Shown: positions 1 to 39,133 of the stretch, in pieces | Layout: each line of letters starts with the position of its first letter | How positions within the stretch are numbered: position 1 is the first letter of the stretch | From: Escherichia phage vB_EcoP-22664BS1 | Length of the DNA stretch: 39,133 bases | Sequence record: MZ234009.1 | Strand: one strand, 5' to 3' | Position numbers and translations under genes: made by a program | Notes under the pieces: model-generated | Told to the model about the DNA's origin: nothing | Seen by the model: the letters and a program-made list of their open reading frames with translations, nothing else | Database searches by the model: none

Positions 1-3000
1 ATGCAGGAACGAGAGGAGCGCTCTACGTGGTTCGGTTTCGGTGCGGCTACAGAAGCTGAAGTGAAGAACTCTATGGTCGGCGTGGCTATCCGCGCTGGTC
101 AGACCGAGGACTCACTTGATGTCATTGGCGATGTGTTCAACCCGACCCGCTGGAACAACCATAAGTGGTCTCGTGAGGAGTTGGACCAGATTCGTAACGC
201 TGGGGTTCTGCCTCAGTATTACGGGGTCATTACTGGTGGCTCCCCTCAGAACCTGACCGAGCTTATTAACTTTGCGCTTGAGAACCAGAAGTTGGACCAA
301 GAGAAGGCCAAGGCTGGGACTGGTGCTCAACTGGCGGCTGGTGTGATTGGTGCTGGCGTGGACCCTCTGACCTACGTTCCTATTGCTGGGCAGGTAGGTA
401 AAGGTGGGAAGCTAGTCAACAAGATGTTCACTGTGGCTGCTCAGTCTGGTGCTCTGGCTGGGGCATCCGAGATTGCTCGAACCTCAGTTGCTGGTGGGGA
501 CGCTCATGTGGCTGAGGCAATTATGGGCGGTGCTCTCTTCGGTGGGGGAATGACAGCTATCGGGGACGCTATCGGCAAGGCCTTAGGCAAGTCAACCAAC
601 GAGTTCGCCGGACCAGCCACACGTCTGGAAGCCCGTGAGACTGCACGTAATGTTGATGGTCAGGACCTGTCGCGTATGCCAATCCGTGAAGGAGAGGAGA
701 CCTTTAGTCATCAAGGTGTTAAGTTCGCAGACGTTCCGAACGAGCCGGGTAGTGTACGACTGGAAGATGGTTCAATCCTGATTGGTGAGAATCCTCTGAA
801 CCCTAAGACACGTAAAGTCTTTGACGAAGTGATTGAGCCTGAACGTGCCGCTGCTGGTGTGAACCTTGGTGGGCTGACTGAGATTGGCCTGAAGCTGCTT
901 CGGTCCGAGAACCCTGAGATTCGTGGAGTAGCTGCTGACTTAGTACGTTCACCGACTGGTATGCAGTCTGGGGCCTCAGGTAAAATAGGGACAACTGCGT
1001 CAGACGTATTCGAGAGACTTCGTGCTGTGGACCATCGGTTCTACAATGACATCGACGATGCGGTTACTGAGGCACTAAAGGACCCGTACTTCCAGACAGC
1101 ATTCTGGCGAGACTCTGGCGCATTCCGTCAAGACATCTATCAGCGCGTGTCTATGGCTATCGAAGATGGTAGCGGAAACCTGAAGGCTGAATTGACTCCG
1201 GGAGAACTGAAAGTCTATGACCTGCTGAAGAACCAGTTTGACGCCAAGCGTGAGATGATGGAGAACCCAGCTATGTTTGGTCGCCCAGACGCTCAGTCTA
1301 TCTTTCCGGGTAGCCGCTTCAAGGGAACATACGTCCCGCATGTGTATAGCAACCAGATGAAGGAGCTGTACATCAAGGAGCTTGGGAGTCCAGAGGCACT
1401 ACAGGAGGCCATCAAGAAGTCATGGTTGACCAGCTATGCGTCTCGACCTGAAGTCAAGAAACGTGTGGACGAGGAACTCTTAGAGGCTGACCCTACGTTG
1501 ACTCCAGAAGGACTTGCGGCTGCGGTCGATAAGTACGCCAACGATAAGGCTTATGGTATCTCTCACACCGAGCAGTTCGAGCGTTCATCCGTAATGGAAG
1601 AGAACATCAATGGTCTGGTGGGTCTGGAGAACAACAGCTTCCTTGAGGCTCGTAACCTGTTCGATAGCGATATGTCAATCGTCCTACCTAACGGTCAGAC
1701 CTTCAGTGTCAACAACCTGCGTGAGTGGGACATGGACAAGATTGTCCCGGCCTACAACCGTCGAGTTAATGGCGATATTGCTATCATGGCTGGTACAGGC
1801 AAGACCACGAAGGACATGAAGGACTTGGTTGAGACCCTGATGAACAAGGCTGGGGATGACGGTAAGTTGAAAGGTGAAGTATCTACCTTACGTGACACTT
1901 TGAAGATTCTAACTGGTCGTGCTCGACGTGATGGTGCTGATGATGCGGCCTTCGCTACCGTGATGCGCACAATGACAGACCTATCGTTCTTCGCTAAGAA
2001 TGCCTACATGGGTGTTCAGAACTTAACGGAGATTGGTGGTATGCTGGCTCGTGGTAACGTTCGTGCAATGCTTCATGGAGTCCCAATTTTCCGTGACCTA
2101 GCCTTCCGTAACAAGAAGGTTGGGGCCTCAGAGATTAAGGACCTGCACAATGTTATCTTCGGTAAGGAACTGGATGACTCAATCCGTCCGTCTAAACAGG
2201 ATGTCATTGACCGTCTGCGATCTTACAGTGACCTCGGTCGTGGTACAGCTACAGCTCTGGGGACTGCCAAGTATTACACTGGCGAACTTGCAGTACGCTC
2301 TCCGTTCACTAAAGTCCTCAACGGTACGACCAACTACCTGTTAGATGCTGGACGTCAGGGCTTCCTGTCTGACATCGTGGAGCATAGCCTGACTGGTAGT
2401 AAGCGTAAGTTCGATGACCGCTGGCTGAAGACCGCTGGTATCTCTGACGAGCAGTGGAAGGGCATTAAGTCCCTAATCCGTGAGTCAGTGACTCGTGGTC
2501 CAGACGGGAAGTACACCATCAAGGATAAGAAGGCGTTCAGTCAGGACCCAAGGGCTATGGACCTCTGGCGTATGGGTGACACCATCGCTGATGAGACCCT
2601 GCTCCGCCCCCACAAGCTGAGCAACATGGACGCCAAGGCTTATGGTCCGATAGCGAAGACTGTCTTGCAGTTTAAGAACTTCGTTATCAAGTCTATCAAC
2701 GGTCGAACCATGCGTACCTTCTACAATGCCACCAAGAACAACCGAGCTATGGACGCTGCGCTGTCAACGGTTATGTCTATGGGTCTGGCTGGAATGTACT
2801 ACATGGCTCAGGCGCACATAAAGGCTTACGCTATGCAGGACGGTCGTGACCGAGAGTATCTGAAGCAAGCCCTTAACCCAACAATGATTGGCTATGCGGC
2901 GCTGTCCCGTAGCTCCCACTTAGGTGGTCCTCTTGGGGTCGCCAACATTCTGGGTGGAATCGCTGGGTATGAGGACACTAAGATGCTCCGCTCGTCAATC

Positions 3001-3303
3001 CTTCCGCGCTCACCTACCGAGAAGACGGAGAAGCCAATCGCCTTTGGTGCTGCTTCCAGTGGTCCGGTAATGAATGTGGTCGGCAACTTCCTTGAGCAGG
3101 TCCCGGCTTTCGGCTATGCTGCTAACGTTGGTGCTACGGCTTACAACTTGGCGGGATACCTCAAGGCTGATACCCGTGTCAACGAGCGAGACTACATGAC
3201 CGGGATGTATAACACGTTCCGTGAACTTGTACCGAATGACCCGATTACCCAGAAGTTGCTGCTTGGAACGTTTGAGGAGCAGGGCATCCACATCAAGGAC
3301 TAA
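1..3303 (+). CDS. 16: Internal virion protein D (gp16), C-terminal 1100 aa; 5' partial at window start, continues in frame from 38549..39133 if the sequence is circular
   Basis: ORF track 1..3303; colinear similarity to recalled T7 gp16 from about residue 215 (STFFGF...GVDPLSYVP...SPTGMQSGASGK...GTYVPHVY...NPTMI); position before gene 17. Confidence 0.9.
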   Translation: MQEREERSTWFGFGAATEAEVKNSMVGVAIRAGQTEDSLDVIGDVFNPTRWNNHKWSREELDQIRNAGVLPQYYGVITGGSPQNLTELINFALENQKLDQEKAKAGTGAQLAAGVIGAGVDPLTYVPIAGQVGKGGKLVNKMFTVAAQSGALAGASEIARTSVAGGDAHVAEAIMGGALFGGGMTAIGDAIGKALGKSTNEFAGPATRLEARETARNVDGQDLSRMPIREGEETFSHQGVKFADVPNEPGSVRLEDGSILIGENPLNPKTRKVFDEVIEPERAAAGVNLGGLTEIGLKLLRSENPEIRGVAADLVRSPTGMQSGASGKIGTTASDVFERLRAVDHRFYNDIDDAVTEALKDPYFQTAFWRDSGAFRQDIYQRVSMAIEDGSGNLKAELTPGELKVYDLLKNQFDAKREMMENPAMFGRPDAQSIFPGSRFKGTYVPHVYSNQMKELYIKELGSPEALQEAIKKSWLTSYASRPEVKKRVDEELLEADPTLTPEGLAAAVDKYANDKAYGISHTEQFERSSVMEENINGLVGLENNSFLEARNLFDSDMSIVLPNGQTFSVNNLREWDMDKIVPAYNRRVNGDIAIMAGTGKTTKDMKDLVETLMNKAGDDGKLKGEVSTLRDTLKILTGRARRDGADDAAFATVMRTMTDLSFFAKNAYMGVQNLTEIGGMLARGNVRAMLHGVPIFRDLAFRNKKVGASEIKDLHNVIFGKELDDSIRPSKQDVIDRLRSYSDLGRGTATALGTAKYYTGELAVRSPFTKVLNGTTNYLLDAGRQGFLSDIVEHSLTGSKRKFDDRWLKTAGISDEQWKGIKSLIRESVTRGPDGKYTIKDKKAFSQDPRAMDLWRMGDTIADETLLRPHKLSNMDAKAYGPIAKTVLQFKNFVIKSINGRTMRTFYNATKNNRAMDAALSTVMSMGLAGMYYMAQAHIKAYAMQDGRDREYLKQALNPTMIGYAALSRSSHLGGPLGVANILGGIAGYEDTKMLRSSILPRSPTEKTEKPIAFGAASSGPVMNVVGNFLEQVPAFGYAANVGATAYNLAGYLKADTRVNERDYMTGMYNTFRELVPNDPITQKLLLGTFEEQGIHIKD

Positions 3304-3321
3304 ACTATCACTATAGGAAAC
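3299..3321 (+). promoter_or_regulatory. Phage RNAP promoter (phi17-like), variant with A at +3
   Basis: taaactatcactatagg matches the 11-copy promoter family; 45 nt upstream of gene 17 start. Confidence 0.65.
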
Positions 3322-3367
3322 TGGAGGCGCTACCATAGGTCTCCGTTTAAATCACAAAGGAGGCATA

Positions 3368-5548
3368 ATGTCCACGATTACACAATTCCCTTCAGGAAAC
3401 ACTCAGTACAGGATAGAGTTCGACTACCTAGCCAGAACGTTTGTTGTTGTTACGCTGGTGAATAGCTCTAACCCTACCCTGAACCGTGTACTGGAAGTTG
3501 GTCGAGATTACCGATTCCTTAATCCAACGATGATTGAGATGTTGGCTGACCAATCAGGTTTCGACATCGTTCGTATTCACCGTCAGACTGGAACTGACTT
3601 AGTGGTAGACTTCAGGAATGGCTCAGTGTTGACAGCTAGTGACCTGACCAATTCAGAGCTTCAGGCTATCCATATTGCAGAAGAAGGTCGAGACCAAACG
3701 GTTGACTTAGCGAAGGAATATGCCGATGCTGCTGGTAGCTCTGCTGGCAACGCTAAGGATAGCGAGGACGAAGCACGCCGAATCGCTGCGAGTATCAAGG
3801 CAGCTGGTAAAATTGGCTATATTACCCGTCGCTCCTTCGAGAAAGGCTTCAACGTTACAACAGGGAACGAGGTCCTGCTATGGGAAGAGGATGGTGCTTA
3901 TTACCGCTGGGATGGTACGCTTCCAAAGAACGTTCCCGCTGGTTCAACTCCTGAATCATCTGGTGGTATTGGGCTGAGTGCGTGGGTTAGTGTTGGTGAT
4001 GCGTCACTTAGAGCAAACCTGGCTGATAGTGATGGCGCTAAATACATAGGCAGTGGAGAAAGGACATTACTTGAGCACAACAATGATGTTTTGCACTCAA
4101 AAGACTTTCCAACACTGCAGGCAGCTATAGATGCATCTTTGCAAAAAAATGATCTACTGGTGTCTCCTGGCAATTATACTGAAAAAGTTACTATTGGAAA
4201 CGCGCAATTAAAAGGTGTTGGCGGGGCCACGGTACTAAAAACTCCGGCAGACTTTACAAACACTGTTCAGGTTAATTTAGCTACACCTCATTGGCAATTC
4301 CGCCATAGTGGTGGTTTTGCTATAGATGGTTCCGGGACAACCGGGGCCGTAGGTATTAGTTTTGACCCGTCAGACCAATATTCCGGACGTCATAATTTTA
4401 GTGATGTATACATCCACAACATCAACAAGGCCATTCAGAAGCCTTCCGGGAACATCGGCAATACTTGGAGAAATATTGGGATATCTACGTGTGATTGGGG
4501 GTATTACGCGATTAGTGGCTCAGAGATGCATTGCGGGGCCGATACCCTCTACAATATCCACTTCGATGGCATCTCCACCTATGCAGTCTATCTAGACGGC
4601 ACTGTCGATAATGGCGGGGGGGGCGCATGGTGGCTTAAAGACTCCATTATTGAGGCTTCCGGAGGTGGCGGGATATACTTAAAAAGTAAATCGGGCGACT
4701 GTCCTACATCTCCATGCGGGGTATCCAATATATGGATGGAAGCGATCGCAACATCACCGGCTGTTCAGGTAGACGGCGTGGCGCAAAAACCGCGAGTTCT
4801 CAAGTTGGTAGACACAGCGATATTCTTTGCTGAGTATTCTTATCTCAACAACATCGAGCTATCCAACTCCAACTTAGTAACTTATGGTTGCCGTTTTGAC
4901 AACGCTGATGGCAATCAGGATATTGTCGTGGATGCACAAAGTACCATTGTAGCCCATGACGTGTATTTAAACGGCAGTTCTGGAAAGGACGTTATTGTGG
5001 AGTCCGTAGCATCGCAATCTGCAACGATAGCTGCCACAAACTTATCTCTGAGGGGCAACTTAACAAGAGGGAGAGTATTTAATACGCCGACAGGGAATAA
5101 ATTAATGGCTATCACATTTGACTCAGGTAGCCATAATTTTTCTGGCAGCGGCACCGTTAACGGTTCGACTGTATCTGACGGACTTCACGCCGCTACATGT
5201 ACCGAATTTTCATTCCCCGGAGCCGGTTTATATGAAATGGTAGCGACAAGAACAACCATTACATCCGGTAGATGGTACGTGTGGGGAGTTAACTCACGCC
5301 TACAATCTGGCTCGGCGGATATTAGTATAACGTCAGGTATTACCATGGGTAGTGTTTACACAAAGCCGGGGGAGTGGATTAGCACTTTCGGTGTAGGAAA
5401 GGCATCTACCACTGGCACTGTAGCGCTATACGTTTCCACAGGAGGAGGTTCGGGAGCTACGGTCAGATTCAGTGACTTTTTCATCGCTGAGTTTACGACG
5501 CAAGCTCAGGCTTTAGCTTTCGCCAATTCAAGGATGTCGTTATCATAA
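3368..5548 (+). CDS. 17: Tail fibre / tailspike (gp17): T7-like N-terminal anchor domain plus non-T7 C-terminal beta-helix-like domain
   Basis: RBS aaggagg before ATG; N-terminal about 150 aa closely match T7 gp17 (MSTITQFPSGNTQYRIEFDYL...FLNP...); C-terminal about 570 aa Gly/Ser/Asn/Thr-rich with repetitive short strands. Confidence 0.85.
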   Translation: MSTITQFPSGNTQYRIEFDYLARTFVVVTLVNSSNPTLNRVLEVGRDYRFLNPTMIEMLADQSGFDIVRIHRQTGTDLVVDFRNGSVLTASDLTNSELQAIHIAEEGRDQTVDLAKEYADAAGSSAGNAKDSEDEARRIAASIKAAGKIGYITRRSFEKGFNVTTGNEVLLWEEDGAYYRWDGTLPKNVPAGSTPESSGGIGLSAWVSVGDASLRANLADSDGAKYIGSGERTLLEHNNDVLHSKDFPTLQAAIDASLQKNDLLVSPGNYTEKVTIGNAQLKGVGGATVLKTPADFTNTVQVNLATPHWQFRHSGGFAIDGSGTTGAVGISFDPSDQYSGRHNFSDVYIHNINKAIQKPSGNIGNTWRNIGISTCDWGYYAISGSEMHCGADTLYNIHFDGISTYAVYLDGTVDNGGGGAWWLKDSIIEASGGGGIYLKSKSGDCPTSPCGVSNIWMEAIATSPAVQVDGVAQKPRVLKLVDTAIFFAEYSYLNNIELSNSNLVTYGCRFDNADGNQDIVVDAQSTIVAHDVYLNGSSGKDVIVESVASQSATIAATNLSLRGNLTRGRVFNTPTGNKLMAITFDSGSHNFSGSGTVNGSTVSDGLHAATCTEFSFPGAGLYEMVATRTTITSGRWYVWGVNSRLQSGSADISITSGITMGSVYTKPGEWISTFGVGKASTTGTVALYVSTGGGSGATVRFSDFFIAEFTTQAQALAFANSRMSLS

Positions 5549-5692
5549 AAACAACCTCAGCCGAATCGGGTTATTTATCATCAGAACGGTATTGAATCAT
5601 CGAAGGTTGTGGAGGTAGAGGCTAACTACACGTTGACCAACGTATGATAACAACTTTGGGTCACGGACGACCCGCTTTAAACTGGAGGTTTT

Positions 5693-5887
5693 ATGATTGA
5701 GTTAGACTTCAAGAATGAGGTCCTCAAAGCCTCGCCTATCGTCGGGACCGCTGCGGCTGATGGTGCCAGTCGGTTCTTCTTTGGGCTAACGCTCAACGAA
5801 TGGTTCTACGTCGCTGCTATCGCGTACACCGTGGTGCAGATTGGCGTCCTAATTTACAAGACGATTAAGAGCGGAGGTAAGACATGA
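5693..5887 (+). CDS. 17.5: Class II holin (gp17.5)
   Basis: Matches recalled T7 gp17.5 (FFGL.LNEWFYVAAIAYTVVQIG); RBS ggagg; hydrophobic segment. Confidence 0.85.
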   Translation: MIELDFKNEVLKASPIVGTAAADGASRFFFGLTLNEWFYVAAIAYTVVQIGVLIYKTIKSGGKT

Positions 5888-6147
5888 CGCAGATGGACTT
5901 AGAGAAGTTCCTGTTAATGCTGGACACAGAACGTGCTAGACTAATGCTGCAAGACCTGCGGGATGACTCTAAGCGTTCGCCCCAGCTCTACAACGCCATT
6001 GAGAAGCTACTGGCTCGTCACAACTTCGTGCTAAGCAAGGTGTCTGTTGACGAGAAGACGCTCGCTGATATGGAGGCCCTGAACGCAGAGTACGATAAGG
6101 TGCTCTCCGCTACGGAAGATAATGACACTGGGTATGGAGTGCAGTAA
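5884..6147 (+). CDS. 18: Terminase small subunit (gp18)
   Basis: ATGA overlap with holin stop; similarity to T7 gp18 (RSPQLYNAI.KLL.RH.F); synteny. Confidence 0.85.
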   Translation: MTQMDLEKFLLMLDTERARLMLQDLRDDSKRSPQLYNAIEKLLARHNFVLSKVSVDEKTLADMEALNAEYDKVLSATEDNDTGYGVQ

Positions 6148-6159
6148 ATCTCTTAAGTG

Positions 6160-6205
6160 TTAGACTCAAGGTCATTACTGTGTGTAGTGGCCTTTATGGT
6201 TAACA
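6160..6205 (+). promoter_or_regulatory. Conserved hairpin element (RNase III processing-site-like, R18.5 position)
   Basis: agactcaaggtc...gtggcctttatgg motif shared with elements at 15301 and 22521 and with recalled T7 RNase III sites. Confidence 0.45.
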
Positions 6206-6257
6206 CTAACTAGTGGAGGAGACTCTACGTGAAATCTGATAAACCGGGAGGGCAACT

Positions 6258-6707
6258 ATGCTCGAATTTTTAAAGAGAGCGGCTCCGTGGTTACTTGCAG
6301 CAGTGATGTTTGCTGGTGGCTACCACACCGCTAACAATAAGTGGGGGGCTAAGGTCAATGCAGAATACACCTCGAATCTTAAGGCATCGGAAGATACAAG
6401 GCTTGCTGTCCAAGCTGAAGTCAACAAAGTGTCCAAACGGTTTCAGGACGAAATGTCCTCGCTGGAAGGCAGCACTGATAGGATTATTGCTGACCTTCAG
6501 TCTGACAATAAGCGGTTGCGCATCCGAGTCAAACCAACGAGTGGAACCACGCAAAGTGACGGTCGATGCTTCATTGATGGTTACGCCGAACTTGACGAAC
6601 GAGATGCTAAACGTCTTATCGCCATCGGAGTGAAAGGAGACAAGTGGATTAAGGCCCTTCAAGACACTGTGAGAGCCTTACAGCAAGAGAAGGAGGTGAC
6701 GCATTGA
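6258..6707 (+). CDS. 18.5: i-spanin (gp18.5, Rz-like)
   Basis: Similarity to T7 gp18.5 (MLEFL...DRIISDLRSDNKRLR.RVK); N-terminal TM segment. Confidence 0.85.
6358..6633 (+). CDS. 18.7: o-spanin (gp18.7, Rz1-like lipoprotein) embedded in +1 frame inside gp18.5; start codon uncertain (6310 or 6358)
   Basis: Embedded ORF with lipobox-like LTISGC and similarity to T7 gp18.7 (PRWKGALIGL...ISGCASES...SLMV.PNLT.EMLNV). Confidence 0.6.
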   Translation: MQNTPRILRHRKIQGLLSKLKSTKCPNGFRTKCPRWKAALIGLLLTFSLTISGCASESNQRVEPRKVTVDASLMVTPNLTNEMLNVLSPSE

Positions 6708-8467
6708 GTAAAGACTTAGTGGCGCGTCAGGCGCTAATGACTGCACGTATGAAGTCAGACTTCGTGTTCTTCCTGTTCGTCCTGTGGAAAGCTCTGTCGC
6801 TCCCAGTCCCTACTCGCTGTCAGATTGACATGGCGAAGAAACTATCGGCTGGGGACAACAGGCGCTTCATCCTACAGGCGTTCCGTGGTATAGGGAAGTC
6901 CTTCATTACGTGTGCCTTCGTTGTCTGGAAGCTATGGAACAACCCAGACTTGAAGTTCATGATTGTGTCGGCCTCAAAGGAACGAGCCGATGCTAACTCC
7001 ATCTTCATCAAGCGAATCATCGACCTCATGCCTCAGCTTCAGGAACTCAAACCTAAGCAGGGTCAGCGAGATGCGGTTATCAGCTTCGACGTTGGACCGG
7101 CTAAGCCAGACCACTCACCTTCGGTTAAGTCCGTTGGTATCACTGGTCAGTTGACTGGTAGTCGTGCTGACATCCTGATTGCCGATGACGTGGAGGTTCC
7201 GAACAACTCAGCGACTCAGGCTGCACGAGACCGTCTATCAGAGCTTGTGAAAGAGTTCGACGCTATCCTGAAGCCGGGAGGTACGATCATCTATCTGGGT
7301 ACTCCTCAGAACGAGATGACACTGTATCGTGAGCTGGAAGGTCGTGGGTACACCACTACTATCTGGCCCGCTCGTTATCCACGCGACAGGAAGGACTGGC
7401 AGTCTTACGGTGACCGTCTGGCACCGATGCTTCAGGTAGAGCTTGAAGAGGACCCTGAGTCCTTCTACTGGCGTCCGACTGATGAAGTACGCTTCGATGA
7501 TACGGACCTGAAGGAGCGTGAGCTGTCCTACGGTAAAGCTGGCTTCGCTCTACAGTTCATGCTTAACCCGAACCTGAGTGATGCTGAGAAGTATCCTCTT
7601 AAGCTCCGTGACCTTATCGTAGCCGACTTGGACCCAGCGTCCAGCCCAATGGTCTACCAATGGTTGCCAAACCCTCAGAACAAGCGTGAGGACGTTCCTA
7701 ACGTGGGACTCATGGGTGACTCGTACCACACGTATCAGACTGTAGGTTCTGCCTTCAGCTCATACACCCAGAAGATTCTGGTCATTGACCCTAGTGGTCG
7801 TGGTAAGGATGAAACTGGTTATGCGGTACTGTATCAGCTCAACGGCTACATCTTCGCTATGGAAGTAGGTGGTATGCGTGGTGGCTATGAAGACTCTACT
7901 CTGGAAGCACTGGCTAAGATTGGTCGTAAGTGGAAGGTCAACGAATACGTCATTGAGGGTAACTTCGGTGATGGTATGTACCTTGAGCTATTCAAGCCTG
8001 TAGCGGCCCGTATCCATCCTGCTGCTGTAACCGAAGTGAAGAGTAAGGGTCAGAAAGAACTCCGCATCTGTGACGTTCTTGAGCCTATCATGGGGTCTCA
8101 CCGACTTATCGTCAACGCTGCTGCTATCGTCCAAGACTATCAGACAGCCTCTGACAAGGATGGTGTTCGTAACCCTATCTACTCTCTCTTCTACCAGATG
8201 ACACGTATCTCTCGTGAACGTGGAGCCTTGGCACACGATGACCGACTTGATGCGCTGGCTATAGGTGTACAGTTCTTCGTTGAGTCTATGGCTAAGGATG
8301 CCAACAAGGGAGAACGTGAAGTCACTGAGGAGTGGCTGGAGGAACAGATGGAGAACCCACGGAAAGGCTTCGAGTCCATCCACACTGAGTTCTGGGACAA
8401 TGGGGTCCGGGTAACTCACAATACGGACGACGAGCTTGGACTAGGGTCATACGTTACGTTCCACTAG
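6704..8467 (+). CDS. 19: Terminase large subunit (gp19), probable TTG start
   Basis: Strong colinear similarity to T7 gp19 ([21 protein letters not shown]...[18 protein letters not shown]...); RBS aaggagg 6 nt before TTG. Confidence 0.95.
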
Positions 8468-8476
8468 CTGAATGAA

Positions 8477-8513
8477 TAACTATAGGTGAAAGCTGCATGA
8501 ATAAGCAGGTAGT
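8477..8513 (+). other. Perfect 10-bp inverted repeat (aactataggt / acctatagtt) forming a potential hairpin just downstream of gene 19
   Basis: Read directly from sequence; no downstream U-tract. Confidence 0.4.
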
Positions 8514-8561
8514 AACCTATAGTTACTACCAGTCTAACATACTGTTTTACAAGGAGTTTGG

Positions 8562-8584
8562 ACTTAACTATCACTATAGGGAAG
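8562..8584 (+). promoter_or_regulatory. Phage RNAP promoter near right genome end (phiOR-like)
   Basis: acttaactatcactatagggaag matches promoter family. Confidence 0.65.
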
Positions 8585-8764
8585 ACCCCCGGTTACTTAT
8601 AGTATTACTGTAGTGAATATACATATGCAGACTTTATGCAAGACCTTAGGAGGCAGACTCCGAGTTATTACCTAAGGCTTGCACCGATGGAAGGAGGGTG
8701 ATATTAATCATAATCCCTCCAATACAGATAGTCACCGACCATAGATACAGGAGGTATGTAGCAT

Positions 8765-8923
8765 ATGGCAAAGACCAAAGCTGTACTTAAAGCTCTGGCG
8801 ACCAATCGAGCTACATACAGGTTTCTTGCTGCTGTTCTACTTGCTGCTGGCGTTACTGCTGGAAGTCAGTGGGTCGGGTGGGTCGAGACTCTCGTATGTA
8901 CTCTGGTCTCTCAGTGTAATTAA
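8765..8923 (+). CDS. Small hydrophobic protein (52 aa), gene 19.5 position
   Basis: ATG preceded by aggagg; ORF below the 60-aa track cutoff, translated by hand (MAKTKAVLKALATNRATYRFLAAVLLAAGVTAGSQWVGWVETLVCTLVSQCN). Confidence 0.4.
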   Translation: MAKTKAVLKALATNRATYRFLAAVLLAAGVTAGSQWVGWVETLVCTLVSQCN

Positions 8924-9085
8924 CGCAATCATGGTAACGATTCATGAGCGGAAGACCTAAGGTCAGTACGTGGATAAAGACTCACTATACTGACCTTAGC
9001 TACTGTAGTCAAGGACTTTAGGTAACACCTTAAGAGAAGCTCACTTAGGGTCATCCTACTTATTGGTCTATCCTAGTGTCGCCTG

Positions 9086-9130
9086 ACCTACGGTCCTTGA
9101 CCTACAGTGGCTGTGGCCTACAGTAGTGAC
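9086..9130 (+). repeat. Short direct repeats (cctacRgt x3) at inferred right genome end
   Basis: cctacggt...cctacagt...cctacagt seen in sequence. Confidence 0.5.
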
Positions 9131-9163
9131 GATGAGTTTTGGACCAAAAGTTTGAGACCACAT

Positions 9164-9350
9164 CTCACACTTCAAGAACCTCAAGTCTCCCCATAGGTCC
9201 TCTTTAAGTCCAGACCAAAGGCCCTACCACAGTCTATCATAAGGTTAGACCGATGGTCCAGACTTCAGGTCAACGATAGGTCTAGGCTATGGCTTAGGGA
9301 AGGACGATAGGTTGGGACTATGGGTCTGTCTTTGAGTCTCTATCTGTATC
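9164..9350 (+). repeat. Approximate terminal repeat / genome-end region (single collapsed copy); boundaries estimated
   Basis: tctcacacttcaagaacctcaagtctccccatagg resembles the T7 left end (TCTCACAGTGTACGGACCTAAAGTTCCCCCATAGG); followed by gtctgtctttgagtctctatctgt like the end of the T7 terminal repeat. Confidence 0.45.
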
Positions 9351-9351
9351 A

Positions 9352-9452
9352 GACCTTGAGTCACTACCTACAGTCTAACTACCTACAGTCTAACTACCTA
9401 CAGTCATCGACCATCGGTAATGCCGCTACCTACAGTCATCGACCTACAGTTA
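9352..9452 (+). repeat. Array of short direct repeats (ctaactacctacagt; at least 5 copies of cctacagt) inside the left end
   Basis: Seen directly; analogous position to the CCTAAAG repeat array next to the T7 terminal repeat. Confidence 0.6.
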
Positions 9453-9561
9453 ATAGACACAAGGCTATAGACTTAAGGTCTAAGACATGTTAGTCAAAGA
9501 CTATATCCTCTTACACCATGGGGCCGACGATAGCTTAATCAATATTATTTCGAATTACCTA

Positions 9562-9590
9562 TTGACTATAGGTCCAGACTATGGCCTAAT
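9562..9590 (+). promoter_or_regulatory. Candidate host sigma70 early promoter (A1-like): TTGACT, 17-bp spacer, CCTAAT
   Basis: -35 perfect, -10 weak; position about 400 bp from inferred left end. Confidence 0.3.
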
Positions 9591-9701
9591 AGCTTCCGTC
9601 AACACGACACGGCAACAACCGGATAGTGAAGACGCCGGTCCGGTCCGGTTAAGTAGTCAGCCTGTAAGACATACGAACAACAGGCAACCGACAGAAAGTA
9701 G

Positions 9702-9731
9702 TTGACAAGCAGTAACGATAAGATGTAAGAT
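9702..9731 (+). promoter_or_regulatory. Candidate host sigma70 early promoter (A3-like): TTGACA, 18-bp spacer, TAAGAT
   Basis: Strong resemblance to recalled T7 A3 promoter region including downstream gtaccacat and ctctttaacaatctgg. Confidence 0.55.
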
Positions 9732-9850
9732 GTACCACATCGAAACAACGGTGAGTCCCAACACTGAAACGGGATAGCACGGCGACGACAGCCAACGCGA
9801 ATGCTCTTTAACAATCTGGATAAACTCTTAATGTGCGCCGATAGCGACTA

Positions 9851-9902
9851 ACTACAGGGTCTTTGAGTCTACATCTGAAGGCCCTGACTGATAGTCACTA
9901 AC
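9851..9902 (+). promoter_or_regulatory. Early-region conserved element (actacagg...ggcctgactgatagtcactaac), putative RNase III processing site
   Basis: One of four related copies, each preceding an early gene. Confidence 0.35.
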
Positions 9903-9909
9903 TTAAAGG

Positions 9910-10164
9910 ATGGACACTATGAAACACTTAAGCACAATCACTAATCGCAATGAAGTATTCGTGAACACTAAAGGTTATGCGTGGATTCAGCTTAAAGAGA
10001 TGACAGGAGCGCGTCACCGTGTGGTAGTGCGCAAGGTATCAAGCAAGCAGTTCAGCAACTACAGCGTCGATACTGTGCGTATAGACAACGAGACATACCT
10101 GATAGACTCGCAGATAACCGTGAGTCCTACAGTGGGCGTCTCAGCTCCTTATTTCGCTAACTGA
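9910..10164 (+). CDS. Early protein, unknown function (84 aa)
   Basis: ORF track; RBS aaggatgg; first gene after host promoters. Confidence 0.5.
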   Translation: MDTMKHLSTITNRNEVFVNTKGYAWIQLKEMTGARHRVVVRKVSSKQFSNYSVDTVRIDNETYLIDSQITVSPTVGVSAPYFAN

Positions 10165-10173
10165 GAGTGATTA

Positions 10174-10219
10174 ACTACAGGTCGTTAGACTGATAGCGGC
10201 CTGACTGATAGTCACTAAC
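10174..10219 (+). promoter_or_regulatory. Early-region conserved element, copy 2
   Basis: actacaggtcgttagactgatagcggcctgactgatagtcactaac. Confidence 0.35.
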
Positions 10220-10247
10220 ACATAATTAACTTTGAGAGGATATAACT

Positions 10248-10754
10248 ATGGAACGTAATGCTAACGCATACTATGAGCTGCTGGCTGCAACCGTTGAGGC
10301 ATTTATCGAGCGTATTCAGTACGACCACCTGACTCAAGATGACGACTACAGCGATGCGCTGCATGAGGTCGTAGACGGTCAGGTTCCTCACTATTACCAC
10401 GAGATTTTTACGGTGATGGCTGCTGATGGTATAGACAACGAGTTCGAAGACTCTGGGATGATACCTGAAACCAAGGACGTAACGCGTATCCTACAAGCTC
10501 GCATCTATGAGGCACTTTATAACGACGTGTCTAATAGCTTGGATGTAGTCTGGTTTGAGGATGAAGAGGCAGACGAAGAGGATGAATATTGGGTAGTTGA
10601 CGCTAAAACAGGCGCAATAATTGTGCAAGCTGTAGCTCTTGAGGTCGCTACTGCATGTGCCAAGGTTAACTATGCGGCAGGTCGCCACCTGAAGGTGGAA
10701 GACATCAATGATAACGTAGTGTTCGACCCTGCGGCTGAGGACTGCGAGCGATGA
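10248..10754 (+). CDS. 0.3: Ocr-like DNA-mimic anti-restriction protein (gp0.3 homolog) with about 50-aa C-terminal extension
   Basis: [43 protein letters not shown] matches T7 Ocr core; acidic stretch [10 protein letters not shown]; 168 aa versus 117 aa in T7. Confidence 0.8.
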
Positions 10755-10900
10755 TAACTTACGGTTTATGCCAGCACCACGTCACCAACGCCCGGCTTAT
10801 GGTCAAGACCGGGCAGTTAGACCACGATTGGGCTATGCGTCTCTTGAAAGTGGTCTACAGGAGACGCAAGCGTATACACGACAGTTTACACGCTAAGTGA
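10751..10900 (+). CDS. Small basic protein (49 aa), ATGA overlap with Ocr stop
   Basis: Hand-translated [49 protein letters not shown]; no clear RBS, translational coupling possible. Confidence 0.3.
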
Positions 10901-10903
10901 CAG

Positions 10904-10947
10904 ACTACAGGTCATCAATGCTGGTGGCCTGACTGATAGTCATTAAC
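10904..10947 (+). promoter_or_regulatory. Early-region conserved element, copy 3
   Basis: actacaggtcatcaatgctggtggcctgactgatagtcattaac. Confidence 0.35.
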
Positions 10948-10963
10948 AACTGAGAGGGAAGAT

Positions 10964-11191
10964 ATGAACACAATCACTGGTGCCATAACCAAAGGTTTTC
11001 GAGCAATTTTCGGTGAAACGCAAGAAGTATGCACCAATCATAAATTCGTACTTTCTTGCGTAGCAGGTGACGAGTTTGACGGGTTCGATAAACTGGTGGT
11101 TTGCGACCATTGCGGACAAGAGGCTATCCAACACTCAAACGGTAAATTTGAATTAATAGACGATAGCCTTACAGAAGGAGACGGCGAGTAA
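10964..11191 (+). CDS. Early small protein with four Cys (C-x8-C...C-x2-C), putative zinc ribbon
   Basis: ORF track; RBS gagggaag; cysteine pattern in translation. Confidence 0.5.
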   Translation: MNTITGAITKGFRAIFGETQEVCTNHKFVLSCVAGDEFDGFDKLVVCDHCGQEAIQHSNGKFELIDDSLTEGDGE

Positions 11192-11323
11192 CCTAAATAA
11201 ACAGGAGAGAACCAAATCATAGCTTGACCATAACACTGACGTGATGGTACTGAGTGATAGACGAGAGGTCATCGACTGATAGGTGGCCTCAAAGATTACC
11301 ACTTACATTGATAGGAGTTAACT

Positions 11324-11428
11324 ATGAGCACTGCAATCATCTGGACTATCTCAGGCTTCGTAGCGTGGGGAATGTTTACTCTAGTCTGCAAACTACCGGT
11401 CCTTACTCAACTGTTATGGGGCTTATGA
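11324..11428 (+). CDS. Small hydrophobic peptide (34 aa)
   Basis: Strong RBS aggag 6 nt before ATG; hand-translated MSTAIIWTISGFVAWGMFTLVCKLPVLTQLLWGL; stop overlaps next start (ATGA). Confidence 0.35.
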   Translation: MSTAIIWTISGFVAWGMFTLVCKLPVLTQLLWGL

Positions 11429-11628
11429 CTTTGAGTATCGCACTATTGATAGCCATAGGCTATGGACTTATCGCCTACGTGCTGGTGAGAGACATCAACA
11501 AAGCGCGTAAAGTCTACAAATTCAACTATGTACGTCTGGGTAGCTGGACTGTACGTCAACCTAACGGACGATTCATGCGTAACTTAGCGAACGTCTGGGC
11601 TATAGCAACACTTGGGAGCAAACTGTAA
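11425..11628 (+). CDS. Early small membrane protein (67 aa)
   Basis: In frame with track ORF 11254..11628; predicted TM helix (LSIALLIAIGYGLIAYVLV); ATGA coupling to the upstream peptide. Confidence 0.45.
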   Translation: MTLSIALLIAIGYGLIAYVLVRDINKARKVYKFNYVRLGSWTVRQPNGRFMRNLANVWAIATLGSKL

Positions 11629-11954
11629 TGAACAAGTCATACGGGATTAATCTGGTACACTCTATGGACGCAGACATGCAAATGTTAAGCCTACTGGCTA
11701 CCGGGTATCGTCACGGAACGTCAAGTCACTCCGCACGTCAACAGCAGGAGCGGGACCGGGTACTGCAAGCAAGACTCCGGGCTGAGGGCCATAAGTCCGA
11801 ACTAATGTGTCTGGCGTATGGTGGACGACCAATCACTGACGATGGTAAACTTTTAGTCTCAGGCTGGAAGGCGATAGACCAACGGTCAACCATCAAGCAC
11901 ACTACTCATGGTGACTTCAGTCATCTCCACGCTAACCCGCTGATATGCAAGTAA
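11628..11954 (+). CDS. Early protein, unknown function (108 aa), immediately upstream of RNAP where T7 carries gene 0.7
   Basis: ORF track; TAATG overlap with upstream gene. Confidence 0.5.
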   Translation: MNKSYGINLVHSMDADMQMLSLLATGYRHGTSSHSARQQQERDRVLQARLRAEGHKSELMCLAYGGRPITDDGKLLVSGWKAIDQRSTIKHTTHGDFSHLHANPLICK

Positions 11955-11959
11955 TTCTG

Positions 11960-11982
11960 ACTTAACTATCACTATAGGACTC
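11960..11982 (+). promoter_or_regulatory. Phage RNAP promoter upstream of the RNAP gene (A at +3)
   Basis: acttaactatcactataggact matches promoter family; lies about 75 nt upstream of gene 1 start. Confidence 0.6.
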
Positions 11983-12051
11983 AAGGTCTAAGACTCCAAG
12001 TGAAAGACCAAAGAGACTTTAAGTGAAAGACTAATAACAAGGACTTTAAGT

Positions 12052-14733
12052 ATGAGCGTCATCTCTATTGACAAGCACGACTTCTCTGATGTGTCGAACG
12101 CCATTGAGCCGTTTAACCTACTGGCTGACCACTACGGGCAAGACCTTGCAGTCAAACAGCTTCAGCTTGAGCACGAGGCATACACTGAAGGCGAGCGACG
12201 TTTCATCAAGAACCTTGAGCGCCAGACCGAGCGCGGGGAACTGGCAGACAATCAGGTAGCCAAGCCTCTTATGCAGACTCTTGTTCCTAAGATTGTGCAA
12301 GCCGTCAAGGAGTGGCACGAAGGTCCAGACGGGAAGCTGTCAACCTCTCGTCCGAGCGTAGCGTTCACCATGTTGAGCACTGAAGAGAAGGCCGTAAAGG
12401 ACCGCTCTTTGCGCATCTCCTGCGAATCTGCTGCGGTTATCATACTGAAGGTCATACTCTCCAAGCTGATCAAGCCTGAAGGGATACCGATTACACCGAT
12501 GGCATCCGCGATAGGGCGCACACTTGAGGACGAAATCCGCTTCGGTCGCATCCGTGACAAGGAGAAAGAGCACTTCAAGAAGGCGATAGCTGATAACCTG
12601 AATAAGCGGGCCGGGGCGTCCTACAAGAAAGCCTACATGCAAGCGGTCGAGGCATCCATGCTGGAGCAAGGCCAACTGGAAGATGCGTGGGGGACTTGGA
12701 GTCCTACAGAGGCTGTCCACGTTGGCGTCAAGATGCTTGAGATTGTCATCCAGTCAACACAACTGGTAGAGCTTAAGCGGTACGGTGCTGGCAATGCAGC
12801 GGCTGACGTTGAGATGGTCCACCTGTCAGACTTCTGGGTCAAGAAGATGGCACAACGAGGATTCAGCCTTGCGGGTATCGCTCCAGTCTACCAGCCTTGC
12901 GTCGTTCCACCTAAGCCGTGGACCGGTGTCGTAGGAGGTGGGTACTGGGCCAAAGGACGCAGACCACTGCCACTGATTCGCTTAGGGTCTAAGTCTGCGG
13001 TGGCACGTTACGAAGACGTGTACATGCCTGAAGTCTATGACGCTGTGAATATCATCCAGAATACACCTTGGAAAGTGAACAAGAAGGTTCTGGACGTGGT
13101 GAACATGGTCGAGAAGCTGAACAACACGCCTATTGATGACATCCCTCAGATGGAACCGCTGAAGCCTGAGGACTATGCGGGTGAGACTGAAGAAGAACTC
13201 AAGGCATGGAAGAAGGCTGCTGCTGGTATCTATCGCCGCGAGAAGGCCAGACAGTCACGAAGATTGTCACTGAGCTTTATCGTCAACCAAGCGAACAAGT
13301 TCTCTCAGTTCAAGGCCATCTGGTTCCCGTATAACATGGACTGGCGTGGGCGCGTCTACGCTGTTCCGATGTTCAACCCTCAGGGTAACGACATGCAGAA
13401 GGGTCTTCTGACTCTGGCAGTCGGTAAGCCTATTGGTGCTGATGGTTTCAAATGGCTGAAGGTCCACGGTGCAAACTGCGCGGGTGTCGATAAAGTCACC
13501 TTCGAGGAGCGTATCAAGTGGGTGGAAGATAACCACGACAACATCATGGCTGCTGCTAAGGCGCCGATGGATAGTATTGAGTGGTGGGGCAAGTTAGACT
13601 CTCCGTTCTGCTTCCTAGCGTTCTGCTTCGAGTATGCTGGCGTAATGCACCACGGCTTGTCTTACTCCTGCTCGCTGCCGATAGCGTTCGATGGGTCCTG
13701 CTCTGGGATTCAGCACTTCAGCGCTATGCTTCGCGACCACATCGGTGGACATGCAGTAAACCTGACGCCATCCGGTAAGGTCCAAGACATCTACCGAATC
13801 GTGTCTGACCGCATTGAGGAGGAGCTTAAAGTCCTACTGGTTAACGGTACGGACAACGAGATGGTAACTCACGAGGACAAGAAAACTGGTGAGATTACCG
13901 AGCGTCTCAAGCTGGGGACACGAGAGCTTGCCAGTCAGTGGCTTACCTACGGTATGTCACGAAAGGTCACTAAGCGTTCGGTCATGACTCTGGCCTACGG
14001 GTCGAAAGAGTACGGCTTCGCAGACCAAGTTTACGAGGACATCGTGATGCCAGCGATTGACTCAGGGTCTGGCGCTATGTTCACTGAACCAAGCCAAGCA
14101 TCTCGCTTCATGGCTAAGATGATTTGGGAAGCTGTGAGTGTGACCGTAGTTGCTGCGGTTGACGCGATGAAATGGCTTCAGGGTGCTGCCAAGCTGCTTG
14201 CTGCTGAAGTGAAGGACAAGAAGACTGGAGAAATCCTGAAGCCTTGTCTTCCGGTACACTGGGTCACACCTGATGGTTTCCCTGTCTGGCAGGAATACCG
14301 CAAGAAGGACACCACTCGTCTGAACCTGATGTTCTTAGGGTCATTCAACCTTCAGCCTACCGTCAACAAAGGCACGAAGAAAGAGCTGGACAAGCACAAG
14401 CAGGAGTCAGGCATTAGCCCGAACTTCGTCCACTCACAAGATGGTAGCCACCTCCGCAAGACTGTAGTCCACACGCATCGCAAGTACGGCGTGATGTCAT
14501 TCGCAGTGATTCACGATAGCTTCGGGACCATCCCGGCTGACGCTGAGTATCTGTTCCGTGGAGTCCGTGAGACGATGGTCGAGACCTACCGCGACAACGA
14601 TGTGCTGCTTGACTTCTACGAGCAGTTTGAATACCAGCTTCACGAGAGCCAGAGAGACAAGTTGCCTGAGCTTCCGAAGAAAGGTAAACTGAATATCGAA
14701 GACATCTTGTCTTCAGACTTTGCATTCGCTTAA
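12052..14733 (+). CDS. 1: Single-subunit DNA-directed RNA polymerase (gp1)
   Basis: Extensive colinear identity to T7 RNAP (FNLLADHYG, PCVVPPKPWTG, WFPYNMDWRGRVYAV, DGSCSGIQHFSAML, HDSFGT, C-terminal DFAFA). Confidence 0.97.
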   Translation: MSVISIDKHDFSDVSNAIEPFNLLADHYGQDLAVKQLQLEHEAYTEGERRFIKNLERQTERGELADNQVAKPLMQTLVPKIVQAVKEWHEGPDGKLSTSRPSVAFTMLSTEEKAVKDRSLRISCESAAVIILKVILSKLIKPEGIPITPMASAIGRTLEDEIRFGRIRDKEKEHFKKAIADNLNKRAGASYKKAYMQAVEASMLEQGQLEDAWGTWSPTEAVHVGVKMLEIVIQSTQLVELKRYGAGNAAADVEMVHLSDFWVKKMAQRGFSLAGIAPVYQPCVVPPKPWTGVVGGGYWAKGRRPLPLIRLGSKSAVARYEDVYMPEVYDAVNIIQNTPWKVNKKVLDVVNMVEKLNNTPIDDIPQMEPLKPEDYAGETEEELKAWKKAAAGIYRREKARQSRRLSLSFIVNQANKFSQFKAIWFPYNMDWRGRVYAVPMFNPQGNDMQKGLLTLAVGKPIGADGFKWLKVHGANCAGVDKVTFEERIKWVEDNHDNIMAAAKAPMDSIEWWGKLDSPFCFLAFCFEYAGVMHHGLSYSCSLPIAFDGSCSGIQHFSAMLRDHIGGHAVNLTPSGKVQDIYRIVSDRIEEELKVLLVNGTDNEMVTHEDKKTGEITERLKLGTRELASQWLTYGMSRKVTKRSVMTLAYGSKEYGFADQVYEDIVMPAIDSGSGAMFTEPSQASRFMAKMIWEAVSVTVVAAVDAMKWLQGAAKLLAAEVKDKKTGEILKPCLPVHWVTPDGFPVWQEYRKKDTTRLNLMFLGSFNLQPTVNKGTKKELDKHKQESGISPNFVHSQDGSHLRKTVVHTHRKYGVMSFAVIHDSFGTIPADAEYLFRGVRETMVETYRDNDVLLDFYEQFEYQLHESQRDKLPELPKKGKLNIEDILSSDFAFA

Positions 14734-14748
14734 CAACAGGAGAAGTAT

Positions 14749-14979
14749 ATGTCAATGAAACTTGTAGCACACAACAGGGTATTCAACGATGGGTCGGGAC
14801 GTTGCCATGTAGAGCTGACTTATAAGGATTTAATCATTCTCCGAGACAGATTACAGTCGGGTGTGACTGGGTGGATTCAACCTAACGAGTACAACCTTAT
14901 AGCTTCGATTGATGAAGTTCTTAACGCGTGGATGGAAGACGAGCGCATTCAGTATCCGTCATTCCCTCTAATTAGATAA
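14749..14979 (+). CDS. Hypothetical protein (76 aa)
   Basis: ORF track; RBS aggaga. Confidence 0.5.
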   Translation: MSMKLVAHNRVFNDGSGRCHVELTYKDLIILRDRLQSGVTGWIQPNEYNLIASIDEVLNAWMEDERIQYPSFPLIR

Positions 14980-14989
14980 GGAGAGAGTT

Positions 14990-15205
14990 ATGAAATTTGC
15001 ACACAAGCATACTGGCGTTAATGGTGGGACTCAAATCGTGACCGTAACAGAACACAACGGCAAGGGTCTGGTGAAGACCACGGTCATCCCTACCGAGATG
15101 TCCAAGCAGCTTAACATCCCGTTCAAGACTCTTGTATATCTGGTCGAGTCCAGCCACGAGAAGTACCTGAAGGACGCAGTGTCCAAGCTGGAGCAGGCCA
15201 AATGA
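14990..15205 (+). CDS. Hypothetical protein (71 aa)
   Basis: ORF track; RBS aaggagag. Confidence 0.5.
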   Translation: MKFAHKHTGVNGGTQIVTVTEHNGKGLVKTTVIPTEMSKQLNIPFKTLVYLVESSHEKYLKDAVSKLEQAK

Positions 15206-15280
15206 CAGACATACAGTTACTGGCCCTGTGGCTGGGAGCACTCGCAGTATTCACTTTAATCCAACGCAGAAGAGGTTAAC

Positions 15281-15303
15281 CCTAAACTATCACTATAGGC
15301 TTA
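15281..15303 (+). promoter_or_regulatory. Phage RNAP promoter (phi1.1-like)
   Basis: cctaaactatcactataggc. Confidence 0.65.
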
Positions 15304-15345
15304 GACTCAAGGTCATGACTCAAAGTCGTGGCCTTCATGATTAAC
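15301..15345 (+). promoter_or_regulatory. Conserved hairpin element (RNase III-like, R1.1 position)
   Basis: ttagactcaaggtcatgactcaaagtcgtggccttcatgatta. Confidence 0.45.
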
Positions 15346-15376
15346 CCTAAATAAACACTACTGGAGATTTAACCGT

Positions 15377-15556
15377 ATGTATCAGAACACTATCAACTTC
15401 GAGCGCATCCGTGAACGTCAGCAGACTGAAGGTTACATCCCTAAGGGCCGCAAGCTGAACAAGACTAAACGTGGCGGTGGTATCAAAGGCGCTTTCAGAA
15501 ACGCTGAAGGTAAAGACTCTCTGGTCAACCAAGAGAAATACTTCGTAGGAGCATAA
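15377..15556 (+). CDS. 1.1: gp1.1-like small basic protein (59 aa)
   Basis: Hand-translated; KGRKLNKTKR motif as in T7 gp1.1; RBS ggag. Confidence 0.6.
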   Translation: MYQNTINFERIRERQQTEGYIPKGRKLNKTKRGGGIKGAFRNAEGKDSLVNQEKYFVGA

Positions 15557-15560
15557 CTCT

Positions 15561-15824
15561 ATGGGCCGACTTTATAGTGGCAACCTCAACGCTTTCAGAG
15601 CAGCGTGTAACAGGCTTTATCAGTTAGACTTCTGCGTGATACAGCAGGACTGGTACGACGCGCATCTTCGGAAAGAGTGCATGAGACTTCAAGTCGAGGA
15701 CCGAGCTGGTAACATCTTCGCGCTTGAGACCTTCGCACACTACGATGAAGACGTGCTGTATAATACCGCAACCGACTACCTCAACGGTCTCGCTGACCAT
15801 CTCGACACATGGAGCAAAGAATAA
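15561..15824 (+). CDS. 1.2: gp1.2-like protein (host dGTPase inhibitor homolog)
   Basis: MGRLYSGNL.AF.AA.N.L.QLD start and HYDEDVL match recalled T7 gp1.2. Confidence 0.8.
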   Translation: MGRLYSGNLNAFRAACNRLYQLDFCVIQQDWYDAHLRKECMRLQVEDRAGNIFALETFAHYDEDVLYNTATDYLNGLADHLDTWSKE

Positions 15825-16912
15825 TGACAACTATCAAAACTAACCCTCACCGCGCTGTAGATTACTCTGAGTCTGGAATTAAGAAGGCACTGGAATCAGC
15901 CGGGTCTCTGGAAGCTGAAGTGAAGTACGATGGTGTGCGCCTGAACCTCCTGGTCCTGCGTGAAGGTGAGACCTACTGGCTTAGCCGCGAGTCGAAACCT
16001 CTACCAGCCTTGGAGTGGATGAACTCTGAGTTAGGTAATGCGTGGACCCAAGCTGACTGGCGATGGTTCCTGCGTCAATCCGGCTACGAAGGTGTGGGCA
16101 TGATGATTGATGGCGAGGTCATGGTCAAAGGTGTAGACTTCAACACCTCCTCAGGTCTCATCCGAACGAAGTGGCTCAAGCCTAACAACGAGGAGTTCGC
16201 TGAATACTATTCGCCGGCGACTGGTGGAAAGAAGCTCCCGTTCTGGGGATCCCGGTCACGACTTCAGGTTGTGGTATATGGCGTTGTCGATATGACAACC
16301 ATAGCAGACCCGAAAGCAGAAGGTCCTATCCATAGCGTAACCCGCCTGAAGGCTGAAGCTATCGTCCCTCTCCTCCAGAAATACTTCCCGGAAATCGACT
16401 GGGTTCTGTCTGAGTCACACACGGTCTATGACCTTGAGTCGCTCAACTCCCTGTACGAACAGAAGCGTCTGGAAGGACATGAGGGTCTGGTAGTCAAGGA
16501 CCCACTGGGTAAGTACAAGCGTGGCAAGAAGTCTGGCATGTGGAAAATGAAGCCTGAGGAGACCATCGACGGGACCGTGTGTGGCCTCGTGTGGGGGACT
16601 CCTGGTAAGGCTAACGAAGGTAAGGTCATCGGCTTTGAGGTTCTACTGGAGGATGGCATGGTGGTCAACGCCTGTGGTCTGACTGAAGAACAGAAGGACG
16701 AGTTTACGGCTAAGGTAAAGGAGGACACGCTTGCTGCGGTTGGCATCTTTGCGCCGTACGGCATTGGTGGTAACGAACCTTGCTTCGATAACCCATACGA
16801 AGGCTGGCAGTGTGAAGTCCTCTTCATGGAGAGGTTCCCTGATGGCTCCCTTCGTCACCCCAGCTTCAAGTGCTGGCGTGGAACCGAAGACAACCCAACG
16901 GTGAAGTCATGA
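15809..16912 (+). CDS. 1.3: ATP-dependent DNA ligase (gp1.3)
   Basis: KYDGVR adenylation motif; EGHEGLVVKDP...YKRGKKSG.WKMKPE; LRHPSF; colinear with T7 ligase. Confidence 0.95.
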   Translation: MEQRIMTTIKTNPHRAVDYSESGIKKALESAGSLEAEVKYDGVRLNLLVLREGETYWLSRESKPLPALEWMNSELGNAWTQADWRWFLRQSGYEGVGMMIDGEVMVKGVDFNTSSGLIRTKWLKPNNEEFAEYYSPATGGKKLPFWGSRSRLQVVVYGVVDMTTIADPKAEGPIHSVTRLKAEAIVPLLQKYFPEIDWVLSESHTVYDLESLNSLYEQKRLEGHEGLVVKDPLGKYKRGKKSGMWKMKPEETIDGTVCGLVWGTPGKANEGKVIGFEVLLEDGMVVNACGLTEEQKDEFTAKVKEDTLAAVGIFAPYGIGGNEPCFDNPYEGWQCEVLFMERFPDGSLRHPSFKCWRGTEDNPTVKS

Positions 16913-17088
16913 GTACACAACTTTATATCAACATAGCAAGTGGTCAACTCTACGCTGTGGTAAATGGCGAGCTGTGGTATCGTAAACTCAAGAAGTGGGC
17001 CAAGTCCTACTACGATGCAGAGACAATATCAACCATGAGTCATCGCTACCGTAAGGCTGCTAAGGTGAACAACTTTAAGATGCGTTAA
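16909..17088 (+). CDS. Hypothetical small protein (59 aa)
   Basis: ATGA overlap with ligase stop; in frame with track ORF 16870..17088. Confidence 0.45.
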   Translation: MSTQLYINIASGQLYAVVNGELWYRKLKKWAKSYYDAETISTMSHRYRKAAKVNNFKMR

Positions 17089-17092
17089 CGTC

Positions 17093-17128
17093 AACCCAGT
17101 GGTCTTAGGACTGCTGGGTTTCTTTGCG
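17093..17128 (+). terminator. Putative intrinsic terminator (early terminator TE position)
   Basis: 7-bp stem aacccag/ctgggtt, 14-nt loop, followed by tctttg. Confidence 0.5.
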
Positions 17129-17147
17129 TACTGGCCACCAGCTAGAC

Positions 17148-17170
17148 CCTAAGCTATCACTATAGGACAA
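17148..17170 (+). promoter_or_regulatory. Phage RNAP promoter (G at -13)
   Basis: cctaagctatcactataggac. Confidence 0.6.
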
Positions 17171-17196
17171 CCCTAACCGACCAAAGGAGAAACCTT

Positions 17197-17451
17197 ATGT
17201 CTAAAAACTTAATGTTCAACCGATTTACTCGAAGCTTCCACCTGTCGCATAGCCCATTCAGCTTCCATAAAGCTAATCAACCATTACCCCGCTTTGGTAA
17301 GACAGTGGCTCTGTCTCCCACAGTTCATGCGCTAGTCACCCGCAAGTCTATGCTGAAGGCTATGGATAAAGAACAAGTCGATGTACCTGTGGTCGTTACA
17401 AAATGGCCTAGCATTAAGCTGGCCCTTCTGGTAATTAAGGAGGTGTTTTGA
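17197..17451 (+). CDS. gp1.6-like protein
   Basis: ORF track; C-terminus LLVIKEVF resembles recalled T7 gp1.6 C-terminus; RBS aaaggaga. Confidence 0.5.
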   Translation: MSKNLMFNRFTRSFHLSHSPFSFHKANQPLPRFGKTVALSPTVHALVTRKSMLKAMDKEQVDVPVVVTKWPSIKLALLVIKEVF

Positions 17452-17789
17452 TGGCATATTGTGATAGCACCACATACTGTGAAGCATGTAATGGTGATGA
17501 CCGCTTCCCACACGTTGGTAAACTTGTAGGTAACAAGCTGCAAGAAATTGATGGTGTACGCAAGCCATCTCACTATCAGGTCTTTGACGGCGTGGAGTCC
17601 ATTGAGATTATCGCTCGGTCCATGACTGTCAGTGAGTTCCGTGGCTTCTGCATGGGTAACGTCCTTAAGTATCGACTCCGGGCTGGTAAGAAGTCAGAGC
17701 TGGCGACTATGGAGAAGGACCTGAACAAAGCAGCCTTCTATCAGGAGCTGTTCGACCTACATAAAGGTAAGTGCTATGCTTCCGAGTGA
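17448..17789 (+). CDS. gp1.7-like protein (possible truncated nucleotide kinase homolog)
   Basis: Synteny; LKYRLRAGKK resembles T7 gp1.7 C-terminal region; shorter than the T7 protein. Confidence 0.45.
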   Translation: MMAYCDSTTYCEACNGDDRFPHVGKLVGNKLQEIDGVRKPSHYQVFDGVESIEIIARSMTVSEFRGFCMGNVLKYRLRAGKKSELATMEKDLNKAAFYQELFDLHKGKCYASE

Positions 17790-17871
17790 GTGGTGCGAGC
17801 GTAAATTTGAGGAGACAGGTAACGTCGATTACCTTCAGCTCTACAACTTATGGAAGGAGCGTGGTCTATGA
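17776..17871 (+). CDS. Small ORF (31 aa), gene 1.8 position
   Basis: Hand-translated [31 protein letters not shown]; stop overlaps gene 2 start. Confidence 0.3.
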
Positions 17872-18026
17872 CTGACGTAGAGAAGAAATACATCGTGGAA
17901 CTTGAGGGACGTACCCAGTACTTCGAGGTTCCGGTGTACGCAAAGTCTCTTGAAGAGGCTACACTGAAGTCCCAAGAGTATGAGGACGCTGGGTTTGTGG
18001 TCGGACGGATTCGCCCTGAGACCTAA
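17868..18026 (+). CDS. 2: Gp2-like inhibitor of host RNA polymerase (52 aa)
   Basis: [13 protein letters not shown]....[14 protein letters not shown] matches T7 Gp2 core (FEVPIYAETLDEA...AGFEVTRVRP). Confidence 0.7.
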
Positions 18027-18044
18027 ACTATCACTGTAGGACAG
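18022..18044 (+). promoter_or_regulatory. Phage promoter-like sequence with G at -3 (cactGtagg), phi2.5 position
   Basis: taaactatcactgtaggac; one mismatch in the core. Confidence 0.4.
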
Positions 18045-18084
18045 ACGTCCAGTTAGTAACTTTTAAATTAGGAGATTTACACCG

Positions 18085-18780
18085 ATGGCTAAAGAGCAAC
18101 TGAAGACTTTCACCACTCCGGTAGCTGGTATCGTTGAGCCTTACGCATGGCTGAACAAAGCAGACACCAAGTTTAACGAGCGTGGTGAGCATAAGGTTAA
18201 CCTGACATTCGACCTGAGCGACCCGAAGGTCCGTAAGATGATTGATGTCTTACAGAAGATTCACGACGATGCGTATGCGAAAGCACTCGCAGACCACGAG
18301 AAGAACCCACCTCAGGTTCAGCGTGGCAAGAAGCCTATTGAACCACGTGAAGGCGACATGCCGTGGATTGAGAATGGTGACGGTACTGTTACCCTTAAGT
18401 TTAAATGCTTTGCGTCTTACCTGAAAGACGGCAAGTCCGAGCCTATCGTATTACGGTTCTACGACACCGATGCTAAACTCATCCGTGACGTCCCGAATAT
18501 CTGCGCTGGGTCTAAGATGAAGGTCAAGTTTAAAGTCCTGCCGTTCAAGTGGAACGCTGCGACTGGTGCAAGCGTTAAGCTCCAGCTTGAGTCCTGCCTT
18601 CTGGTAGAACTGAAGGAGTGGAAAGGCGATGGTGGTGATGGTGGCTGGGGTGATGATGAAGACCTTGGTACTGGCTACAAAGCGCCAACCGATGGTGACT
18701 TCGGTGACGATGACTTTGGGTCTGACGATGGTTCCGAAGGTGGTGACGACTCCAACTCTGGTGGCGATTACGACTTCTAA
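18085..18780 (+). CDS. 2.5: Single-stranded DNA-binding protein (gp2.5)
   Basis: Colinear with T7 gp2.5 (GDMPW..NGDGT...FKCFAS, VKLQLES..LVEL); acidic C-terminal tail ending in F. Confidence 0.9.
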   Translation: MAKEQLKTFTTPVAGIVEPYAWLNKADTKFNERGEHKVNLTFDLSDPKVRKMIDVLQKIHDDAYAKALADHEKNPPQVQRGKKPIEPREGDMPWIENGDGTVTLKFKCFASYLKDGKSEPIVLRFYDTDAKLIRDVPNICAGSKMKVKFKVLPFKWNAATGASVKLQLESCLLVELKEWKGDGGDGGWGDDEDLGTGYKAPTDGDFGDDDFGSDDGSEGGDDSNSGGDYDF

Positions 18781-19232
18781 TGGCCCAATGGTCTGCAAAA
18801 CGGGGGCACTCTGTGGGTGCCTACCGCTCTGGACTTGAAGCCAAGAACCAGCAGTGGCTGGAACAGAACGGCGTCAAAGCGGAGTACGAAAGCCATTATA
18901 TCAACTATGTGATTCCGGCTTCCGACCACAAGTACACACCAGATTTTATCCTTCCCAACGGTATCATCGTGGAGACCAAAGGTATCTTCGATAGTGATGA
19001 CCGTAAGAAGCACCTTCTGGTACGAGAACAGCACCCAGAGTTAGACATCCGGTTCGTGTTCTCAAGTTCCCGCTCCAAGCTATACAAAGGGTCTCCGACC
19101 ACGTATGGCGCATGGTGCGAAAAGAACGGCTATAAGTATGCCGATAAGTTCATCCCGGTTGAGTGGCTCCGAGAGGCGACTGTACGTCTGCCTTCAGGTA
19201 TACTCATCCCCAAGAAGAAAGGAGTTAAGTGA
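18780..19232 (+). CDS. 3: Endonuclease I (gp3, Holliday junction resolvase)
   Basis: YVIPASDHKYTPDF.LPNGI.VETKG...DDRKKHLLVREQHPELDIRFVFSSSRSKLYKGSPT matches T7 gp3. Confidence 0.9.
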   Translation: MAQWSAKRGHSVGAYRSGLEAKNQQWLEQNGVKAEYESHYINYVIPASDHKYTPDFILPNGIIVETKGIFDSDDRKKHLLVREQHPELDIRFVFSSSRSKLYKGSPTTYGAWCEKNGYKYADKFIPVEWLREATVRLPSGILIPKKKGVK

Positions 19233-19723
19233 TGAGCAAGAAGTTTAAACTGTTAGTAGATGCGCATGGCTGGCCTAGTGGGACTATAGTTACCAAGTGT
19301 GAGAATGACCCCGTACCAGATTCAAGAATGACCCTAGTTGAGTGCCAGACTCCAGGCGCATACAAACATGGGTCTAACGGCTGCAATACTCAGCCTGAGG
19401 GTATGTGGGGAGCATGGGTCCTTAATTGGAAACTTGAGGAAATCAAGCCGGAAGAGAAACTCACTGGTGTCCAAACCACTCAAGTCCTGCCAGCTTCGAG
19501 CGTACCGCCTGTGACTTTGAAGCGTGAAGTCCTGACCATCGACAAGATTGGTGTAGGCCAGACGTTCATCGTCCATGGAAAGCCTGAAGAAGTTTACGTG
19601 AAGATTAGCAACTCACACGTCTTCAACCATAAGCATCTCCAGATGCACACCACGGACGCACAACGCTTCACCCAGCACCTGAATCTGGTTGTCGTAGAAT
19701 TGGTGGTGTACAATGGTAAGTAA
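19232..19723 (+). CDS. Hypothetical protein (163 aa) between endonuclease I and lysozyme; no T7 counterpart recognised
   Basis: ORF track 19229..19723; AGGAG 8 nt before ATG at 19232; TGATG overlap with gene 3. Confidence 0.55.
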   Translation: MSKKFKLLVDAHGWPSGTIVTKCENDPVPDSRMTLVECQTPGAYKHGSNGCNTQPEGMWGAWVLNWKLEEIKPEEKLTGVQTTQVLPASSVPPVTLKREVLTIDKIGVGQTFIVHGKPEEVYVKISNSHVFNHKHLQMHTTDAQRFTQHLNLVVVELVVYNGK

Positions 19724-20226
19724 GGTACAGTTCAATCCACGGTCCCGGACCGACGCTATCTTCGTTCACTGTTCGGCTACCAAGCCAGAGATGGACATCG
19801 GGGTAGAGACCATCCGTATGTGGCACAAGCAGCAAGGCTGGCTGGACGTAGGCTACCACAGAGACCATCCGTATGTGGCACAAGCAGCAAGGCTGGCTGG
19901 ACGTAGGCTACCACTTTATCATCAAGCGCGATGGTACTGTGGAAGAGGGACGCCCTGTCAATGTCGTAGGGTCACACGTTAAGGACTGGAACTCACGGTC
20001 TGTAGGCGTCTGCCTTGTAGGTGGAATTGACGCTAAGGGCAAGTTTGAAGCTAACTTCACTCCAGCCCAGATGAACTCCCTGCGCAACAAGCTGGCTGAC
20101 CTGAAGGACTTGTATCCTCAGGCAGAAATCAAGGCTCACCACGATGTAGCACCAAAGGCTTGCCCAAGTTTCGACTTGCAGCGCTGGCTTAACACTAACG
20201 AACTGGTCACTTCCGACCGAGGCTAA
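19713..20226 (+). pseudogene. 3.5: Lysozyme / N-acetylmuramoyl-L-alanine amidase (gp3.5) disrupted by a 55-bp tandem duplication (19805..19859 = 19860..19914) causing a frameshift
   Basis: Track ORFs 19713..19982 and 19873..20226 both match T7 lysozyme (N part TDAIFVHCSATKP...WHKQQGWLDVGYH; C part FIIKRDGTVE...HHDVAPKACPSFD...ELVTSDRG); the 55-bp unit is repeated exactly and deleting one copy restores one ORF of about 153 aa. Confidence 0.7.
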
Positions 20227-20240
20227 TAAGGAGAATTAAC

Positions 20241-20453
20241 ATGATTAAACTTATTGAATTTCTGGGTCGTCTGGTTGTGCGTGGCTATTCTCGTGCTGCG
20301 AGTGTGGAACGAAAAGTCGCATCTGCTGCGGCTAAAGGTGCGGAAGCGGCTGCTGCGGAAGCGGATAGTCTGCGCATCAAGTCTCTGGACGCTGGCCTAC
20401 GTGCCAAAGGTCTTGACAAGAAAGCCGAGCAACTGAAAGGCTTCTTCAGCTAA
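20241..20453 (+). CDS. Hypothetical Ala-rich small protein (70 aa)
   Basis: ORF track; RBS aaggaga. Confidence 0.5.
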   Translation: MIKLIEFLGRLVVRGYSRAASVERKVASAAAKGAEAAAAEADSLRIKSLDAGLRAKGLDKKAEQLKGFFS

Positions 20454-20471
20454 ACTATCACCTTAGGGATG
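20449..20471 (+). promoter_or_regulatory. Degenerate phage promoter-like sequence (caccttaggga; mismatches at -4/-3)
   Basis: ctaaactatcaccttagggatga. Confidence 0.35.
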
Positions 20472-20516
20472 AGACCACGAGTCTTGTCCCTTTGTTCGCA
20501 TTTGAGATTAAGAAAT

Positions 20517-20595
20517 GTCTCCATAGCTCAAACGGTAGAGCGGCGGGTCGTGATGGCCTATTGCGATTAGGGTTCGAATCCCCGTGGAGACGCCA
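20517..20595 (+). tRNA. tRNA-like element (canonical acceptor stem, D-arm, T-loop and encoded CCA; irregular anticodon arm; isotype unresolved, possibly anticodon CGU)
   Basis: gtctcca/tggagac 7-bp acceptor stem, gctc-aaacggta-gagc D-arm, ggttcgaatcc T-loop, 3' gcca; the anticodon arm only pairs with a G-G mismatch and the variable region is 9 nt. Confidence 0.4.
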
Positions 20596-20606
20596 CTAAG
20601 GAGTGA

Positions 20607-22310
<1,704 letters not shown>

Positions 22311-22354
22311 CCTAGAGTCACGACTTGAAGAGTCACTTAAGAGGAGAGTAACTC

Positions 22355-22519
22355 ATGCTACGAAAACTTAAAGCTCGCTACCATCGGTTCATGTACAAAT
22401 GGTGGAGCGATGAAGCAACCTTCCTGTCCAACATTCTGGGAGACCAGAGGTTCGACTCTGAGGCATGGAAGAAAGCTAACCGGAAGTTCATGTATCACTT
22501 CTTGCGTACAGACTTCTAG
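22355..22519 (+). CDS. Small protein (54 aa), gene 4.3/4.5 position
   Basis: RBS gaggaga; hand-translated MLRKLKARYHRFMYKWW... Confidence 0.4.
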   Translation: MLRKLKARYHRFMYKWWSDEATFLSNILGDQRFDSEAWKKANRKFMYHFLRTDF

Positions 22520-22520
22520 G

Positions 22521-22566
22521 TCTAGACTCAAGGTCATTCATAGCGAGTGGCCTTTATGATTAGACT
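22521..22566 (+). promoter_or_regulatory. Conserved hairpin element (RNase III-like, R4.7 position)
   Basis: tctagactcaaggtcattcatagcgagtggcctttatgatta closely resembles a recalled T7 RNase III site. Confidence 0.5.
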
Positions 22567-22583
22567 AAAGCGGAGGATTAACC

Positions 22584-24755
22584 ATGTTTGACCTTAAGAG
22601 TATCTGGGGTTCTGACATCGAGACCAACGGTCTCCTTGATACAGTCTCCCAGTTTCACTGTGGGGTCCTGATTAACGCCGAGTCGAATGAGACCCTTAAG
22701 TATGGGGTAGCTCCGATGGTCGGTATCGTCGGCGGCTTCAAAGAGTATGTTCATAAAGTGGAAGAGATTGCCGCATCACCTGATGGTATGCTGGTATTCC
22801 ATAACGGTATCAACTATGACGTCCCGGCTATAGACAAGCTGAAGCGTTTGTACTTTGGGAAACGCTTTAACTTCCCGAAACATAAGATGATTGATACCTT
22901 GGTGCTGGGACGCTTGATGTATCCAAACATTAAGTTCTCAGACATGGGCGCGGTGAAAGCTGGTCGTCTGCCACCTAAGATGATGGGACGCCAGTCTCTT
23001 GAGGCTTGGGGCTATCGTCTCGGTGAGATGAAAGGTGAGTACAAACACGATTACGTTGCCAAGTGCAAGGCTGAAGGTATCGAATATAAGGCTGGGGACG
23101 AATGGTTGTTCCCGTCTCAGGAGATGCTGGACTATAACGTTCAAGACGTTGTGGTCACACTGGCGTTGTTCAAGAAGTTCCTGACTGACAAGTATTACTT
23201 CCAGTCTGAACAGTTCGCTTTCGACCAGATTTATGCGTTGCGTCTGGAACATGATGCTGCGTGGACCTGTGCGAAGATGGAGCGTAACGGCTATCCGATG
23301 AACACCGAGATGGTCGAAGGCTTATATCGTGAACTCACTGTCAAACGTGCAGAGTTGCTGGACAAGCTGCGTTCGACTTTCGGTAGCTGGTACGCACCAA
23401 AGGGAGGCAAGGAGTTCTTCAGGCATCCACGGACAGGTAAGGACCTTCCGAAGTATCCGAGGGTCGTGTATCCTAAGGTCGGTGGCATCTTTAAGAAGCC
23501 GAAGAACAAAGCTCAACGCTTAGGTCTTGAACCTTGTGAACGCGATACGCGAGACACGATGGAAGGAGCACCATTCACGCCAATCACTTACGTTGAGTTT
23601 AATCCGGGAAGCGGAGACCACTTAGCGAAAGTCCTGATGGAGCGTGGCTGGGAGCCTGTTGACTTCACTGACACCGGGAAACCTGTAGTCGATGACGAGA
23701 CGTTGGAACACGTTAAGTTACCAGACGCAGAGGCTCAGGCTTGCGTAGAGCTGGTCCGTGAGTATCTGGTAGTCCAGAAGCGCATCGGTCAGGCTGCTGA
23801 AGGTAAGAACGCATGGTTGAAACTTGTAGGTCCAGACGGACGTATGCACGGCTCAATAAACCCATGCGGGGCAGTAACCGGACGTGCGACCCATAGTTCA
23901 CCAAACATGGCTCAGGTCCCGGCTAACGGTGCTCCATATGGTGAGACTTGCCGTGGTGCTTTCGGTGCAGCGTGGAACAAGAAGGACGGTAAGCCAGACC
24001 CTTGGATTCAAGTTGGTGTGGATGCATCAGGTCTTGAGCTTCGTTGTCTTGGGAACAGAGCGGCTCCGTTTGATGGTGGTGCATATGCGAAGACTGTGGT
24101 AGAAGGTGACATCCACTGGGCCAACGCAGTAAACGCTGGGTTAGCACCTAACGTCCAACGCGATAAGTCTAACCACGACCATGAGGCTTTCCGTAACAAC
24201 GCTAAGACGTTCATCTACGCGTTCCTGTATGGTGCAGGGGCCGCTAAGATTGGACTGATAGTAGGCGGTGGTAAGAAGGAAGGTTCAGCGCTCATGAAGA
24301 AATTCATTGAGGGTACACCAGCTATCAAGGACCTCAGGGAAGCTGTAAGTAATACGTTAATCTCAGACTCTAAGTGGGTGGACGGAGAGAACATCGTTAA
24401 ATGGAAACGTCGCTGGCTGAAAGGTCTGGATGGTCGTCGTATTCACATCCGGTCTCCACACTCAGCACTTAACGCCCTACTTCAGGGGGACGGTGCGGTT
24501 GTCTGTAAGCACTGGATGGTACTGACTGAGAAGAAACTTGAAGAGGCTGGTTACGGTAACGGATGGGACGGCGACTTTGCGCTAATGGCTTGGATTCACG
24601 ATGAATTGCAGATAGCGTGCCGTACTCAGGAGATAGCAGAAGATGTCGTCCGTATTGCTCAAGAGGCGATGCGCGAGGTCGGACGCTTCTATAACTTCAA
24701 GTGTGAACTTGATACGGAGGGTAAGATTGGACCAACGTGGAAAGAGTGTCATTGA
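22584..24755 (+). CDS. 5: DNA polymerase (gp5, family A with 3'-5' exonuclease)
   Basis: 723 aa; colinear with T7 gp5 (exo motif MFDLKSIWGSDIETNGL at N-terminus, polymerase motifs downstream). Confidence 0.97.
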   Translation: MFDLKSIWGSDIETNGLLDTVSQFHCGVLINAESNETLKYGVAPMVGIVGGFKEYVHKVEEIAASPDGMLVFHNGINYDVPAIDKLKRLYFGKRFNFPKHKMIDTLVLGRLMYPNIKFSDMGAVKAGRLPPKMMGRQSLEAWGYRLGEMKGEYKHDYVAKCKAEGIEYKAGDEWLFPSQEMLDYNVQDVVVTLALFKKFLTDKYYFQSEQFAFDQIYALRLEHDAAWTCAKMERNGYPMNTEMVEGLYRELTVKRAELLDKLRSTFGSWYAPKGGKEFFRHPRTGKDLPKYPRVVYPKVGGIFKKPKNKAQRLGLEPCERDTRDTMEGAPFTPITYVEFNPGSGDHLAKVLMERGWEPVDFTDTGKPVVDDETLEHVKLPDAEAQACVELVREYLVVQKRIGQAAEGKNAWLKLVGPDGRMHGSINPCGAVTGRATHSSPNMAQVPANGAPYGETCRGAFGAAWNKKDGKPDPWIQVGVDASGLELRCLGNRAAPFDGGAYAKTVVEGDIHWANAVNAGLAPNVQRDKSNHDHEAFRNNAKTFIYAFLYGAGAAKIGLIVGGGKKEGSALMKKFIEGTPAIKDLREAVSNTLISDSKWVDGENIVKWKRRWLKGLDGRRIHIRSPHSALNALLQGDGAVVCKHWMVLTEKKLEEAGYGNGWDGDFALMAWIHDELQIACRTQEIAEDVVRIAQEAMREVGRFYNFKCELDTEGKIGPTWKECH

Positions 24756-24786
24756 CCCTCGAACCCAGACCCTACGCTTCCACACC

Positions 24787-25068
24787 ATGCCTACCGGATG
24801 TATCGTCTGCGTGTCCCACAAGAGGAACCAAGATGGGTACTTCCGGTACTCCATGGGAAGCTACAGGAAGGGCAACAAGTTCGCCTTCATGTTCCACCGA
24901 TGGGTGTGGGAGCAGAAGCGCGGACCTATACCAAATGGCTACGAAATAGACCATTTGTGCTTGAACCGTGGGTGCTGCAACATAGAGCATCTACAGTGTA
25001 TTCCAAAACGCGAACACGTCATTAAGACGAACCGTGAGCGCAAACTTGTTAAGAAGGAGTGTCACTAA
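24787..25068 (+). CDS. HNH homing-endonuclease-like protein; start uncertain (ORF open from 24643, overlapping the polymerase 3' end)
   Basis: Cys/His pattern C..C..HKRN...H...N....H plus C..CC..EH; track ORF 24643..25068. Confidence 0.6.
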   Translation: MPTGCIVCVSHKRNQDGYFRYSMGSYRKGNKFAFMFHRWVWEQKRGPIPNGYEIDHLCLNRGCCNIEHLQCIPKREHVIKTNRERKLVKKECH

Positions 25069-25352
25069 TGGCTATTACTAAACGTATTCGTGTGAGTTTT
25101 GATCTGAAGATGGTTGTTAACTCAAAGGAAGAAGATACCATGTGTCGCCAACTGGCCGAGATGACTAAAGCCTACGCTGAGGGTGAGAAGCTGGATGGTC
25201 TTCAGTTGGCTATGGTCAAAACCGCAATCGAGTCAGGCCCTGAGTCTGCCCTTGAAATTGCCCTCAAGAAGACCATCAAGGATGAGCTGGTAGACGACTT
25301 TGGTTATGGCCAGTTCGGAGTATCTAACCTGCGATTCGAGGTCAAGCAATGA
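25068..25352 (+). CDS. 5.5: gp5.5-like protein
   Basis: MAITKRIRVSFDL resembles T7 gp5.5 N-terminus; RBS gaaggag 8 nt upstream; TAATG overlap. Confidence 0.65.
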   Translation: MAITKRIRVSFDLKMVVNSKEEDTMCRQLAEMTKAYAEGEKLDGLQLAMVKTAIESGPESALEIALKKTIKDELVDDFGYGQFGVSNLRFEVKQ

Positions 25353-25558
25353 GTGAATACTTACGGGTCCTAGCGGCCCTTAAGTCCTGCCCGAAGACCT
25401 TCCAGTCCAACTATGTGCGCAACAACGCTGCACTTGTGGCTGAGGCTGCGAGTCGTGGACATCTAAGCTGCCTGTCTATGGATGGGCGTAACAACGGTGC
25501 GTGGGAGATTACCGCTGCTGGCACCAAGTTCCTGAACCAACACGGAGGATGCCTGTGA
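25349..25558 (+). CDS. 5.7: gp5.7-like protein
   Basis: LKSCPKTFQSNYVRNNAALVAEAASRGH.SCL...GAWEITAAGTKFL is near-identical to recalled T7 gp5.7. Confidence 0.8.
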   Translation: MSEYLRVLAALKSCPKTFQSNYVRNNAALVAEAASRGHLSCLSMDGRNNGAWEITAAGTKFLNQHGGCL

Positions 25559-26421
25559 GCGAAAAGAAAATAGCTCTGGTGCTAGACGGTGACTACTTAG
25601 TGTTCTCTTCTATGGCTGCTGCCGAGGACGAGACAGACTGGGGTGATGGCATCTGGACCCTTATCTGCGACCATGAGAAGGCTCGTCGTATCCTTGAGAA
25701 CACCATCGCTGAAATCGTTAAGAAGCGTAAGGCGTGGAAAGACGCTAAGATTGTGATGTGCTTTACTGACGATAACAACTGGCGTAAGGACGTGCTACCT
25801 ACCTATAAGGCCAATCGTAAAGGTTCCCGCAAGCCTGTAGGTTACAAGAAGTTCGTAGCCGAAGTGATGGCTGACCCACGGTTCAACAGCTTCCTGCGTC
25901 CTACGCTTGAGGGCGATGACTGTATGGGTATCATCGGGACCAGACCTCAGATTGTTGGATGTGACCATGCGGTTCTGGTGTCCTGTGATAAGGACTTCAA
26001 GACCATCCCGAACTGTGAGTTCTTCTGGTTAACCACTGGTGAAATTCTGAGTCATACGACTGCTGAGGCAGACTACTGGCACATGGAGCAGACCATCAAG
26101 GGTGACACTACAGATGGCTACGGCGGGATTCCGGGGATGGGTGAGGACACCACTCGTGCGTTCCTTGACGAGCCGTACTACTTCGTGCAGGAGAGCCGTG
26201 AGCTTAAGACTGGAAAGAACAAAGGCCAGATTAAGACTGAGTGGAAGAAGTATCCTAAGCGTGAAGACATGACGCTGTGGGACTGCATGGTGACTCTGGC
26301 TGCTAAAGCTGGGATGACCGAGGAGGAACTTCTGGTCCAAGCTCAGGTAGCTCGTATTTGCCGAGCCTCCGACTACGACCCTAAGTCCAAGGAGGTCATC
26401 CTATGGACACCATCCATGTAA
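25555..26421 (+). CDS. 6: 5'-3' exonuclease (gp6), probable GTG start
   Basis: Colinear with T7 gp6 (LDGDYLVF, PTYKANRK...KPVGY, SCDKDFKTIPNCEF, KGDTTDGYGGIPG, KAGMTEE); RBS ggagga before GTG. Confidence 0.9.
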   Translation: MSEKKIALVLDGDYLVFSSMAAAEDETDWGDGIWTLICDHEKARRILENTIAEIVKKRKAWKDAKIVMCFTDDNNWRKDVLPTYKANRKGSRKPVGYKKFVAEVMADPRFNSFLRPTLEGDDCMGIIGTRPQIVGCDHAVLVSCDKDFKTIPNCEFFWLTTGEILSHTTAEADYWHMEQTIKGDTTDGYGGIPGMGEDTTRAFLDEPYYFVQESRELKTGKNKGQIKTEWKKYPKREDMTLWDCMVTLAAKAGMTEEELLVQAQVARICRASDYDPKSKEVILWTPSM

Positions 26422-26495
26422 TTTACTGGGCCGGACTTCTGGCCCTTTACTGCATGTACAAGTGGTTCGGGTCGAACAACCGTCCTAAACACTAA
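26403..26495 (+). CDS. Small hydrophobic peptide (30 aa), gene 6.3 position
   Basis: Hand-translated MDTIHVIYWAGLLALYCMYKWFGSNNRPKH; overlaps gene 6 end. Confidence 0.3.
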   Translation: MDTIHVIYWAGLLALYCMYKWFGSNNRPKH

Positions 26496-26547
26496 GTCTA
26501 ACCGATAGTCATATACTATCAATCCAACAGTCATCCATAGGTGAAAC

Positions 26548-26570
26548 ACTAAACTATCACTATAGGGACT
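26548..26570 (+). promoter_or_regulatory. Phage RNAP promoter (phi6.5-like)
   Basis: ctaaactatcactatagggact. Confidence 0.7.
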
Positions 26571-26631
26571 TTAGGACCTAAGATATGACTATAAGATAGA
26601 CTTTAGTCTTAACTTAAAGAGGAGATTCAAG

Positions 26632-26904
26632 ATGGCGCTTAATGCTATTGAAAACGTTGTTAAGCAATTACAGGAAGAAAGACTTGATGTCCCGAACATC
26701 TCCCAGTCTGCCATCCAGTTCCTGCACGTACTGTTCAACGCAAGCTACGCTGAGAAGATGGGAGCTATCAGTCTCCTCAAGCAGCAAGGCTACAGCGATG
26801 CGTTCATTGCCGGGTTCATCAAGGGTCTCCAGTATTGTTCTGACACTCTCGACTCTGCGATTGCTATGCGTCGTGAGCTGAAAGATACCGTTCAGTTCGA
26901 TTAA
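26632..26904 (+). CDS. gp6.5-like protein (by synteny)
   Basis: ORF track; RBS aagaggag. Confidence 0.45.
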   Translation: MALNAIENVVKQLQEERLDVPNISQSAIQFLHVLFNASYAEKMGAISLLKQQGYSDAFIAGFIKGLQYCSDTLDSAIAMRRELKDTVQFD

Positions 26905-26918
26905 CTGTAGGAGGGACT

Positions 26919-27143
26919 ATGTGTTTCAGTCCAAAGATTAGCACTCCGAAGCCTTCGGTCCAAGCACCTGAACCAGCACCTCTGAGTGAGGAAGTTGCGT
27001 CAGTTGACATCGGGGCTGAATCGGATGTGGACACCAACGAGACCAAAGGTATCAAAGACCTTAAGGTCAAGAAGGAGTCTGCACCTAAAGATAAATCGTC
27101 AGTAAGTCGCGCTATGCGTAACTCTGGCGTCAACATGGGGTAA
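26919..27143 (+). CDS. 6.7: gp6.7-like virion protein
   Basis: MCFSPKI.TPK...EPAPL..EV.SV matches T7 gp6.7 N-terminus. Confidence 0.75.
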   Translation: MCFSPKISTPKPSVQAPEPAPLSEEVASVDIGAESDVDTNETKGIKDLKVKKESAPKDKSSVSRAMRNSGVNMG

Positions 27144-27147
27144 GACA

Positions 27148-27570
27148 ATGCTACCATATCTCAACTCACGCGAAGGTCGCCACATGTGCGCTTGTCGCCT
27201 CTGGGAAGACGGGCAGTCTAACTTCAAGTCATTCGAGGACTTCAAGGCTCATACTTACCGTATGGCTGACGAGTTCGATGGTGAAGAGTACACAATCTAC
27301 GATGTCTCAGGTCAACCAGTAGCGTATCTCTACATGCTGGCTACCGCATCTTGGCACCGACCGACTCCAGGTCTTGACCTTTCAATCGTTGCTATTCGTC
27401 GTGACTCGCAGTCCTCCCGCAAGGTTCTTGAGACGGTCAGACACATCATAGACGAAGAGTGCAAGCGTTGGGGTCTTGGCTGGTATTCTCGTATCAAGCA
27501 TGTTTCCGGGTCGGTAGACATCGTAACAACCAAGTGCGTTAGCACGAACAAGGAGATTAACCGTGGGTAA
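27148..27570 (+). CDS. gp7-like protein (by synteny)
   Basis: ORF track; position between 6.7 and 7.3. Confidence 0.5.
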   Translation: MLPYLNSREGRHMCACRLWEDGQSNFKSFEDFKAHTYRMADEFDGEEYTIYDVSGQPVAYLYMLATASWHRPTPGLDLSIVAIRRDSQSSRKVLETVRHIIDEECKRWGLGWYSRIKHVSGSVDIVTTKCVSTNKEINRG

Positions 27571-27811
27571 ATCAATCAGTAAGGCCTTCAGTAAAGTAGT
27601 AAAAGGTGCTTTAGGGACCGTTGGTCTTGGTTCTAACGATGCACCTAAGGTTGTTGAGGCTCAGACCCCAGCAGCACCAGTGGAAGTACCGAACGACAAA
27701 GTGGAGGATGTGGATACTGAAACAACCGCATCTGACGAGAAGAAAGTGAAGCGCTCCGGTAAGCGTAGCCTTCAGGTCTCTCGTACATCTGGTGGCGGTA
27801 TTTCTATATAA
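27563..27811 (+). CDS. 7.3: gp7.3-like tail/host-range protein, GTG start
   Basis: Lys/Ala-rich N-terminus and C-terminal KRS..VSRTSGGGI resemble T7 gp7.3; RBS aaggaga. Confidence 0.7.
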   Translation: MGKSISKAFSKVVKGALGTVGLGSNDAPKVVEAQTPAAPVEVPNDKVEDVDTETTASDEKKVKRSGKRSLQVSRTSGGGISI

Positions 27812-27822
27812 GGAGGTGACGA

Positions 27823-29391
27823 ATGGCTGAACGTGAAGGGTTCGCTGCTGAAGGCGCTAAGTCAGTTTATGATAGATTGAAGAACGGACGACAGCCTTAC
27901 GAGACCCGCGCACAGAACTGTGCTGCTGTCACTATCCCGTCACTGTTTCCTAAGGAATCAGACAACTCGTCTACTGAATATACCACTCCGTGGCAAGCTG
28001 TAGGTGCTCGCTGCTTGAACAACTTGGCTGCAAAGCTGATGTTGGCGTTATTCCCTCAGTCACCGTGGATGCGACTGACAGTCTCCGAATATGAGGCCAA
28101 GACCTTGAGTCAGGACTCAGAGGCTGCTGCTCGTGTTGACGAAGGGCTTGCTATGGTCGAGCGTGTGTTGATGGCCTACATGGAGACTAACAGTTTCCGT
28201 GTGCCATTGTTCGAAGCTCTGAAGCAGCTTATCGTCTCCGGTAACTGTCTGCTTTACATTCCAGAGCCTGAACAGGGTACTTACAGTCCGATGCGGATGT
28301 ACCGCTTAGTGTCTTACGTTGTTCAACGTGATGCGTTCGGTAACATCTTGCAGATTGTGACTCTCGACAAGGTAGCTTTCAGTGCTCTACCGGAAGACGT
28401 GAAGTCTCAACTCAATGCAGACGACTATGAGCCTGACACCGAGCTTGAAGTGTATACGCACATCTACCGTCAAGACGACGAGTATCTACGCTACGAGGAA
28501 GTGGAAGGGATTGAGGTAGCAGGGACCGATGGTTCCTACCCGCTGACTGCATGTCCGTACATCCCGGTACGAATGGTTCGACTGGATGGTGAAGACTACG
28601 GTCGTTCTTACTGCGAGGAGTATCTGGGCGACCTTAACTCGCTGGAGACGATTACAGAAGCTATCACCAAAATGGCTAAGGTAGCCTCCAAGGTGGTGGG
28701 ACTCGTTAACCCGAACGGTATCACGCAACCTCGACGTCTGAACAAGGCGGCTACAGGTGAGTTCGTGGCTGGTCGCGTTGAGGACATCAACTTCCTGCAA
28801 CTGACGAAAGGTCAGGACTTTACGATTGCCAAGTCGGTGGCTGACGCTATCGAGCAACGTTTAGGCTGGGCCTTCCTTCTTAATAGTGCTGTTCAGCGTA
28901 ATGCAGAGCGTGTCACTGCTGAAGAGATTCGTTATGTTGCTGGCGAACTGGAGGCGACATTAGGTGGCGTGTACTCAGTACAGTCACAAGAGCTTCAGTT
29001 ACCTATCGTCCGTGTGCTGATGAACCAGCTTCAGTCTGCTGGCATGATTCCTGACCTTCCGAAAGAAGCGGTAGAGCCTACGGTCTCCACTGGTCTTGAA
29101 GCGTTAGGCCGTGGTCAAGACTTAGAGAAGCTGACTCAGGCAGTCAACATGATGACCGGGCTACAGCCTCTGGCTCAGGACCCAGACATTAACTTGCCTA
29201 CCCTGAAGCTGCGACTGCTGAATGCCTTAGGCATTGACACCGCTGGTCTACTCCTTACGCAGGACGAGAAGATTCAGCGCATGGCTGAACAGTCGTCTCA
29301 ACAGGCAGTAGTCCAAGGTGCTGGTGCTGCTGGTGCCAACATGGGCGCTGCTGTAGGTCAGGGAGCTGGTGAGGACATGGCTCAAGCCTAA
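27823..29391 (+). CDS. 8: Portal (head-to-tail connector) protein (gp8)
   Basis: Extensive colinear identity to T7 gp8 (YETRAQNCA, TPWQAVGAR, YRLVSYVVQRDAFGN, VRLDGEDYGRSY, ERVTAEEIRYVA). Confidence 0.97.
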   Translation: MAEREGFAAEGAKSVYDRLKNGRQPYETRAQNCAAVTIPSLFPKESDNSSTEYTTPWQAVGARCLNNLAAKLMLALFPQSPWMRLTVSEYEAKTLSQDSEAAARVDEGLAMVERVLMAYMETNSFRVPLFEALKQLIVSGNCLLYIPEPEQGTYSPMRMYRLVSYVVQRDAFGNILQIVTLDKVAFSALPEDVKSQLNADDYEPDTELEVYTHIYRQDDEYLRYEEVEGIEVAGTDGSYPLTACPYIPVRMVRLDGEDYGRSYCEEYLGDLNSLETITEAITKMAKVASKVVGLVNPNGITQPRRLNKAATGEFVAGRVEDINFLQLTKGQDFTIAKSVADAIEQRLGWAFLLNSAVQRNAERVTAEEIRYVAGELEATLGGVYSVQSQELQLPIVRVLMNQLQSAGMIPDLPKEAVEPTVSTGLEALGRGQDLEKLTQAVNMMTGLQPLAQDPDINLPTLKLRLLNALGIDTAGLLLTQDEKIQRMAEQSSQQAVVQGAGAAGANMGAAVGQGAGEDMAQA

Positions 29392-29409
29392 ACTATCACT
29401 ATAGGAACA
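29387..29409 (+). promoter_or_regulatory. Phage RNAP promoter (phi9-like)
   Basis: cctaaactatcactataggaac. Confidence 0.65.
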
Positions 29410-29485
29410 ACACCGTAAGTCCAACTCTAGGTGAGTCAACTAGACGAGGCAGGTGTTACCTATTAACTACCAAAGGAGAGACTTA

Positions 29486-30370
29486 ATGTCCCAATCAGTT
29501 TATGCCGAGTTCGGCGTTAGTCCTAATGCAATCACTGGTTCCGTTGAGGACCTGAACGAACACCAGAAGTCTATGCTTGAACAGGACGTAGCTGTTCGTG
29601 ATGGCGATGACGCTATTACCTTCAAGCAACTGGAAGCCGAAAACGAAGAGGCGACCGAAGAAGACGAGAACGTCGAAGAGACTGAGGGTGCTGAAGACAA
29701 CGAGTCCGATGACGAAGAGTCTGAGACCGATGGTGAGCAGCCGGAGTTCATCGAACTAGGTGATGCGCCGAAAGAGCTGACCGAAAGTGTCACCGCTCTG
29801 GATGAAAACGAAGCTGCATTTGACGACATGGTGTCTTCCGCTGTAGAAGCTGGCAAGGTCACTGCTGATGAAATTACCGCTATCAAGGCTGAATACGCCA
29901 AGGACGGTAAGCTGTCTGACGCATCCTACGCTAAGTTGCAGGAAGCAGGTTACACCAAGCGTTTCGTAGATTCGTTTGTACGTGGTCAGGAAGCTCTGGC
30001 TGAACAGTATGCTGCTGGTGTGGTTCGCTATGCTGGTGGTGCTGAACAGTTTAATCGAATCCTGTCACACCTTGAGTCCAACGACCCGTCAACTCGTGAA
30101 GCACTGGAAGCTGCTATCGTTCGTAAGGACATTGCGACTACCAAAGCTCTGCTGAATCTTGCTGGAAAGACACTTGGCAAAGCTGTAGGCGTTAAACCTC
30201 AGCGTACAATCACCACTCAGGCTAAACCTGTGGTAGCACCTAAGGCTCCTCAGACCGAAGCATTCAGCTCTAAGGCTGACATGATTAAGGCTATGAGTGA
30301 CCCGCGATACCTGCGTGACGCTAAGTACACGATGGAAGTTCGCGCTAAGGTAGCTGCCTCAAGCCTGTAG
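29486..30370 (+). CDS. 9: Capsid assembly (scaffolding) protein (gp9)
   Basis: Acidic N-terminal half; C-terminal KAMSDPRY and AAGVVRYAGG match T7 gp9; RBS aaaggagag. Confidence 0.9.
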   Translation: MSQSVYAEFGVSPNAITGSVEDLNEHQKSMLEQDVAVRDGDDAITFKQLEAENEEATEEDENVEETEGAEDNESDDEESETDGEQPEFIELGDAPKELTESVTALDENEAAFDDMVSSAVEAGKVTADEITAIKAEYAKDGKLSDASYAKLQEAGYTKRFVDSFVRGQEALAEQYAAGVVRYAGGAEQFNRILSHLESNDPSTREALEAAIVRKDIATTKALLNLAGKTLGKAVGVKPQRTITTQAKPVVAPKAPQTEAFSSKADMIKAMSDPRYLRDAKYTMEVRAKVAASSL

Positions 30371-30373
30371 TTG

Positions 30374-30396
30374 ACTAAACTATCACTATAGGGAGA
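30374..30396 (+). promoter_or_regulatory. Phage RNAP promoter (phi10-like), full consensus
   Basis: tgactaaactatcactatagggagacc. Confidence 0.75.
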
Positions 30397-30498
30397 CCAA
30401 GAGACAGACTCAAGGTTTCCCTATTACTTCAGTCCATACGGATTGGGCATACAGTAAGTAATAAACTTTATCTTTCAATTGAATAGGAGAATTATCAT

Positions 30499-31548
30499 AT
30501 GGCAAACGTTCCGGGTCAGAAAGTTGGTACAGACCAAGGTAAAGGCAAATCTGGTTCCGACGCTCTGGCGTTGTTCCTGAAGGTCTTTGCTGGCGAAGTC
30601 CTGACAGCATTCACTCGCCGCTCTGTAACTGCTGACAAGCATATTGTCCGTACCATTCAGAACGGTAAGTCTGCTCAGTTCCCGGTCATGGGTCGCACCT
30701 CTGGTGTGTATCTGGCTCCGGGTGAGCGACTGTCCGATAAGCGTAAAGGTATCAAACATACCGAGAAAGTGATTACCATTGATGGTCTGCTGACTGCCGA
30801 TGTGATGATTTTCGACATTGAAGACGCGATGAACCACTATGACGTGGCTGGCGAGTACTCCAACCAGTTGGGCGAAGCTCTGGCTATCGCTGCCGATGGT
30901 GCGGTACTGGCTGAGATGGCTATTCTGTGTAACCTACCGGCTGCATCTGATGAAAACATCGCTGGTCTTGGCAAAGCGTCTGTGCTGAAAGTTGGTACTA
31001 AAGCAGACCTGAACACTCCGGCTAAGCTGGGTGAAGCAATCATCGGTCAACTGACCATTGCTCGTGCGAAGCTGACATCCAACTACGTTCCTGCTGGCGA
31101 CCGTTACTTCTACACCACGCCGGACAACTACTCTGCAATCCTCGCGGCTCTGATGCCGAACGCTGCTAACTATGCTGCGCTGATTGACCCAGAGACTGGT
31201 AACATCCGTAACGTAATGGGCTTCGTGGTTGTTGAAGTTCCACACTTGACTCAGGGTGGTGCTGGGGAAACTCGTGGTGCCGATGGTATCACTATTGCGA
31301 CTGGTCAGAAGCACGCCTTCCCAGCTACTGCTACTGGTGATGTTAAAGTTGCTCTGGACAACGTTGTGGGCCTGTTCTCTCACCGTTCTGCTGTAGGTAC
31401 TGTTAAGCTGCGTGACTTGGCGCTGGAACGTGACCGTGACGTCGATGCTCAGGGCGACCTGATTGTTGGTAAGTACGCTATGGGTCACGGTGGTCTGCGT
31501 CCAGAAGCAGCAGGCGCACTGGTTTTCACAGCGGCGTCAGCGGGTTAA
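30499..31548 (+). CDS. 10: Major capsid protein (gp10A)
   Basis: Near-identity with T7 gp10A over long stretches (KHTEKVITIDGLLTADV, ALMPNAANYAALIDPE, HRSAVGTVKLRDLALER, YAMGHGGLRPEAAGA). Confidence 0.97.
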   Translation: MANVPGQKVGTDQGKGKSGSDALALFLKVFAGEVLTAFTRRSVTADKHIVRTIQNGKSAQFPVMGRTSGVYLAPGERLSDKRKGIKHTEKVITIDGLLTADVMIFDIEDAMNHYDVAGEYSNQLGEALAIAADGAVLAEMAILCNLPAASDENIAGLGKASVLKVGTKADLNTPAKLGEAIIGQLTIARAKLTSNYVPAGDRYFYTTPDNYSAILAALMPNAANYAALIDPETGNIRNVMGFVVVEVPHLTQGGAGETRGADGITIATGQKHAFPATATGDVKVALDNVVGLFSHRSAVGTVKLRDLALERDRDVDAQGDLIVGKYAMGHGGLRPEAAGALVFTAASAG

Positions 31549-31811
31549 CGACCCTTAAGGCCCTCTCTACAGAGGGTCCTACCTTAGAGACGTATAGTTC
31601 TACGGTGGGAACCAGCCTGAAGGTTGACTTCCCTGAGCTTTCAGATGTGACCGATTGGTCGCTGCTTGAGGTGACTACGCCTGATGGTGTTAGCTACTCC
31701 CGTAGAACCAACAGTCTCTACTTCAAGGCCACCTCTGGCGTGGAAGGTCTCGTGATTGTTGGGTATGACTGGACGCCTGTGCGTTCCTTCAACGTATCTT
31801 TCACAAACTAA
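30499..31811 (+). CDS. 10: Predicted minor capsid protein 10B made by -1 ribosomal frameshift at GGTTTTC (31521..31527), extending about 94 codons to the stop at 31809..31811
   Basis: Hand translation of 31527..31605 in the -1 frame shows no stop, and that frame continues into track ORF 31605..31811; heptamer position matches the known T7 10A/10B frameshift region. Confidence 0.55.
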
Positions 31812-31814
31812 TTG

Positions 31815-31858
31815 AAACCCCTTGGGTGCCTTCGGGTGCTTGAGGGGTTTTTTTTCTT
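31815..31858 (+). terminator. Intrinsic terminator (T-phi-like) after the capsid gene
   Basis: aaccccttgggtgccttcgggtgcttgaggggtttttttt: GC-rich hairpin plus T8 tract, resembling T7 T-phi. Confidence 0.75.
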
Positions 31859-31970
31859 AAGGAGGGACTATGGTCCTTATTTACACAGGGTTAGCACTAT
31901 TCGTCTTATTCTGGGCGTACCTGCTGTCCAGCTCACCGTCTAGCGCCTATGACCGTTAAGGAGTAAACCT

Positions 31971-32537
31971 ATGGCTCAATACATTACACTGAATGCTAAC
32001 GATGACTTAGATGCCATCAACGATATGTTAGCAGCTATCGGTGAACCAGCAGTCCTACAGCTTGACGAAGGTAACGCTGACGTCTCGAACGCTCAACGTA
32101 TCCTGCATCGTGTCAATCGTCAGGTCCAAGCTAAAGGCTGGAACTTTAACATCAACGAAGCTGCTGTCCTGACACCTGATGTCCAAGACAATAGGATTCG
32201 ATTCCTGCCGTCTTACCTTCGGGTCATGACTGCTGGTGCTACCAGTTACTACAGCAACATGGGGGGCTATCTCTATGACCTGTCCACTCAGTCCACGACC
32301 TTCACTGGACCAATTACAGTCGAACTGGTGGAGATGAAACCGTTCGCTGAGATGCCTGTAGTATTCCGTGACTACATCGTTACCAAGGCCAGCCGTGAGT
32401 TCAACGCTAAGTTCTTCGGTAGCCCAGAGTCTGAACTGTACCTTCGTGAGCAGGAAGCAGAACTCTATCAGCAGGTCATGGAATACGAGATGGATACTGG
32501 TCGCTACAACATGATGTCAGACATCGGGAGGGACTAA
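31971..32537 (+). CDS. 11: Tail tubular protein A (gp11)
   Basis: Colinear with T7 gp11 (NAQRILH.VNRQVQAKGWNFNI.E, EMP..FR.YIVTKASR.FN..FFG.PE, EYEMD.G.YNM). Confidence 0.9.
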   Translation: MAQYITLNANDDLDAINDMLAAIGEPAVLQLDEGNADVSNAQRILHRVNRQVQAKGWNFNINEAAVLTPDVQDNRIRFLPSYLRVMTAGATSYYSNMGGYLYDLSTQSTTFTGPITVELVEMKPFAEMPVVFRDYIVTKASREFNAKFFGSPESELYLREQEAELYQQVMEYEMDTGRYNMMSDIGRD

Positions 32538-32764
32538 TGGCTAGTCACAACCTGAAGATTCACCGCCAGCACTTTGGTCCGGTACAACTAGGTCTAAAGA
32601 CAGCAGAGCTGAGACTTAACGACCGGGACTTTAAGGTTGGCGACTGGCTTATCCTGAATGAGTGGGACAACGGGTATACTGGACAACAGGTAGCGCGTAA
32701 GGTTGTCCACATTGCTGACGTTGGTGAGATCGCTGAGGGATATGTCCTAATGAGTATGATTTAA
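32537..32764 (+). CDS. DUF3850/ASCH-like small protein (75 aa) inserted between tail tube genes 11 and 12
   Basis: ATGA overlap with gp11 stop; motif H.LKI....F..V..G.KT.E.R.NDRDF.VGD.L.L.EW....YTG matches my memory of the DUF3850 consensus. Confidence 0.6.
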   Translation: MASHNLKIHRQHFGPVQLGLKTAELRLNDRDFKVGDWLILNEWDNGYTGQQVARKVVHIADVGEIAEGYVLMSMI

Positions 32765-32773
32765 GGAGAGCCT

Positions 32774-35131
32774 ATGCCATTAATTACGCAAAGCATAAAA
32801 AATCTTAAAGGTGGTATTAGCCAACAGCCTGACATCCTGAGGTTCTCAGACCAAGGCGAGGCTCAAGTTAACTGCTGGTCATCCGAGAGTGATGGCCTCC
32901 AGAAGCGTCCACCTACAGTCTTCAAGCGACGTCTTAACATCGACGTTGGGAGCAACCCTAAGTTCCACCTGATTAACCGTGATGAGCAGGAGCAGTATTA
33001 CATCGTGTTCAACGGGTCCAACATTCAGGTAGTCGACTTGAGCGGTAATCAGTACTCAGTTTCAGGTGCGGTAGACTACGTTAAGTCGTCCAACCCGCGA
33101 GATGACATCCGTGTCGTTACAGTTGCAGACTATACGTTCGTCGTTAACCGTAAGGTTGTCGTTAAAGGTGGAAGCGATAAGTCACACTCTGGTTATAATC
33201 GTAAAGCACGCGCTTTAATTAACCTGCGTGGTGGACAGTATGGTCGCACCCTTAAGGTAGGAATCAACGGAGGCGTTAAGGTTTCGCATAAGTTGCCAGC
33301 AGGTAATGATGCCGAGAATGACCCTCCTAAGGTTGATGCTCAGGCTATCGGTGCAGCTCTGAGAGACCTTCTTGTTGCTGCTTACCCTACCTTCACGTTC
33401 GACCTTGGGTCTGGATTCCTGTTAATCACTGCCCCTTCAGGGACTGACATTAACTCAGTGGAGACGGAGGATGGCTACGCTAACCAGCTAATCAGCCCAG
33501 TACTCGACACGGTGCAAACAATCTCTAAGCTGCCTCTTGCAGCTCCAAATGGGTACATCATTAAGATTCAAGGTGAGACCAACAGTAGCGCCGATGAGTA
33601 TTACGTGATGTATGACTCCAACACTAAGACGTGGAAGGAGACAGTAGAGCCGGGAGTGGTCACTGGGTTCGATAACACCACAATGCCACATGCTCTGGTT
33701 AGACAATCTGACGGCTCCTTTGAGTTCAAGACTCTGGACTGGTCTAAGCGGGGTGCTGGTAATGATGACACAAACCCTATGCCTAGCTTCGTGGATGCTA
33801 CGATTAACGATGTGTTCTTCTACAGGAACAGGCTAGGGTTCTTGTCAGGAGAGAACGTAATCATGAGCCGTTCAGCCAGCTACTTTGCGTTCTTCCCTAA
33901 GAGTGTGGCGACATTGAGTGATGATGACCCTATTGACGTAGCTGTAAGTCACCCTAGAATCTCAATACTTAAGTATGCCGTTCCGTTTAGCGAGCAGCTA
34001 CTACTTTGGTCAGATGAGGTGCAGTTCGTGATGACAAGCTCGGGGGTCCTTACCTCGAAGTCTATCCAGCTTGATGTAGGCTCAGAGTTTGCCTTAGGAG
34101 ATAACGCCAGACCGTTCGCTGTAGGACGCTCAGTCTTCTTCTCAGCGCCTCGTGGGTCATTCACCAGTATTAAGCGATACTTCGCTGTAGCAGATGTGTC
34201 TGACGTGAAGGATGCCGATGATACCACTGGTCACGTACTGTCCTATATCCCTAACGGGGTGTTTGACATTCAAGGTACAGGGACTGAGAACTACATCTGC
34301 GTCAACTCCACAGGTGCATACAACCGAATCTACATCTACAAGTTCTTGTTTAAGGACGGCGTACAACTTCAAGCCTCTTGGTCGCACTGGGAGTTCCCTA
34401 AAGCTGATAAGATTCTGGCGTCTGCGTCGATTGGCTCTACCATGTTCATTGTTCGTCAGCACCAAGGGGGTGTGGACATTGAGCACCTTAAGTTCATCAA
34501 GGAGGCAACCGACTTTCCATTAGAGCCGTATAGACTCCACGTTGACTCTAAGGTGTCTATGGTAATCCCAATTGGCTCATATAACGCTGACACCTATGAG
34601 ACTACGGTCGACATTGGTTCTGCTTATGGTGGAAACGCTCCGTCTCCCGGTCGGTACTATCTGATTGACAGTCAGGGTGCCTATGTGGACCTTGGTGAAC
34701 TGACCAGCATCTCAACTGTGGCTATACTCAATGGCGATTGGTCGGGACGTACAGTGTTCATCGGACGGTCTTATCTGATGTCCTACAAGTTCTCACGGTT
34801 CCTGATTAAGATTGAAGACGATAGTGGCACTCAGTCTGAAGACACTGGACGTCTACAGCTTCGTAGGGCTTGGGTCAACTACAAGGACACCGGCGCTCTT
34901 AGACTCATTGTCAGAAACGGTGAGCGGGAGTTCGTGAACACCTTTAATGGGTACACCCTTGGTCAGCAACCCATCGGGACTACCAACATTGGGGACGGTC
35001 AGTATCGCTTCGCTATGAATGGTAACGCATTAACCACGAGTCTAACCTTAGAGTCAGACTATCCTACCCCAGTGTCCATCGTTGGGTGTGGCTGGGAGGC
35101 GTCATACGCTAAGAAAGCTCGTTCCGTCTAA
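32774..35131 (+). CDS. 12: Tail tubular protein B (gp12)
   Basis: Colinear with T7 gp12 (SQSIKNLKGGISQQPDILR, FFYRNRLGFLSGEN, DDDPIDVAVS, RRAWVNY, GCGWE). Confidence 0.95.
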   Translation: MPLITQSIKNLKGGISQQPDILRFSDQGEAQVNCWSSESDGLQKRPPTVFKRRLNIDVGSNPKFHLINRDEQEQYYIVFNGSNIQVVDLSGNQYSVSGAVDYVKSSNPRDDIRVVTVADYTFVVNRKVVVKGGSDKSHSGYNRKARALINLRGGQYGRTLKVGINGGVKVSHKLPAGNDAENDPPKVDAQAIGAALRDLLVAAYPTFTFDLGSGFLLITAPSGTDINSVETEDGYANQLISPVLDTVQTISKLPLAAPNGYIIKIQGETNSSADEYYVMYDSNTKTWKETVEPGVVTGFDNTTMPHALVRQSDGSFEFKTLDWSKRGAGNDDTNPMPSFVDATINDVFFYRNRLGFLSGENVIMSRSASYFAFFPKSVATLSDDDPIDVAVSHPRISILKYAVPFSEQLLLWSDEVQFVMTSSGVLTSKSIQLDVGSEFALGDNARPFAVGRSVFFSAPRGSFTSIKRYFAVADVSDVKDADDTTGHVLSYIPNGVFDIQGTGTENYICVNSTGAYNRIYIYKFLFKDGVQLQASWSHWEFPKADKILASASIGSTMFIVRQHQGGVDIEHLKFIKEATDFPLEPYRLHVDSKVSMVIPIGSYNADTYETTVDIGSAYGGNAPSPGRYYLIDSQGAYVDLGELTSISTVAILNGDWSGRTVFIGRSYLMSYKFSRFLIKIEDDSGTQSEDTGRLQLRRAWVNYKDTGALRLIVRNGEREFVNTFNGYTLGQQPIGTTNIGDGQYRFAMNGNALTTSLTLESDYPTPVSIVGCGWEASYAKKARSV

Positions 35132-35155
35132 CTTATTGAAGGGCCTATAGATTTA

Positions 35156-35178
35156 CCTTAACTATCACTATAGGGACT
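35156..35178 (+). promoter_or_regulatory. Phage RNAP promoter (phi13-like), embedded between the arms of a 12-bp inverted repeat (35139..35150 / 35177..35188)
   Basis: ccttaactatcactatagggact; flanking aagggcctatag / ctataggccctt. Confidence 0.65.
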
Positions 35179-35207
35179 ATAGGCCCTTAAGGTTATAAGG
35201 AGACTTT

Positions 35208-35678
35208 ATGTATATTCGCAAGGCTACGGAACAGGATGTCCACTACTTTCTGTGGCATCTTTCAGCAGATGATGTTAATGAGTGCAAAGCAAACTACGGG
35301 TCAACCGTGGGTCTCTCAGAGAGACTGCTTAAGCATCTATCTCCGTCATCTGTGGTTTTAACGAACGGTGTAGGTGAAGTGTTTGCCTATGGTGGAAACC
35401 AAGGGGATAACGTATGGTTCTTGACTTCGGGTCTGGTCCACAAGCTGAGACCTAAAGAGAAGCGAGAGTTCATAAAGCGTATCTCTGAGTACAGGGACTT
35501 AATGTTAGACCAATACGGGACCATCTGGAACTACGTGTGGTCAGGCAATAAGTCTCACATTAAATTCTTGAAGTTGCTTGGGGCTAAGTTCCATGATGAT
35601 TGGACTATCAGCCCGGTAACTGGTGAGCATTTTCAATTATTCACTATCTCTAAGGAGGACGTATGTGTGAACCCGTAA
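35208..35678 (+). CDS. gp13-like internal virion / assembly protein (by synteny)
   Basis: ORF track; position between genes 12 and 14; RBS aaggaga. Confidence 0.55.
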   Translation: MYIRKATEQDVHYFLWHLSADDVNECKANYGSTVGLSERLLKHLSPSSVVLTNGVGEVFAYGGNQGDNVWFLTSGLVHKLRPKEKREFIKRISEYRDLMLDQYGTIWNYVWSGNKSHIKFLKLLGAKFHDDWTISPVTGEHFQLFTISKEDVCVNP

Positions 35679-36250
35679 GTATCGGCATGGGTATCATGGC
35701 TGTAGCCGGGGCCACTATGTCCGCATCCCAGCAGGCAAAGGCCGAAGGTGCAGCAATTGACGCTCAGAACCGACAGGCTCAGGAAATGGTTAAGCAGATG
35801 AACTACTCTGACGCCAACCTGAGAATGCAGGAGCGAGACCTGAAGGAGCAGCAGATGGCTGAATTGACAGAGACCACGCTCAACGGTATACGCAATCAGG
35901 GCATGGTCAGAGCTGCAGTGTCTGAGTCAGGTCTGGAAGGTAACTCTATGGACAGGATTGAACGTCAGGTCAAAGGAGATACAGTCAAGGAGCGAGCAGG
36001 GATTACCGAAAGTTACAACCGAGACTATGCGGCTATCTTCGGGAACCGTATCGCCAACATTGAGAACACAAAGTCTGCTATCCGTGGTCAAGGTAAAATC
36101 ATCAAGACCAGCCCACTGGCCCATGCACTTAATGTTGCTAGCGCCGGGATGCAAGGTTACGCCGCTGGTAAGTCAATCTCTGGAGCGTCCAGCTCTGGCG
36201 GTGCTGCACCTATTAGTGCTGCTAAAGGCACACCTACAGGTCATAGCTAA
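35663..36250 (+). CDS. 14: Internal virion protein B (gp14)
   Basis: Similarity to T7 gp14 (EGNSMDRIERQVKGD, ESYNRDYAAIFG); size 195 aa versus 196 aa. Confidence 0.85.
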   Translation: MCEPVSIGMGIMAVAGATMSASQQAKAEGAAIDAQNRQAQEMVKQMNYSDANLRMQERDLKEQQMAELTETTLNGIRNQGMVRAAVSESGLEGNSMDRIERQVKGDTVKERAGITESYNRDYAAIFGNRIANIENTKSAIRGQGKIIKTSPLAHALNVASAGMQGYAAGKSISGASSSGGAAPISAAKGTPTGHS

Positions 36251-36261
36251 GAGGAGGAATA

Positions 36262-38544
36262 ATGGCTAGTAATATTGAATCAGCTCTGGCTAATCGGACT
36301 ATGGGTCGTGGCAGGGCTCCGGGTAAAACTATCGCCGTCAACTATCAAGCAGCCAGCGTTCAGGCTCCTACTGGTGACTCCGGTCTGGCTCGTGCGTTAA
36401 CCAACTTCGTTGAGTCTGGGACAGGATTGTACAAGCAGTTCAAGGACGAGGAGAAGACACGGGCCGACGAGCGGTCTAACGAGATTATCCGTAAACTGAC
36501 ACCTCAGCAAAGACGTGAGGCTATCCAGAACGGTACATTGCTGTATCAGGATGACCCTTACGCTATGGAAGCACTTCGAGTCAAGACGGGCCGTAACGCT
36601 GCCTTTGCGGTTGATGACGAGATTAACGTTAAGATTCAGAACGGTGAGTTCCGTACACGTCAGGACATGGAAGAGTATCGCCACCAGAGACTTCAGGACG
36701 CCGCTAAGTCCTATGCTGAAGAGGCGGGTATCAACCCTACCGACGAGTTCTTCCAGCGTGGATTCAACGATAACATCACAGACCGAAACATCGCTATCTA
36801 TGGGTCTTTCAATAAGTATTTCAGCAAGCAGTCTGAAGAGACAGCAATGTTGAACACTCGTATTGAGATGAACTCATTCCTGAACGATGGGGACCTGATG
36901 CGTTCTCCTGAGTCTGGAAAGACCTTCATGGCCTACCTTCGGGATGGACTAACGACTGCTGCTATCCCTTCGGACCAGCGAGCACGAGAGGTCATTACCC
37001 AGACGGTCCGTGACGCAATCCAGAAGTCAGGTGGCTCAAACTTCCTACAGCAAGTACGAGGCGAGCGAATCACCCTTAACGGCGTGGACGCTACAGTCGA
37101 AGAGATTGTAGGACCTGATGTCTTCAACGCTGCTATTGTTGAGGCTCAAGGTACCGAGTACAAGTTGGTGGCTAAGTATCAGGAAGACTTATCGTTAGGC
37201 GTTCAGTCTGCGATTCTTCAGGACGACCCAACCATCGGTCTGGCCCAGATTCAGAAACTCAAGGAGCAGAACAACCTGCTTCAGCCGGGGGAAGAACTCA
37301 CGCCTCAGCGTCAGATGCTTATTAATGCCGAAGCCAGCTTACTGGAAGCGGTCAAGCGTAAGTCTGCTGAACAGGCGAAGGAGAACACGAAGTTAATCCA
37401 GACCCAGAACAAGCAACTGGTCATTGACCAAGTTTATCAGCGACGTCTGGCTGGAGACAACGTGTCCACCAACTATGAGGACCTTCCTGTCTCTGAAGCC
37501 ACAGGAGAGTTCAAGCGTTCAGACATGAACAATTATGCGTCTTCTAAGCTACAGCAGATTGACCAGATGGACATCCCTGAGGCTGCTAAGGACGCCCAGA
37601 AGGTGGCATTGTTAAGAGCTGACACTAACAACGGTCCGTTCCGTAATGCCTTCCAGACGCTTACTCAGGACGCTGCTGGTGAGTGGCAAGCTGCTGTCAT
37701 CCGTGGACAGTACGACCCAGACAAGATGAAACGCTTCGAGTCTCTTCGTCGTGCCTACACTCAGGACCCTTCAAGTTTCGCTGCTCTGTATCCTGACCAA
37801 GCTCAGTTGTTCTCTACGTTCGACCAGATGGACAAGATGGGTCTGGACCCTCAGACGATGATTGAAGCTGATAAGCAAGCTGCAAGTCAAAGCCGTGAGA
37901 TGCGCATGGAGTCAGACAAGGCGTGGCAGGAGTTGAAGAACGACTCTCGGAATAAGGACCTTTCGCGTCTTCCTACGTCTCTAGACTCAAGTGCTCGTAA
38001 GGTCTGGGACTCATGGTACTACCGTACAGGTAACGCTGATGCTGCAACGCAGCAGACTCAACGCTGGCTGAATGAGAACACCGTAACGTTCCAGTCTGAA
38101 GGTTCTGACGGTAAGTCCATCGGCATGGTGTCCAAGCACCAGCTTATGGTCGGGGATAACCCAGAGTCGTGGCAGGTGGGTAGAGACATTATCGACACCG
38201 CTCGTCAGCAGCTCATTAAGGCCAACCCTTGGGTAGTGAACTCTCAGTTGTCCGTCGTTGAACAAAACGGCTCTATCTTCCTCCAAGACGCTACAGGGAC
38301 TATTCGTATTCGCTACGATAAAGAACTTGTAGGTAAACTCTACCGCGAACAACAGCAGAAGGCACAAGATGCCGCATACGCTCAGGCAGAACGTGACGCT
38401 AACAAGCGAGCGCGTATCGTCGGGACTAAAGCTGCTGGTGACAAACGTCGAGCTGACCGAGAGGCCAACATCGAGAAGCGCGGAGGGATGTACAATGACG
38501 TCTCATTGGAGGGTATCGCAAACGTACTAATCGGTAAGGAGTAA
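36262..38544 (+). CDS. 15: Internal virion protein C (gp15)
   Basis: 760 aa; size and synteny as T7 gp15; RBS agaggagg. Confidence 0.85.
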   Translation: MASNIESALANRTMGRGRAPGKTIAVNYQAASVQAPTGDSGLARALTNFVESGTGLYKQFKDEEKTRADERSNEIIRKLTPQQRREAIQNGTLLYQDDPYAMEALRVKTGRNAAFAVDDEINVKIQNGEFRTRQDMEEYRHQRLQDAAKSYAEEAGINPTDEFFQRGFNDNITDRNIAIYGSFNKYFSKQSEETAMLNTRIEMNSFLNDGDLMRSPESGKTFMAYLRDGLTTAAIPSDQRAREVITQTVRDAIQKSGGSNFLQQVRGERITLNGVDATVEEIVGPDVFNAAIVEAQGTEYKLVAKYQEDLSLGVQSAILQDDPTIGLAQIQKLKEQNNLLQPGEELTPQRQMLINAEASLLEAVKRKSAEQAKENTKLIQTQNKQLVIDQVYQRRLAGDNVSTNYEDLPVSEATGEFKRSDMNNYASSKLQQIDQMDIPEAAKDAQKVALLRADTNNGPFRNAFQTLTQDAAGEWQAAVIRGQYDPDKMKRFESLRRAYTQDPSSFAALYPDQAQLFSTFDQMDKMGLDPQTMIEADKQAASQSREMRMESDKAWQELKNDSRNKDLSRLPTSLDSSARKVWDSWYYRTGNADAATQQTQRWLNENTVTFQSEGSDGKSIGMVSKHQLMVGDNPESWQVGRDIIDTARQQLIKANPWVVNSQLSVVEQNGSIFLQDATGTIRIRYDKELVGKLYREQQQKAQDAAYAQAERDANKRARIVGTKAAGDKRRADREANIEKRGGMYNDVSLEGIANVLIGKE

Positions 38545-38548
38545 CATA

Positions 38549-39133
38549 ATGGCGACTCGTGGTATTCGCAATAACAATCCGGGTAACATCCGGGTAAGTA
38601 AGGACCAATGGGAAGGAATGACTGGAGATGATGGCGCATTCGTCACCTTCGATAGTCCAGAGTCTGGCGTCCGAGCTTTAGGTAAAAACCTGCTGTCCTA
38701 CGGTCGCCAAGGTTATGATTCCATCGAGAAGATTATCAACAGATGGGCACCTCCTAACGAGAACGACACTAAGGCTTATATTGACTCAGTGGTGGCTGCA
38801 ACTGGTATTCCAGCTACACAGAGTCTCGACCTATCGGACCCTGACACCCTGTCTTCTCTGGCACAAGCTATCAGCTTCCATGAGACAGGCTCACGGTACG
38901 ACCCTGAAGTCTATCAGAAGGGAGTCGCACGGGCACTCAACGGCATTAGCCCAAAGACTCCACCAGTAAGCGCTAACGTATTTGACGCACTCACGGAAGG
39001 ACTCAAGTCTAAACCTAAAGTAGCTCTGGGTGAGAACCTTCCGACCGCTGCTGGTCTTAACATTGAGGGTCAAGCACCTGAAGCTCCCAACGAATCGTTC
39101 GGTGAGATGTTCTATAAGTCTACTGGCGAGACC
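38549..39133 (+). CDS. 16: Internal virion protein D (gp16), N-terminal 195 codons; 3' partial at window end, in frame with position 1
   Basis: ATG 5 nt after gp15 stop; last residues ...FYKSTGET join MQEREERSTWFGFG at position 1, matching T7 gp16 ...ETHGETLDEYNSRSTFFGF; N-terminal about 150 aa do not resemble the T7 gp16 transglycosylase domain as I recall it. Confidence 0.85.
   Translation, partial: MATRGIRNNNPGNIRVSKDQWEGMTGDDGAFVTFDSPESGVRALGKNLLSYGRQGYDSIEKIINRWAPPNENDTKAYIDSVVAATGIPATQSLDLSDPDTLSSLAQAISFHETGSRYDPEVYQKGVARALNGISPKTPPVSANVFDALTEGLKSKPKVALGENLPTAAGLNIEGQAPEAPNESFGEMFYKSTGET

Follow-up and report, generated by a model that had tools for sequence, protein, structure and literature searches.

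A probable set of eleven K1F-type promoters, distinct in specificity from those of T7, in Escherichia phage vB_EcoP-22664BS1

The genome of Escherichia phage vB_EcoP-22664BS1 (MZ234009.1; 39,133 nucleotides, analysed in full and referred to here as the window) carries a short repeat that resembles the promoters of phage T7, which raises the question of what these elements are and which polymerase reads them. An earlier note, made from the sequence alone, described them as an eleven-copy promoter family. In its entirety, the window represents one Kayfunavirus genome in circularly permuted form; this T7-like podophage of the K1F lineage has the gene order of T7 and is 98.4% identical to Escherichia phage vB_EcoP-101136BS1 (101136BS1). 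With a probability of about 95%, we regard the eleven repeats as K1F-type promoters of Kayfunavirus that are read by the phage's own RNA polymerase (RNAP).

When up to three mismatches are allowed, TAAACTATCACTATAGGRA occurs exactly 11 times in the window, always on the + strand, with starts at 3301, 8564, 11962, 15283, 17150, 18024, 20451, 26550, 29389, 30376 and 35158. Dinucleotide shuffles yielded a mean of 0.01 matches, and none of 100 shuffles reached eleven. The family described in the earlier note is thus present as claimed: the copies read (A/C)CT(A/T)AACTATCACTATAGG, and the coordinates given there lie 2 nt upstream of our match starts, at promoter position -17. The motif scan that the note had named as a check was performed with a weight matrix of 23 columns (36 bits). 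It recovered the eleven copies at 27–37 bits (Table 1). No twelfth copy was found on either strand of the whole genome, circular wrap included, because the best additional site (+1 at 26594) scores 14.1 bits and falls under the shuffled-sequence maximum of 15.5 bits. The string quoted in the earlier note is exact in 4 of the 11 copies and one or two positions off in the other seven. Conservation extends beyond that string, with C-16 and T-15 unchanged in every copy.

Table 1. Predicted promoters and associated features in the window; +1 is defined as the first G of GG, and promoter intervals run from -17 to +6.
Feature	Position	Strand	+1	Score (bits)	Sequence up to -1	Sequence from +1	Remarks
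Promoter, upstream of gene 1	11960..11982	+	11977	34.8	ACTTAACTATCACTATA	GGACTC	75 nt before RNAP gene
Promoter, phi1.1 slot	15281..15303	+	15298	32.6	CCTAAACTATCACTATA	GGCTTA	
Promoter, phi1.6 slot	17148..17170	+	17165	32.9	CCTAAGCTATCACTATA	GGACAA	G-12
Promoter, phi2.5 slot	18022..18044	+	18039	32.4	CCTAAACTATCACTGTA	GGACAG	A-3G
Promoter, gene 4 slot (T7 phi3.8 equivalent)	20449..20471	+	20466	27.1	GCTAAACTATCACCTTA	GGGATG	
Promoter, phi6.5 slot	26548..26570	+	26565	36.7			consensus
Promoter, phi9 slot	29387..29409	+	29404	37.4			consensus core
Promoter, phi10 slot (major capsid gene)	30374..30396	+	30391	37.0			consensus
Promoter, phi13 slot	35156..35178	+	35173	35.3			
Promoter, phi17 slot (tail protein gene)	3299..3321	+	3316	36.9			
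Promoter, phiOR slot (following terminase gene 19)	8562..8584	+	8579	35.6			
Gene 1, T7-like single-subunit RNA polymerase, 893 aa	12052..14733	+					99% identical to K1F RNAP
Specificity loop coding region, residues 749-780 (T7 739-770)	14296..14391	+					YRKKDTTRLNLMFLGSFNLQPTVNKGTKKELD; identical to K1F
Tphi-like terminator after gene 10	31814..31860	+					17-bp G+C-rich stem, then T run

The initiation half of the element, CACTATAGG at -7 to +2, is identical to the T7 consensus and occurs unchanged in nine of the copies, the other two carrying one or two changes. Upstream of it, positions -12 to -8 read ACTAT, as the earlier note had observed, in place of the CGACT of T7. The block ACTATC (-12 to -7) follows CT(A/T)A in 10 of the 11 copies; the exception is phi1.6, whose G at -12 constitutes a third variant, located inside the specificity region and absent from the earlier note. 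The engineered PK1F promoter reportedly reads TAATAACTATCACTATAGGGAGA. Perfect cores are found in the six late copies (6.5, 9, 10, 13, 17 and OR), and non-consensus features, with GGA/GGC starts, in the five early or middle ones (before gene 1, 1.1, 1.6, 2.5 and 4). The phi10 copy has a GGGAGA transcription start, like T7 class III promoters, and its leader contains a 5' stem-loop (z = -2.9); the phi17 promoter shares bases with the gene 16 stop codon. All copies are co-oriented with the genes and lie ahead of gene clusters, and ten of the eleven occupy slots that match annotated T7 promoters. The Tphi-like terminator bounds the phi10 transcription unit and has annotated counterparts at this position in both EcoDS1 and Ro45lw. 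Hairpins of the form GACUCAAGGUC...GUGGCCUUUAUGAUU were also observed at about 6160, 15301 and 22522. An Rfam scan of the whole window returned a tRNA match only, with the promoter leaders and hairpins in no family.

The same arrangement is found in close relatives, which we compared by pattern searches over loci and by alignment, using K1F, EcoDS1, CR44b and 101136BS1 for the slot comparison. Eleven slots (gene 1 upstream, phi1.1, 1.6, 2.5, 4, 6.5, 9, 10, 13, 17 and OR) are common to K1F, EcoDS1 and CR44b, and the RefSeq records of the latter two each annotate 11 promoters that match those of the window one for one. Every deviation from the consensus within -16 to +2 recurs at the same slot in all four relatives; this includes the G-12 of phi1.6, the A-3G variant of phi2.5 (CACTGTAGG), which is present in Ro45lw as well, and the T-4C/A-3T variant of the gene 4 slot (CACCTTAGG). 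Promoter cores and 40-nt flanks show 97.6% and 79% identity to Ro45lw, respectively (Fisher p = 1e-13); for K1F the two values are 99.5% and 88%. The phiOR copy matches, in every letter, the 21-mer ACTTAACTATCACTATAGGGA, a minimal promoter validated in vitro, from which the Ro45lw RNAP initiates at G+1 (PMC12272871).

The candidate cognate polymerase is encoded by gene 1. It differs from the K1F RNAP by seven substitutions, none of them in the three recognition elements compared: all 32 residues of the specificity loop (equivalent to T7 739-770) are as in K1F, and the same holds for the AT-rich recognition loop and for the intercalating hairpin. With T7 RNAP the enzyme shares 64% identity over its full length, and within the specificity loop it retains R746, N748 and Q758 but has N for R756 and S for Q754, among other changes. 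The conservation of N748 in spite of promoter bases at -11 and -10 unlike those of T7 indicates that the simple T7 contact map is not a full explanation of the specificity.

The earlier note took the divergent block to imply a recognition pair different from that of T7, and this interpretation is supported by the loop, by cross-scoring, by relatives and by published experiments (PMC12272871, PMC3458549). As a sequence proxy for discrimination, the T7 matrix scores the 11 window sites at -1.6 to -25 bits and found nothing above 8 bits in the window, and the window matrix gives scores between -2 and -18 bits for the 17 sites of T7. Among relatives, loops and promoters covary: L021 and L041, with RNAPs 88–89% identical, combine D at position 748 with T3-type ACCCT promoters, the loop of L021 being RLDLMFLGTFRLQ; in L019, a different loop is paired with a GGTAC-type promoter. 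In published experiments, grafting the K1F loop into T7 RNAP gave an enzyme that was active on a K1F-type promoter and orthogonal to the promoters of T7, T3 and N4 (PMC3458549), and the native K1F RNAP paired with PK1F was orthogonal to those of MmP1 and VP4 (PMC12218169). The elements have the general traits of the T7 group, Studiervirinae (an approximately 23-bp element with a CACTATAGG-type core, G+1, a cognate RNAP and syntenic, co-oriented slots) together with the -12 to -7 block, specificity loop and reference slots of the K1F type. In sequence they match neither the T7-proper type, as all five positions from -12 to -8 differ, nor the T3 type, which combines ACCCT with D at the equivalent of T7 N748, where the window has ACTAT and N.

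A working model can be assembled from the sequences, their statistics and placement, orthology and RNAP identity, to which published experiments on near-identical enzymes add initiation at G+1 and promoter discrimination. Host RNA polymerase would first transcribe the early region and gene 1; a sigma-70 promoter scan of the early region gave counts not above shuffles and did not place the host promoters. The phage single-subunit polymerase would then bind each element of roughly 23 bp, its specificity loop reading the -12 to -7 block (ACTATC) and its N-terminal loop the upstream CT(A/T)AA block, after which TATA at -4 to -1 would melt and transcription would start at the G of GG. All copies point in gene direction and stand at the front of the transcription units known from T7, five of them lying in the early/middle DNA-metabolism region and six in the late structural region. 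The relative strength of each copy, the class II/III split and the residue-to-base contacts are what we infer from sequence and by analogy with T7.

The earlier note had listed the copies at 18022 and 20449 as degenerate and possibly weak or inactive. Their sequences are as described, and decaying, inactive relics at phi2.5 and phi4 would agree with their place among the three lowest scorers (32.4 and 27.1 bits, against 35–37 for the late promoters) and with changes in the -4/-3 melting region, which alters promoter strength in T7 work. Yet the identical substitutions are held at these slots across the genus, and without selection a relic would not have preserved one particular variant while its flanks diverged by 8–24%; natural T7 class II promoters also deviate at -5 to +1. 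Inactivity is for this reason not favoured, and we consider it improbable. We take the phi2.5 and phi4 copies to be maintained middle-gene promoters of probably lower strength; together with phi1.6 (changed at -12) they are conserved variants, probably tuned to weaker firing in the manner of T7 class II.

Another alternative is that the polymerase is unselective and reads T7-type promoters about equally well, in which case there would be no distinct recognition pair. The shared initiation half and the three conserved loop residues are compatible with it, as is a later paper according to which the loop-swap RNAPs of Temme et al. retained appreciable non-cognate activity (PMC11880802). Nevertheless, the -17 to -13 block differs from T7 along with all of -12 to -8, both recognition loops differ, cross-scores are negative in both directions, the loop-swap experiments were orthogonal, and close relatives change promoter and loop together, so that equal reading of T7 promoters is very unlikely. 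Because of the residual activity of the loop-swap enzymes, the K1F-type polymerase probably discriminates against T7 promoters strongly but not absolutely.

Finally, a mainly non-promoter function, for example as replication origins, packaging signals or recombination sites, is rejected, given the homology of the core to T7 promoters, the uniform co-orientation with genes, the location directly upstream of the clusters that T7 promoters serve, and the demonstration of an identical sequence as a working promoter. Some T7 promoters (phi1.1A/B, phiOL and phiOR) double as replication origins, and the phi1.1 and phiOR copies of the window may do so too.

Within the K1F-type promoter set, the copy upstream of gene 1 deserves separate attention. 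It has the same sequence at the same slot in K1F, EcoDS1, CR44b and 101136BS1, it carries a promoter annotation in EcoDS1 and CR44b, and all Kayfunavirus-lineage genomes examined retain the slot. In L021, L041 and L019, whose RNAPs have switched to a T3-like or another specificity, this promoter has switched as well and the slot is kept. By contrast, a cognate promoter at this position is absent from all T7-type and K11-type loci compared. The copy could make gene 1 an autogene, with the RNAP, as soon as some of it is present, transcribing its own gene in a positive feedback that T7 lacks; we judge the chances of this to be evenly balanced. If functional, it would imply that RNAP synthesis in this lineage is timed and amplified in a way unlike the T7 paradigm. 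No discussion of the slot was found in the searchable literature, while the RefSeq records do annotate it.

As a discovery, the promoter family carries little weight. The novelty implied by the earlier note does not hold, since the K1F-type promoter and polymerase, the eleven positions and the orthogonal use are already known; as to the biotechnological value that it foresaw, K1F RNAP and its promoter are already in use as an orthogonal expression system. The case is useful as a clean positive control, in which a sequence-only reading correctly recovered all promoters of the phage set and correctly inferred that their specificity is not that of T7. Two small points extend the finding: the conserved slot-specific variants look like tuned strengths, not decay, and the Kayfunavirus lineage keeps a cognate promoter before its polymerase gene despite specificity change. 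Taken with the natural ACTAT/ACCCT/GGTAC series, with RNAPs 79–99% identical, this retained promoter offers a compact natural data set for polymerase–promoter co-evolution.

Among the known systems compared with the window is K1F (Kayfunavirus K1F, NC_007456), in which nine of the promoters are identical over -21 to +7 and the remaining ones differ solely outside the -16 to +2 core. Trivial differences apart, namely the seven RNAP substitutions and a C at +3 in phi1.1 that is private to the window, the window is set apart from K1F by a tRNA-like gene inserted between the gene 4 slot promoter and gene 4, and by a tail protein of 726 aa versus the 1064-aa gene 17 product of K1F. EcoDS1 (NC_011042) and CR44b (NC_023576) have the same consensus, slots and slot-specific variants, with no substantive difference. 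The Ro45lw RNAP is 94% identical to that of the window, its loop differing at two conservative positions; in Ro45lw, a further copy, the twelfth, precedes gene 5, and the gene-1-upstream and phi4 copies have an A at -2. The eight repeats CTWAACTATCACTATAGG reported for Sparklingdew (PMC13298934) share the consensus of the window promoters.

The class II/III promoters of T7 (17 sites, TAATACGACTCACTATAGGGAGA) have the same architecture and mechanism. The slots 1.1, 1.6, 2.5, 3.8/4, 6.5, 9, 10, 13, 17 and OR are common to both phages, as are consensus late promoters, variant middle promoters and Tphi after gene 10. They differ at -17 to -13, where ACT(A/T)A in the window corresponds to TAATA in T7, and in number, as the eleven sites of the window lack phiOL, 1.3, 1.5, 4c, 4.3 and 4.7 and include a single copy at 1.1; conversely, the promoter directly upstream of gene 1 is missing in T7. 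The T3-type switch (N748D) follows the same principle, in that a few specificity-loop residues set the preference at -12 to -8, but the window keeps N748, carries R756N and Q754S instead, and has ACTAT, not ACCCT.

A search of the window for TAAACTATCACTATAGGRA with up to three mismatches revealed 11 matches, all on the + strand, against a mean of 0.01 chance matches in dinucleotide-preserving shuffles. The eleven-copy family described in the earlier note is thus borne out. The element is exact in four copies and carries one or two differences in the other seven. The coordinates of that note lie two bases upstream of the matches, which corresponds to element position -17 (+1 is the first G of GG). 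Its motif string is present at all eleven sites within three mismatches, but the conserved block, delimited from the flanks, is longer, (A/C)CT(A/T)AACTATCACTATA followed by GG, and includes C-16 and T-15, which are invariant across the eleven copies. A weight matrix derived from the copies (23 columns, 36 bits of information) scores them at 27–37 bits. The motif scan of both strands with this matrix, which the note had proposed as a check, returned the same eleven sites and no twelfth copy, because the runner-up (14.1 bits) falls below the best shuffle score (15.5 bits). This runner-up, GACCTAAGATATGACTATAAGAT, is a weak promoter-like sequence with a score in the chance range; it sits 29 nt 3' of the phi6.5 start and is kept in K1F and in vB_EcoP-101136BS1. 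It may derive from an old tandem copy that has decayed, or may just belong to a conserved leader.

Promoter copies and associated features of the window and of relative loci L004, L019 and L021 (promoters are given by +1; departures from consensus in parentheses are common to four of four other genomes at the same slot)
Feature	TAAACTATCACTATAGGRA match start (at most 3 mismatches)	+1 or span	Strand	Remarks
phi17	3301	3316	+	ahead of tail protein gene
phiOR	8564	8579	+	past terminase gene (T-14)
Gene 1 upstream copy	11962	11977	+	75 nt 5' of RNAP gene (T-14)
phi1.1	15283	15298	+	past gene 1 and two small ORFs, ahead of gene 1.1/1.2 homologues
phi1.6	17150	17165	+	ahead of gene 1.6 homologue (G-12)
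phi2.5	18024	18039	+	ahead of ssDNA-binding protein gene (G-3)
phi4 (T7 phi3.8 equivalent)	20451	20466	+	ahead of primase/helicase gene (C-4 and T-3)
phi6.5	26550	26565	+	past exonuclease gene
phi9	29389	29404	+	ahead of scaffold protein gene
phi10	30376	30391	+	ahead of major capsid gene
phi13	35158	35173	+	ahead of gene 13 (T-14)
Runner-up site GACCTAAGATATGACTATAAGAT		26573-26597		+1 would be 26594
Single-subunit RNA polymerase		12052-14733	+	893 aa; 99% identity to K1F RNAP (7 substitutions), 64% to T7 RNAP
Tphi-like intrinsic terminator		31814-31860	+	strong hairpin with 17-bp stem, then a T run (T9), at 31814-31851; past gene 10 and the small ORF that follows it
tRNA-like gene		20517-20595	+	between phi4 promoter and gene 4 (20610)
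GACTCAAGGTC, exact copies (n=7)		6163, 9352(-), 11978, 15304, 16430(-), 22525, 28101(-)		plus ~50 near-copies
Gene 1 upstream region with cognate promoter		window 11960-12051; L021 9898-10000; L019 3345-3474; L004 2400-2497
RNAP gene of L021		10001-12664
RNAP gene of L019		3475-6129

Over its whole length, the first 20 kb of the window shares 98.4% identity with Escherichia phage vB_EcoP-101136BS1, a member of Kayfunavirus LM33P1 (Autographiviridae, Studiervirinae), and hundreds of K1F-like phages come next among the database matches. An RNAP with 80% or more identity to that of the window occurs in about 220 deposited phage genomes. The gene order is that of T7, with every gene on the + strand. 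The window appears to be a whole genome, circularly permuted and opened within gene 16, because the 585 nt at its right end (38549-39133) and the stretch 1-3303 sum to 3888 nt, the length of K1F gene 16. GenBank record MZ234024 has an identical start point, and the truncated 1-3303 piece is annotated there as a complete CDS.

Cores are perfect in all six late copies, which start with GGG or GGA, and the non-consensus features belong to the five early and middle copies. By sequence, this division corresponds to the class II/class III pattern of T7, whose class III promoters start with GGGAGA, as does phi10 of the window. The terminator occupies the same place as T7 Tphi, after gene 10, and terminators are annotated at this position in EcoDS1 and Ro45lw.

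A slot-by-slot comparison reveals the same arrangement in relatives. Scans with the window matrix recovered all eleven sites in 101136BS1 and in K1F, where their sequences are the same or almost so; in RefSeq, EcoDS1 and CR44b have 11 annotated phage promoters apiece at the slots of the window, including one directly 5' of gene 1, and Ro45lw has 12 copies, the additional one ahead of gene 5. Each departure of the window from consensus between -16 and +2 recurs at the same slot in all four other genomes, K1F, EcoDS1, CR44b and 101136BS1. The sole change private to the window in or beside a core is C at +3 of phi1.1 (15300; GGC), where five relatives have A (GGA). Identity is concentrated in the cores (-17 to +2), at 204/209 against 720/911 in the 40-nt flanks for Ro45lw (Fisher p = 1e-13), and at 208/209 against 794/900 for K1F (p = 2e-9). 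The excess of core over flank identity and the slot-shared departures show that the eleven copies are orthologous and individually conserved. Two copies regarded as degenerate and possibly inactive carry the changes described in the earlier note (A-3G at 18022; T-4C/A-3T at 20449), and a third variant had been overlooked, the copy at 17148, in which -12 is G. That such copies are products of decay is rejected, and inactivity is not favoured, since the exact variants are kept at the same slot in all four other genomes; they are best regarded as maintained variants.

All genomes of the Kayfunavirus lineage that were examined have a cognate promoter 75–110 nt ahead of the RNAP gene; the Ro45lw copy at this slot is a CACTAAAGG variant. 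T7 has no counterpart directly 5' of gene 1, and among the fetched T7-type and K11-type loci none was found there, the first cognate promoter being located just 3' of gene 1. Because the slot is retained across specificity switches in the Kayfunavirus lineage, positive feedback on RNAP synthesis is suggested.

A comparison of the window promoters with those of T7 reveals differences in the recognition region. With +1 set at the first G, positions -12 to -8 are ACTAT in the window and CGACT in T7, as the earlier note had stated, and positions -17 to -13 are ACT(A/T)A against TAATA, while -7 to +2 are the same. A matrix derived from 17 annotated T7 promoters gives negative scores at all eleven window sites (-1.6 to -25 bits), and the window matrix does so at all 17 T7 promoters (-2 to -18 bits). 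The window RNAP and K1F RNAP share an identical specificity loop (T7 residues 739-770), which differs from the T7 loop by R756N, Q754S and other changes, with R746, N748 and Q758 retained; the N-terminal AT-rich recognition loop is also unlike that of T7 RNAP.

Loop and promoter covary among loci fetched from IMG/VR. Every locus with an RNAP at least 93% identical to that of the window combines a loop of the window/K1F type with a promoter of the ACTATC type. At 88–89% identity, L021 and L041 have the T3-type promoter TTAAACCCTCACTATAGGA, and the loop, read from L021, is RLDLMFLGTFRLQ, with D at 748 as in T3 and R756 kept. At 78–79% identity, L019 displays a shorter loop, RIKLMFMG-VQYRP, and the promoter AAGGAAGGTACACTATAGG. 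RNAPs ~79–89% identical to that of the window thus constitute a compact natural series in which polymerase–promoter pairs co-evolve. The negative cross-scores, the differing loops, this covariation and published K1F and Ro45lw experiments uphold, in its main point, the earlier proposal of a recognition pair distinct from that of T7. The sequence and comparative support for this mechanism was produced in the present analysis; initiation and selectivity are assigned by analogy with published experiments on enzymes 94–99% identical, and relative promoter strength and residue–base contacts are what we infer.

The leaders contain further elements. The 11-mer GACTCAAGGTC is strongly over-represented, with 57 matches at up to two mismatches against 14.4 +/- 3.9 expected. 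At ~6160, 15301 and 22522, in the leaders of genes 18.5, 1.1 and 5, respectively, it serves as the 5' arm of hairpins that are almost the same (GACUCAAGGUCAU...GUGGCCUUUAUGAUUA; z as low as -3.4). T7 has the RNase III sites R18.5, R1.1 and R4.7 at matching positions, and the hairpins are likely RNase III processing sites. The tRNA-like gene downstream of phi4 (Thr-CGT by ARAGORN; 36.7 bits as tRNA by Rfam) encodes its CCA end and has an anticodon stem that reads as non-canonical. The closest relative lacks this ~90-bp insertion, but 34 phage records contain it, among them LM33_P1, ST31 and several phages of Enterobacter and Salmonella, and it is annotated there inconsistently as tRNA-Thr, tRNA-OTHER, tRNA-Pseudo(GTG) or not at all.

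The eleven repeats are nothing new: they are the K1F-type promoter set, already known, in a phage closely related to sequenced ones. The minimal promoter of Ro45lw RNAP in vitro is ACTTAACTATCACTATAGGGA, with initiation at G (PMC12272871), and the phiOR copy of the window matches it letter for letter. Eight repeats of CTWAACTATCACTATAGG were named promoters in Kayfunavirus Sparklingdew (PMC13298934). Temme et al. transferred the specificity loop of K1F to T7 RNAP and replaced -12 to -7 of the T7 promoter with the K1F consensus; the resulting pair was active and orthogonal to T7, T3 and N4 (PMC3458549), and a split-polymerase version followed (PMC4299498). A 2025 survey places K1F as a node in a residue–base specificity network and remarks that the loop-swap pairs retained some non-cognate activity (PMC11880802). 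In E. coli and Halomonas, native K1F RNAP with PK1F is used for expression and mutagenesis and is orthogonal to MmP1 and VP4 (PMC12218169).

Follow-up and report, generated by a model that had tools for sequence, protein, structure and literature searches.

Gene 17 of Escherichia phage vB_EcoP-22664BS1 lies within a 39,133-nt stretch of DNA (sequence record MZ234009.1), which was analyzed as a whole and is called the window here. The phage is a Kayfunavirus belonging to the LM33_P1 group, and the gene encodes its tailspike, or receptor-binding protein. Its placement is that seen in LM33_P1 and T7, the gene order being gp16 (internal virion protein), gp17, holin (at 5693), and small terminase. 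A promoter-like core for a T7-type phage RNA polymerase follows immediately after the gp16 stop codon, upstream of gene 17, and T7 has an equivalent site, promoter phi17, between its genes 16 and 17. Scanned by consensus, the surroundings of gene 17 gave no more terminator or sigma-70 promoter hits than shuffled sequence did. The product matches PHROG 27367 ("tail fiber protein") over its full length (1333.7 bits, aa 1-726 versus profile positions 1-736), and the gene shares 99.8% nucleotide identity with that of LM33_P1 gp17, the two proteins differing at three residues (A136S, G166W, and A177D), all located before residue 178. Gene 17 is an ordinary type of gene that has been described before, and its protein is essentially published as LM33_P1 gp17.

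Table 1. Features of gene 17 and its flanks, in window coordinates
Feature	Position	Strand	Basis
T7-type phage RNA polymerase promoter-like core (ATCACTATAGGAAAC)	3299..3322	+	Read from sequence
Shine-Dalgarno AAGGAGG, 4 nt before ATG	3357..3363	+	Read from sequence
Gene 17, tailspike/receptor-binding protein, 726 aa	3368..5548	+	ORF, ATG start
T7 gp17-type N-terminal tail-attachment (anchor) domain, aa ~6-115	3383..3712	+	Pfam, PDB, BLASTP
Ala/Glu/Asp-rich linker, aa ~116-150	3713..3817	+	Position between the Pfam hits
Tail_spike_N domain (PF18668), aa 151-211	3818..4000	+	Pfam
Conserved inter-module linker DNA (3935-4015) and 5' crossover zone (~4005-4030, aa ~213-222)	3935..4030	+	
Receptor-binding module (RBD), aa 215-726	4010..5545	+	AF2; occurrence behind four anchors
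Right-handed parallel beta-helix, aa ~262-599 (approximate boundaries)	4151..5164	+	Carries conserved polar ladder
C-terminal jelly-roll beta-sandwich, CBM-like, aa ~600-726	5165..5545	+	
3' crossover zone, intergenic DNA	5549..5605	+	Sequence comparison with Golestan and IMEP24

The protein consists of four parts: a T7 gp17-type anchor, a short linker, a Tail_spike_N domain, and a receptor-binding module. The anchor belongs to Phage_T7_tail (PF03906; 59.8 bits for aa 10-115 against a curated cut-off of 25.2) and matches the solved T7 gp17 (7boz) over aa 6-116 (3.7e-16). BLASTP against T7 gp17 aligns 223 residues at 30% identity (E 3e-18), with real similarity confined to about aa 6-112. The original prediction of ∼150 residues closely matching T7 gp17 is thus right about the homology but too generous in extent and closeness; aa 151-211 form a separate Tail_spike_N domain. 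Its further claim, that the protein is unrelated to the T7 fiber beyond about residue 220, is confirmed by BLASTP, which yields no significant alignment past ∼aa 112.

The Tail_spike_N assignment is well above threshold (71.1 bits against a curated cut-off of 25, 8e-20), and the domain sits between anchor and module. PDB sequence matches to TSP1, TSP3, and TSP4 of CBA120 and to other proteins cover aa 145-233. This domain, which is common to many unrelated tailspikes, had been missed by the original prediction. The sole Pfam match in the Ala/Glu/Asp-rich linker is a sub-threshold and spurious LEA_4 hit, and the linker is presumed to be helical. Residues 1-224 correspond almost one to one with chain A of 9vvr (1.3e-131), a tail spike whose solved structure comprises 18 chains; such a number, with a near-identical N terminus, is compatible with six trimers. 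By analogy with T7 gp17 and 9vvr, trimers of gp17 would be attached to the tail via the T7-type anchor, with the linker and Tail_spike_N connecting it to the exchangeable module.

An AF2 model of the module is all-beta and confident (pLDDT 88.7, pTM 0.85). The central part of the protein adopts the beta-helix fold of the pectin-lyase-like tailspike class, and Foldseek searches with the module model returned CBA120 TSP4, K2-2 TSP, and Sf6 TSP at 1e-7. The beta-helix carries a conserved polar ladder formed by R341, K358, N362, N365, H388, E429, and E458. Searches of the module and 30 relatives against Pfam gave no family at E<=1, and the family assignment thus rests on the fold. The whole protein and a 30-sequence family profile, compared with PDB sequences, found solved relatives for the N-terminal 233 residues only; the module itself gave marginal matches to its N-terminal cap and otherwise no solved relative. 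Pfam detected neither a Peptidase_S74 chaperone nor a sialidase family in the gene 17 product. The C terminus is a CBM-like beta-sandwich where endosialidase-type tailspikes have the Peptidase_S74 chaperone, and this domain, which closes the module, had been overlooked in the original prediction.

The sequence character described beforehand is borne out: Gly, Asn, Ser, and Thr make up 38.1% of aa 220-726 compared with a mean of 23.6% over 12 further large ORFs in the window, the quoted motif GNYTEKVTIGNAQLKGVGGATVLK is present at aa 268-291, and there is a GGGG at aa 416 and another at aa 432. The predicted fold differs from that of the T7 fiber and a shift in base composition is present, so neither of the two outcomes named beforehand as refuting the proposal came about. 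The overall proposal of a T7-like anchor joined to an unrelated beta-helix, probably a depolymerase-type, host-range module, is supported accordingly.

Gene 17 is a recombinational mosaic, the module of which has been swapped with other phage lineages. On sequence comparison, homology across phage families, including 86-89% nucleotide identity of the module DNA (window 4044-5541) to siphovirus tailspike genes, is the strong evidence for this exchange. The same RBD is found behind four anchors: T7_tail plus Tail_spike_N in gene 17; Tail_spike_N alone in 661-aa Kagunavirus proteins (90-92% amino acid identity over the module); the Head_binding domain of P22 in proteins of 644 aa (80% amino acid identity) from a P22-like prophage beside an integrase in an E. 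coli chromosome; and a fourth anchor in the Kuravirus-like ES17 and myPSH phages (module identity 64%). A single prophage copy was found. It lies on a contig of 35 kb assembled from a sequencing run, its flank shows 100% identity with several E. coli chromosomes, and SRR14303836 is among the assemblies that carry it. When 5,426 complete E. coli genomes were searched with the module DNA by blastn in distant mode, no match was returned.

Both junctions can be located by comparison with relatives. Identity to gene 17 of Kayfunavirus IMEP24 exceeds 93% until ∼4005 and is about 45% thereafter, and that to Kagunavirus Golestan gp30 climbs from ∼4012-4040. At the 3' end, similarity to Golestan stops at the stop codon and similarity to IMEP24 is back at ∼5605. 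The 81-nt inter-module linker segment recurs in 526 phage records at 75-92% identity. These include T7-like phages and 40-46-kb siphoviruses of Salmonella as well as ∼158-kb myoviruses, probably Kuttervirus, in which tail spike genes are annotated. The module was exchanged by crossover in this conserved linker and in the intergenic DNA past the stop codon. The general mechanism of modular tailspike exchange in coliphages has been described (PMC10408124); conceptually nothing here is new, with such exchange in the literature and the protein published.

Base composition had been put forward as a sign of horizontal acquisition. The shift exists on calculation but is modest, with 46.5% GC in 4020-5548 compared with 50.2% in the whole window (-2.0 SD of same-size windows, 4.4% of which are equally low), and the lowest GC in the window lies elsewhere (44.5% at about 8400-10000). 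The whole gene is affected rather than the C-terminal part alone, with GC3 values of 0.449 for the anchor and 0.431 for the C-terminal part, compared with 0.48-0.63 in the other large ORFs. Because the genus-conserved anchor has the same bias, AT-richness is weak evidence and was rejected as proof of transfer; acquisition is supported instead by the homology across phage families.

We consider it quite probable that, taken as a whole, gp17 is best explained as a conserved-anchor tailspike whose module binds and hydrolyzes the O25b O-antigen and sets host range. The likely substrate is this O-antigen rather than capsule. LM33_P1 is reported, in a paper that summarizes earlier work on it (PMC5388864), to lyse O25b strains belonging to ST131 and ST69. 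The Kayfunaviruses 101136BS1 and 101118UKE1 (RBD 99-99.6% identical to the gene 17 module) and the Kagunavirus 22664BS2 (90%) have O25b-positive isolation hosts, and 22664BS2 and the 39,133-bp Kayfunavirus 22664BS1 were isolated on one strain, DSM22664 (PMC8614997). The O25B repeat unit is built from Glc, Rha, Rha2Ac, and GlcNAc only and has no uronic acid (PMC8260533), which favors hydrolysis over beta-elimination. A point against the reading as a whole is that none of the glycosidase families in Pfam matches the module. A discordant entry is vB_EcoP_LNA5 (RBD 99% identical), for which the rough strain K-12 MG1655 is listed as host; if true, O-antigen would not be strictly required. A literature search on phage LNA5 gave nothing useful on this entry.

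E458 is invariant (100%) among 126 homologs at 22-45% identity, E429 is retained in 88% of them, and the two residues are spaced 29 positions apart. A separation of roughly one helix rung is likewise seen between the catalytic carboxylates of the P22, Sf6, and HK620 tailspikes. Judging from the sequence spacing and the DSSP string, both glutamates would point into a single groove, where they are the candidate acid/base pair. The module would bind the O25b O-antigen of E. coli ST131 and ST69 and cut it hydrolytically along the groove lined by the polar ladder. Cleavage would in turn open a path across the LPS layer by which the virion could reach the outer membrane, and the module would determine host range.

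The module family comprises 1,331 cluster representatives at E<=1e-3 and has neither a Pfam model nor a relative solved that can be found by sequence. It is tempting, if rather doubtful, to regard the module as the first accessible member of an uncharacterized glycoside-hydrolase family that cuts O25b with a Glu-Glu pair (E429/E458) and perhaps also binds heparan sulfate or mucin. If this were true, one domain would both recognize the host and position an ST131-specific phage on the gut mucosa.

Alternatively, the module could bind glycans without glycosidic cleavage, either as a pure adhesin, possibly also for mucosal glycans, or as an esterase acting on the rhamnose 2-O-acetyl group of O25b. 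The ES17 tail fiber, with its 64% identical RBD, bound heparan sulfate and mucin, binding alone being detected and cleavage of bacterial polysaccharide not demonstrated; a weak "pectinesterase" domain match was reported for it as well (PMC7885116). Each O25b repeat unit does contain one O-acetyl group (PMC8260533), and our profile search gave a marginal match to the pectinesterase 8tne (E 0.54, 48 residues). However, no family member matches Pfam Pectinesterase at E<=1, and we rejected the pectinesterase idea. The CE8 esterase site is an Asp-Asp-Gln-Arg set, whereas the strictly conserved carboxylates of the module are the two glutamates, and the module does not fall into CE8. The strong conservation of the polar ladder over the 126 divergent homologs suggests catalysis rather than serotype-specific binding. 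We thus regard a non-cleaving module as improbable.

It is more improbable still that the module is a capsule (K-antigen) depolymerase, like the endosialidase of the Kayfunavirus type phage K1F or a K5 lyase, and not an O-antigen enzyme. Capsule enzymes do occur on the same anchor in other Kayfunavirus gp17 proteins (for example, the K1F endosialidase and vB_EcoP_F), LSB-1 gp17 is annotated as "lyase", and the ES17 homolog has been likened to K5 lyase (PMC7885116). Fold similarity, however, does not discriminate between substrates. ST131 strains have several different K types, which counts against a capsule enzyme. The host range of LM33_P1 is reported to track the O25b serotype in two sequence types, and the module-carrying phages listed in PMC8614997 were all isolated on O25b-positive hosts. 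That the C-terminal part is a diverged T7-type fiber with a coiled-coil shaft and tip domain, and no module was swapped, would fit the shared gene position and homologous N terminus but is practically out of the question, being refuted by the loss of similarity to T7 gp17 in BLASTP, by the confident model resembling beta-helix tailspikes, and by the nucleotide identity to siphovirus genes.

With an O25b-hydrolyzing tailspike as the preferred reading, the module would decide which E. coli strains die, namely those of the pandemic, multidrug-resistant O25b:H4-ST131 clone, and is a candidate O25b-specific enzyme or detection reagent. Because it works on T7-like, sipho-type, Kuravirus-like, and P22-like virions and is flanked by a widely conserved linker, it offers a ready-made cassette with which therapeutic phages can be retargeted.

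Comparison with known tailspikes and fibers places gene 17 as follows. T7 gp17 has a homologous tail-attachment domain, the same gene position, and a phi17-type promoter upstream, but the rest of it beyond the anchor, a coiled-coil shaft with a small domain at the tip, shows no similarity. The K1F gp17 endosialidase shares the anchor and linker architecture, with 87% identity across 68 nt of linker DNA. Its module, in contrast, is a sialidase of the beta-propeller type that also has a stalk and, at the C terminus, a chaperone domain that is cleaved off. The O-antigen beta-helix tailspikes of P22, Sf6, HK620, and CBA120 (TSP2 and TSP4) share 9-14% sequence identity with the gene 17 helix and have a different substrate. 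The similarity of the ES17 tail fiber, from a 75-kb Kuravirus-like phage that also infects ST131 (PMC7885116), extends across the full length of the module, but its anchor and phage family are different. The Kagunavirus tailspikes (Golestan gp30, phiEc3/phiEc4, and 22664BS2) carry the same module from ∼4044 to the stop codon (90-92% amino acid and 86-89% nucleotide identity) and, as in gene 17, a Tail_spike_N domain, yet they have another anchor lacking T7_tail, a siphovirus tail, and an unrelated genome. Closest is gp17 of the O25b-specific Kayfunavirus LM33_P1 (YP_009324518.1, tail fiber), which is the same gene at the same genomic position with a receptor-binding module of 100% amino acid identity; the differences are without substance, and vB_EcoP-22664BS1 is another isolate of the LM33_P1 group.

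Gene 17 is an open reading frame with an ATG start, present exactly as the original prediction gave it and preceded at a distance of 4 bases by the ribosome-binding site AAGGAGG. On its 5' side lies the gene for gp16, an internal virion protein; on the 3' side come those for the holin, the small terminase, an Rz-like spanin and the large terminase, an order that agrees with that of T7. A T7-type promoter-like core lies upstream of the gene (see table), at a position equal to that of promoter phi17 in T7. The gene 17 protein is already known: it is gp17 of the published Kayfunavirus LM33_P1 in all but three residues (A136S, G166W, and A177D), the two being identical from residue 178 onward. The DNA identity is 99.8% with LM33_P1 and 99-99.7% with eight more Kayfunavirus records.

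Features of gene 17 and its receptor-binding module (aa ~215-726), with fold matches and relatives of the module
Feature	Position	Details
Promoter-like core, T7-type phage RNA polymerase	3299-3322	ATCACTATAGGAAAC; directly 3' of gp16 stop codon
Gene 17 ORF	3368..5548 (+)	726 codons
Phage_T7_tail (anchor)	aa 10-115	Pfam 59.8 bits, cut-off 25.2
Tail_spike_N	aa 151-211	Pfam 71.1 bits, cut-off 25
Peptide quoted in the prediction	aa 268-291	GNYTEKVTIGNAQLKGVGGATVLK
GGGG runs (n=2)	aa 416, aa 432	
Last 81 bases of anchor	3935-4015	75-92% identical in 526 phage records
Exchanged cassette	about 4010-5600	
Gene 17-holin spacer	5549-5692	144 nt, also in LM33_P1
Gene 17-holin spacer, IMEP24	5185-5557	about 370 nt
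Lowest GC of window	about 8400-10000	about 44.5%, 1.5-kb windows
Prophage copy, Logan assembly SRR14303836	8001-9935	
ORF in MZ417522.1	2465-5215	916 aa
Fold match: Geobacillus virus E2 ORF18 (putative pectin lyase)		27.2
Fold match: CBA120 TSP2		25.7
Fold match: Kp32gp38		24.9
Fold match: CBA120 TSP4		22.7
Fold match: K5 lyase		21.5
Fold match: HK620 tailspike		20.7
Module, LM33_P1-type Kayfunaviruses		96-100% aa identity
Module, Golestan-type Kagunaviruses		90-92%
Module, P22-like prophage, behind P22-type Head_binding domain		80%
Module, siphovirus fFiEco03		65%
Module, ES17, myPSH1131, myPSH2311 (68-76-kb podoviruses)		64%
Module, Bp4, PD38, IMEP24		about 40%
Module, a Pseudoalteromonas phage		31%

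The N-terminal part was predicted to match T7 gp17 closely over its first ~150 residues. The homology is real (E 3e-18 by direct comparison, 223 aligned residues), but closeness and extent were overstated, as the identity is 30% and meaningful similarity is confined to about aa 6-112. The Tail_spike_N domain had not been part of the prediction. The solved tail spike chain 9vvr_A matches aa 1-224 almost residue for residue (1.3e-131), and a PDB sequence search returned no solved structure beyond about aa 233.

The C-terminal 512 residues matched no Pfam family at E<=1, and a family profile searched against solved structures found no relative of the module, only marginal matches to N-terminal cap regions. 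We thus rely on an AlphaFold2 model of aa 215-726, made from a 30-sequence alignment, which is confident (mean pLDDT 88.7, pTM 0.85) and all-beta. All six fold matches are right-handed parallel beta-helices, and Foldseek returned CBA120 TSP4 and the K2-2 tailspike (about 1e-7), the Sf6 tailspike (9e-6), and carbohydrate-binding modules over about 140 residues. Model and comparisons confirm the beta-helix that had been proposed. A T7-like fiber fold is excluded by the fold of the model. The C-terminal part is indeed rich in Gly/Asn/Ser/Thr (38.1% in aa 220-726 versus a mean of 23.6% in 12 other large window ORFs).

Identity with the Kayfunavirus IMEP24 exceeds 93% to about window position 4005. 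From there it drops to about 45%, and it is high again only from about 5605, in the spacer 5' of the holin gene. Identity with the tailspike gene of the Kagunavirus siphovirus Golestan rises from about 4012-4040, stays at 80-100% to the stop codon and is absent thereafter. These switches delimit the exchanged cassette. The 5' crossover falls at aa ~213-222, immediately C-terminal to Tail_spike_N, and since the spacer to the holin gene differs in length between the window and IMEP24, the 3' end includes variable non-coding DNA. The last 81 bases of the anchor recur, among others, in ~158-kb myoviruses whose annotation lists tail spike genes (probably Kuttervirus; a genome has as many as three copies), in 40-46-kb Salmonella siphoviruses and in T7-like Salmonella phages. 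The paper quoted on the conserved linker does not cover O25.

Horizontal acquisition had been proposed partly from AT-richness. On calculation G+C is lower in 4020-5548 (46.5% versus 50.2% for the whole window), but modestly so: 2.0 SD under the mean of same-size windows, 4.4% of which are equally low. The N-terminal part, conserved across the genus, has a GC3 of 0.449 and the C-terminal part one of 0.431, compared with 0.48-0.63 in other large window ORFs. Gene 17, anchor included, thus has the lowest third-position GC (0.43-0.45) of the large ORFs examined, and low GC is a property of the gene rather than of the swapped module alone. Horizontal exchange of the module is well supported by cross-family homology, not by base composition. 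The GC minimum of the window lies outside gene 17, with AT skew strongly positive near 9400-10000; in this circularly permuted T7-like record it presumably corresponds to the early region or the end of the genome.

Among 1.84 billion cluster representatives, a profile search returned 1,331 relatives of the module at E<=1e-3. When 5,426 complete E. coli genomes were searched by blastn, no copy of the module was found. The P22-like prophage with the 80% identical copy lies beside an integrase gene at the yfdC-mlaA-fadL locus of an E. coli chromosome, and it also encodes gp7, gp20-like, gp16, and Ant-type proteins. MZ417522.1 ('UNVERIFIED: Mycolicibacterium phage J1'; 24.9 kb, labelled Microviridae, host given as Mycolicibacterium) contains an ORF with 71% identity to the module in its C-terminal part; a labelling or assembly error in this record is probable.

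LM33_P1, whose host E. coli LM33 belongs to the O25b:H4-ST131 complex, is reported to lyse strains of both ST131 and ST69 that are O25b (PMC5388864); the host strain is given in PMC5434335. The isolation strain of vB_EcoP-22664BS1, DSM22664, is O25b-positive and also yielded the Kagunavirus 22664BS2; the Kayfunaviruses 101136BS1 and 101118UKE1 likewise come from O25b-positive strains (PMC8614997). The module is 99-99.6% identical in these two Kayfunaviruses and 90% in 22664BS2. Since these two unrelated virions have only module and host in common, the O25b determinant is likely to be the module. The O25B repeat unit, ->4)[beta-Glc-(1->6)][alpha-Rha-(1->3)]alpha-Glc-(1->3)-alpha-Rha2Ac-(1->3)-beta-GlcNAc-(1-> (PMC8260533), contains no uronic acid; cleavage would therefore be expected to be hydrolytic, a lyase mechanism being unlikely. 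The Kayfunavirus vB_EcoP_LNA5 (MZ311861.1) has a 99% identical module, and its record names rough E. coli K-12 MG1655 as host, which is at odds with the O25b O-antigen being strictly required.

The module could instead be a binder only: for the ES17 protein, binding to heparan sulfate and mucin was the sole activity demonstrated (PMC7885116). A capsule depolymerase is possible and compatible with the fold alone, but fits poorly with the serotype-linked host range. An esterase is conceivable, but the "pectinesterase" hint of PMC7885116 found no support in our Pfam, profile, or fold searches.

For hydrolysis of O25b, conservation suggests where the chemistry may reside. Among 126 homologues (22-45% identity) the top conserved polar residues are R341, K358, N362, N365, H388, E429 (88%), and E458 (100%), with conserved polar residues repeating about every rung. 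The spacing of Glu-429 and Glu-458, 29 residues, is comparable to that of the catalytic carboxylates in the P22, Sf6, and HK620 tailspikes. We propose these two glutamates as a candidate acid/base pair, which would act in the putative O25b hydrolysis.

Neither enzymology nor a structure of the module, nor the candidate catalytic residues, nor the prophage copy with a P22-type anchor appears to be covered by the literature consulted; these are increments rather than surprises, the finding as a whole being known. That Golestan, myPSH1131, myPSH2311, and ES17 share the module has been noted before (PMC7885116). The gene 17 protein belongs to the described class in which an N-terminal anchor and a conserved linker carry an exchangeable beta-helix receptor-binding domain.

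Follow-up and report, generated by a model that had tools for sequence, protein, structure and literature searches.

In the genome of Escherichia phage vB_EcoP-22664BS1, analysed here as one stretch of 39,133 bp (the window), a putative direct terminal repeat lies between the large terminase gene and the gene of a single-subunit RNA polymerase, and it is flanked on both sides by arrays of a short direct repeat that all read on the same strand (Table 1). To the left of the repeat are found a predicted phage promoter just past the large terminase gene, from which transcription would be directed to and across the junction, a perfect inverted repeat, the upstream array and a conserved unique segment. 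To the right, the seven-base motif ATCTGTA is followed by the downstream array. The packaging and transcription genes of the T7 type are all encoded in the window, namely gp19 with an RNase-H-like nuclease, a small gp18 and the single-subunit RNA polymerase, and Ocr is also encoded.

Table 1. Features of the putative concatemer junction and of the packaging and transcription machinery (positions of the window)
Feature	Position	Strand	Basis or remark
gp18-type packaging protein	5884-6147		PF11123, E = 5e-12
T7-type large terminase nuclease domain	6704-8467		PF22530, E = 6e-38
Predicted phage-RNA-polymerase promoter, positional counterpart of T7 phiOR	8564-8582	+	TTAACTATCACTATAGGGA, 1 mismatch to consensus TAAACTATCACTATAGGGA
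Perfect 12-bp inverted repeat, 19-nt loop	8957-8999 (arms 8957-8968 and 8988-8999)		CTAAGGTCAGTA / TACTGACCTTAG
Upstream array (right-end side)	9087-9124	+	3 CCTACRGT units, spacing 14 and 16 bp
Conserved unique segment left of the putative left-end cut site	9125-9162	+	94% conserved, 12 relatives
Putative direct terminal repeat, 179 bp, one copy in the window	9163-9341	+	Alignment to the ends of K1F, Vec13, SH3, SH4 and IMG/VR isolate records
ATCTGTA directly 3' of the repeat	9342-9348	+	Position of the T7/T3 ATCTGTT concatemer-junction class II pause/termination site
Downstream array (left-end side)	9354-9450	+	5 exact CCTACAGT (9367, 9382, 9397, 9429, 9443) and 2 degenerate units
Single-subunit T7-type RNA polymerase	12052-14733		PF00940, E = 1e-106
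Phage-polymerase promoter sites	3301, 8564, 11962, 15283, 17150, 18024, 20451, 26550, 29389, 30376, 35158	+	Consensus TAAACTATCACTATAGGGA

The window represents a whole genome of Kayfunavirus (K1F-like phages of the Studiervirinae). In a whole-genome comparison it is collinear end to end with K1F (DQ111067) at about 95% identity (mostly 88-95%), and both its nucleotide similarity and its gene order agree with those of K1F. The closest records are those of Kayfunavirus, which also account for most of the 233 matches of the junction region to phage records; the closest of all to this region is MZ234024.1, with 94.4% identity at identical coordinates. The last and first bases of the window are contiguous within gene 16 of K1F (K1F 29298/29299), and the window has a single copy of the 360-bp stretch around the putative repeat. 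The window therefore represents a complete genome with an arbitrary start and one terminal repeat, and the preliminary description, made from the letters of the window, was right to call the repeat collapsed. MZ234024.1 (region 8497-9724) has the same arbitrary opening and carries no terminal-repeat feature.

Several differences from K1F were also observed outside the junction. In the tail-spike ORF (3368-5548), the C-terminal two thirds (window 4002-5602) are unrelated to the K1F endosialidase (K1F 33300-35904), and the N-terminal part retains the adaptor domain of the T7 tail fibre (PF03906), followed by Tail_spike_N (PF18668). This arrangement suggests a swap of the receptor-binding module and a different, probably non-K1, host specificity. 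At 24593-24600 the window is without an insertion of about 600 bp (K1F 14930-15535) in the DNA polymerase gene; the insertion holds a homing endonuclease, and the K1F CDS is joined from two pieces. The K1F counterpart could not be aligned, or was aligned weakly, at window 10930-11250, 14735-14981, 16666-17087, 17273-17842, 24751-25325 and 31541-31806.

The boundaries of the repeat can be placed by comparison with relatives for which linear ends are recorded. The sequence between the arrays runs from TCTCACA at 9163 to GAGTCTCT at 9341. The linear records of K1F, Vec13, SH3 and SH4 all start at the base aligned to 9163, where the window reads TCTCACAC and conforms to TCTCAYAG at the first genome base; the left ends of T7, K1F, Vec13, SH3 and SH4 read TCTCACAG and that of T3 reads TCTCATAG. 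On the right, the records end at the window positions 9340 (K1F), 9341 (Vec13 and SH4) and 9345 (SH3). Direct terminal repeats are annotated in Vec13 (179 bp), SH3 (184 bp) and SH4 (191 bp), of which that of SH4 ends at the same GTCYCT position and that of SH3 ends 4 bp beyond it. Several IMG/VR isolate records likewise stop at GAGTCYCT plus zero to four bases. For SH3-SH5, run-off sequencing on virion DNA has established where the ends lie (PMC4925675), and a passage of the same paper credits a 179-bp repeat of K1F to Scholl and Merril (2005).

Some alignments were set aside in this comparison. The IMG/VR contigs L015, L019 and L029, which end elsewhere within or after the repeat, were rejected as physical ends and treated as assembly ends, and the IMG/VR locus L016 was excluded as an unrelated sequence with a chance 16-mer match. 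The register of a global alignment between T7 and the window, which moved the right end onto an internal TCTCTCTGT of T7, was also rejected, and the register of Vec13, SH4 and T3 was preferred.

Placed by homology alone, the left physical end of vB_EcoP-22664BS1 itself should be 9163 and the right one 9341, with the terminal repeat at both ends of the virion DNA; the right boundary carries an uncertainty of 9340-9345, the span within which the related records stop. As read from these alignments, the order across the junction is the right unique end to 9162, the single repeat and the left unique end from 9342. The virion genome should accordingly measure about 39,312 bp, starting at 9163 and ending at 9341, once the second copy of the 179-bp repeat is restored. 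A T7-like left end had previously been noticed from about 9164, one base later than the TCTCACA start, and a resemblance to the end of the T7 repeat had been noted at about 9300-9350, a range into which 9341 falls. The view that exact boundaries cannot be set from one copy has to be revised, given that homology sets them at 9163 and 9341 (9340-9345), and it was the check then proposed, alignment to the ends of related phages, that yielded the coinciding ends of K1F, Vec13, SH3 and SH4.

Within the repeat, conservation among 12 relatives is 94% in the first 60 bp and 90% in the last 41 bp, and the middle is 75% conserved with indels; the repeat length in relatives ranges from 166 to 231 bp. The eighth position of the repeat (window 9170) is C, and G is found there in T7, K1F, Vec13, SH3, SH4 and 16 of the 18 related loci. 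The C is common to MZ234024.1 and the IMG/VR contig L014, the other 2 of the 18, which makes it a lineage variant and not an error.

The unique segment immediately to the left of the putative left-end cut ends with TGAGACCACA before TCTCA, and the corresponding site of T7 reads CTGAGTGACTA followed by TCTCACAG. The segment contains the palindrome TTTTGGACCAAAA at 9137-9149, 14 bp left of the cut; among the 12 Kayfunavirus relatives, only L027, with changes at 2 positions, does not preserve it intact, and T7 lacks it at the corresponding position. Inverted copies, TGAGA (9152-9156) and TCTCA (9163-9167), bracket the left-end cut.

Between the large terminase gene and the junction, the phiOR-type promoter and the inverted repeat occupy positions similar to those of their T7 counterparts. 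Eleven sites in the window match the promoter consensus with up to 3 mismatches, all of them on the + strand and none on the - strand. Transcription from the site at 8564 is predicted to start at about 8579, some 584 bp left of the repeat, and T7 phiOR (39229) lies 549 bp left of the T7 repeat. A site with 5 mismatches at 8975-8993 was rejected as a promoter because it lies in the loop of the hairpin, which is replaced in half of the relatives. The inverted repeat folds as DNA with -11.5 kcal/mol (z = -3.2). Its centre is located 185 bp left of 9163. T7 likewise has an inverted repeat, with arms at 39568-39586 and 39590-39608 and the centre at 39588, at a distance of 190 bp from 39778, where the T7 repeat starts, so that the two elements correspond in position. 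A deletion of T7 that removes gene 19.5 together with the hairpin site has been reported as viable, and the hairpin element may thus be dispensable. The T7 element with its centre near 39588 is reported to be the hairpin-intermediate site of Chung, Nardone and Hinkle (1990), a reference cited in PMC4925675.

In the 12 relatives the arms of the inverted repeat are 96-100% conserved, whereas the loop, with 71% conservation, is found in two unrelated versions, which suggests selection on the arms. No covariation was found in the hairpin arms in the alignment of the 12 relatives, in which the arms are invariant, and a search of 8400-10100 with Rfam (E-value mode) returned zero matches and so did not suggest a structured RNA. 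At window 8941-8951, between the ORF of gene 19.5 size and the inverted repeat, K1F has about 84 extra bp (39232-39317). Two sigma-70-like sites that match at 10 of 12 positions were also observed, one at 9012-8984 (- strand) and one at 9702-9731 (+ strand); the leftward site and the right arm of the inverted repeat overlap. A leftward E. coli promoter, A0, is also known close to the left ends of T7 and T3, at a position unlike that of the site in the window.

Immediately to the right of the repeat, the window reads GAGTCTCT followed by ATCTGTA (9334-9348), and both T7 and T3 read GTCCCT followed by ATCTGTT. Compared with GTCYCT plus ATCTGTT, the position and six of the seven motif bases match, and the seventh base differs. 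None of the 12 aligned relatives departs from ATCTGTA, whereas conservation falls to 42% in the 18 bp that follow, and the motif occurs once on the + strand of the whole window. For T7 RNA polymerase, ATCTGTT is the class II signal, and its seven bases are described as strictly conserved; an E. coli promoter activity also resides in the T7 junction site itself (bioRxiv 10.64898/2026.02.12.705533). According to PMC3276506, the complex of polymerase and lysozyme paused at the junction interacts with gp18 and gp19 and thereby starts maturation and packaging. By analogy, ATCTGTA may be a candidate pause site for the K1F-type polymerase.

The arrays on the two sides of the repeat are built from CCTACRGT, for which the window contains 17 matches against 2.43 expected; none of 100 shuffles reached 17. 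Eight copies, all on the + strand, fall in 9087-9450, three upstream and five downstream of the repeat, and in these 364 bp about 0.011 + strand copies are expected (Poisson P ~6.5e-21). The upstream units are CCTACGGT at 9087 and CCTACAGT at 9101 and 9117. The downstream array also includes two degenerate units, CCTTGAGT at 9354 and CCATCGGT at 9411, with which it amounts to seven units 13-18 bp apart. The first three exact copies belong to a 15-nt unit, ACTACCTACAGTCTA, arranged head to tail at 9363, 9378 and 9393, of which two are exact.

The preliminary description had named three copies of cctacRgt upstream and at least five of cctacagt downstream, and both counts are confirmed here. Its ctaactacctacagt periodicity describes the first three downstream copies, that is, the 15-nt unit, and fails for the later ones, which are spaced 32 and 14 bp. 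It had further pointed to an analogous array beside the terminal repeat of T7, and CCTAAAG arrays do exist on both sides of that repeat; that the T7 array is implicated in concatemer processing and packaging is, however, a proposal and not a demonstrated function. A search of the literature collection used here found no paper testing the role of the T7 arrays. In the nomenclature of Dunn and Studier (1983), the T7 array to the right of the repeat is named SRL and that to the left SRR.

The elements follow one another as they do in T7: gene 19, a phiOR-type promoter, an ORF of gene 19.5 size, an inverted repeat, a loose array, a repeat beginning with TCTCACA, an ATCTGT motif and a regular array. 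The elements themselves differ. The T7 unit is CCTAAAG, with 7 bp, a 13-bp period and about 12 units, whereas that of the window is CCTACAGT, with 8 bp, a period of about 15 bp and 5-7 units; the T7 repeat measures 160 bp instead of 179 bp; and the T7 inverted repeat has imperfect 19-bp arms and a 3-nt loop, in contrast to the perfect 12-bp arms and 19-nt loop of the window. The CCTAAAG-type units of T7 have a spacing of about 13 bp between 175 and 332; at 39606-39734 they form a looser set, and more copies are present inside the repeat. T3 has a left end, TCTCATAGTTCAAGAACC, close to the TCTCACACTTCAAGAACC of the window, and it follows the same logic in that its repeat ends before ATCTGTT and is followed by CCTAAAG-type units. 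It differs in having a longer repeat (231 bp), fewer downstream units and a unit of the T7 type, not of the K1F type.

The agreement within the genus is closer. K1F (DQ111067 / AM084414) shares with the window the left end sequence except for position 8, a repeat of 178-179 bp, three upstream units of the CCTACRGT type, the ATCTGTA after the repeat and the downstream CCTACAGT array, in which it has 4 exact units and 3 CCATAAGT units instead of 5 exact ones. The Citrobacter phages SH3, SH4 and SH5, also of Kayfunavirus, have the same left end, right-end context and arrays, with repeats of 183-191 bp; the SH3 record extends 4 bp beyond on the right, to TCTCTATCT, and SH3 has 7 exact downstream units. 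As judged from these comparisons, the CCTACAGT unit with its period of about 15 bp is specific to the K1F group, and the analogy with T7 holds in architecture.

Taken as sequence comparisons, these observations make a T7-type concatemer junction a secure reading of the locus. The region is very probably the concatemer junction of a K1F-like phage, as written in a circularised assembly, with a mechanism that can be derived from that of T7. By homology with T7, replication would generate head-to-tail concatemers with one copy of the repeat per junction. The phage RNA polymerase could start at the phiOR-like promoter (8564) and pause at ATCTGTA (9342) just beyond the repeat, and the paused complex may then recruit the terminase (gp18 and gp19). 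A cut between 9341 and 9342 would produce the right end and a cut between 9162 and 9163 the left end. DNA synthesis would then copy the repeat, providing every packaged genome with it at both ends. In the least certain step, the CCTACAGT arrays, together with related degenerate units inside the repeat, may mark the junction for the maturation machinery, most likely as iterated low-specificity binding sites or architectural sites; this role is inferred, as it still is for T7.

A function for the arrays is supported by the fact that every Kayfunavirus junction examined has them to the left and to the right of the repeat, by the single orientation of all units and by the conservation of the unit cores, which exceeds that of the spacers in both the upstream (98 versus 85%) and the downstream array (82 versus 63%) of the 12 relatives. 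The junction could be correctly identified and the arrays nevertheless be without a function of their own, having arisen incidentally through slippage during replication or through unequal recombination in the non-coding DNA adjacent to the ends. The downstream array shows features to be expected of such an origin: exact copies number from 2 to 7 among close relatives, which gain or lose whole units of 15-16 bp, and part of the array in some relatives consists of a different unit, CCATARGT. To our knowledge, no protein binds the array units, and this and the variable copy number would fit tolerance or neutrality. However, slippage alone does not predict arrays on both sides in all of these phages, with another unit in T7 and T3, nor the difference between cores and spacers or the uniform orientation. 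The three upstream units, moreover, are irregularly spaced and are not simple tandem copies, yet they are nearly invariant, with 2-3 copies in every relative. Functionless arrays are thus considered unlikely, and arrays that mark the junction are preferred; the range of 2-7 copies indicates that no fixed number of units is needed.

If the arrays do mark the junction, the CCTACAGT units could be lineage-specific sites for a maturation protein, either gp18 or the paused complex of RNA polymerase, lysozyme and terminase, and the change from CCTAAAG to CCTACAGT could contribute to genus-specific processing of concatemers. This extension is doubtful, because T3 and T7 have the CCTAAAG unit in common even though each is reported to package homologous DNA specifically (PMC3276506), which argues against the unit as the determinant of specificity.

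The arrays might instead serve mainly replication or early transcription, as a secondary origin or as a binding region for host RNA polymerase at DNA entry. The left end of T7 enters the cell first, and phiOL and phiOR have been described as secondary origins; the E. coli promoter activity of the T7 junction site and the nearby sigma-70-like sites would fit such a role. The number of sigma-70-like sites in 8400-10000 (5) is, however, not clearly above that in shuffles (2.9 +/- 1.6), and, in contrast to T7 and T3, no phiOL-like promoter (up to 5 mismatches) was found after the downstream array, from the repeat as far as 11962. Since one of the two arrays is situated at the right end, which is the last to enter, such a role would also leave that right-side array unexplained. 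This makes a main role in replication or early transcription improbable compared with marking of the junction for maturation.

The region contains ORFs of 57 aa (9320-9493) and 72 aa (9487-9705), and MZ234024.1 annotates several hypothetical proteins of 30-72 aa across the junction, which raises the question of whether the region codes for small proteins and the repeats are coding repeats. A Pfam search of these two ORFs and of those at 8765-8923 and 9910-10164 gave zero matches. No genes are annotated here in K1F and Vec13, and SH3 has one hypothetical CDS of 46 aa (358-498) just past the array. Many indels and differing unit types are found among the relatives. The CDSs of MZ234024.1 across the junction, six in all, are very short and lie on both strands, and two of them would be split by the physical ends (9068-9163 and 9265-9354). 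In view of the lack of family matches, the indels and the CDSs that the physical ends would cut, the coding reading, which is highly improbable, was rejected in favour of a non-coding junction, and the calls in MZ234024.1 are probably over-predictions, that is, false calls. That the phage packages by the headful mechanism with circularly permuted ends, and that the likeness to T7 ends is relic sequence, is barely conceivable: the window does hold a single copy of the repeat and no direct sign of physical ends, but a T7-type terminase nuclease domain and a gp18-type packaging protein are encoded, the ends of relatives in the genus are mapped by run-off or recorded at exactly these positions, and conservation is strong in ATCTGTA as well as in the two end sequences.

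As a T7-type concatemer junction, the locus belongs to an already described architecture of a known phage genus and adds one more instance in the T7 group. Its practical value lies in the correction of the linear genome form and of the annotation, for which the record should be re-opened at 9163. In addition, the differences that characterize the K1F group, the CCTACAGT unit and ATCTGTA in place of ATCTGTT, may offer natural variants for studying the function of T7-type arrays.

Follow-up and report, generated by a model that had tools for sequence, protein, structure and literature searches.

The region of small genes upstream of gene 1 in Escherichia phage vB_EcoP-22664BS1 (MZ234009.1) is an ordinary early host-takeover operon, already sequenced many times, in which RNase III hairpins divide the modules. 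We put the probability at about three in four that it is the class I (early) operon of a Kayfunavirus, a K1F/LM33_P1-like relative of T7. Its conserved early set consists of Ocr (anti-restriction), gp0.35, the membrane-anchored gp0.37, and gp0.38. A 34-aa peptide sits in a slot of variable content. The slots held by gp0.2 and by the product of the open reading frame (ORF) at 10964 are variable too; each is bounded by RNase III hairpins and occupied by an accessory gene that is common to unrelated phage families. Homologies, RNA covariation, synteny, and coding constraint were computed here on the window, the whole 39,133-nucleotide stretch; transcription, RNase III cleavage, and FtsZ binding are what we infer, and functional statements rest on homology.

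Organization of the early region

The window is 99.8% identical to Escherichia phage vB_EcoP-101136BS1 (Kayfunavirus LM33P1), in which the six small ORFs are labeled "hypothetical." MZ234024 matches at 99.8% over 2,261 bp, and 235 related phage records were found. A sequence-only reading had listed ORFs at 9910-10164, 10751-10900, 10964-11191, 11324-11428, 11425-11628, and 11628-11954 in addition to Ocr, and all were recovered on the + strand; its placement of these genes in an early region of T7 type, here class I, is likewise borne out. Pfam, PHROG, and NCBIfam searches returned no hit to a structural or housekeeping family for any small ORF. The features are as follows.

9702..9731, + strand: sigma-70-type early promoter (TTGACA-18-TAAGAT), 10/12 matches in a consensus scan
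9840..9906, + strand: hairpin R-a, upstream of gp0.2; covariance model (CM) 60.1 bits, E 1.4e-11; MFE -22.9 kcal/mol, z -3.67
9919..10164, + strand: K1F gp0.2-family ORF, 81 aa; phrog_10124, E 1e-39
10163..10223, + strand: hairpin R-b, at the T7 R0.3 position directly upstream of ocr; CM 71.6 bits, E 3e-14; MFE -23.8 kcal/mol, z -4.59
10248..10754, + strand: Ocr DNA mimic (gene 0.3), 168 aa; Pfam PF08684, E 7e-29; phrog_2568
10751..10900, + strand: K1F gp0.35-family ORF, 49 aa; ATGA overlap with ocr at 10751-10754, translationally coupled
10893..10951, + strand: hairpin R-c; CM 69.1 bits, E 1.2e-13; MFE -19.3 kcal/mol, z -2.38
10944..11217, + strand: horizontally acquired cassette carrying ORF 10964-11191 (75 aa) and an orphan ribosome-binding site after its stop
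11250..11310, + strand: hairpin R-d; CM 60.4 bits, E 1.3e-11; z -3.45
11324..11428, + strand: 34-aa hydrophobic peptide in the "0.5 slot," replacing the 55-aa gp0.36 of K1F; maximum 19-aa Kyte-Doolittle window 1.82
11425..11628, + strand: K1F gp0.37-family ORF, 67 aa; phrog_2385, E 4e-31; maximum 19-aa Kyte-Doolittle window 2.45; alternative start at 11416
11628..11954, + strand: K1F gp0.38-family ORF, 108 aa; phrog_7066, E 6e-46
11961..11980, + strand: phage-RNA-polymerase promoter (CTTAACTATCACTATAGGAC), directly upstream of gene 1 in the place of R1 in T7
12052..14733, + strand: gene 1, single-subunit RNA polymerase, 893-aa ORF, annotated in MZ234024 as DNA-directed RNA polymerase

The promoter at 9702..9731, which presumably resembles T7 A2/A3 in sequence, probably gives rise to the polycistronic early transcript. 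This assignment is a positional one, since the region is not enriched in promoter-like sites relative to shuffled sequence. The site at 11961..11980 is one of 11 + strand matches to the phage promoter consensus, with 0 expected by chance, and the series of small genes ends at gene 1. If expression follows the T7 pattern, host RNA polymerase would start at ~9702-9731 and produce one long transcript into gene 1, which host RNase III would cut at 9840-9906, 10163-10223, 10893-10951, and 11250-11310. Cutting would release gp0.2 as module 1, Ocr with gp0.35 as module 2, the 10964 cassette as module 3, and the 34-aa peptide with gp0.37, gp0.38, and gene 1 as module 4.

Ocr scores 100.7 bits against PF08684 (gathering cutoff, 25) and shows a strong third-position substitution bias. 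It is 48% identical to T7 Ocr over 110 aa and carries a C-terminal extension of ~55 aa relative to it.

The window shares with the T7 class I operon its strand and its order of host promoter, hairpin, ocr with an overlapping next gene, and second hairpin, after which come a short hydrophobic peptide, itself coupled to the gene behind it, and finally gene 1. T7 0.3 and 0.4 are homologous to Ocr and the gene that follows it, and the hairpins are homologous too. Unlike T7, the window has no 0.7 kinase and no 0.6 homolog, its 0.5-slot peptide has a sequence unrelated to that of T7, gp0.2 and 10964 form two additional modules bounded by hairpins, gp0.37 and gp0.38 are added, and a phage promoter stands directly before gene 1 instead of an R1 hairpin. 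The proposal that the T7 0.4-0.7 block has been replaced thus holds in part. Genes 0.6 and 0.7 have no detectable counterpart, and the noted absence of a gene 0.7 kinase homolog agrees with a tblastn search of T7 gp0.7 against the whole window (best E 1.4). However, a 0.4 homolog follows ocr, and the architecture keeps both the R0.5 hairpin and, behind it, a hydrophobic 0.5-slot peptide. Neither BLAST nor PHROG gave cross-hits to T7 gp0.5 or gp0.6, and the 0.5 slot shares only position and hydrophobic character.

The early region of K1F, a member of the same genus, is closer still (gp0.2, 0.3, 0.35, 0.36, 0.37, and 0.38). Identity to the window is 96% for gp0.2, 80% for Ocr, 80% for gp0.35, 91% for gp0.37, and 77% for the core of gp0.38, and the hairpins are the same. 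The window differs in its extra 10964 cassette and hairpin R-c, in having the 34-aa peptide where K1F has the 55-aa gp0.36, and in a longer and different gp0.38 N terminus.

Hairpins between the modules

Four conserved repeats had been proposed to separate the early genes as RNase III sites do in T7. All four are real, but the consensus ggcctgactgatagtcactaac is missing from the fourth (11250-11310), a diverged copy nearest T7 R0.5. Each scores 60 to 72 bits against the covariance model (E 1e-11 to 3e-14), folds better than its own shuffles (z -2.4 to -4.6), and adopts a lower stem, an asymmetric internal loop, and a 10-bp upper stem. The four align with T7 R0.3/R0.5/R1, at T7 R-site coordinates that we take to be those of Dunn & Studier 1983. 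R-b aligns with T7 R0.3, and sequence alignment identifies R-d, which K1F also keeps, as the ortholog of T7 R0.5. R-c is additional: it comes with the inserted cassette and is not among the three sites in the K1F stretch. Alignment and covariance model together show the repeats to be homologous to T7's own R sites and support the proposal that RNase III would process them.

Hits of the covariance model lie on the + strand only and are all intercistronic, and three further copies of the element occur outside the early region. The model also recovers T7 R1.1, which was outside its training set, at 40.6 bits. It finds no match in an unrelated siphovirus locus and no hairpin between 11310 and 15294, and an Rfam search returned nothing at E <= 1. 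Across 73 sites, 94.9% of cells are paired, compared with 77% in shuffles and 28 to 52% in slid controls, in an alignment that was fitted to the model and therefore inflates pairing. Compensatory (double) changes occur in 15 of the 19 pairs.

The same hairpins have been annotated differently. In phage ASO2B they appear as rho-independent terminators or attenuators between early genes, WebGeSTer "terminators" sit on them in the MZ726794 annotation, and their upper stems are rich in G+C. We consider this interpretation very improbable: a U-tract is absent after every hairpin, a terminator scan of 8400-12200 found no + strand site, and covariation reaches past the internal loop into the lower stem, an RNase III-type architecture. 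Homology to the T7 R sites, including the recovery of R1.1, also argues against it.

The repeats might instead act mainly as DNA homology patches for swapping accessory cassettes, with RNA processing secondary. Copies of the element do bound variable cassettes in related phages, an extra cassette comes with an extra hairpin copy (R-c in the window; loci L003, L005, and L013), and the acquired 10964 segment begins within the 3' edge of R-c. Yet the compensatory base changes reveal selection acting on the RNA fold, and RNase III cleavage is proven for T7 sites belonging to this family. The donor siphovirus, moreover, lacks the hairpin element beside its gene (no CM hit at the donor locus), so the 10964 transfer did not use hairpin homology, and that route is ruled out for this cassette. 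We therefore regard a primary role in recombination as unlikely and favor RNase III processing sites.

A relative of T7 Gp0.4 downstream of ocr

T7 Gp0.4 was reportedly described as an FtsZ inhibitor by Kiro et al. in 2013. By profile comparison, the gp0.35 ORF that overlaps the end of ocr is a diverged member of the Gp0.4 superfamily. Plain BLAST detects no gp0.35-Gp0.4 homology, in agreement with the negative in the literature, and identity to T7 Gp0.4 is only ~27 to 34%. Profiles do connect the two: PHROG hits are reciprocal (E 9e-5 and 7.6e-4), HMMs of three subfamilies cross-hit one another with 0 false positives among 743 ORFs, and hhalign joins gp0.35 and Gp0.4 over their full length at 96.9% (E 1.3e-10), compared with at most 1.1% in 30 permutation controls. 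Family placement was defined as a gene of about 45 to 60 aa directly downstream of ocr, with its start overlapping the ocr stop. The slot overlapping the ocr stop codon is the same in T7, PP74, K5-2-like, and Kayfunavirus loci, which represent four genera. Both T7 Gp0.4 and gp0.35 are ~50 aa long, with a YGL(T/C) N-terminal motif and an AM..LK..Y...K helix.

Functional residues were compared as well. Alanine substitution of V15, V22, W28, M32, L35, or Y39 abolishes Gp0.4 toxicity, and both W28L and W28A abolish FtsZ binding (PMC13423816). The corresponding residues in gp0.35 are V, V, H, M, L, and Y, so that 5/6 are identical, and all 37 sequences compared across the three subfamilies keep M32 and Y39. 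As a diverged Gp0.4-family member, gp0.35 probably binds FtsZ and, like Gp0.4, prevents cell division. FtsZ is mislocalized during K1F infection, with the responsible protein not named (PMC9372555), and Dhanoa et al. 2022 describe FtsZ as blocked by K1F even though the phage "lacks gene 0.4."

The one departure among the six positions leaves room for a different outcome, in which gp0.35 is Gp0.4 by ancestry, its target has changed, and another early protein inhibits FtsZ in K1F-type phages. The His at the W28 position means that FtsZ binding may be lost or altered, given the inactivating W28L and W28A substitutions of T7 Gp0.4; the low overall identity points the same way. Substitutions in gp0.35 by codon position number 123/51/91, an unusual pattern that indicates fast evolution of the family. 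However, the W28 position alternates among His, Phe, Tyr, and Trp even within the T7-like subgroup (His in PP81), the other five contact residues are kept, and K1F does perturb FtsZ. A changed target is accordingly the less probable of the two outcomes, and we retain FtsZ as the predicted target of gp0.35.

The CapRel(Ebc) defense senses Gp0.4 in complex with FtsZ (PMC13423816). At five of the six sensing residues, gp0.35 has Q, H, T, R, and K where T7 Gp0.4 has A, T, L, S, and R. A broader reading can tentatively be drawn from this, at somewhat less than even odds: gp0.35 would be the FtsZ inhibitor of K1F-like phages, with its FtsZ-binding face kept and the opposite face, which CapRel(Ebc) reads in T7, rewritten, and gp0.2 and the 10964 product would be new takeover or anti-defense effectors.

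Variable modules

For the first ORF, ATG 9919 (MKHLST...) is a more likely start than the alternative at 9910: the Shine-Dalgarno sequence AAGGA (9906-9910) runs into the ATG at 9910, and both K1F and MZ234024 annotate the shorter form. The gp0.2 family is represented in 118 phage records that include Klebsiella T7-like phages, N4-like phages, and the 151-kb phage nepoznato, and only 5 of the related loci carry a member. It has no Pfam, NCBIfam, or PDB match. We conclude that gp0.2 is a mobile accessory cassette.

The cassette at 10944..11217 is 87% identical in DNA to Kagunavirus vB_EcoS_XY1 over 275 bp. The match includes the 5' leader and the downstream ribosome-binding site, and ORF 10964-11191 is 93% identical to XY1 gp58 at the amino acid level. 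Where the donor reads ...caaATG into its next gene, the window reads ...caaatcatag, and the orphan ribosome-binding site is by this comparison a leftover of the donor's next gene. The Kagunavirus gene opens an operon that has a sigma-70 promoter in front of it and runs divergently from a DicA-like repressor gene; no RNase III hairpin is present there, unlike at the isolated cistron between two hairpins in the window. The 10964 family spans 56 phage records but only 6 clusters among 5.8 billion proteins; most of the listed matches at 90 to 93% are 43- to 46-kb phages such as Kagunavirus XY1. Substitutions by codon position number 3/2/21.

The 10964 product had been proposed as a four-Cys zinc ribbon, and the four cysteines are indeed present (C23, C32, C47, and C50). 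Together with H26, they are invariant in six sequences, namely the 10964 product and five full-length homologs. The zinc-ribbon pattern calls for two CxxC (or CxxH) knuckles, carried on beta-hairpins and holding a single zinc ion; the protein offers one CxxC (C47-C50), one CxxH (C23-H26), and C32. An AF2 model is beta-rich, with a pLDDT (54.7) too low to interpret, and its best Foldseek match in the PDB has an E value of 0.8. No Pfam hit, PDB sequence match, or significant fold match was found, and zinc ribbon stays a putative label.

Conserved genes upstream of gene 1

The suggested coupling of two small membrane proteins is consistent with the ATGA overlap at 11425-11428 and with the hydrophobicity of both products, and a TAATG overlap is also present at 11626-11630. 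The 34-aa ORF is intact in five sequences, with the same length and ATGA overlap, the most diverged at ~84 to 86% DNA identity to the window, and it shows no homology to T7 gp0.5 or K1F gp0.36.

The gp0.37 product combines an N-terminal transmembrane helix with a conserved basic tail (TVRxPNGRF). It is found in nearly all Kayfunavirus loci compared and in other Studiervirinae as well, with homologs at 34 to 42% identity in Klebsiella K5-2-like phages and Pectobacterium PP74 and a further family member in PP81. That member, PP81_gp02, is annotated as a "gp0.6 homologue" but belongs to the gp0.37 family. We rejected homology of gp0.37 to T7 gp0.6A, for which hhalign gives 0.3% and reaches 83% only with PP81_gp02 placed in the 0.6 alignment. 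Other genera carry gp0.37 alongside the 0.7 kinase, so it is no substitute for the kinase.

The gp0.38 gene is a Kayfunavirus gene, always directly upstream of gene 1 and present in nearly all loci compared, with 221 phage records and 143 homologs. Its C-terminal motif TTxGDFSHLH is conserved, and substitutions by codon position number 47/22/160. An exhaustive HMM search yielded 12 clusters among 1.84 billion representatives, none informative and one a coiled-coil false positive. A PDB sequence search was empty, NCBIfam gave nothing meaningful for the ORFs of the region, and the AF2 model has a pLDDT (56.8) too low to interpret. Both gp0.38 and gp0.7 contain a "GDF" motif and lie before gene 1. 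The possibility that gp0.38 is a remnant of the C-terminal shut-off domain of gp0.7 was rejected, as hhalign against 18 gp0.7 proteins gives 0.2%.

Anti-defense potential

The small ORFs had been put forward as candidate inhibitors, and in the strongest form of this idea they are new anti-defense genes replacing T7 0.4-0.7, each blocking host immunity as Ocr does. The region is early and adjoins ocr, and none of the small ORFs resembles a housekeeping or structural protein. In addition, gp0.2 and 10964 sit in variable slots and are common to unrelated phage families, as is typical of counter-defense or takeover accessory genes. For the block as a whole the idea is nonetheless doubtful. Membership of gp0.35 in the Gp0.4 FtsZ-inhibitor family means that it is not a replacement, gp0.37 and gp0.38 are kept rather than variable, and no small ORF resembles a characterized anti-defense protein, with Ocr alone giving a match to characterized inhibitor families. 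A transcriptome paper (PMC12645636) contains nothing on Kayfunavirus early genes, and an accessory-gene screen (bioRxiv 2023.04.06.535777) makes no mention of K1F, LM33, or T7-like phages. The ordinary takeover operon therefore remains our preferred description. Within it, the variable occupancy and cross-family transfer of 9919-10164 and 10964-11191 would fit, without proving, accessory host-takeover or anti-defense genes.

Implications

The hairpin-bounded modular layout separates conserved from exchangeable early genes. It yields a rational shortlist, gp0.2 and the Cys/His protein encoded at 10964, to be screened for anti-defense activity or toxicity in therapeutic members of Kayfunavirus such as LM33_P1. 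If the broader reading above is true, these two cassettes, which travel among enterobacterial phages of podo-, sipho-, myo-, and N4-like type, would be new effectors. For the FtsZ inhibitor of Dhanoa et al. 2022, a specific 49-aa candidate can now be offered, together with the residues predicted to matter. On the broader reading, gp0.35 would represent a phage effector, sensed in T7, in a naturally occurring form that escapes immunity. A relative whose FtsZ face is conserved while its sensor face has diverged would provide a natural test of phage escape from CapRel(Ebc) sensing.

The early region belongs to a known kind of operon

Megablast of window positions 9800-12060 matched 235 phage records. 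The best match, Escherichia phage vB_EcoP-101136BS1 (MZ234024; Kayfunavirus LM33P1), is 99.8% identical along the entire query; LM33_P1 comes next (99.0%), then K1F (92% across 71% of the query). The window is a permuted, near-complete genome, and each of the six small ORFs that the sequence-only reading listed besides ocr is present:

end at 8467: terminase gene
~8600-9500: genome ends and repeats
9910/9919-10164: gp0.2
10248-10754: ocr
10751-10900: gp0.35
10964-11191: four-Cys ORF
11324-11428: 34-aa hydrophobic peptide
11425-11628: gp0.37
11628-11954: gp0.38
12052-14733: gene 1, RNA polymerase, 893 aa

MZ234024 labels each of these small ORFs "hypothetical protein," and the K1F (AM084414) counterparts are numbered (gp0.2, 0.3, 0.35, 0.37, and 0.38); the region has thus been sequenced many times without functional characterization. 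It is an ordinary member of a known operon kind already in databases, and the earlier reading holds as an observation but only partly as an interpretation. For the first ORF, 9919 is a more probable start than 9910, because an AAGGA ribosome-binding site (9906-9910) overlaps the 9910 ATG; K1F and MZ234024 use the resulting 81-aa form. The reported ATGA overlap of 11324/11425 is in the sequence, with another at ocr/10751 and a TAATG overlap at 11425/11628.

Substitutions per codon position (1/2/3) against related loci point to clear coding constraint on ocr (452/394/1646) and the ORFs at 10964 (3/2/21), 11628 (47/22/160), and 11425 (52/32/91). In gp0.35 (123/51/91), change is fast, with the strongest constraint at the second position. 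In five sequences, of which the most diverged has ~84-86% DNA identity to the window, the 34-aa ORF is unchanged in length, frame, and ATGA overlap, and its replacements are conservative. An ORF at 9487-9705 (K1F gp0.1; hypothetical in MZ234024) has no codon-position bias (57/53/63), ends within the -35 box of a sigma-70-like promoter (9702-9731), and is probably not a gene. The noncoding left-end region upstream of the early promoter carries, at 9363-9450, three or four tandem copies of the 15-nt repeat ACTACCTACAGTCTA, plus related ACCTACAGT motifs.

At 168 aa, Ocr is longer here than in T7 (117 aa) and most related loci (110-116 aa). Its C-terminal extension of ~55 aa (residues ~115-168) returned no family match and recurs in K1F, ASO2B, and loci L005-L007; the Ocr of locus L041 is similarly long (173 aa). 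A gene 0.7 kinase is absent, as first noted from the sequence (tblastn of T7 gp0.7 against the window, best E 1.4), and T7 gp0.7 is present in 908 other phage records. Where they match this kinase-free region, LT594300 (LM33_P1) and MZ398247 (IME177) carry a feature annotated "protein kinase"; at that place the LM33_P1 RefSeq copy instead has "ocr-like anti-restriction." Both kinase features are probably mislabeled ocr.

gp0.35 is a diverged gene 0.4 and a candidate FtsZ inhibitor

The small genes had been taken to replace the T7 0.4-0.7 block. This stands for the missing gene 0.7 but not for gene 0.4, since ORF 10751-10900 (gp0.35) is homologous to Gp0.4. T7 Gp0.4 aligns with it in register at 34% identity over 41 aa (BLASTP). 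The ORF belongs to phrog_5058 and weakly matches phrog_7202 (E 7.6e-4), the family of T7 Gp0.4, which in turn matches phrog_5058 (E 9e-5). Among 41 Ocr-encoding viral contigs, the ORFs overlapping the ocr stop codon form mainly three groups, alongside a 36-39-aa family unrelated to them:

group A: Kayfunavirus gp0.35
group B: "MIKYGLT" group, Klebsiella K5-2-like phages
group C: T7/PP74 Gp0.4 group

The pattern YGL(T/C)...(A/L)M..L...Y...K is common to all three. In a 743-ORF database, the HMM of each group matches the other two (E down to 6e-8), and no ORF at other positions scores better than E 0.05. Aligning group A with an enlarged Gp0.4 group (T7, PP74, MP2, PP81, and P1338) by hhalign gave a probability of 96.9% (E 1.3e-10, 51 columns), compared with at most 1.1% for 30 reversed or column-shuffled controls. 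We assign ORF 10751-10900, by homology, as a diverged gene 0.4, a link missed by BLAST.

A 2026 study describes Gp0.4 as two antiparallel helices on the synergy-loop face of FtsZ (PMC13423816). Its toxicity is abolished by each of V15A, V22A, W28A, M32A, L35A, and Y39A, six other residues are required for CapRel(Ebc) defense sensing only, and Gp0.4 is reported as not occurring in all Autographiviridae (PMC13423816).

Functional residues of T7 Gp0.4 and their equivalents in the window
FtsZ contacts: T7 V15, V22, W28, M32, L35, Y39; window V, V, H, M, L, Y; 5/6 identical
CapRel(Ebc) sensing: T7 A12, T14, L16, S19, R23, K36; window Q, H, T, R, K, K; 1/6 identical

The M32 and Y39 equivalents are invariant in 37/37 sequences. 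Dhanoa et al. report mislocalized FtsZ and filamentous cells for K1F, a phage said to lack "the 0.4 genes" and whose inhibitor is "currently unknown" (PMC9372555). Both papers regard phages of this type as having no Gp0.4. Given the unnamed inhibitor, the Gp0.4 homology, and the kept FtsZ contacts, we therefore propose that gp0.35 is the FtsZ inhibitor of K1F-type phages (probability about 0.6), with the His at the W28 position as the chief reservation.

Two early genes appear to be mobile cassettes

Sequence comparison identifies ORF 10964-11191 as a transferred cassette. Its product matches only six clusters among 5.8 billion proteins, and the ORF occurs in 56 phage-collection records, including those of Kayfunavirus relatives and many 43-46-kb phages (among them Kagunavirus vB_EcoS_XY1, Golestan, JSSK01, K1ind1, and Bas70), with amino acid identities in the latter of mostly 90-93% (K1ind1, 74%). 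DNA identity to XY1 is 87% across window 10944-11217, which spans the gene together with its 5' leader and, 3' of it, the ribosome-binding site that serves the next gene in the donor. At this point XY1 reads ...caaATG, whereas the window has ...caaatcatag and lacks a following gene; a ribosome-binding site orphaned in this way suggests that the cassette passed from a siphovirus to a podovirus. The XY1 homolog is an early gene too, the first behind a sigma-70 promoter and divergent from a DicA-like repressor.

The product had been called a four-Cys putative zinc ribbon. Residues C23, H26, C32, C47, and C50 are invariant, a pattern compatible with a metal site although it departs from the canonical double-CxxC ribbon. 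Its AF2 model, though rich in beta structure, is unreliable (pLDDT 54.7) and gave no significant fold match. In the 129-aa protein P0167 (E. coli contig, 1,867 bp), the N-terminal domain of Ocr is joined to the final 24 residues of this product, which looks like a deletion fusing the two genes in some relative.

The distribution of gp0.2 (9919-10164) likewise marks it as mobile: it is found in only 5 of the related loci and in 118 phage records, including Klebsiella T7-like phages (~70% identity), the 151-kb phage nepoznato (70%), and N4-like phages (35-51%). Searches for family, fold, and PDB relatives found none.

Two conserved genes precede gene 1

gp0.37 is found in essentially all Kayfunavirus records and combines a single strong transmembrane helix with a conserved basic tail. 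Homologs at 34-42% occur in Klebsiella K5-2-like phages and Pectobacterium PP74, with a family member in PP81; those outside Kayfunavirus often accompany a 0.7 kinase, and that of PP74 lies directly 3' of a gp0.5 homolog, in the "0.6 slot." PP81_gp02 (L050, KY124276, 309-488), annotated "homologues to T7 gp0.6," is by sequence the gp0.37-family member (transmembrane helix and FTTRSPKGRF...VAT) and has no relation to T7 0.6A. gp0.38 is limited to Kayfunavirus and a few relatives, always just 5' of gene 1, with a variable N terminus and an invariant TTxGDFSHLH motif. No relatives of known function were detectable for either protein. Enterobacter phage vB_EclP_26 (L047, PP869411), whose genes include those for a SAM hydrolase and a short kinase of the 0.7 type, has a 70-aa ORF (2393-2605) that ends in the gp0.38 motif TTKGDFSHLHANPLICK and directly precedes the RNA polymerase gene; the motif and its gene 1-adjoining position therefore reach beyond Kayfunavirus.

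The repeats are RNase III-type hairpins

In all four repeats (R-a, 9840-9906; R-b, 10163-10223; R-c, 10893-10951; and R-d, 11250-11310), the fold has a lower stem of 8-9 bp and an upper stem of 10 bp, separated by a small asymmetric internal loop (-19 to -24 kcal/mol, z -2.4 to -4.6). Alignment with T7 R0.3, R0.5, and R1, whose positions are taken as those of Dunn and Studier (1983), gives a common core, ACNNAGGTC...GGTGGCCT...ATGAT..TCACT, with the fourth repeat nearest R0.5. A covariance model (CM) trained on these seven sequences scores the four repeats at 60-72 bits and predicts three more hairpins in the window:

6153-6214, + strand: 56.7 bits, upstream of the terminase gene
15294-15355, + strand: 41.3 bits, just after gene 1, overlapping phage promoter 15282-15301 and resembling the T7 phi1.1A/R1.1 pair
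22516-22573, + strand: 40.6 bits

Across 44 related loci the CM finds 73 sites, every one on the + strand, recovers T7 R1.1 (L004 5846-5902) from outside the training set, and finds zero sites in an unrelated siphovirus locus. In the 73-site alignment, itself fitted to the model, 94.9% of cells are paired, the corresponding figures being 77% for shuffles and 28-52% when partners are slid, and 15/19 pairs show double changes. As first suggested, the repeats are assigned as RNase III sites, by T7-homologous sequence, fold, and covariation. The hairpins have no U-tract on their 3' side, and a terminator scan found zero + strand sites; the ASO2B (MZ726794, L003) "rho-independent terminator" features at 1060-1095, 1860-1892, and 2298-2333, which coincide with CM hairpins at 1045-1105, 1845-1902, and 2283-2343, are for this reason probably misassigned. 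In T7, RNase III cuts the early transcript at five sites and is stimulated by the 0.7 kinase (PMC4858673), whereas this phage keeps the sites and lacks the kinase.

A comparative map of 14 loci gives the following architecture:

slot 1 (variable, upstream of ocr): gp0.2, orf58, or orf92, each accompanied by its own hairpin
slot 2: hairpin, ocr, gp0.35
slot 3 (variable): empty, or orf115 and hairpin, 10964 and hairpin, or orf58/59/66
slot 4: hairpin R-d
slot 5 (variable hydrophobic peptide): K1F gp0.36, the 34-aa peptide, or a T7 0.5-like peptide
slot 6: gp0.37, gp0.38, gene 1

The CM scan of the window finds no hairpin just before gene 1. At the position that RNase III site R1 and E. coli promoter C occupy in T7, the window has a phage-polymerase promoter (CTTAACTATCACTATAGGAC, 11961-11980) directly 5' of gene 1, one of 11 + strand matches with 0 expected by chance, suggesting that the phage RNA polymerase may transcribe its own gene.

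The analysis gives the processing sites a tested RNA model and identifies two mobile cassettes spanning phage families. The homology to Gp0.4, well supported and apparently unreported, supplies a candidate answer to a question left open in the literature.

Follow-up and report, generated by a model that had tools for sequence, protein, structure and literature searches.

Ocr is a textbook DNA mimic and a tool for bypassing restriction. The DNA analysed here, 39,133 nucleotides of Escherichia phage vB_EcoP-22664BS1 (accession number MZ234009.1, hereafter the window), contains an ocr-like gene whose product continues well beyond the end of T7 Ocr, and the question is whether this extension is a real part of the protein, where it comes from and what it may add. 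The window as a whole is a Kayfunavirus genome in permuted form; it matches best Escherichia phage vB_EcoP-101136BS1 (Kayfunavirus LM33P1 by classification), the Ocr of which was sequenced independently and is 99.4% identical to that of the window.

The gene and its Ocr core

The gene occupies positions 10248..10754 on the plus strand, starts with ATG and codes for a protein of 168 aa; a Shine-Dalgarno-like GAGAGGA, read from the sequence on the same strand at 10234..10240, lies 7 nt upstream of the start codon. Its position is that of a class I early gene, upstream of a gp0.4 homologue and the RNA polymerase gene. Residues 8-94 match the Pfam family "DNA mimic ocr" (PF08684) with 100.7 bits and an E-value of 7.3e-29, the curated cut-off of the family being 25 bits, and the protein is assigned to PHROG 2568 ("ocr-like anti-restriction") with an E-value of 8.5e-53. 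In a phmmer search against PDB, residues 11-113 align to residues 11-116 of T7 Ocr (1S7Z and nine complex structures, E = 1.3e-24). The alignment with 1S7Z is ungapped up to residue 98, with identical numbering through F54 and L82, two residues with a role in the Ocr dimer interface (PMC10802264) which are invariant in an alignment of 34 long-form Ocr proteins, i.e. those possessing the extension. The earlier note had recognized an Ocr-type DNA mimic at 10248-10754 and had quoted its sequence exactly, and these matches bear it out.

The core, defined by homology to PF08684 and 1S7Z, comprises residues 1-104 (10248..10559, plus strand) and includes the two dimer-interface residues. It contains 23 aspartate or glutamate residues out of 104 (22% D+E) and has a pI of 4.1, the pI of the full 168-aa protein being 4.05; for T7 Ocr, 34 such residues in 116 are given in two reports (PMC3439906, PMC4872106). 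The AlphaFold2 (AF2) model of the full-length monomer has three long core helices, the last of which is predicted in this K1F-type core to stop at residue 95 and to be followed by coil, with pLDDT values of 49-56 at residues 60-80 and a pTM of 0.53. A Foldseek search of PDB with this model, the core part of which has low pLDDT, did not retrieve 1S7Z, so the core of the full-length model is considered unreliable; for this reason the Ocr assignment was based on sequence, and the model does not fix where the module lies with respect to the mimic surface. Judged in this way, the protein clearly has an Ocr-type DNA mimic core, and since this core retains the invariant F54 and L82, inhibition of type I restriction-modification (R-M) and BREX by DNA mimicry should be retained. 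Short-form homologues of 108-113 aa with about 59-66% identity were also found on viral contigs of 76,973 bp (L044) and 141,261 bp (L047), so the core is not limited to phages of Autographiviridae size.

Linker, C-terminal module and tail

The core is followed by the poly-acidic linker DEEADEEDE (residues 105-113; 10560..10586, plus strand), which was delimited by composition, is predicted to be coil and consists of acidic residues at eight of nine positions. GAGGATGAA is repeated inside its coding stretch, and the length of the linker among homologues varies from none at all to about 20 residues. Next comes the C-terminal module, residues 114-161 (10587..10730, plus strand), starting with YWVVDAKTG and delimited by the AF2 model, dN/dS and occurrence. 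The protein ends with the acidic tail AAEDCER (residues 162-168), which together with the stop codon covers 10731..10754 on the plus strand and carries GAGGA at 10737-10741; the tail end of long Ocr proteins, of the EEDCE type, matches the C-terminus of the short forms. The protein of the window thus has the YWVVD module in frame after an acidic linker and an EEDCE-type tail, the layout of the K1F-type long Ocr.

This anatomy refines what had been noticed from the letters of the sequence. About 115 residues had been aligned with T7 Ocr, and the core homology holds, but the homologous part ends near residue 104-113; the acidic stretch that had been pointed out is present, but it is the linker at 105-113 and not the end of the protein, since the tail is acidic again. 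The extension of about 50 aa was seen correctly (about 55 residues are absent from T7 Ocr), as was its not being strongly acidic: the 48 residues of the module contain 12% D+E, in comparison with 22% in the core, and have a net charge of -2 and a pI of 4.9.

The module is predicted by AF2 to adopt a beta-beta-alpha-beta-beta fold, with strands at residues 114-118 and 124-129, a helix at 131-143 and strands at 148-151 and 157-159. Its pLDDT is about 88-92 within the full-length model and 86.8 when modelled alone, with the fold pattern unchanged, and the models predict with confidence that it folds independently of the core; the structure prediction proposed in the earlier note has thus yielded a compact domain with pLDDT of about 90. 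The module is tethered flexibly and not integrated into the core, to judge by the variable length of the linker and by the dispensability of residues 99-116 in T7 Ocr, which can be removed with little loss of anti-restriction (PMC3439906). The same observation makes the C-terminus of Ocr a permissive site for hanging a domain. No in-frame start codon with a Shine-Dalgarno sequence which would allow separate expression of the module was found upstream of it when the sequence was read by eye.

The homologue alignment likewise proposed in that note finds the extension to be conserved, in 71 phage records and at least 120 protein clusters. In a tblastn search of 50,697 phage genomes with the full protein, Ocr is present in 572 records, 71 of which have a query coverage of at least 80%; the 56-residue C-terminal segment alone also gives 71 records, and, among the module matches listed, all fall under an Ocr gene or its mislabelled equivalent. 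The carriers include K1F (gp0.3, 169 aa), LM33_P1, CLB_P1, SH3 and Mt1B1_P3. In a collection of 5.8 billion proteins, at least 120 protein clusters of 162-179 aa with 67-96% identity have the core-linker-module layout. In addition, phage IME15 possesses a 173-aa Ocr of identical layout with a divergent module (QWYVINDEESGPHVVAYYDSLEAAIEAANERYNTLGKLCHVEDDTSSEVLYNP) that is 25-31% identical, so the architecture exists beyond the close K1F group.

The dN/dS values (Nei-Gojobori, 17 long-form genes) are 0.16 for the core, 0.38 for the linker, 0.39 for the module and 0.17 for the tail, and the module is a translated part of the protein kept by purifying selection, looser than that on the core. It had been considered that the extension might be common and functionless in homologues; common it is, with 71 records including K1F, but the dN/dS of 0.39 and the confidently predicted fold speak against its being functionless. 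Variation within the module is concentrated in the helix and strand 2, while the YWVVD strand, residue 145 and H147 are fixed. In distant copies the conserved residues are of the scaffold type only, and no polar constellation of the catalytic type is kept in the IME15 copy; the module is not a DNA mimic, and there is no sign of its being an enzyme.

The distribution of the module over hosts is uneven. The K1F-type gp0.35, the product of the gene following ocr, was found in 166 phage records and the module in 71, two separate tblastn counts in which the smaller set need not be contained in the larger one. Among Escherichia records there are 46 with the module versus 85 with gp0.35, and among Salmonella records 3 versus 32 (Fisher p = 6e-6, uncorrected for phylogeny, with the counts coming from the same kind of separate tblastn searches and hosts taken as the first word of the organism name).

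The long form has been in databases since the genome record of K1F and is routinely annotated as "Ocr", and no mention of its extra domain was found in the literature searched; in a paper on a Hafnia phage, a 169-aa Ocr with a BLAST match over 112 residues only is given without comment. Six of the matching Ocr records, four long forms and two short ones, are labelled "protein kinase": LT594300 (LM33_P1), OM937123 (CY1), OM355495 (ZH4), MZ398247 (IME177), OR924234 and MG004687. No kinase domain was detected with Pfam in the Ocr of the window, and the label looks like a propagated misannotation. JSS1_004 proved to be the gp0.7 kinase and no Ocr.

Searches for relatives of the module outside Ocr gave little. 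No significant match was found in Pfam, PHROGs or the PDB sequences, nor did tblastn find a stand-alone homologue in the 50,697 phage genomes. Word-indexed searching of the 5.8 billion proteins, for which the module was used by itself as well as in a profile that included the IME15 copy, yielded no more than two fragments of ORFs, each of which stems from a frameshifted Ocr gene. When 1.84 billion representative proteins were searched exhaustively with an HMM, a single match other than Ocr emerged, with four weak stretches in a repetitive surface protein of 2,313 aa (P0123), probably from Firmicutes, which contains four copies of the motif (EELNRICKELYS.GSLTARSMTVEDINKAVGYDP), at residues ~1787-1825 and in three more repeats. 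This repeat, which has no Pfam family, aligns to the part of the module that comprises the helix and strands 3 and 4, with an hhalign probability of 85% and 40% identity over 35 columns; the likeness may be due to homology or to convergence, and nothing is concluded from it. A metal-binding role of the DINDN loop (cadherin- or EF-hand-like) was also considered and rejected, as its support was a non-significant Cadherin-17 match and the loop is not kept in IME15.

At the level of predicted structure, the module has weak fold matches to ClpS and the C-terminal domain of bL12 (bL12-CTD), and to the small phage inhibitors T4 Dmd and AcrIF9 (Acr-like), and its fold is shared by stand-alone phage proteins of 45-63 aa. 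On these models it is best described as a generic small alpha/beta sandwich of the kind common in phage inhibitor proteins and a member of no named family.

Downstream gene, loss and exchange of the module

The gene next to ocr (10751..10900, plus strand) codes for a 49-aa protein corresponding to K1F gp0.35. Its homologues carry the precomputed assignment PF26807 (Phage_T7_GP04), while the protein of the window has no match in the local Pfam copy at E-values up to 0.1; it is probably, judging by homology, the counterpart of T7 gp0.4. T7 gp0.4 is an inhibitor of FtsZ. The ATG of gp0.35 at 10751 overlaps the stop codon of ocr (ATGA), and the GAGGA at 10737-10741, nine bases upstream of this ATG, is the ribosome-binding site for gp0.35; the arrangement suggests that gp0.35 is translationally coupled to Ocr, and it does not belong to the extension. 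The tail codons show zero synonymous differences in six gene pairs, from which we infer that conservation of the EEDCE tail is probably owed largely to this ribosome-binding site and not to the function of the protein. Where ocr usually stops with TGA, the phage of the window and its nearest relative (L001) have CGA (10749-10754), which adds R168 and shifts the overlap between the two genes from TGATG to ATGA.

Several RNA elements flank the two genes. A putative hairpin of the RNase III type (stem/internal loop/stem) lies upstream of ocr at 10160..10225 (plus strand; -23.8 kcal/mol, z = -4.8) and another one downstream of gp0.35 at 10890..10952 (plus strand; -19.3 kcal/mol, z = -2.9). They belong to the repeat families D1/D2 (AGTGAnTAACTACAGG ... 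GGCCTGACTGATAGTCAyTAAC), which precede successive early genes at 9837-9908, 10160-10225, 10890-10952 and possibly near 11253 and fold as stem/internal loop/stem hairpins with z from -2.9 to -4.8. By analogy with the processing of T7 early mRNA, we take the hairpins to be RNase III processing sites; the analogy suggests that they may delimit one processed 0.3/0.35 mRNA, as in T7. Two copies of GACTTAACTATCACTATAGG inside a longer 52-nt repeat, at 8561-8580 and 11959-11978, look like candidate promoters for the phage RNA polymerase of the T7/K1F type, one of them located ahead of the early region and the other just upstream of the RNA polymerase gene.

The earlier note had suggested that the extension could reflect a fusion with a downstream gene. 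For the present downstream gene this is ruled out by the intact state of gp0.35 after both long and short ocr genes; nor has the segment a stand-alone homologue in the 50,697 phage genomes or the 1.84 billion representative proteins searched, and the small gene downstream of the short ocr in phiHAO2-2 has no similarity to the module either. The other explanation put forward there, a sequencing error or a mutated stop codon resulting in readthrough, is rejected. Nothing speaks for it except that T7 Ocr has 117 aa, and it is contradicted by the nearly identical gene of the independently sequenced relative and by pairwise DNA alignments of long and short genes with closely related cores: the short gene equals the long one minus a single in-frame block of about 150-200 nt, and the segment after the core is this additional block, not the sequence lying downstream of the stop codon of a short form. 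The difference between the forms is an in-frame indel and not a stop codon. The extension is genuine and conserved and adds a module to a textbook protein.

Short forms are common: cores with 80-90% identity matching residues 1-97 only were found in 204 records. The C-terminus of short K1F-type Ocr proteins reads VVWFEAEEDCE or similar. The ends of the missing block are situated in repeated acidic codons, GA(A/G)GAGGA (microhomology), and there are at least four distinct in-frame deletion junctions, WFEAEEGDE among them. In a core tree, the long forms are interleaved with the short ones. The simplest reading of these alignments would be an ancestral module deleted time and again through recombination between the acidic repeats on its two sides, or slippage there; that insertions occurred more than once at identical positions appears far less parsimonious. 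No gene complementary to the absence of the module was found in the early region among 17 loci.

Apart from being deleted, the module seems to travel. Protein distances in the core show no correlation with those in the module (Mantel r = -0.07, p = 0.74), one pair of long forms having cores that are 1.9% and modules that are 31% divergent and another pair 15% and 0%, respectively, so the module is also swapped as a cassette between phages.

Some unusual variants were encountered. In the metagenomic assemblies L080-L082 (SRR33193082-84) and L083-L084 (SRR23593145/250), ocr is frameshifted, by an extra G in TGGG in the three runs of the former series and by a different frameshift in the two further runs; the product breaks off where the module begins or within it, with the remainder left as a small ORF. 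These may be either natural variants with loss of the module or assembly errors; if real, they mean that the module is dispensable for phage viability. Phage IMEP24 (MZ648215; L004 1162-1722) codes for a 186-aa Ocr in which the module runs as far as PLKDAIA and is then replaced with an unrelated 50-residue tail (VSRSPSKVITGDTYHLAGKDFKSKDEAIRYAVELAGG) having no similarity to the module; this genome has no gp0.35, and the variant looks like a product of recombination or deletion within the module. A 167-aa metagenomic protein (P0099; longest contig 38,886 bp) is a chimera: Ocr with the initial two-thirds of the module passes at GRHLK into the C-terminal portion of gp0.35, as would result from a deletion between the LKV/LKA motifs, which are similar in the ocr and gp0.35 genes. 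In a 37,555-bp T7-like genome (IMG/VR UViG_638277131; L053 906-1328), a T7-type Ocr of 140 aa has its acidic tail replaced, apparently by a deletion that joined gene 0.3 with a reading frame further downstream.

Possible role of the module and comparison with known systems

What the module does can be approached from the features described above. Independent folding, a variable tether, a variable helix and strand 2, no catalytic constellation kept in IME15, cassette exchange, recurrent loss and host bias together lead us to propose, tentatively and with somewhat less than even confidence, that it serves as an accessory domain for protein binding, optional and on a flexible tether, which adds or tunes a counter-defence activity. 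The core would dimerise via F54 and L82, mimic bent B-DNA and sequester type I R-M enzymes and the BREX methyltransferase in the same way as T7 Ocr, with the acidic linker tethering the independently folding 48-residue domain, so that, by the structure of T7 Ocr, one copy would be placed at each distal tip of the dimer. There, the module might give Ocr a second contact, either with an extra surface of the known target complexes or with a different component of host defence; the second defence target suggested in the earlier note would be compatible with the data. Such a contact would be useful on some hosts and dispensable or costly on others, and a host-dependent benefit would explain purifying selection, cassette exchange and repeated deletion via the flanking acidic-codon repeats.

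Some observations count against this reading: selection is more relaxed on the module than on the core, no gene of the early region is distributed in a way complementary to the module, hhalign detects no likeness to ClpS, and repeated loss and frameshifts also fit an appendage which is weakly useful or nearly neutral. It is quite unlikely that the module is a decaying remnant, i.e. a small early gene captured in frame in ancient times, now nearly neutral and being deleted, which would account for the at least four independent deletion junctions and the natural frameshifts, for IMEP24 and P0099, in which only the beginning of the module is kept and is fused to something else, and for the existence of stand-alone phage proteins of 45-63 aa with the same fold. 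The frame, however, is unbroken in over 120 clusters and 71 genomes, the dN/dS of the module is well under 1 with strictly conserved strands, IME15, a distant lineage, retains a recognizable copy, and the fold is predicted with confidence. Alternatively, the module may have no target of its own and only stabilise or solubilise this Ocr subtype, or it may work as a steric bumper on the ends of the mimic and so tune the way in which Ocr fits its known targets. This passive role, which we hold to be unlikely, would suit a K1F-type core with the last helix shorter than in T7, ending at residue 95 before the coil, as well as a module that is mildly acidic and without detectable homologues elsewhere, and deletion of the C-terminus of T7 Ocr is linked to structural destabilisation in PMC3439906. 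Yet the 204 records with the core only indicate that the core does not need the module, a flexible linker of variable length argues against a fixed structural role, and independent recombination and a fast-evolving helix face are not to be expected of a mere stabiliser.

The invariance of F54 and L82 in the long forms deserves attention in another respect, as AriA of the PARIS system binds monomeric Ocr through these very residues and their mutation lets T7 escape PARIS (PMC9122126; PMC10802264). The module might therefore block or evade abortive systems that sense Ocr (PARIS AriA, Ronin, type III R-M of the EcoR22I type) while wild-type F54 and L82 are kept. Two systems sensing Ocr, Ronin and EcoR22I, are known from wild E. 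coli (bioRxiv 10.1101/2023.04.06.535777), Escherichia phages are enriched in the module, and the presence/absence polymorphism and variable surface of the module fit an arms race. Short forms, on the other hand, also keep both residues, the module, placed at the tip if the geometry of T7 Ocr applies, would be remote from the dimer interface read by AriA, and all the support is circumstantial, no data on the PARIS sensitivity of Kayfunavirus phages having been found in the literature searched; self-protection of this kind appears quite improbable. We give a similarly small chance to the wider proposal that the module is a built-in counter to Ocr-detecting systems (PARIS, Ronin, type III R-M switching to cell death) or that it inhibits one more defence of E. 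coli. Were it true, a single polypeptide would disarm restriction and BREX and also neutralise the back-up immunity provoked by anti-restriction proteins, and exchange and loss of the module would record an ongoing arms race at a third layer.

Whichever of these holds, Ocr is a known trigger of PARIS-type "anti-anti-restriction" immunity, and the two-domain form is carried by a sizeable group of Kayfunavirus phages including K1F, LM33_P1 and CLB_P1, which are studied as model or therapeutic phages. The natural short forms with near-identical cores are ready-made deletion controls, which makes testing cheap. If the module has a target of its own, as in the accessory-domain reading that we prefer, it would represent a new small inhibitor fold and a new case of fused counter-defence functions; if it has none, the long-form Ocr can be treated as ordinary Ocr.

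Among known folds, ClpS and bL12-CTD were matched in the structural searches with marginal scores, about 40 of some 80 ClpS residues aligning with the module. The module, however, is about half the size and has a single helix, where these domains have two after strand 1, and hhalign detected no similarity to E. coli ClpS (probability 0.15%); the likeness to ClpS/bL12-CTD, Dmd and AcrIF9 is a marginal one of predicted fold only, with no family membership. ArdA, the second classical DNA mimic with an anti-restriction function, is likewise built of more than one domain.

Compared with T7 Ocr (gp0.3, 1S7Z, PF08684), the core of the window protein is 59% identical over residues 17-94 (tblastn) and likewise very acidic, and its gene is likewise among the first early genes, with the ocr stop codon overlapping the start of the gp0.4 homologue that comes next. 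In contrast to T7 Ocr, which has 117 aa and ends with an acidic tail, the window protein has an acidic linker and a 48-residue alpha/beta domain inserted before the tail, and its sequence after residue 95 differs from the end of the T7 helix. The short K1F-type Ocr proteins, such as gp01 of phiHAO2-2 (110 aa) and those of T7-like phages of Klebsiella and Enterobacter (108-116 aa), have cores 85-89% identical to that of the window and the same EEDCE or EEDCDD end, and most short genes of the K1F clade precede the same downstream gene as the long ones do; unlike the window protein, they possess neither linker nor module. The closest counterparts are the 162-179-aa proteins of K1F (gp0.3), LM33_P1, CLB_P1, SH3 and Mt1B1_P3, with core, acidic linker, module, EEDCE tail and gene order all as in the window, so that the differences from these other Kayfunavirus long forms are allelic only, the module being about 68% identical to the K1F copy and R168 being extra.

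Follow-up and report, generated by a model that had tools for sequence, protein, structure and literature searches.

The intergenic stretch directly upstream of the RNA polymerase gene (gene 1) of Escherichia phage vB_EcoP-22664BS1 appears to carry a functional promoter for that same polymerase, of the early or middle (class II-like) type, that would represent a fixed feature of the genus Kayfunavirus; we place the probability of this reading at about 0.78. The identification of the site, at positions 11960-11982, as a phage promoter is strongly supported by its full match to the consensus, by the maintenance of its position across the genus, and by its having changed together with the specificity of the polymerase. 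Positive autoregulation of gene 1 is the natural reading of this arrangement and would follow from the layout itself, in which a cognate promoter and a 75-nt leader precede the gene, with no terminator or strong hairpin between them.

The window, as the term is used here, is the whole stretch of 39,133 nucleotides in sequence record MZ234009.1. A megablast search with positions 11000-15500 matched 559 phage records, the best of which was Escherichia phage vB_EcoP-101118UKE1 (99.8% identity), with LM33_P1, HC13 and further Kayfunavirus members after it; that search and the map of open reading frames, which displays the T7 gene order on the plus strand throughout, assigned the window to the genus Kayfunavirus (K1F-like, Studiervirinae, T7 group). 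The record is a circular permutation of the genome, in which window position 9163 corresponds to the left ends of K1F and EcoDS1 and position 9171 to that of LM33_P1. Genes 16 to 19 are therefore located at positions 1-8467, and the early region starts after position 9163. The record of LM33_P1 (LT594300) displays two peculiarities, a polymerase (2925-5606) split into two coding sequences (2925-4892 and 4920-5606) and an ocr-like gene labelled 'Phage protein kinase', both of which are probably faults of sequence or annotation and not biology.

The promoter family and the site before gene 1

A search of the window with the 18-mer TTAACTATCACTATAGGA, allowing up to three mismatches, located ten matches, every one of them on the plus strand, where dinucleotide shuffles gave an expectation of 0.02 matches by chance. 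Nine of these copies occupy the positions of phi17, phiOR, phi1.1, phi1.6, phi2.5, phi6.5, phi9, phi10 and phi13, and the tenth precedes gene 1. The latter copy, TTAACTATCACTATAGG, is found exactly at 11960-11982, with the G at 11977 as its +1 position, and the related string acttaactatcactataggact is found at 11958-11979. The earlier note had described a member of the promoter family with +1 near 11977 and about 75 nt upstream of gene 1, a description that the sequence bears out, the distance from the +1 G to the gene 1 ATG (12052) being 75 nt. The copy is intergenic and lies on the same strand as all of the genes, and the stop codon of the preceding gene ends about 5-6 nt before promoter position -17 (Table 1).

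The match of this copy to the consensus is perfect from -17 to +2, and the core from -7 to +1 (CACTATAG), together with the GG initiation, is reproduced exactly (TCACTATA followed by GG). When scored with a leave-one-out matrix, derived from the nine remaining copies and spanning positions -20 to +8, it reached 28.1 bits, as compared to 15.1 bits for the best site outside the family in the window, and 21.5-40.5 bits for the other nine copies when scored in the same manner; its score was reduced solely by positions +3 to +8 (ACTCAA) and -20 to -18. No phage promoter lies closer to the left end, from which it is some 2.8 kb away, and it is located downstream of the host promoters and early genes. 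In a matrix scan of the window, the stretch from the left end (about 9163) to 11960 contained no phiOL-type copy. One candidate for an equivalent of phiOL, TGACTATAGG at about 9563-9572, was rejected: it departs from the promoter sequence at -7 and across -9 to -14, fails the matrix, overlies the -35 region of a host promoter annotated in EcoDS1, and is not a phage promoter.

Table 1. Features of the window that bear on the transcription of gene 1
Feature	Position	Strand	Remarks
Phage promoter copy, phiOR position	8562..8584	+	After gene 19, before genome end
Host (sigma-70) early promoter	9562..9598	+	Homology to annotated EcoDS1 promoter 469-505
Host early promoter, TTGACA, 18 nt, TAAGAT	9702..9731	+	Consensus scan; matches EcoDS1 host promoter 609-647
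Upstream early gene, gp0.38-like, 108 aa	11628..11954	+	Named gp0.38 in K1F and EcoDS1 records
Phage RNA polymerase promoter, -17 to +6	11960..11982	+	TTAACTATCACTATA followed by GGACTC; class II-like by start sequence
Leader of predicted phage-polymerase gene 1 transcript, 75 nt	11977..12051	+	Kept in 8-species alignment
Shine-Dalgarno AGGA	12040..12043	+	8 nt before gene 1 ATG; invariant in 8 Kayfunavirus sequences
Gene 1, single-subunit RNA polymerase, 893 aa	12052..14733	+	PHROG 414, E = 0
Next phage promoter downstream, phi1.1 position	15281..15303	+	GGCTTA start, +1 at 15298
Early terminator TE for host polymerase, after ligase gene	17095..17126	+	Homologous to annotated EcoDS1 TE
gp2-type inhibitor of host polymerase	17850..18026	+	
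gp3.5 lysozyme/amidase gene	19713..20226	+	Frame shifted by 55-nt tandem duplication

The ten copies differ in the sequence at which transcription would start, which is GGG in the phiOR, phi6.5, phi10 and phi13 copies, GGA in the gene 1, phi1.6, phi2.5, phi9 and phi17 copies, and GGC in the phi1.1 copy only. An A at +3 had been pointed out earlier as a feature that the gene 1 copy shares with the phi17-like copy; both do carry it, but it is not peculiar to those two, being present in five of the ten copies (+1 at 3316, 11977, 17165, 18039 and 29404). GGA starts are the rule among the early and middle copies, and the division between GGG, GGA and GGC is largely alike in the relatives GW1, EcpYZU01 and Dev2. 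The T7 promoters phi1.1B, phi1.5 and phi1.6 likewise have GGA starts, and the 23-nt architecture and the CACTATAGG core are found both in the class II promoters of T7 and in the window site.

Two weaker promoter-like sequences were also observed in the window. The first, TAAACTATCACCTTAGGGATGAG at about 20449-20471 (+1 at 20466; 14.2 bits), lies before a tRNA-like gene and gene 4, and the EcoDS1 record carries an annotated promoter under the homologous stretch; the second, CTAAGATATGACTATAAGATAG at about 26577-26599 (+1 at 26594; 15.1 bits), lies 29 nt past the phi6.5 copy and has a counterpart in EcpYZU01. The tRNA-like gene itself (20517-20595), located directly before the primase/helicase gene, was called as tRNA-Thr with anticodon CGT by ARAGORN and scored 36.7 bits against the Rfam tRNA family; it is annotated as tRNA-Thr in phage vB_EcoP-U8, and its full stretch was covered in only 34 of 180 matching records. 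Genes for tRNA are unusual among phages of the T7 group.

Downstream of the promoter, the leader is A-rich, and its positions +1 to +12 are conserved beyond what a promoter needs. The sequence GACTTTAAGT occurs in it twice, and the second occurrence covers the last part of the ribosome-binding site together with the spacer up to the ATG. No terminator-like site was found between +1 and the ATG, single-sequence folds of the leader were not significant (z = 0.16 and -0.42), and a consensus fold of eight species contained nothing significant, with a weak conserved 5-bp stem, GGTCT/AGACC, remaining. On these single-sequence and consensus folds, an RNA structure or RNase III site was rejected as the main feature of the leader. 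A scan of 11900-12100 at gathering thresholds found no Rfam family.

Several further observations concern the same stretch and its counterpart after gene 1. Within 12000-12054 the leader contains a near-duplicate of the gene 1 translation start region (GAGACTTTAAGTGAAAGAC as compared to AGGACTTTAAGTATGAGC), the upstream member of which reads GTG AAA GAC TAA and could form a mini-ORF of three codons; AAGTGAAAGAC is also present twice in the leader. Directly after the promoter at the phi1.1 position lies a strong 12-bp hairpin (15309-15335, z = -3.5, with no shuffle folding as well), in the position of the T7 RNase III site R1.1. The motif GACTCAAGGTC precedes or begins this hairpin and is also found after the gene 1 promoter, and the shorter GACTCAA is found after some promoters in GW1 and Dev2.

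Conservation across the genus and polymerase specificity

A 146-nt query comprising the promoter, the leader and the start codon of gene 1 was matched by 220 phage records, 218 of which align over 80% or more of it and 168 of which share 95% identity or more; the hosts of these phages include Escherichia, Salmonella, Enterobacter, Citrobacter, Cronobacter, Pectobacterium and Hafnia. Across the matched records the leader extends for 75-82 nt and is then followed by ATGAGCGT. An exact-pattern scan of IMG/VR yielded 26 matches, 21 of them with the full promoter preceding the motif, and in 20 of those 21 contigs ATGAGCGT lies 76-83 nt downstream, the remaining contig being without such a start within the stretch examined. 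In an alignment of eight species the site holds its position even where the upstream gene differs.

Three variants of the site were distinguished: CTTAACTATCACTATAGG in the window, K1F and EcoDS1; CTAAACTATCACTAAAGG in Dev2, IMM-002 and LET1; and TTAAACCCTCACT(A/G)TAGG in GW1 and EcpYZU01. In the last two phages almost every promoter, the gene 1 copy included, has AACCCTCACT and not AACTATCACT, and ACCCTCACT replaces ACTATCACT in almost every promoter. The product of gene 1 is 64% identical to the T7 polymerase, and its residues N758 and N766 align with N748 and R756 of the T7 enzyme, which are the specificity-loop residues that read promoter positions -11/-10 and -9, as established by work on T7 and T3. 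The polymerases of GW1 and EcpYZU01 carry changes in the specificity loop at exactly these two positions, from N to D and from N to R at window N758 and N766. Among the genomes compared, -10T/-9A pairs with N758/N766 in 11, whereas GW1 and EcpYZU01 combine -10C/-9C with D753/R761, and in each case the copy before gene 1 agrees; its specificity region (-12 to -8) matches the specificity loop of the cognate polymerase.

This co-change argues strongly that the gene 1 copy functions, since a site ignored by the polymerase would have had no reason to follow the change in its specificity. The change seen in both GW1 and EcpYZU01 probably occurred once in evolution, and so counts once. In Dev2, IMM-002 and LET1 the gene 1 copy has an A at -2, which the other strong copies of Dev2 do not have, and this departure from the consensus of that clade fits a promoter held at moderate strength. 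A T7 polymerase provided with the K1F specificity loop has been found to drive a promoter whose binding region has the K1F-subfamily consensus (17-fold induction), and to be orthogonal to the other polymerase-promoter pairs tested (PMC3458549).

Predicted autoregulation and competing explanations

The proposed circuit would begin with host RNA polymerase starting at about 9562 and about 9702 and generating the first gene 1 mRNA. The newly made phage polymerase would then bind 11960-11982, initiate at the G at 11977, and transcribe gene 1 behind a 75-nt unstructured leader bearing its own ribosome-binding site, after which it would read on into genes 1.05 to 1.3 and further, provided that TE does not stop it, as in T7. 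Because the leader holds neither a terminator-like site nor a significant fold, every transcript begun at 11977 would carry gene 1. Gene 1 would in this manner belong to the regulon of its own product, creating positive feedback, and the phage promoter would keep up polymerase synthesis once gp2 shuts off the host enzyme. A search of the early proteins did not turn up a gp0.7 kinase.

If the T7 class II promoters are a guide, the gene 1 copy, with its GGA start, probably has less strength than the late promoters with GGG and responds more strongly to lysozyme, which would shut the promoter down later in infection and bound the loop. The matrix score of this copy, described as the lowest of the ten on account of its +3 to +8 sequence, and the -2A of its counterparts in Dev2, IMM-002 and LET1 suggest that it may be weak, in which case the gain of the feedback could be small. 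Initiation at 11977, the size of that gain, and the lysozyme brake are points that we infer. Placing T7 gene 1 under T7 promoters reportedly gave no faster growth, which cautions against the assumption of a fitness benefit. The literature searched contained no transcript data for any Kayfunavirus.

The lysozyme gene of this isolate displays an anomaly of its own, in the form of a perfect 55-nt tandem duplication (19805-19859 and 19860-19914) that puts the N-terminal 49 and C-terminal 122 amino acids of gp3.5 out of frame with one another. The duplication is absent from seven relatives whose identity elsewhere in the stretch is 99.5-100%, and could be either a real, unstable mutation or an artefact of assembly. 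In T7, gp3.5 inhibits the phage polymerase, and its loss would take away the usual brake on polymerase activity. A tentative and rather doubtful extension of the proposal is that the Kayfunaviruses lost phiOL and the RNase III hairpin and gained a class II promoter, creating a natural autogene, and that in the isolate with the frameshifted gp3.5 the loop is perhaps unbraked; if true, such an unbraked loop would provide a natural test case for the tolerance of feedback in a T7-like phage.

Among the alternatives, the one that survives best holds that the promoter is real, but has been kept for priming of replication or as an early point of entry at which the fast phage polymerase would take over the internalization of the genome and the transcription of genes 1.05-1.3, with transcription of gene 1 as a by-product. 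Promoters of T7 do serve also as origins and drive genome entry, and the primary T7 origin is located at phi1.1A/B; the gene 1 copy is the phage promoter nearest the left end of a genus that lacks phiOL, and both the A-rich leader and the extended conservation of its first 12 positions are in keeping with such a role. That explanation is nevertheless unlikely, because a second promoter (+1 at 15298) is found right after gene 1, at the position of the T7 origin promoters, because the gain in entry time would be small given that gene 1 must first be in the cell and translated, and because any transcript from 11977 crosses gene 1 and would result in autoregulation regardless.

A further alternative arises from comparisons of the region with other members of the T7 group. 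In the curated T7 record phiOL has position 405. Gene 1 is directly preceded there by the minor E. coli promoter C (3113), and the first phage promoter past the gene is phi1.1A (5848). The statement in the earlier note that the first phage promoter of T7 follows gene 1 consequently holds for the immediate neighbourhood of that gene, but overlooks phiOL, which can in principle send transcripts of the phage polymerase through the early region. The window site resembles phiOL in being a phage promoter upstream of gene 1, and differs from it in location: phiOL lies 405 nt from the left end and upstream of the host promoters, and the window site is neither within a few hundred nucleotides of that end nor upstream of those promoters, adjoining gene 1 instead. 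The curated records of K11 and BA14 likewise contain phiOL and show no phage promoter adjoining gene 1; beside that gene, T7, K11 and BA14 have a hairpin instead. As for an SP6 promoter ahead of the SP6 polymerase gene, a look-alike at 2104 with three mismatches was all that was seen. The genus therefore differs from T7 in a coherent manner, lacking phiOL and an R1-type hairpin and having a phage promoter adjoining gene 1.

These same comparisons could be taken to indicate that the site replaces both phiOL and the RNase III hairpin R1, and that it mainly provides a defined, stable 5' end for the gene 1 mRNA instead of feedback. The spacers before gene 1 in T7 and BA14 contain strong hairpins (z = -2.5 and -3.0, as compared to -0.42 for the window leader), the T7 hairpin occupying the position of R1, and no long stable hairpin with an internal loop, of the kind found at T7 R1, is present in the window leader; phiOL is present in T7, K11 and BA14 and absent from EcoDS1 and the window, and the motif TCAAGGTC is common to the spacers of BA14 and the window. 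We regard this explanation as very improbable, since a 5' end made by the phage polymerase would still belong to a self-driven gene 1 mRNA, and would add to feedback without excluding it, and since the weak conserved GGTCT/AGACC stem remains in the leader. The last alternative, that the site is a chance or decayed look-alike unused by the polymerase, draws on its having been called the lowest-scoring of the ten copies (28.1 bits, with the others given as 21.5-40.5), and is effectively refuted by the comparative data, that is, by the conservation of the site in 220 records and its change in step with polymerase specificity, as well as by the chance expectation of 0.02 matches and its exact agreement from -17 to +2.

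Precedents and significance

A phage promoter at this location has been annotated before: the RefSeq record of EcoDS1 (NC_011042) carries the entry 'regulatory, promoter, phi' at 2244-2266, immediately before gene 1 at 2336, where the 23-mer and the whole leader are identical to those of the window and occupy the same place between gp0.38 and gene 1. In K1F the promoter is unchanged and the leader differs from that of the window by one base; the K1F records examined are without regulatory annotation. An engineered counterpart of the proposed circuit also exists, in the form of the T7 autogene, in which the T7 polymerase gene is placed behind a T7 promoter and expression becomes self-amplifying. 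The autogene and the window share the same circuit, and the layout of a self-amplifying polymerase gene, with a cognate promoter upstream and no terminator between, is found in the window; the autogene, however, is artificial and driven by a strong class III promoter, whereas the window site is natural and class II-like, and the genome normally also encodes lysozyme. The literature on the autogene includes PMC1500874 and PMC6395690.

Published studies of other phages contain related observations. A 2026 paper on the Kayfunavirus Sparklingdew listed eight CTWAACTATCACTATAGG repeats as promoters, one of which falls at the 3' end of the gene before that of the polymerase (PMC13298934). In the T7-like Pseudomonas phage LUZ100, a promoter termed phi1 was mapped directly upstream of the RNA polymerase gene by ONT-cappable-seq, and it was hypothesized that host read-through makes the first polymerase, which then amplifies its own transcription (PMC10134795). 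LUZ100 is a distant, temperate-like relative in which a MarR-type repressor was proposed to gate phi1, whereas the window is without a lysogeny module; the start site of LUZ100 was mapped, whereas that in the window is predicted. For the Vibrio phage phiA318, the predicted promoter phi-A8 lies upstream of the kinase and polymerase genes, and its authors suggested autoregulation (PMC4099482); that promoter, which is solely predicted, differs in consensus and stands ahead of two genes.

The genus-wide gene 1 promoter, already annotated in EcoDS1, and the idea of self-amplification, already published for LUZ100 and phiA318, are accordingly not new, and the worth of the present analysis lies in confirmation and in the evidence that the site has tracked the specificity of the polymerase, with no claim of discovery. 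A natural loop in which a polymerase acts on its own promoter would bear on models of the timing of T7-type infections and on engineered expression systems of the K1F type. The textbook T7 rule, in which gene 1 is purely an early gene transcribed by the host, would fail for a large and therapeutically used genus that takes in K1F, LM33_P1, EcoDS1 and many phages of Salmonella and E. coli.

Follow-up and report, generated by a model that had tools for sequence, protein, structure and literature searches.

The split lysozyme gene 3.5 in the genome record of Escherichia phage vB_EcoP-22664BS1 very probably stems from an untrimmed 55-nt assembly overlap

The sequence record MZ234009.1 of Escherichia phage vB_EcoP-22664BS1, whose full 39,133 nt are referred to here as the window, holds a T7-type lysozyme gene (gene 3.5) with a tandem duplication inside it, and a gene 16 that is divided between both ends of the record. 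The features of these two loci, all of them on the plus strand, are the following:

19713..20226, plus strand: gene 3.5, T7-type lysozyme (N-acetylmuramoyl-L-alanine amidase and RNAP inhibitor); the actual gene runs from 19713 to 19859 and continues at 19915-20226
19713..19982, plus strand: apparent N-terminal ORF of gene 3.5, 89 aa, with 49 native residues followed by an out-of-frame tail
19873..20226, plus strand: apparent C-terminal ORF, annotated as 'endolysin' QZI78465.1, 117 aa from the native Met36
19805..19859, plus strand: copy 1 of the 55-nt unit (TRF and script check)
19860..19914, plus strand: copy 2 of the 55-nt unit (TRF and script check)
38549..39133, plus strand: 5' part of gene 16, severed by the arbitrary record start and running in frame into 1..3303
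1..3303, plus strand: remaining 3' portion of gene 16, with base 1 of the record at an ATG internal to the gene

The unit AGAGACCATCCGTATGTGGCACAAGCAGCAAGGCTGGCTGGACGTAGGCTACCAC is present twice, back to back, and the two copies are 100 % identical (19805-19859 equals 19860-19914), which confirms the exact 55-bp tandem duplication that an earlier note on this DNA had described. TRF reports a period of 55, 2.0 copies, and a score of 220, and the junction at 19859/19860 reads GGCTACCAC followed by AGAGACCATC. Not one further base of match is found in the flanks on either side: the sequence preceding the unit ends in ...GGGGT compared to ...CCAC at the end of the unit, while the unit begins with AGAGA... 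compared to TTTAT... at the beginning of the sequence that follows it. Microhomology at the boundaries is thus 0 nt by script check. An exact 55-nt tandem copy would be expected by chance about 3e-29 times in 39 kb, and besides the one at 19805-19914, MZ234009 contains no other exact tandem duplication of at least 20 nt.

The duplication shifts the reading frame of gene 3.5 and divides it into 19713..19982, with its 49 native residues, and 19873..20226, in agreement with the coordinates given in the earlier note. When one copy is removed in silico, a 459-nt ORF of 152 aa is obtained, so that the intact frame anticipated for a single-copy gene holds, while its length, previously put at about 153 aa, is corrected to 152 aa. 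The 89-aa ORF at 19713..19982, for which no match was found in Pfam, owes its existence solely to the duplication. When the collapsed ORF is aligned to T7 lysozyme (1ARO chain L), its residues 3-152 pair with 2-151 at E = 3e-70, and it matches positions 3-130 of the 131 of the Pfam profile Amidase_2 (PF01510) at E = 7.7e-17; both results bear out the original recognition of a T7-lysozyme-like gene. It also retains H19, H124, and C132, aligned with His17, His122, and Cys130 of T7 lysozyme, which are the zinc ligands of that enzyme. In the 117-aa ORF, the Amidase_2 match is confined to profile positions 37-130 and H19 is missing; the proposed loss of the His17-equivalent ligand from the C-terminal fragment is therefore correct.

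Gene 3.5 lies between genes 3/3.2 and 3.7/4, as in K1F and other Kayfunavirus genomes. Compared to the gene 3.5 lysozyme of T7 (PDB 1LBA, 1ARO chain L), the collapsed ORF is full-length, keeps the three zinc-ligand positions, and occupies the same genomic position. The difference between both genes is that the one in MZ234009 was deposited as ORFs of 89 and 117 aa, a split that is attributed here to an artefact. By these alignments, the collapsed ORF is a full-length T7 lysozyme/Amidase_2 orthologue and an ordinary member of the family. An internal start in this gene has been considered before: for K1F (AM084414, 844-1197), the annotators proposed a product '3.5B' starting from the same Met as the 117-aa fragment, a speculative annotation that is independent of any duplication.

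The comparison with relatives, which had been suggested as a check, yields a single-copy gene 3.5 both in a five-way alignment and in a BLAST search against LM33_P1. In the former, a clean 55-nt gap is observed in MZ234011, MZ234024, MZ234021, and K1F, among which the unit itself is invariant. In the latter, the alignment breaks exactly at 19859/19860 and resumes 55 nt back. A 1101-nt query around the repeat found matches in 245 phage records; the matches listed are two-piece, and the best spans 1046 nt, that is, 1101 minus 55. Matches to a 60-mer with the junction at its centre were obtained in 135 records, and the 12 of these 135 that were listed align as two pieces spanning 55 nt; no contiguous match to the 60-mer was found at E <= 1e-12 in 50,697 phage records. 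Similarly, a junction 30-mer is absent from IMG/VR, from the JGI metagenome contigs, and from the GTDB genome contigs, and the wild-type right boundary is found in IMG/VR viral contigs. Neither the exact 89-aa product nor the exact 117-aa product is present in a 153-billion-gene index, although the lack of these frameshift products in independent assemblies is negative evidence only.

A genuine duplication in the phage stock would imply that replication slippage or illegitimate recombination had occurred inside gene 3.5, resulting either in a lysozyme-null phage or in one that holds only the 117-aa fragment from Met36, one zinc ligand short, with altered lysis and RNAP regulation. The duplication is, after all, present in the deposited sequence, and the '3.5B' internal start of K1F at the same Met makes a 117-aa product conceivable. 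T7 mutants in gene 3.5 are viable, though impaired and poor in growth, which makes a null allele biologically possible. Against this origin, which is regarded as highly improbable, stand the boundaries lacking microhomology, the intact gene in the relatives, and a junction that is found in no other genome or contig searched. Furthermore, 22664BS1 has been reported as a good performer with a plaquing host range of 42 % (PMC8614997), a behaviour that would be unexpected of a lysozyme-null T7-like phage.

The remaining points against a genuine duplication come from the sister records. MZ234009 and 12 other genomes of the same submission were scanned for tandem duplications that are exact and 20-600 nt long. 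One exact 55-nt tandem duplication each is present in four of these 13 records, at unrelated sites and never with microhomology at the boundaries; the nine others hold no 55-nt duplication. Besides MZ234009, the records affected are:

MZ234023 (101120B2), 11118-11227: 55-nt duplication, intergenic, upstream of ocr
MZ234020 (101118B1, Vectrevirus), 30940-31049: 55-nt duplication inside gene 16, which is hence annotated as two overlapping CDSs
MZ234019 (101117UKE2), 6391-6500: 55-nt duplication, with the CDS 6295..7017 truncated to 6419..7072

The site of MZ234023 is single-copy in its near-twin MZ234022 as well as in MZ234044 and MZ234009, and that of MZ234020 is single-copy in the relatives sequenced by other laboratories (546-nt matches to a 601-nt query). 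Once their duplications are removed, MZ234019 and MZ234020 show 0 differences over 44,471 positions; MZ234032, with 44,471 nt, is free of duplication. The first three sister Kayfunavirus records scanned hold no duplications, and no exact tandem duplication was detected by the scan in LM33_P1, which comes from another laboratory.

A pair of genomes with zero substitutions, and yet with one 55-nt duplication each at different sites, cannot reasonably be explained by biology. Another argument against a genuine mutation in gene 3.5 is the length of the unit, which equals an assembler k and is shared by duplications at three unrelated positions in the sister records, two of which are otherwise identical. 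Because sister genomes carry 55-nt duplications at unrelated positions, the duplication in MZ234009 is considered, with high confidence, an artefact of assembly and curation and not a natural mutation. The earlier note held an artefact to be just as possible as a real allele; given the three sister records with 55-nt duplications, two of which are otherwise identical, the balance shifts strongly towards the artefact. Its suggestion that the phage naturally carries a null or truncated lysozyme allele, with a changed timing of lysis and transcription, finds no support, since 55-nt duplications recur in the sister records. A reversible or programmed duplication, or a '3.5B'-like isoform, was also considered and rejected: 3.5B needs no duplication, and 55-nt copies at unrelated loci have no biological rationale.

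Apart from the 55-nt duplications, the scan of the series detected just one exact tandem repeat, that of MZ234014, where a 54-nt unit is repeated 2.1 times at 38018-38130, in frame, within a minus-strand CDS (gp41-like), and flanked by TCGTCATC microhomology. This repeat looks like a genuine coding repeat, in contrast to the 55-nt artefacts. The repeat in MZ234009 is neither in frame nor flanked by microhomology, which also argues against its being genuine.

MZ234009 holds other repeated sequences of a different kind. An exact 15-nt tandem repeat of 2.9 copies, ACTACCTACAGTCTA, is located at 9363-9405, just inside the presumed left end of the genome; further degenerate copies of 'CTACAGT' are found nearby, and the array recalls the short repeats beside the T7 terminal repeats. 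The sequence CTAAACTATCACTATAGG(G/A)A forms a 31-nt family with at least seven copies, at 3300, 8974, 20450, 26549, 29388, 30375, and 35157, and it is also found at 8529, 11927, and 35123; its members presumably serve as promoters for the RNA polymerase of this K1F-like phage. Upstream of the early genes, CCTGACTGATAGTCA(C/T)TAAC is present in three copies (9874-9923, 10191-10220, and 10919-10968), which may represent a leader, an RNase III site, or a promoter; the orthologue of the middle copy lies within the artefactual 55-nt unit of MZ234023. Finally, a 65-nt direct repeat with 77 % identity connects 6148-6212 and 15289-15353. It has a hairpin-like core, GGTCAT.ACT....AGTGGCC, and may act in processing or as a terminator.

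The way in which the record was opened is visible in gene 16. A continuous frame of 1301 codons runs across the record ends; from the ATG at 38549, its two parts (585 + 3303 = 3888 nt) equal in length the gp16 gene of the closely related LM33_P1 (29165..33052). In all seven Kayfunavirus records examined (MZ234009 and six siblings), base 1 is the start of the gp16 CDS, and MZ234009 is colinear from the first to the last base with MZ234024.1 (1..39375) and MZ234021.1 (1..40233). The end and the start of the LM33_P1 record, which has the canonical T7-like orientation, map to 9170/9171, so MZ234009 is circularly permuted. No terminal repeat is found in MZ234009; the direct terminal repeat is either collapsed in this record or absent from it. 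The gene 16 split at a shared internal ATG, together with the lack of a terminal repeat, indicates that the assembly was taken to be circular and cut open at an arbitrary point common to the series. As a side effect, the 'gp16' CDS annotated across the Kayfunavirus series (1..3303) is about 195 N-terminal residues short.

When MZ234009 is re-opened in silico at 19860, a linear sequence of 39,133 nt is obtained whose first 55 nt are identical to its last 55 nt, an identity that does not extend to 56 nt. This is what would be expected from the following sequence of events. First of all, T7-like genomes that bear direct terminal repeats close into a cycle when assembled from short reads, and SPAdes prints such a cyclic path of the de Bruijn graph as a linear contig in which the last k bases repeat the first k bases; for 22664BS1, k would be 55. 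The contig of 22664BS1 would have been opened by chance inside gene 3.5, so that copy 1 (19805..19859) would correspond to its original 3' end and copy 2 (19860..19914) to its 5' end. Second, both ends would have been joined untrimmed at 19859/19860 and the circle rotated to the gene 16 ATG common to the series; rotation without trimming would turn the end overlap into an internal, back-to-back 55-nt duplication. Prokka would then have called the longest remaining ORF, of 117 aa, as the endolysin.

Regarding the choice of k, the largest value in the SPAdes set 21,33,55 is 55 (SPAdes manual), whereas the default multicell mode normally goes up to k = 127 with reads of at least 250 nt, such as those of a 2x300 MiSeq run. 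A final k of 55 therefore requires the assumption of --sc, --meta, an explicit -k, or short trimmed reads. The source paper reports a MiSeq run with the 600-cycle kit, assembly with SPAdes 3.13.0/3.14.1, mapping and handling as well as Mauve alignment in Geneious, and annotation with Prokka (PMC8614997). It states neither the k list nor the SPAdes mode, and the final k of 55 is deduced from the four exact 55-nt repeats; untrimmed rotation is likewise the step that would have made the overlap internal. In the same paper, no deposited raw reads were found for the series. It counts against this course of events that nine of the 13 records are without the duplication, so that the overlap was trimmed, or absent, in most cases. 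One of the sister records, MZ234010, begins and ends with the same 51 nt, which probably represent an end overlap that was not fully trimmed away.

An artefact could also have had another origin: ends wrongly joined while the sequence was edited by hand or scaffolded in Geneious, for example, or the read-through of a chimeric library fragment. The mapping and the Mauve alignment carried out in Geneious (PMC8614997) are compatible with such an origin, as are the identical ends of MZ234010, which at 51 nt instead of 55 nt show that end handling was not uniform. However, a mis-join or a chimera would not yield a repeat of exactly 55 nt at each of four sites, re-opening the record at the junction exactly reproduces the signature of a contig, and an overlap of 55 bp has been documented on a SPAdes phage contig (PMC8483715). 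These origins are consequently given almost no weight, and the untrimmed end overlap of the assembler is retained as the explanation of the duplication.

The duplication belongs to a known class, that of untrimmed assembler end overlaps. MZ234009 combines identical copies of k length, a de Bruijn assembler with a rotated record, and duplications of the same length in sister genomes. Like the terminal k-mer overlaps of circular SPAdes contigs, its repeat is exact, has the length of a standard k, and is found once per genome; its position is arbitrary regarding gene boundaries, the junction lacks microhomology, and the record was rotated after assembly. However, the overlap was left untrimmed in MZ234009 and lies within a gene in the interior of the record, not at the termini, and the value of k is unstated in the paper. 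In the documented case of PMC8483715, the 55-bp overlapping ends of the phage contig were trimmed before re-opening.

A further precedent is provided by T7-like przondoviruses, in which internal repeats of about 79 bp were observed in SPAdes/Shovill assemblies and proved artefactual on Sanger sequencing (PMC10438801). As in the case described here, these are Studiervirinae whose direct terminal repeats were collapsed by short-read assembly, and a short, exact, assembly-made repeat caused spurious features. They differ in that their repeats of about 79 bp lie mostly near the terminal-repeat region and were verified experimentally, whereas that of MZ234009 has 55 bp, lies in gene 3.5, and is identified from sequence comparisons.

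For the deposited data, MZ234009 carries a spurious frameshift that needs to be corrected, and the same correction is required for at least three sister records (MZ234019, MZ234020, and MZ234023) with a spurious 55-nt duplication of the same type. The annotation error has already been propagated into the literature, as QZI78465.1 of vB_EcoP-22664BS1 (19873-20226, 117 aa, 13.16-kDa) is tabulated as a real, 'slightly shorter' amidase in Table 1 of a 2025 review on anti-UPEC endolysins (PMC12031403). A single exact tandem duplication of assembler k length, without microhomology and in a rotated genome, can serve as an error screen for phage databases.

In the very improbable event that the duplication were real, 22664BS1 would be a well-plaquing Kayfunavirus with a frameshifted gene 3.5, in which a zinc-site-deficient 117-aa fragment might regulate RNAP without amidase activity. 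As an artefact of assembly and curation, the duplication is biologically unimportant: the real phage almost certainly holds one copy of the unit and an ordinary, intact gene 3.5 that encodes a lysozyme of 152 aa.

Follow-up and report, generated by a model that had tools for sequence, protein, structure and literature searches.

A probable T7-type −1 frameshift and a predicted Ig-like extension of the capsid protein in Escherichia phage vB_EcoP-22664BS1

The capsid gene and its second reading frame

The window, the whole 39,133-nucleotide stretch of DNA analysed here (Escherichia phage vB_EcoP-22664BS1; MZ234009.1), belongs to Kayfunavirus and is a K1F-like relative of T7 (T7 subfamily Studiervirinae); between 30400 and 31900 it shares 99.7% identity with Escherichia phage vB_EcoP-101118UKE1 and with many other Kayfunavirus genomes. 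Gene 10A (30499..31548, + strand, as are all of the gene 10 and terminator features below) is a zero-frame ORF for a major capsid protein of 349 aa (36.3 kDa), with a Shine-Dalgarno sequence, AGGAG (30485..30489), read from the sequence 9 nt 5' of the ATG at 30499. Based on its match to the Pfam family Gp10A-like (PF21703; E 1.2e-104), the protein is a homologue of T7 gp10A; the T7 10A chain 2xvr is likewise homologous (E 9.2e-145), and residues 1–344 closely match a solved capsid chain (9vvq; E 1.6e-213). Upstream of the gene, a T7-type late promoter-like sequence (ACTAAACTATCACTATAGGGAGA) can be read at 30374..30396, the position of the T7 phi10 promoter.

Near the end of 10A, where the first-pass annotation had reported a GGTTTTC, the slippery heptamer G GTT TTC is present at 31521..31527 and encodes Val342-Phe343, with the same heptamer and phase as T7. 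The context in the 10A frame is CT-G GTT TTC (X XXY YYZ phase), and the zero frame stops 18 nt later, ending in ...VFTAASAG* with the stop codon at 31546..31548. In the −1 frame no stop occurs between 31473 and the TAA at 31809..31811, which reproduces the earlier claim of an open frame from the heptamer to that stop; this frame supplies an extension of 94 codons plus the TAA (31527..31811) that forms part of an identical joined CDS annotated in Escherichia phage Peacock. The resulting 10B (30499..31527 joined to 31527..31811) has 437 aa (343 + 94; 46.0 kDa). An addition of about 94 residues had been proposed, which is correct for the codons that follow the slipped Phe, while 10B exceeds 10A by 88 residues (9.7 kDa). 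For a slip at the heptamer, the junction predicted from the sequence is ...PEAAGALVFHSGVSGLTTLK or ...VFHSGVSGLTTLK, and a junction peptide of 10B would be (K)YAMGHGGLRPEAAGALVFHSGVSGLTTLK.

The intrinsic terminator that had been described straight after the 10B stop is found there, with its hairpin beginning 2 nt 3' of the stop. A terminator scan places this T7 Tphi-like element at 31814..31858, with a 17-bp G+C-rich stem (31814..31851) and a T-run to 31858. The stem is identical to that of K1F and contains AACCCCTTGGG; the AACCCCTTGGG and CTTGAGGGGTTTTT elements are common to T7 Tphi. Between the terminator and gene 11 lies a 29-aa hydrophobic ORF (MVLIYTGLALFVLFWAYLLSSSPSSAYDR; 31870..31959) with a strong Shine-Dalgarno sequence (AAGGAGG), which is annotated as 'hypothetical' in close relatives and is absent from K1F. 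A 75-aa ORF (32537..32764) lies between genes 11 and 12, and one relative has an ORF in the same position that bears the annotation 'protein of unknown function DUF3850'.

The number of heptamers in the window was rejected as evidence for frameshifting, as GGTTTTC occurs at chance level (2 copies vs 4.05 expected from shuffles). The other copy (10994..11000) lies inside a 75-aa ORF (10964..11191) in the non-shifty phase GGT TTT C, by which it was ruled out as a frameshift site. An open frame of this length is infrequent by chance, with a probability of (61/64)^94 = 0.011 for 94 stop-free codons and 390 of 20,000 shuffles of the extension free of an in-frame stop (~1–2%). A survey of −1 open frames at the ends of other ORFs was contaminated by nested off-frame ORFs and only its median (8 codons) was used. 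The main support for the frameshift is the position, phase, and conservation of the heptamer in 67 loci, not the heptamer alone.

RNA structure downstream of the slip site

A canonical −1 frameshift signal with a proximal stimulator was sought in the window and rejected. No hairpin or pseudoknot occurs 5–9 nt 3' of the heptamer, the nearest beginning at least 29 nt downstream, and no Shine-Dalgarno-like GGAG, GAGG, or AGGA is present in the 20 nt 5' of the heptamer. A candidate hairpin (31557..31580; core GGCCCUCU / AGAGGGUC, loop CUAC) was predicted by folding at least 29 nt 3' of the heptamer, but a function for it was not supported: the 75–80 nt 3' of the heptamer in the window are no more stably folded than shuffles (z −1.3 to −1.4), and the 10-bp model of the hairpin shows no covariation among 12 close relatives. 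A search against Rfam returned no family at the gathering score. In T7, the CCCC of the terminator, >200 nt downstream, contributes to frameshifting according to a review. The terminator of the window has the AACCCC at least 282 nt 3' of the heptamer, with CCCC at 31818..31821.

In other groups of phages that carry the same extension domain (see below), strong hairpins are predicted 19–31 nt after the heptamer (z −3.9 in Przondovirus, −4.3 in Ningirsuvirus, −3.1 in Pektosvirus, and −2.5 to −3.5 in a second subgroup of the Kayfunavirus). The hairpin of Przondovirus and Ningirsuvirus is an 18-bp bulged structure that starts 19 nt after the slip site, located at 1421..1463 in locus L006 and in the same place in 30 other loci (z −3.9 to −4.3). 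Across these loci, 98.7% of cells are paired and two pairs are compensatory (A-U/G-C and C-G/U-A); the hairpin overlaps linker codons, so that Val/Thr changes co-vary with Pro/Ser changes. Its distance from the heptamer is too great for a classical stimulator. As a shared homologous element it was rejected, as a covariance model of the Przondovirus hairpin had no match in the window or in K1F, T7, and the other subgroups. The distant hairpins of the other groups are treated as a lead and not as part of the signal in the window.

Conservation of the two-frame arrangement

A set of 67 loci with the extension, including the window, was assembled from annotated phage records and IMG/VR contigs. 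NGTTTTC is present in the same phase in all of these loci (63 GGTTTTC, three CGTTTTC, and one AGTTTTC), and the capsid gene invariably ends in ...GALVF, with the 10A stop 9–18 nt beyond the heptamer. The extension occupies the −1 frame throughout the set, and no stop interrupts it from the heptamer to the domain even though the linkers vary from group to group in both length and sequence. Both codons of the heptamer, GTT and TTC, are invariant among 52 distinct sequences. This synonymous invariance was downgraded as strong evidence, as the neighbouring CAG, GAC, CAC, and CTG codons are equally invariant, and it could partly reflect the codon bias of a highly expressed gene. Beyond the 67 loci, a tblastn search with the 94-residue query found the extension in 454 phage records, and it is conserved at 40–50% amino acid identity across the Kayfunavirus, Przondovirus (Klebsiella), Caroctavirus, Pektosvirus, and Ningirsuvirus.

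Selection was assessed as pN/pS from Nei-Gojobori counts for the subgroup of the window (n = 16) and for a Przondovirus/Ningirsuvirus group (n = 42). The domain has a pN/pS of 0.23 in the −1 frame vs 1.5–2.3 in the other two frames, the linker has values of 0.32–0.40 in the −1 frame, and the pattern holds independently in both groups, indicating from the sequence comparison that purifying selection acts on the −1 frame and not on the other two.

These patterns bear on whether the extension is expressed through frameshifting at all. The −1 ORF could be a decaying remnant, or an indel in the assembly could have split one capsid gene of 437 aa, and the lack of a canonical stimulator in the window and a truncated domain in one relative would agree with a locus at which no meaningful frameshifting occurs. 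Decay is disfavoured by the pN/pS of 0.23 and a confident predicted fold, and a sequencing error at the heptamer, raised as a caveat at first pass, is ruled out by the same two-frame layout in 67 loci with 10A stops at several different positions, making an absence of frameshifting scarcely credible. The truncation is a natural deletion in locus L021 (IMGVR_UViG_2974604219_000001; 1495..1780), where the extension is cut after approximately residue 53 of the Ig-like domain and then runs in frame into a homologue of the small hydrophobic ORF. Because the deletion truncates the domain, it suggests that the Ig-like domain is probably dispensable.

The same loci can be set against the possibility that the downstream ORF is an independent small gene, either 'gene 10.1' or a 'minor capsid protein' in its own right, with its own start such as the GTG at 31605. 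This is how most GenBank records treat it, calling a separate CDS of 68–87 aa, and PHROGs keeps the extension as the stand-alone family phrog_7473. We consider such a gene very unlikely, as the GTG at 31605 is the only candidate start in the window and lacks any Shine-Dalgarno sequence within 20 nt, in contrast to the AGGAG or AAGGAG of genes 10, 11, and 12, and the first predicted beta-strand of the domain (residues 22–26) is upstream of this GTG. Among the relatives no start codon for an independent gene is conserved, the starts chosen by gene callers for a stand-alone ORF vary widely (products of 49–87 aa), and both the coding constraint and the open frame reach upstream through the linker to the heptamer in 67/67 loci.

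A real change of frame might also be reached by other routes, either of which would bring the same domain in frame. One is transcriptional slippage on the run of four T, a run far shorter than the lengths that give efficient slippage by RNA polymerase. The other is a P-site slip at the 10A stop, with GCG GGU UAA read as GGG and a junction of ...TAASAG-LTTLK, i.e., ...VFTAASAGLTTLK; the G GGU UAA context for this is present in the window and the hairpin at 31557 is located 8 nt beyond the 10A stop. The sequence around the stop varies, with GCC UAA in Przondovirus and a distance of 9–18 nt between heptamer and stop, while the heptamer is kept in 67/67 loci, and the shift in T7 maps to the overlapping Phe codons according to later papers that cite Condron et al. 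1991. Taken together, the two routes have only a slim chance of being correct, and programmed −1 ribosomal frameshifting at the heptamer, of the type known from T7 gene 10, is very probably the mechanism at this locus.

A predicted Ig-like domain in the extension

The extension has two predicted parts. Extension residues 1–21 (31527..31589) form a linker that is predicted to be disordered (AlphaFold2 pLDDT <50 for residues 1–18) and that varies in sequence between phage groups, and residues 22–94 (31590..31808) form a predicted Ig-like beta-sandwich domain. The AlphaFold2 model, built from a 36-sequence alignment, has the disordered residues 1–18 followed by a seven-strand beta-sandwich with a block-mean pLDDT of ~90, and this predicted structure is a beta-sandwich of the 70–90 residues that define bacterial and phage Ig-like domains. 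Residues that are invariant within the family cluster in VTDWS and RRTNxLYFK.

By sequence, the extension matches the PHROG family phrog_7473 ('unknown function'; E 3e-35), and a Pfam search of the extension returned no Ig-like family (Big_1, Big_2, Big_3, I-set, or fn3), with one spurious match at E 0.13. By structure, the best PDB match of the domain in Foldseek is the C-terminal domain of lambda gpV (2l04), and a library of viral structures gave a single strong match, to the Pectobacterium phage PP81 'Minor capsid protein'. The name 'structural protein with Ig domain' is already in use for the ORF in one Klebsiella phage record. When 1.84 billion cluster representatives were searched with a profile, 12 proteins were found, the few long ones being multi-repeat Big_2, BACON, or Big_1 proteins with weak scores. 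Because the profile matches were limited to these 12 and the long proteins among them were weak multi-repeat matches, the modelled domain is assigned to a narrow and divergent Ig-like family whose strong matches are confined to this position in T7-like phages.

Small C-terminal beta-sandwich domains that are added through a −1 frameshift and displayed sub-stoichiometrically are a feature of lambda gpV-type systems, and the arrangement predicted for the window is alike. Unlike the domains of that type, the domain of the window matches no Big_2 or other Pfam Ig family. The addition of Ig-like domains to phage structural proteins by frameshifting, including the Big_2 fold at the C-terminus of lambda gpV and Hoc-type decorations, is said to have been described by Fraser et al. 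in 2006.

Relation to T7, K1F, and other phages

The first-pass annotation held that the locus mirrors T7 10A/10B with a longer extension, of which the first part stands. The capsid gene is homologous to that of T7, the GGTTTTC heptamer is identical, shares its phase, and lies close to the 10A stop (18 nt away in the window, 9 nt in T7), and the extension of T7, like that of the window, ends just 5' of a Tphi-type terminator with AACCCCTTGGG. For T7 gene 10, the reference case, in which tandem −1 slippage is established, a review gives X_XX as G_GU, and the −1 frameshift is attributed to Condron, Atkins and Gesteland 1991 as cited in later papers. The second part does not stand, as the extension of the window is unrelated to that of T7 and not a lengthened version of it: the T7 extension has 56 low-complexity codons, whereas that of the window has 94 codons with a predicted Ig-like domain, the distance from slip to stop is 282 nt in the window vs 168 nt in T7, and no BLASTP alignment at E ≤ 100 was found between the extension of the window and those of T7 or K1F. 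This mismatch bears on the cargo added to the capsid protein and not on how the recoding works.

K1F, the type species of the same genus, has the same heptamer and a near-identical terminator, yet its extension (48 codons) is homologous to that of T7 (E 1e-11) and not to that of the window. The K1F and window sequences are near-identical up to GGTTTTCA, diverge immediately after, and rejoin at AACTAATTGAAACCCC. The K1F-type tail is present in 35 records, compared with 454 for the Ig-like type. Because K1F and the window are near-identical on both flanks and have unrelated extensions, the segment between the slip site and the terminator looks, from these sequences, like a replaceable, exchangeable cassette. 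A further-reaching and distinctly doubtful reading is that this is an exchangeable display cassette, in which conserved flanks would let relatives swap a T7-type tail for an Ig-like domain, the copy number would be set by the efficiency of the frameshift, and several lineages would tune it with a distant hairpin 19–31 nt 3' of the heptamer. Were this true, the distant hairpin, which covaries in Przondovirus, would regulate either −1 frameshifting or 10A termination in a non-canonical way.

Homologous extensions that are joined to gene 10 have been annotated before. In Citrobacter phage CR8 (HG818824), 10B has the same heptamer and phase and an extension with 43/94 identical residues, and in Peacock (MK903279; 98% identical) the minor capsid protein has the same heptamer and phase and an extension with 88/94 identical residues; both differ from the window in sequence only. 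The Peacock record annotates the joined CDS as 'minor capsid protein', citing CR8, and the CR8 record (2014) attributes 10B to a −1 internal frameshift at 'tttt' and mentions 'matches in mass spectrometry analysis', in a note that does not place peptides in the extension. Mass spectrometry of Kvp1 found junction-side peptides that support a shift at TTTTCA. For the long 10B of Przondovirus or Kayfunavirus, nothing specific on mass spectrometry or cryo-EM was found in the literature. The frameshift is thus very probably real but ordinary, already known in kind and in this lineage. The predicted Ig-like fold of the extension and its alternation with a T7-type tail within one genus may not have been described in the literature searched, and both fit a known general pattern.

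Proposed expression and role of 10B

For the preferred reading, a T7-type ribosomal frameshift, the proposed course of events begins with a majority of the ribosomes on the capsid mRNA terminating at 31546..31548 to produce 10A. A minority would slip back one base with tRNA-Val and tRNA-Phe on G GUU UUC (31521..31527), the A-site tRNA-Phe re-pairing from UUC to UUU and the P-site tRNA-Val from GUU to GGU, and would then read 94 codons of the −1 frame to the TAA at 31809, yielding 10B with 437 aa. Such a protein would combine the whole 10A capsid fold with a flexible linker of ~20 residues and a C-terminal Ig-like beta-sandwich of ~73 residues, and would co-assemble with 10A to leave sub-stoichiometric Ig-like domains tethered outside the head, where they would probably act as a weak adhesion module. 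By analogy with T7, Kvp1, CR8, and K1F, we infer that slippage takes place at this heptamer with a frequency that may be of the ~10% order of T7, that 10B enters the capsid, and that the domain has the role suggested.

By the same kind of analogy, surface display of the extension is plausible because K1F virions with GFP fused to the 10B C-terminus fluoresce (K1F g10b::gfp), which indicates that this C-terminus tolerates GFP, and K1F engineering papers display on the 10B C-terminus, supporting its exposure. For phage engineering, the predicted presence of a folded domain and flexible linker at the natural 10B C-terminus suggests that this site tolerates display, and adhesion behaviour could change if the Ig-like domain were replaced. 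For annotation, most of the 454 records give the extension an ORF of its own, labelled 'hypothetical protein' or 'minor capsid protein', that should be joined to gene 10 through the frameshift.

Within gene 10 and its extension, the window differs from its closest relative (MZ234021) at five positions (30988, 31291, 31554, 31751, and 31770), and four of the five differences are non-synonymous, two in 10A (E164K and A265T) and two in the extension (F10L and G82W). The two extension substitutions are private to the window. Extension residue 82, Trp in the window, is Gly in >90% of the family and falls in a predicted beta-turn.
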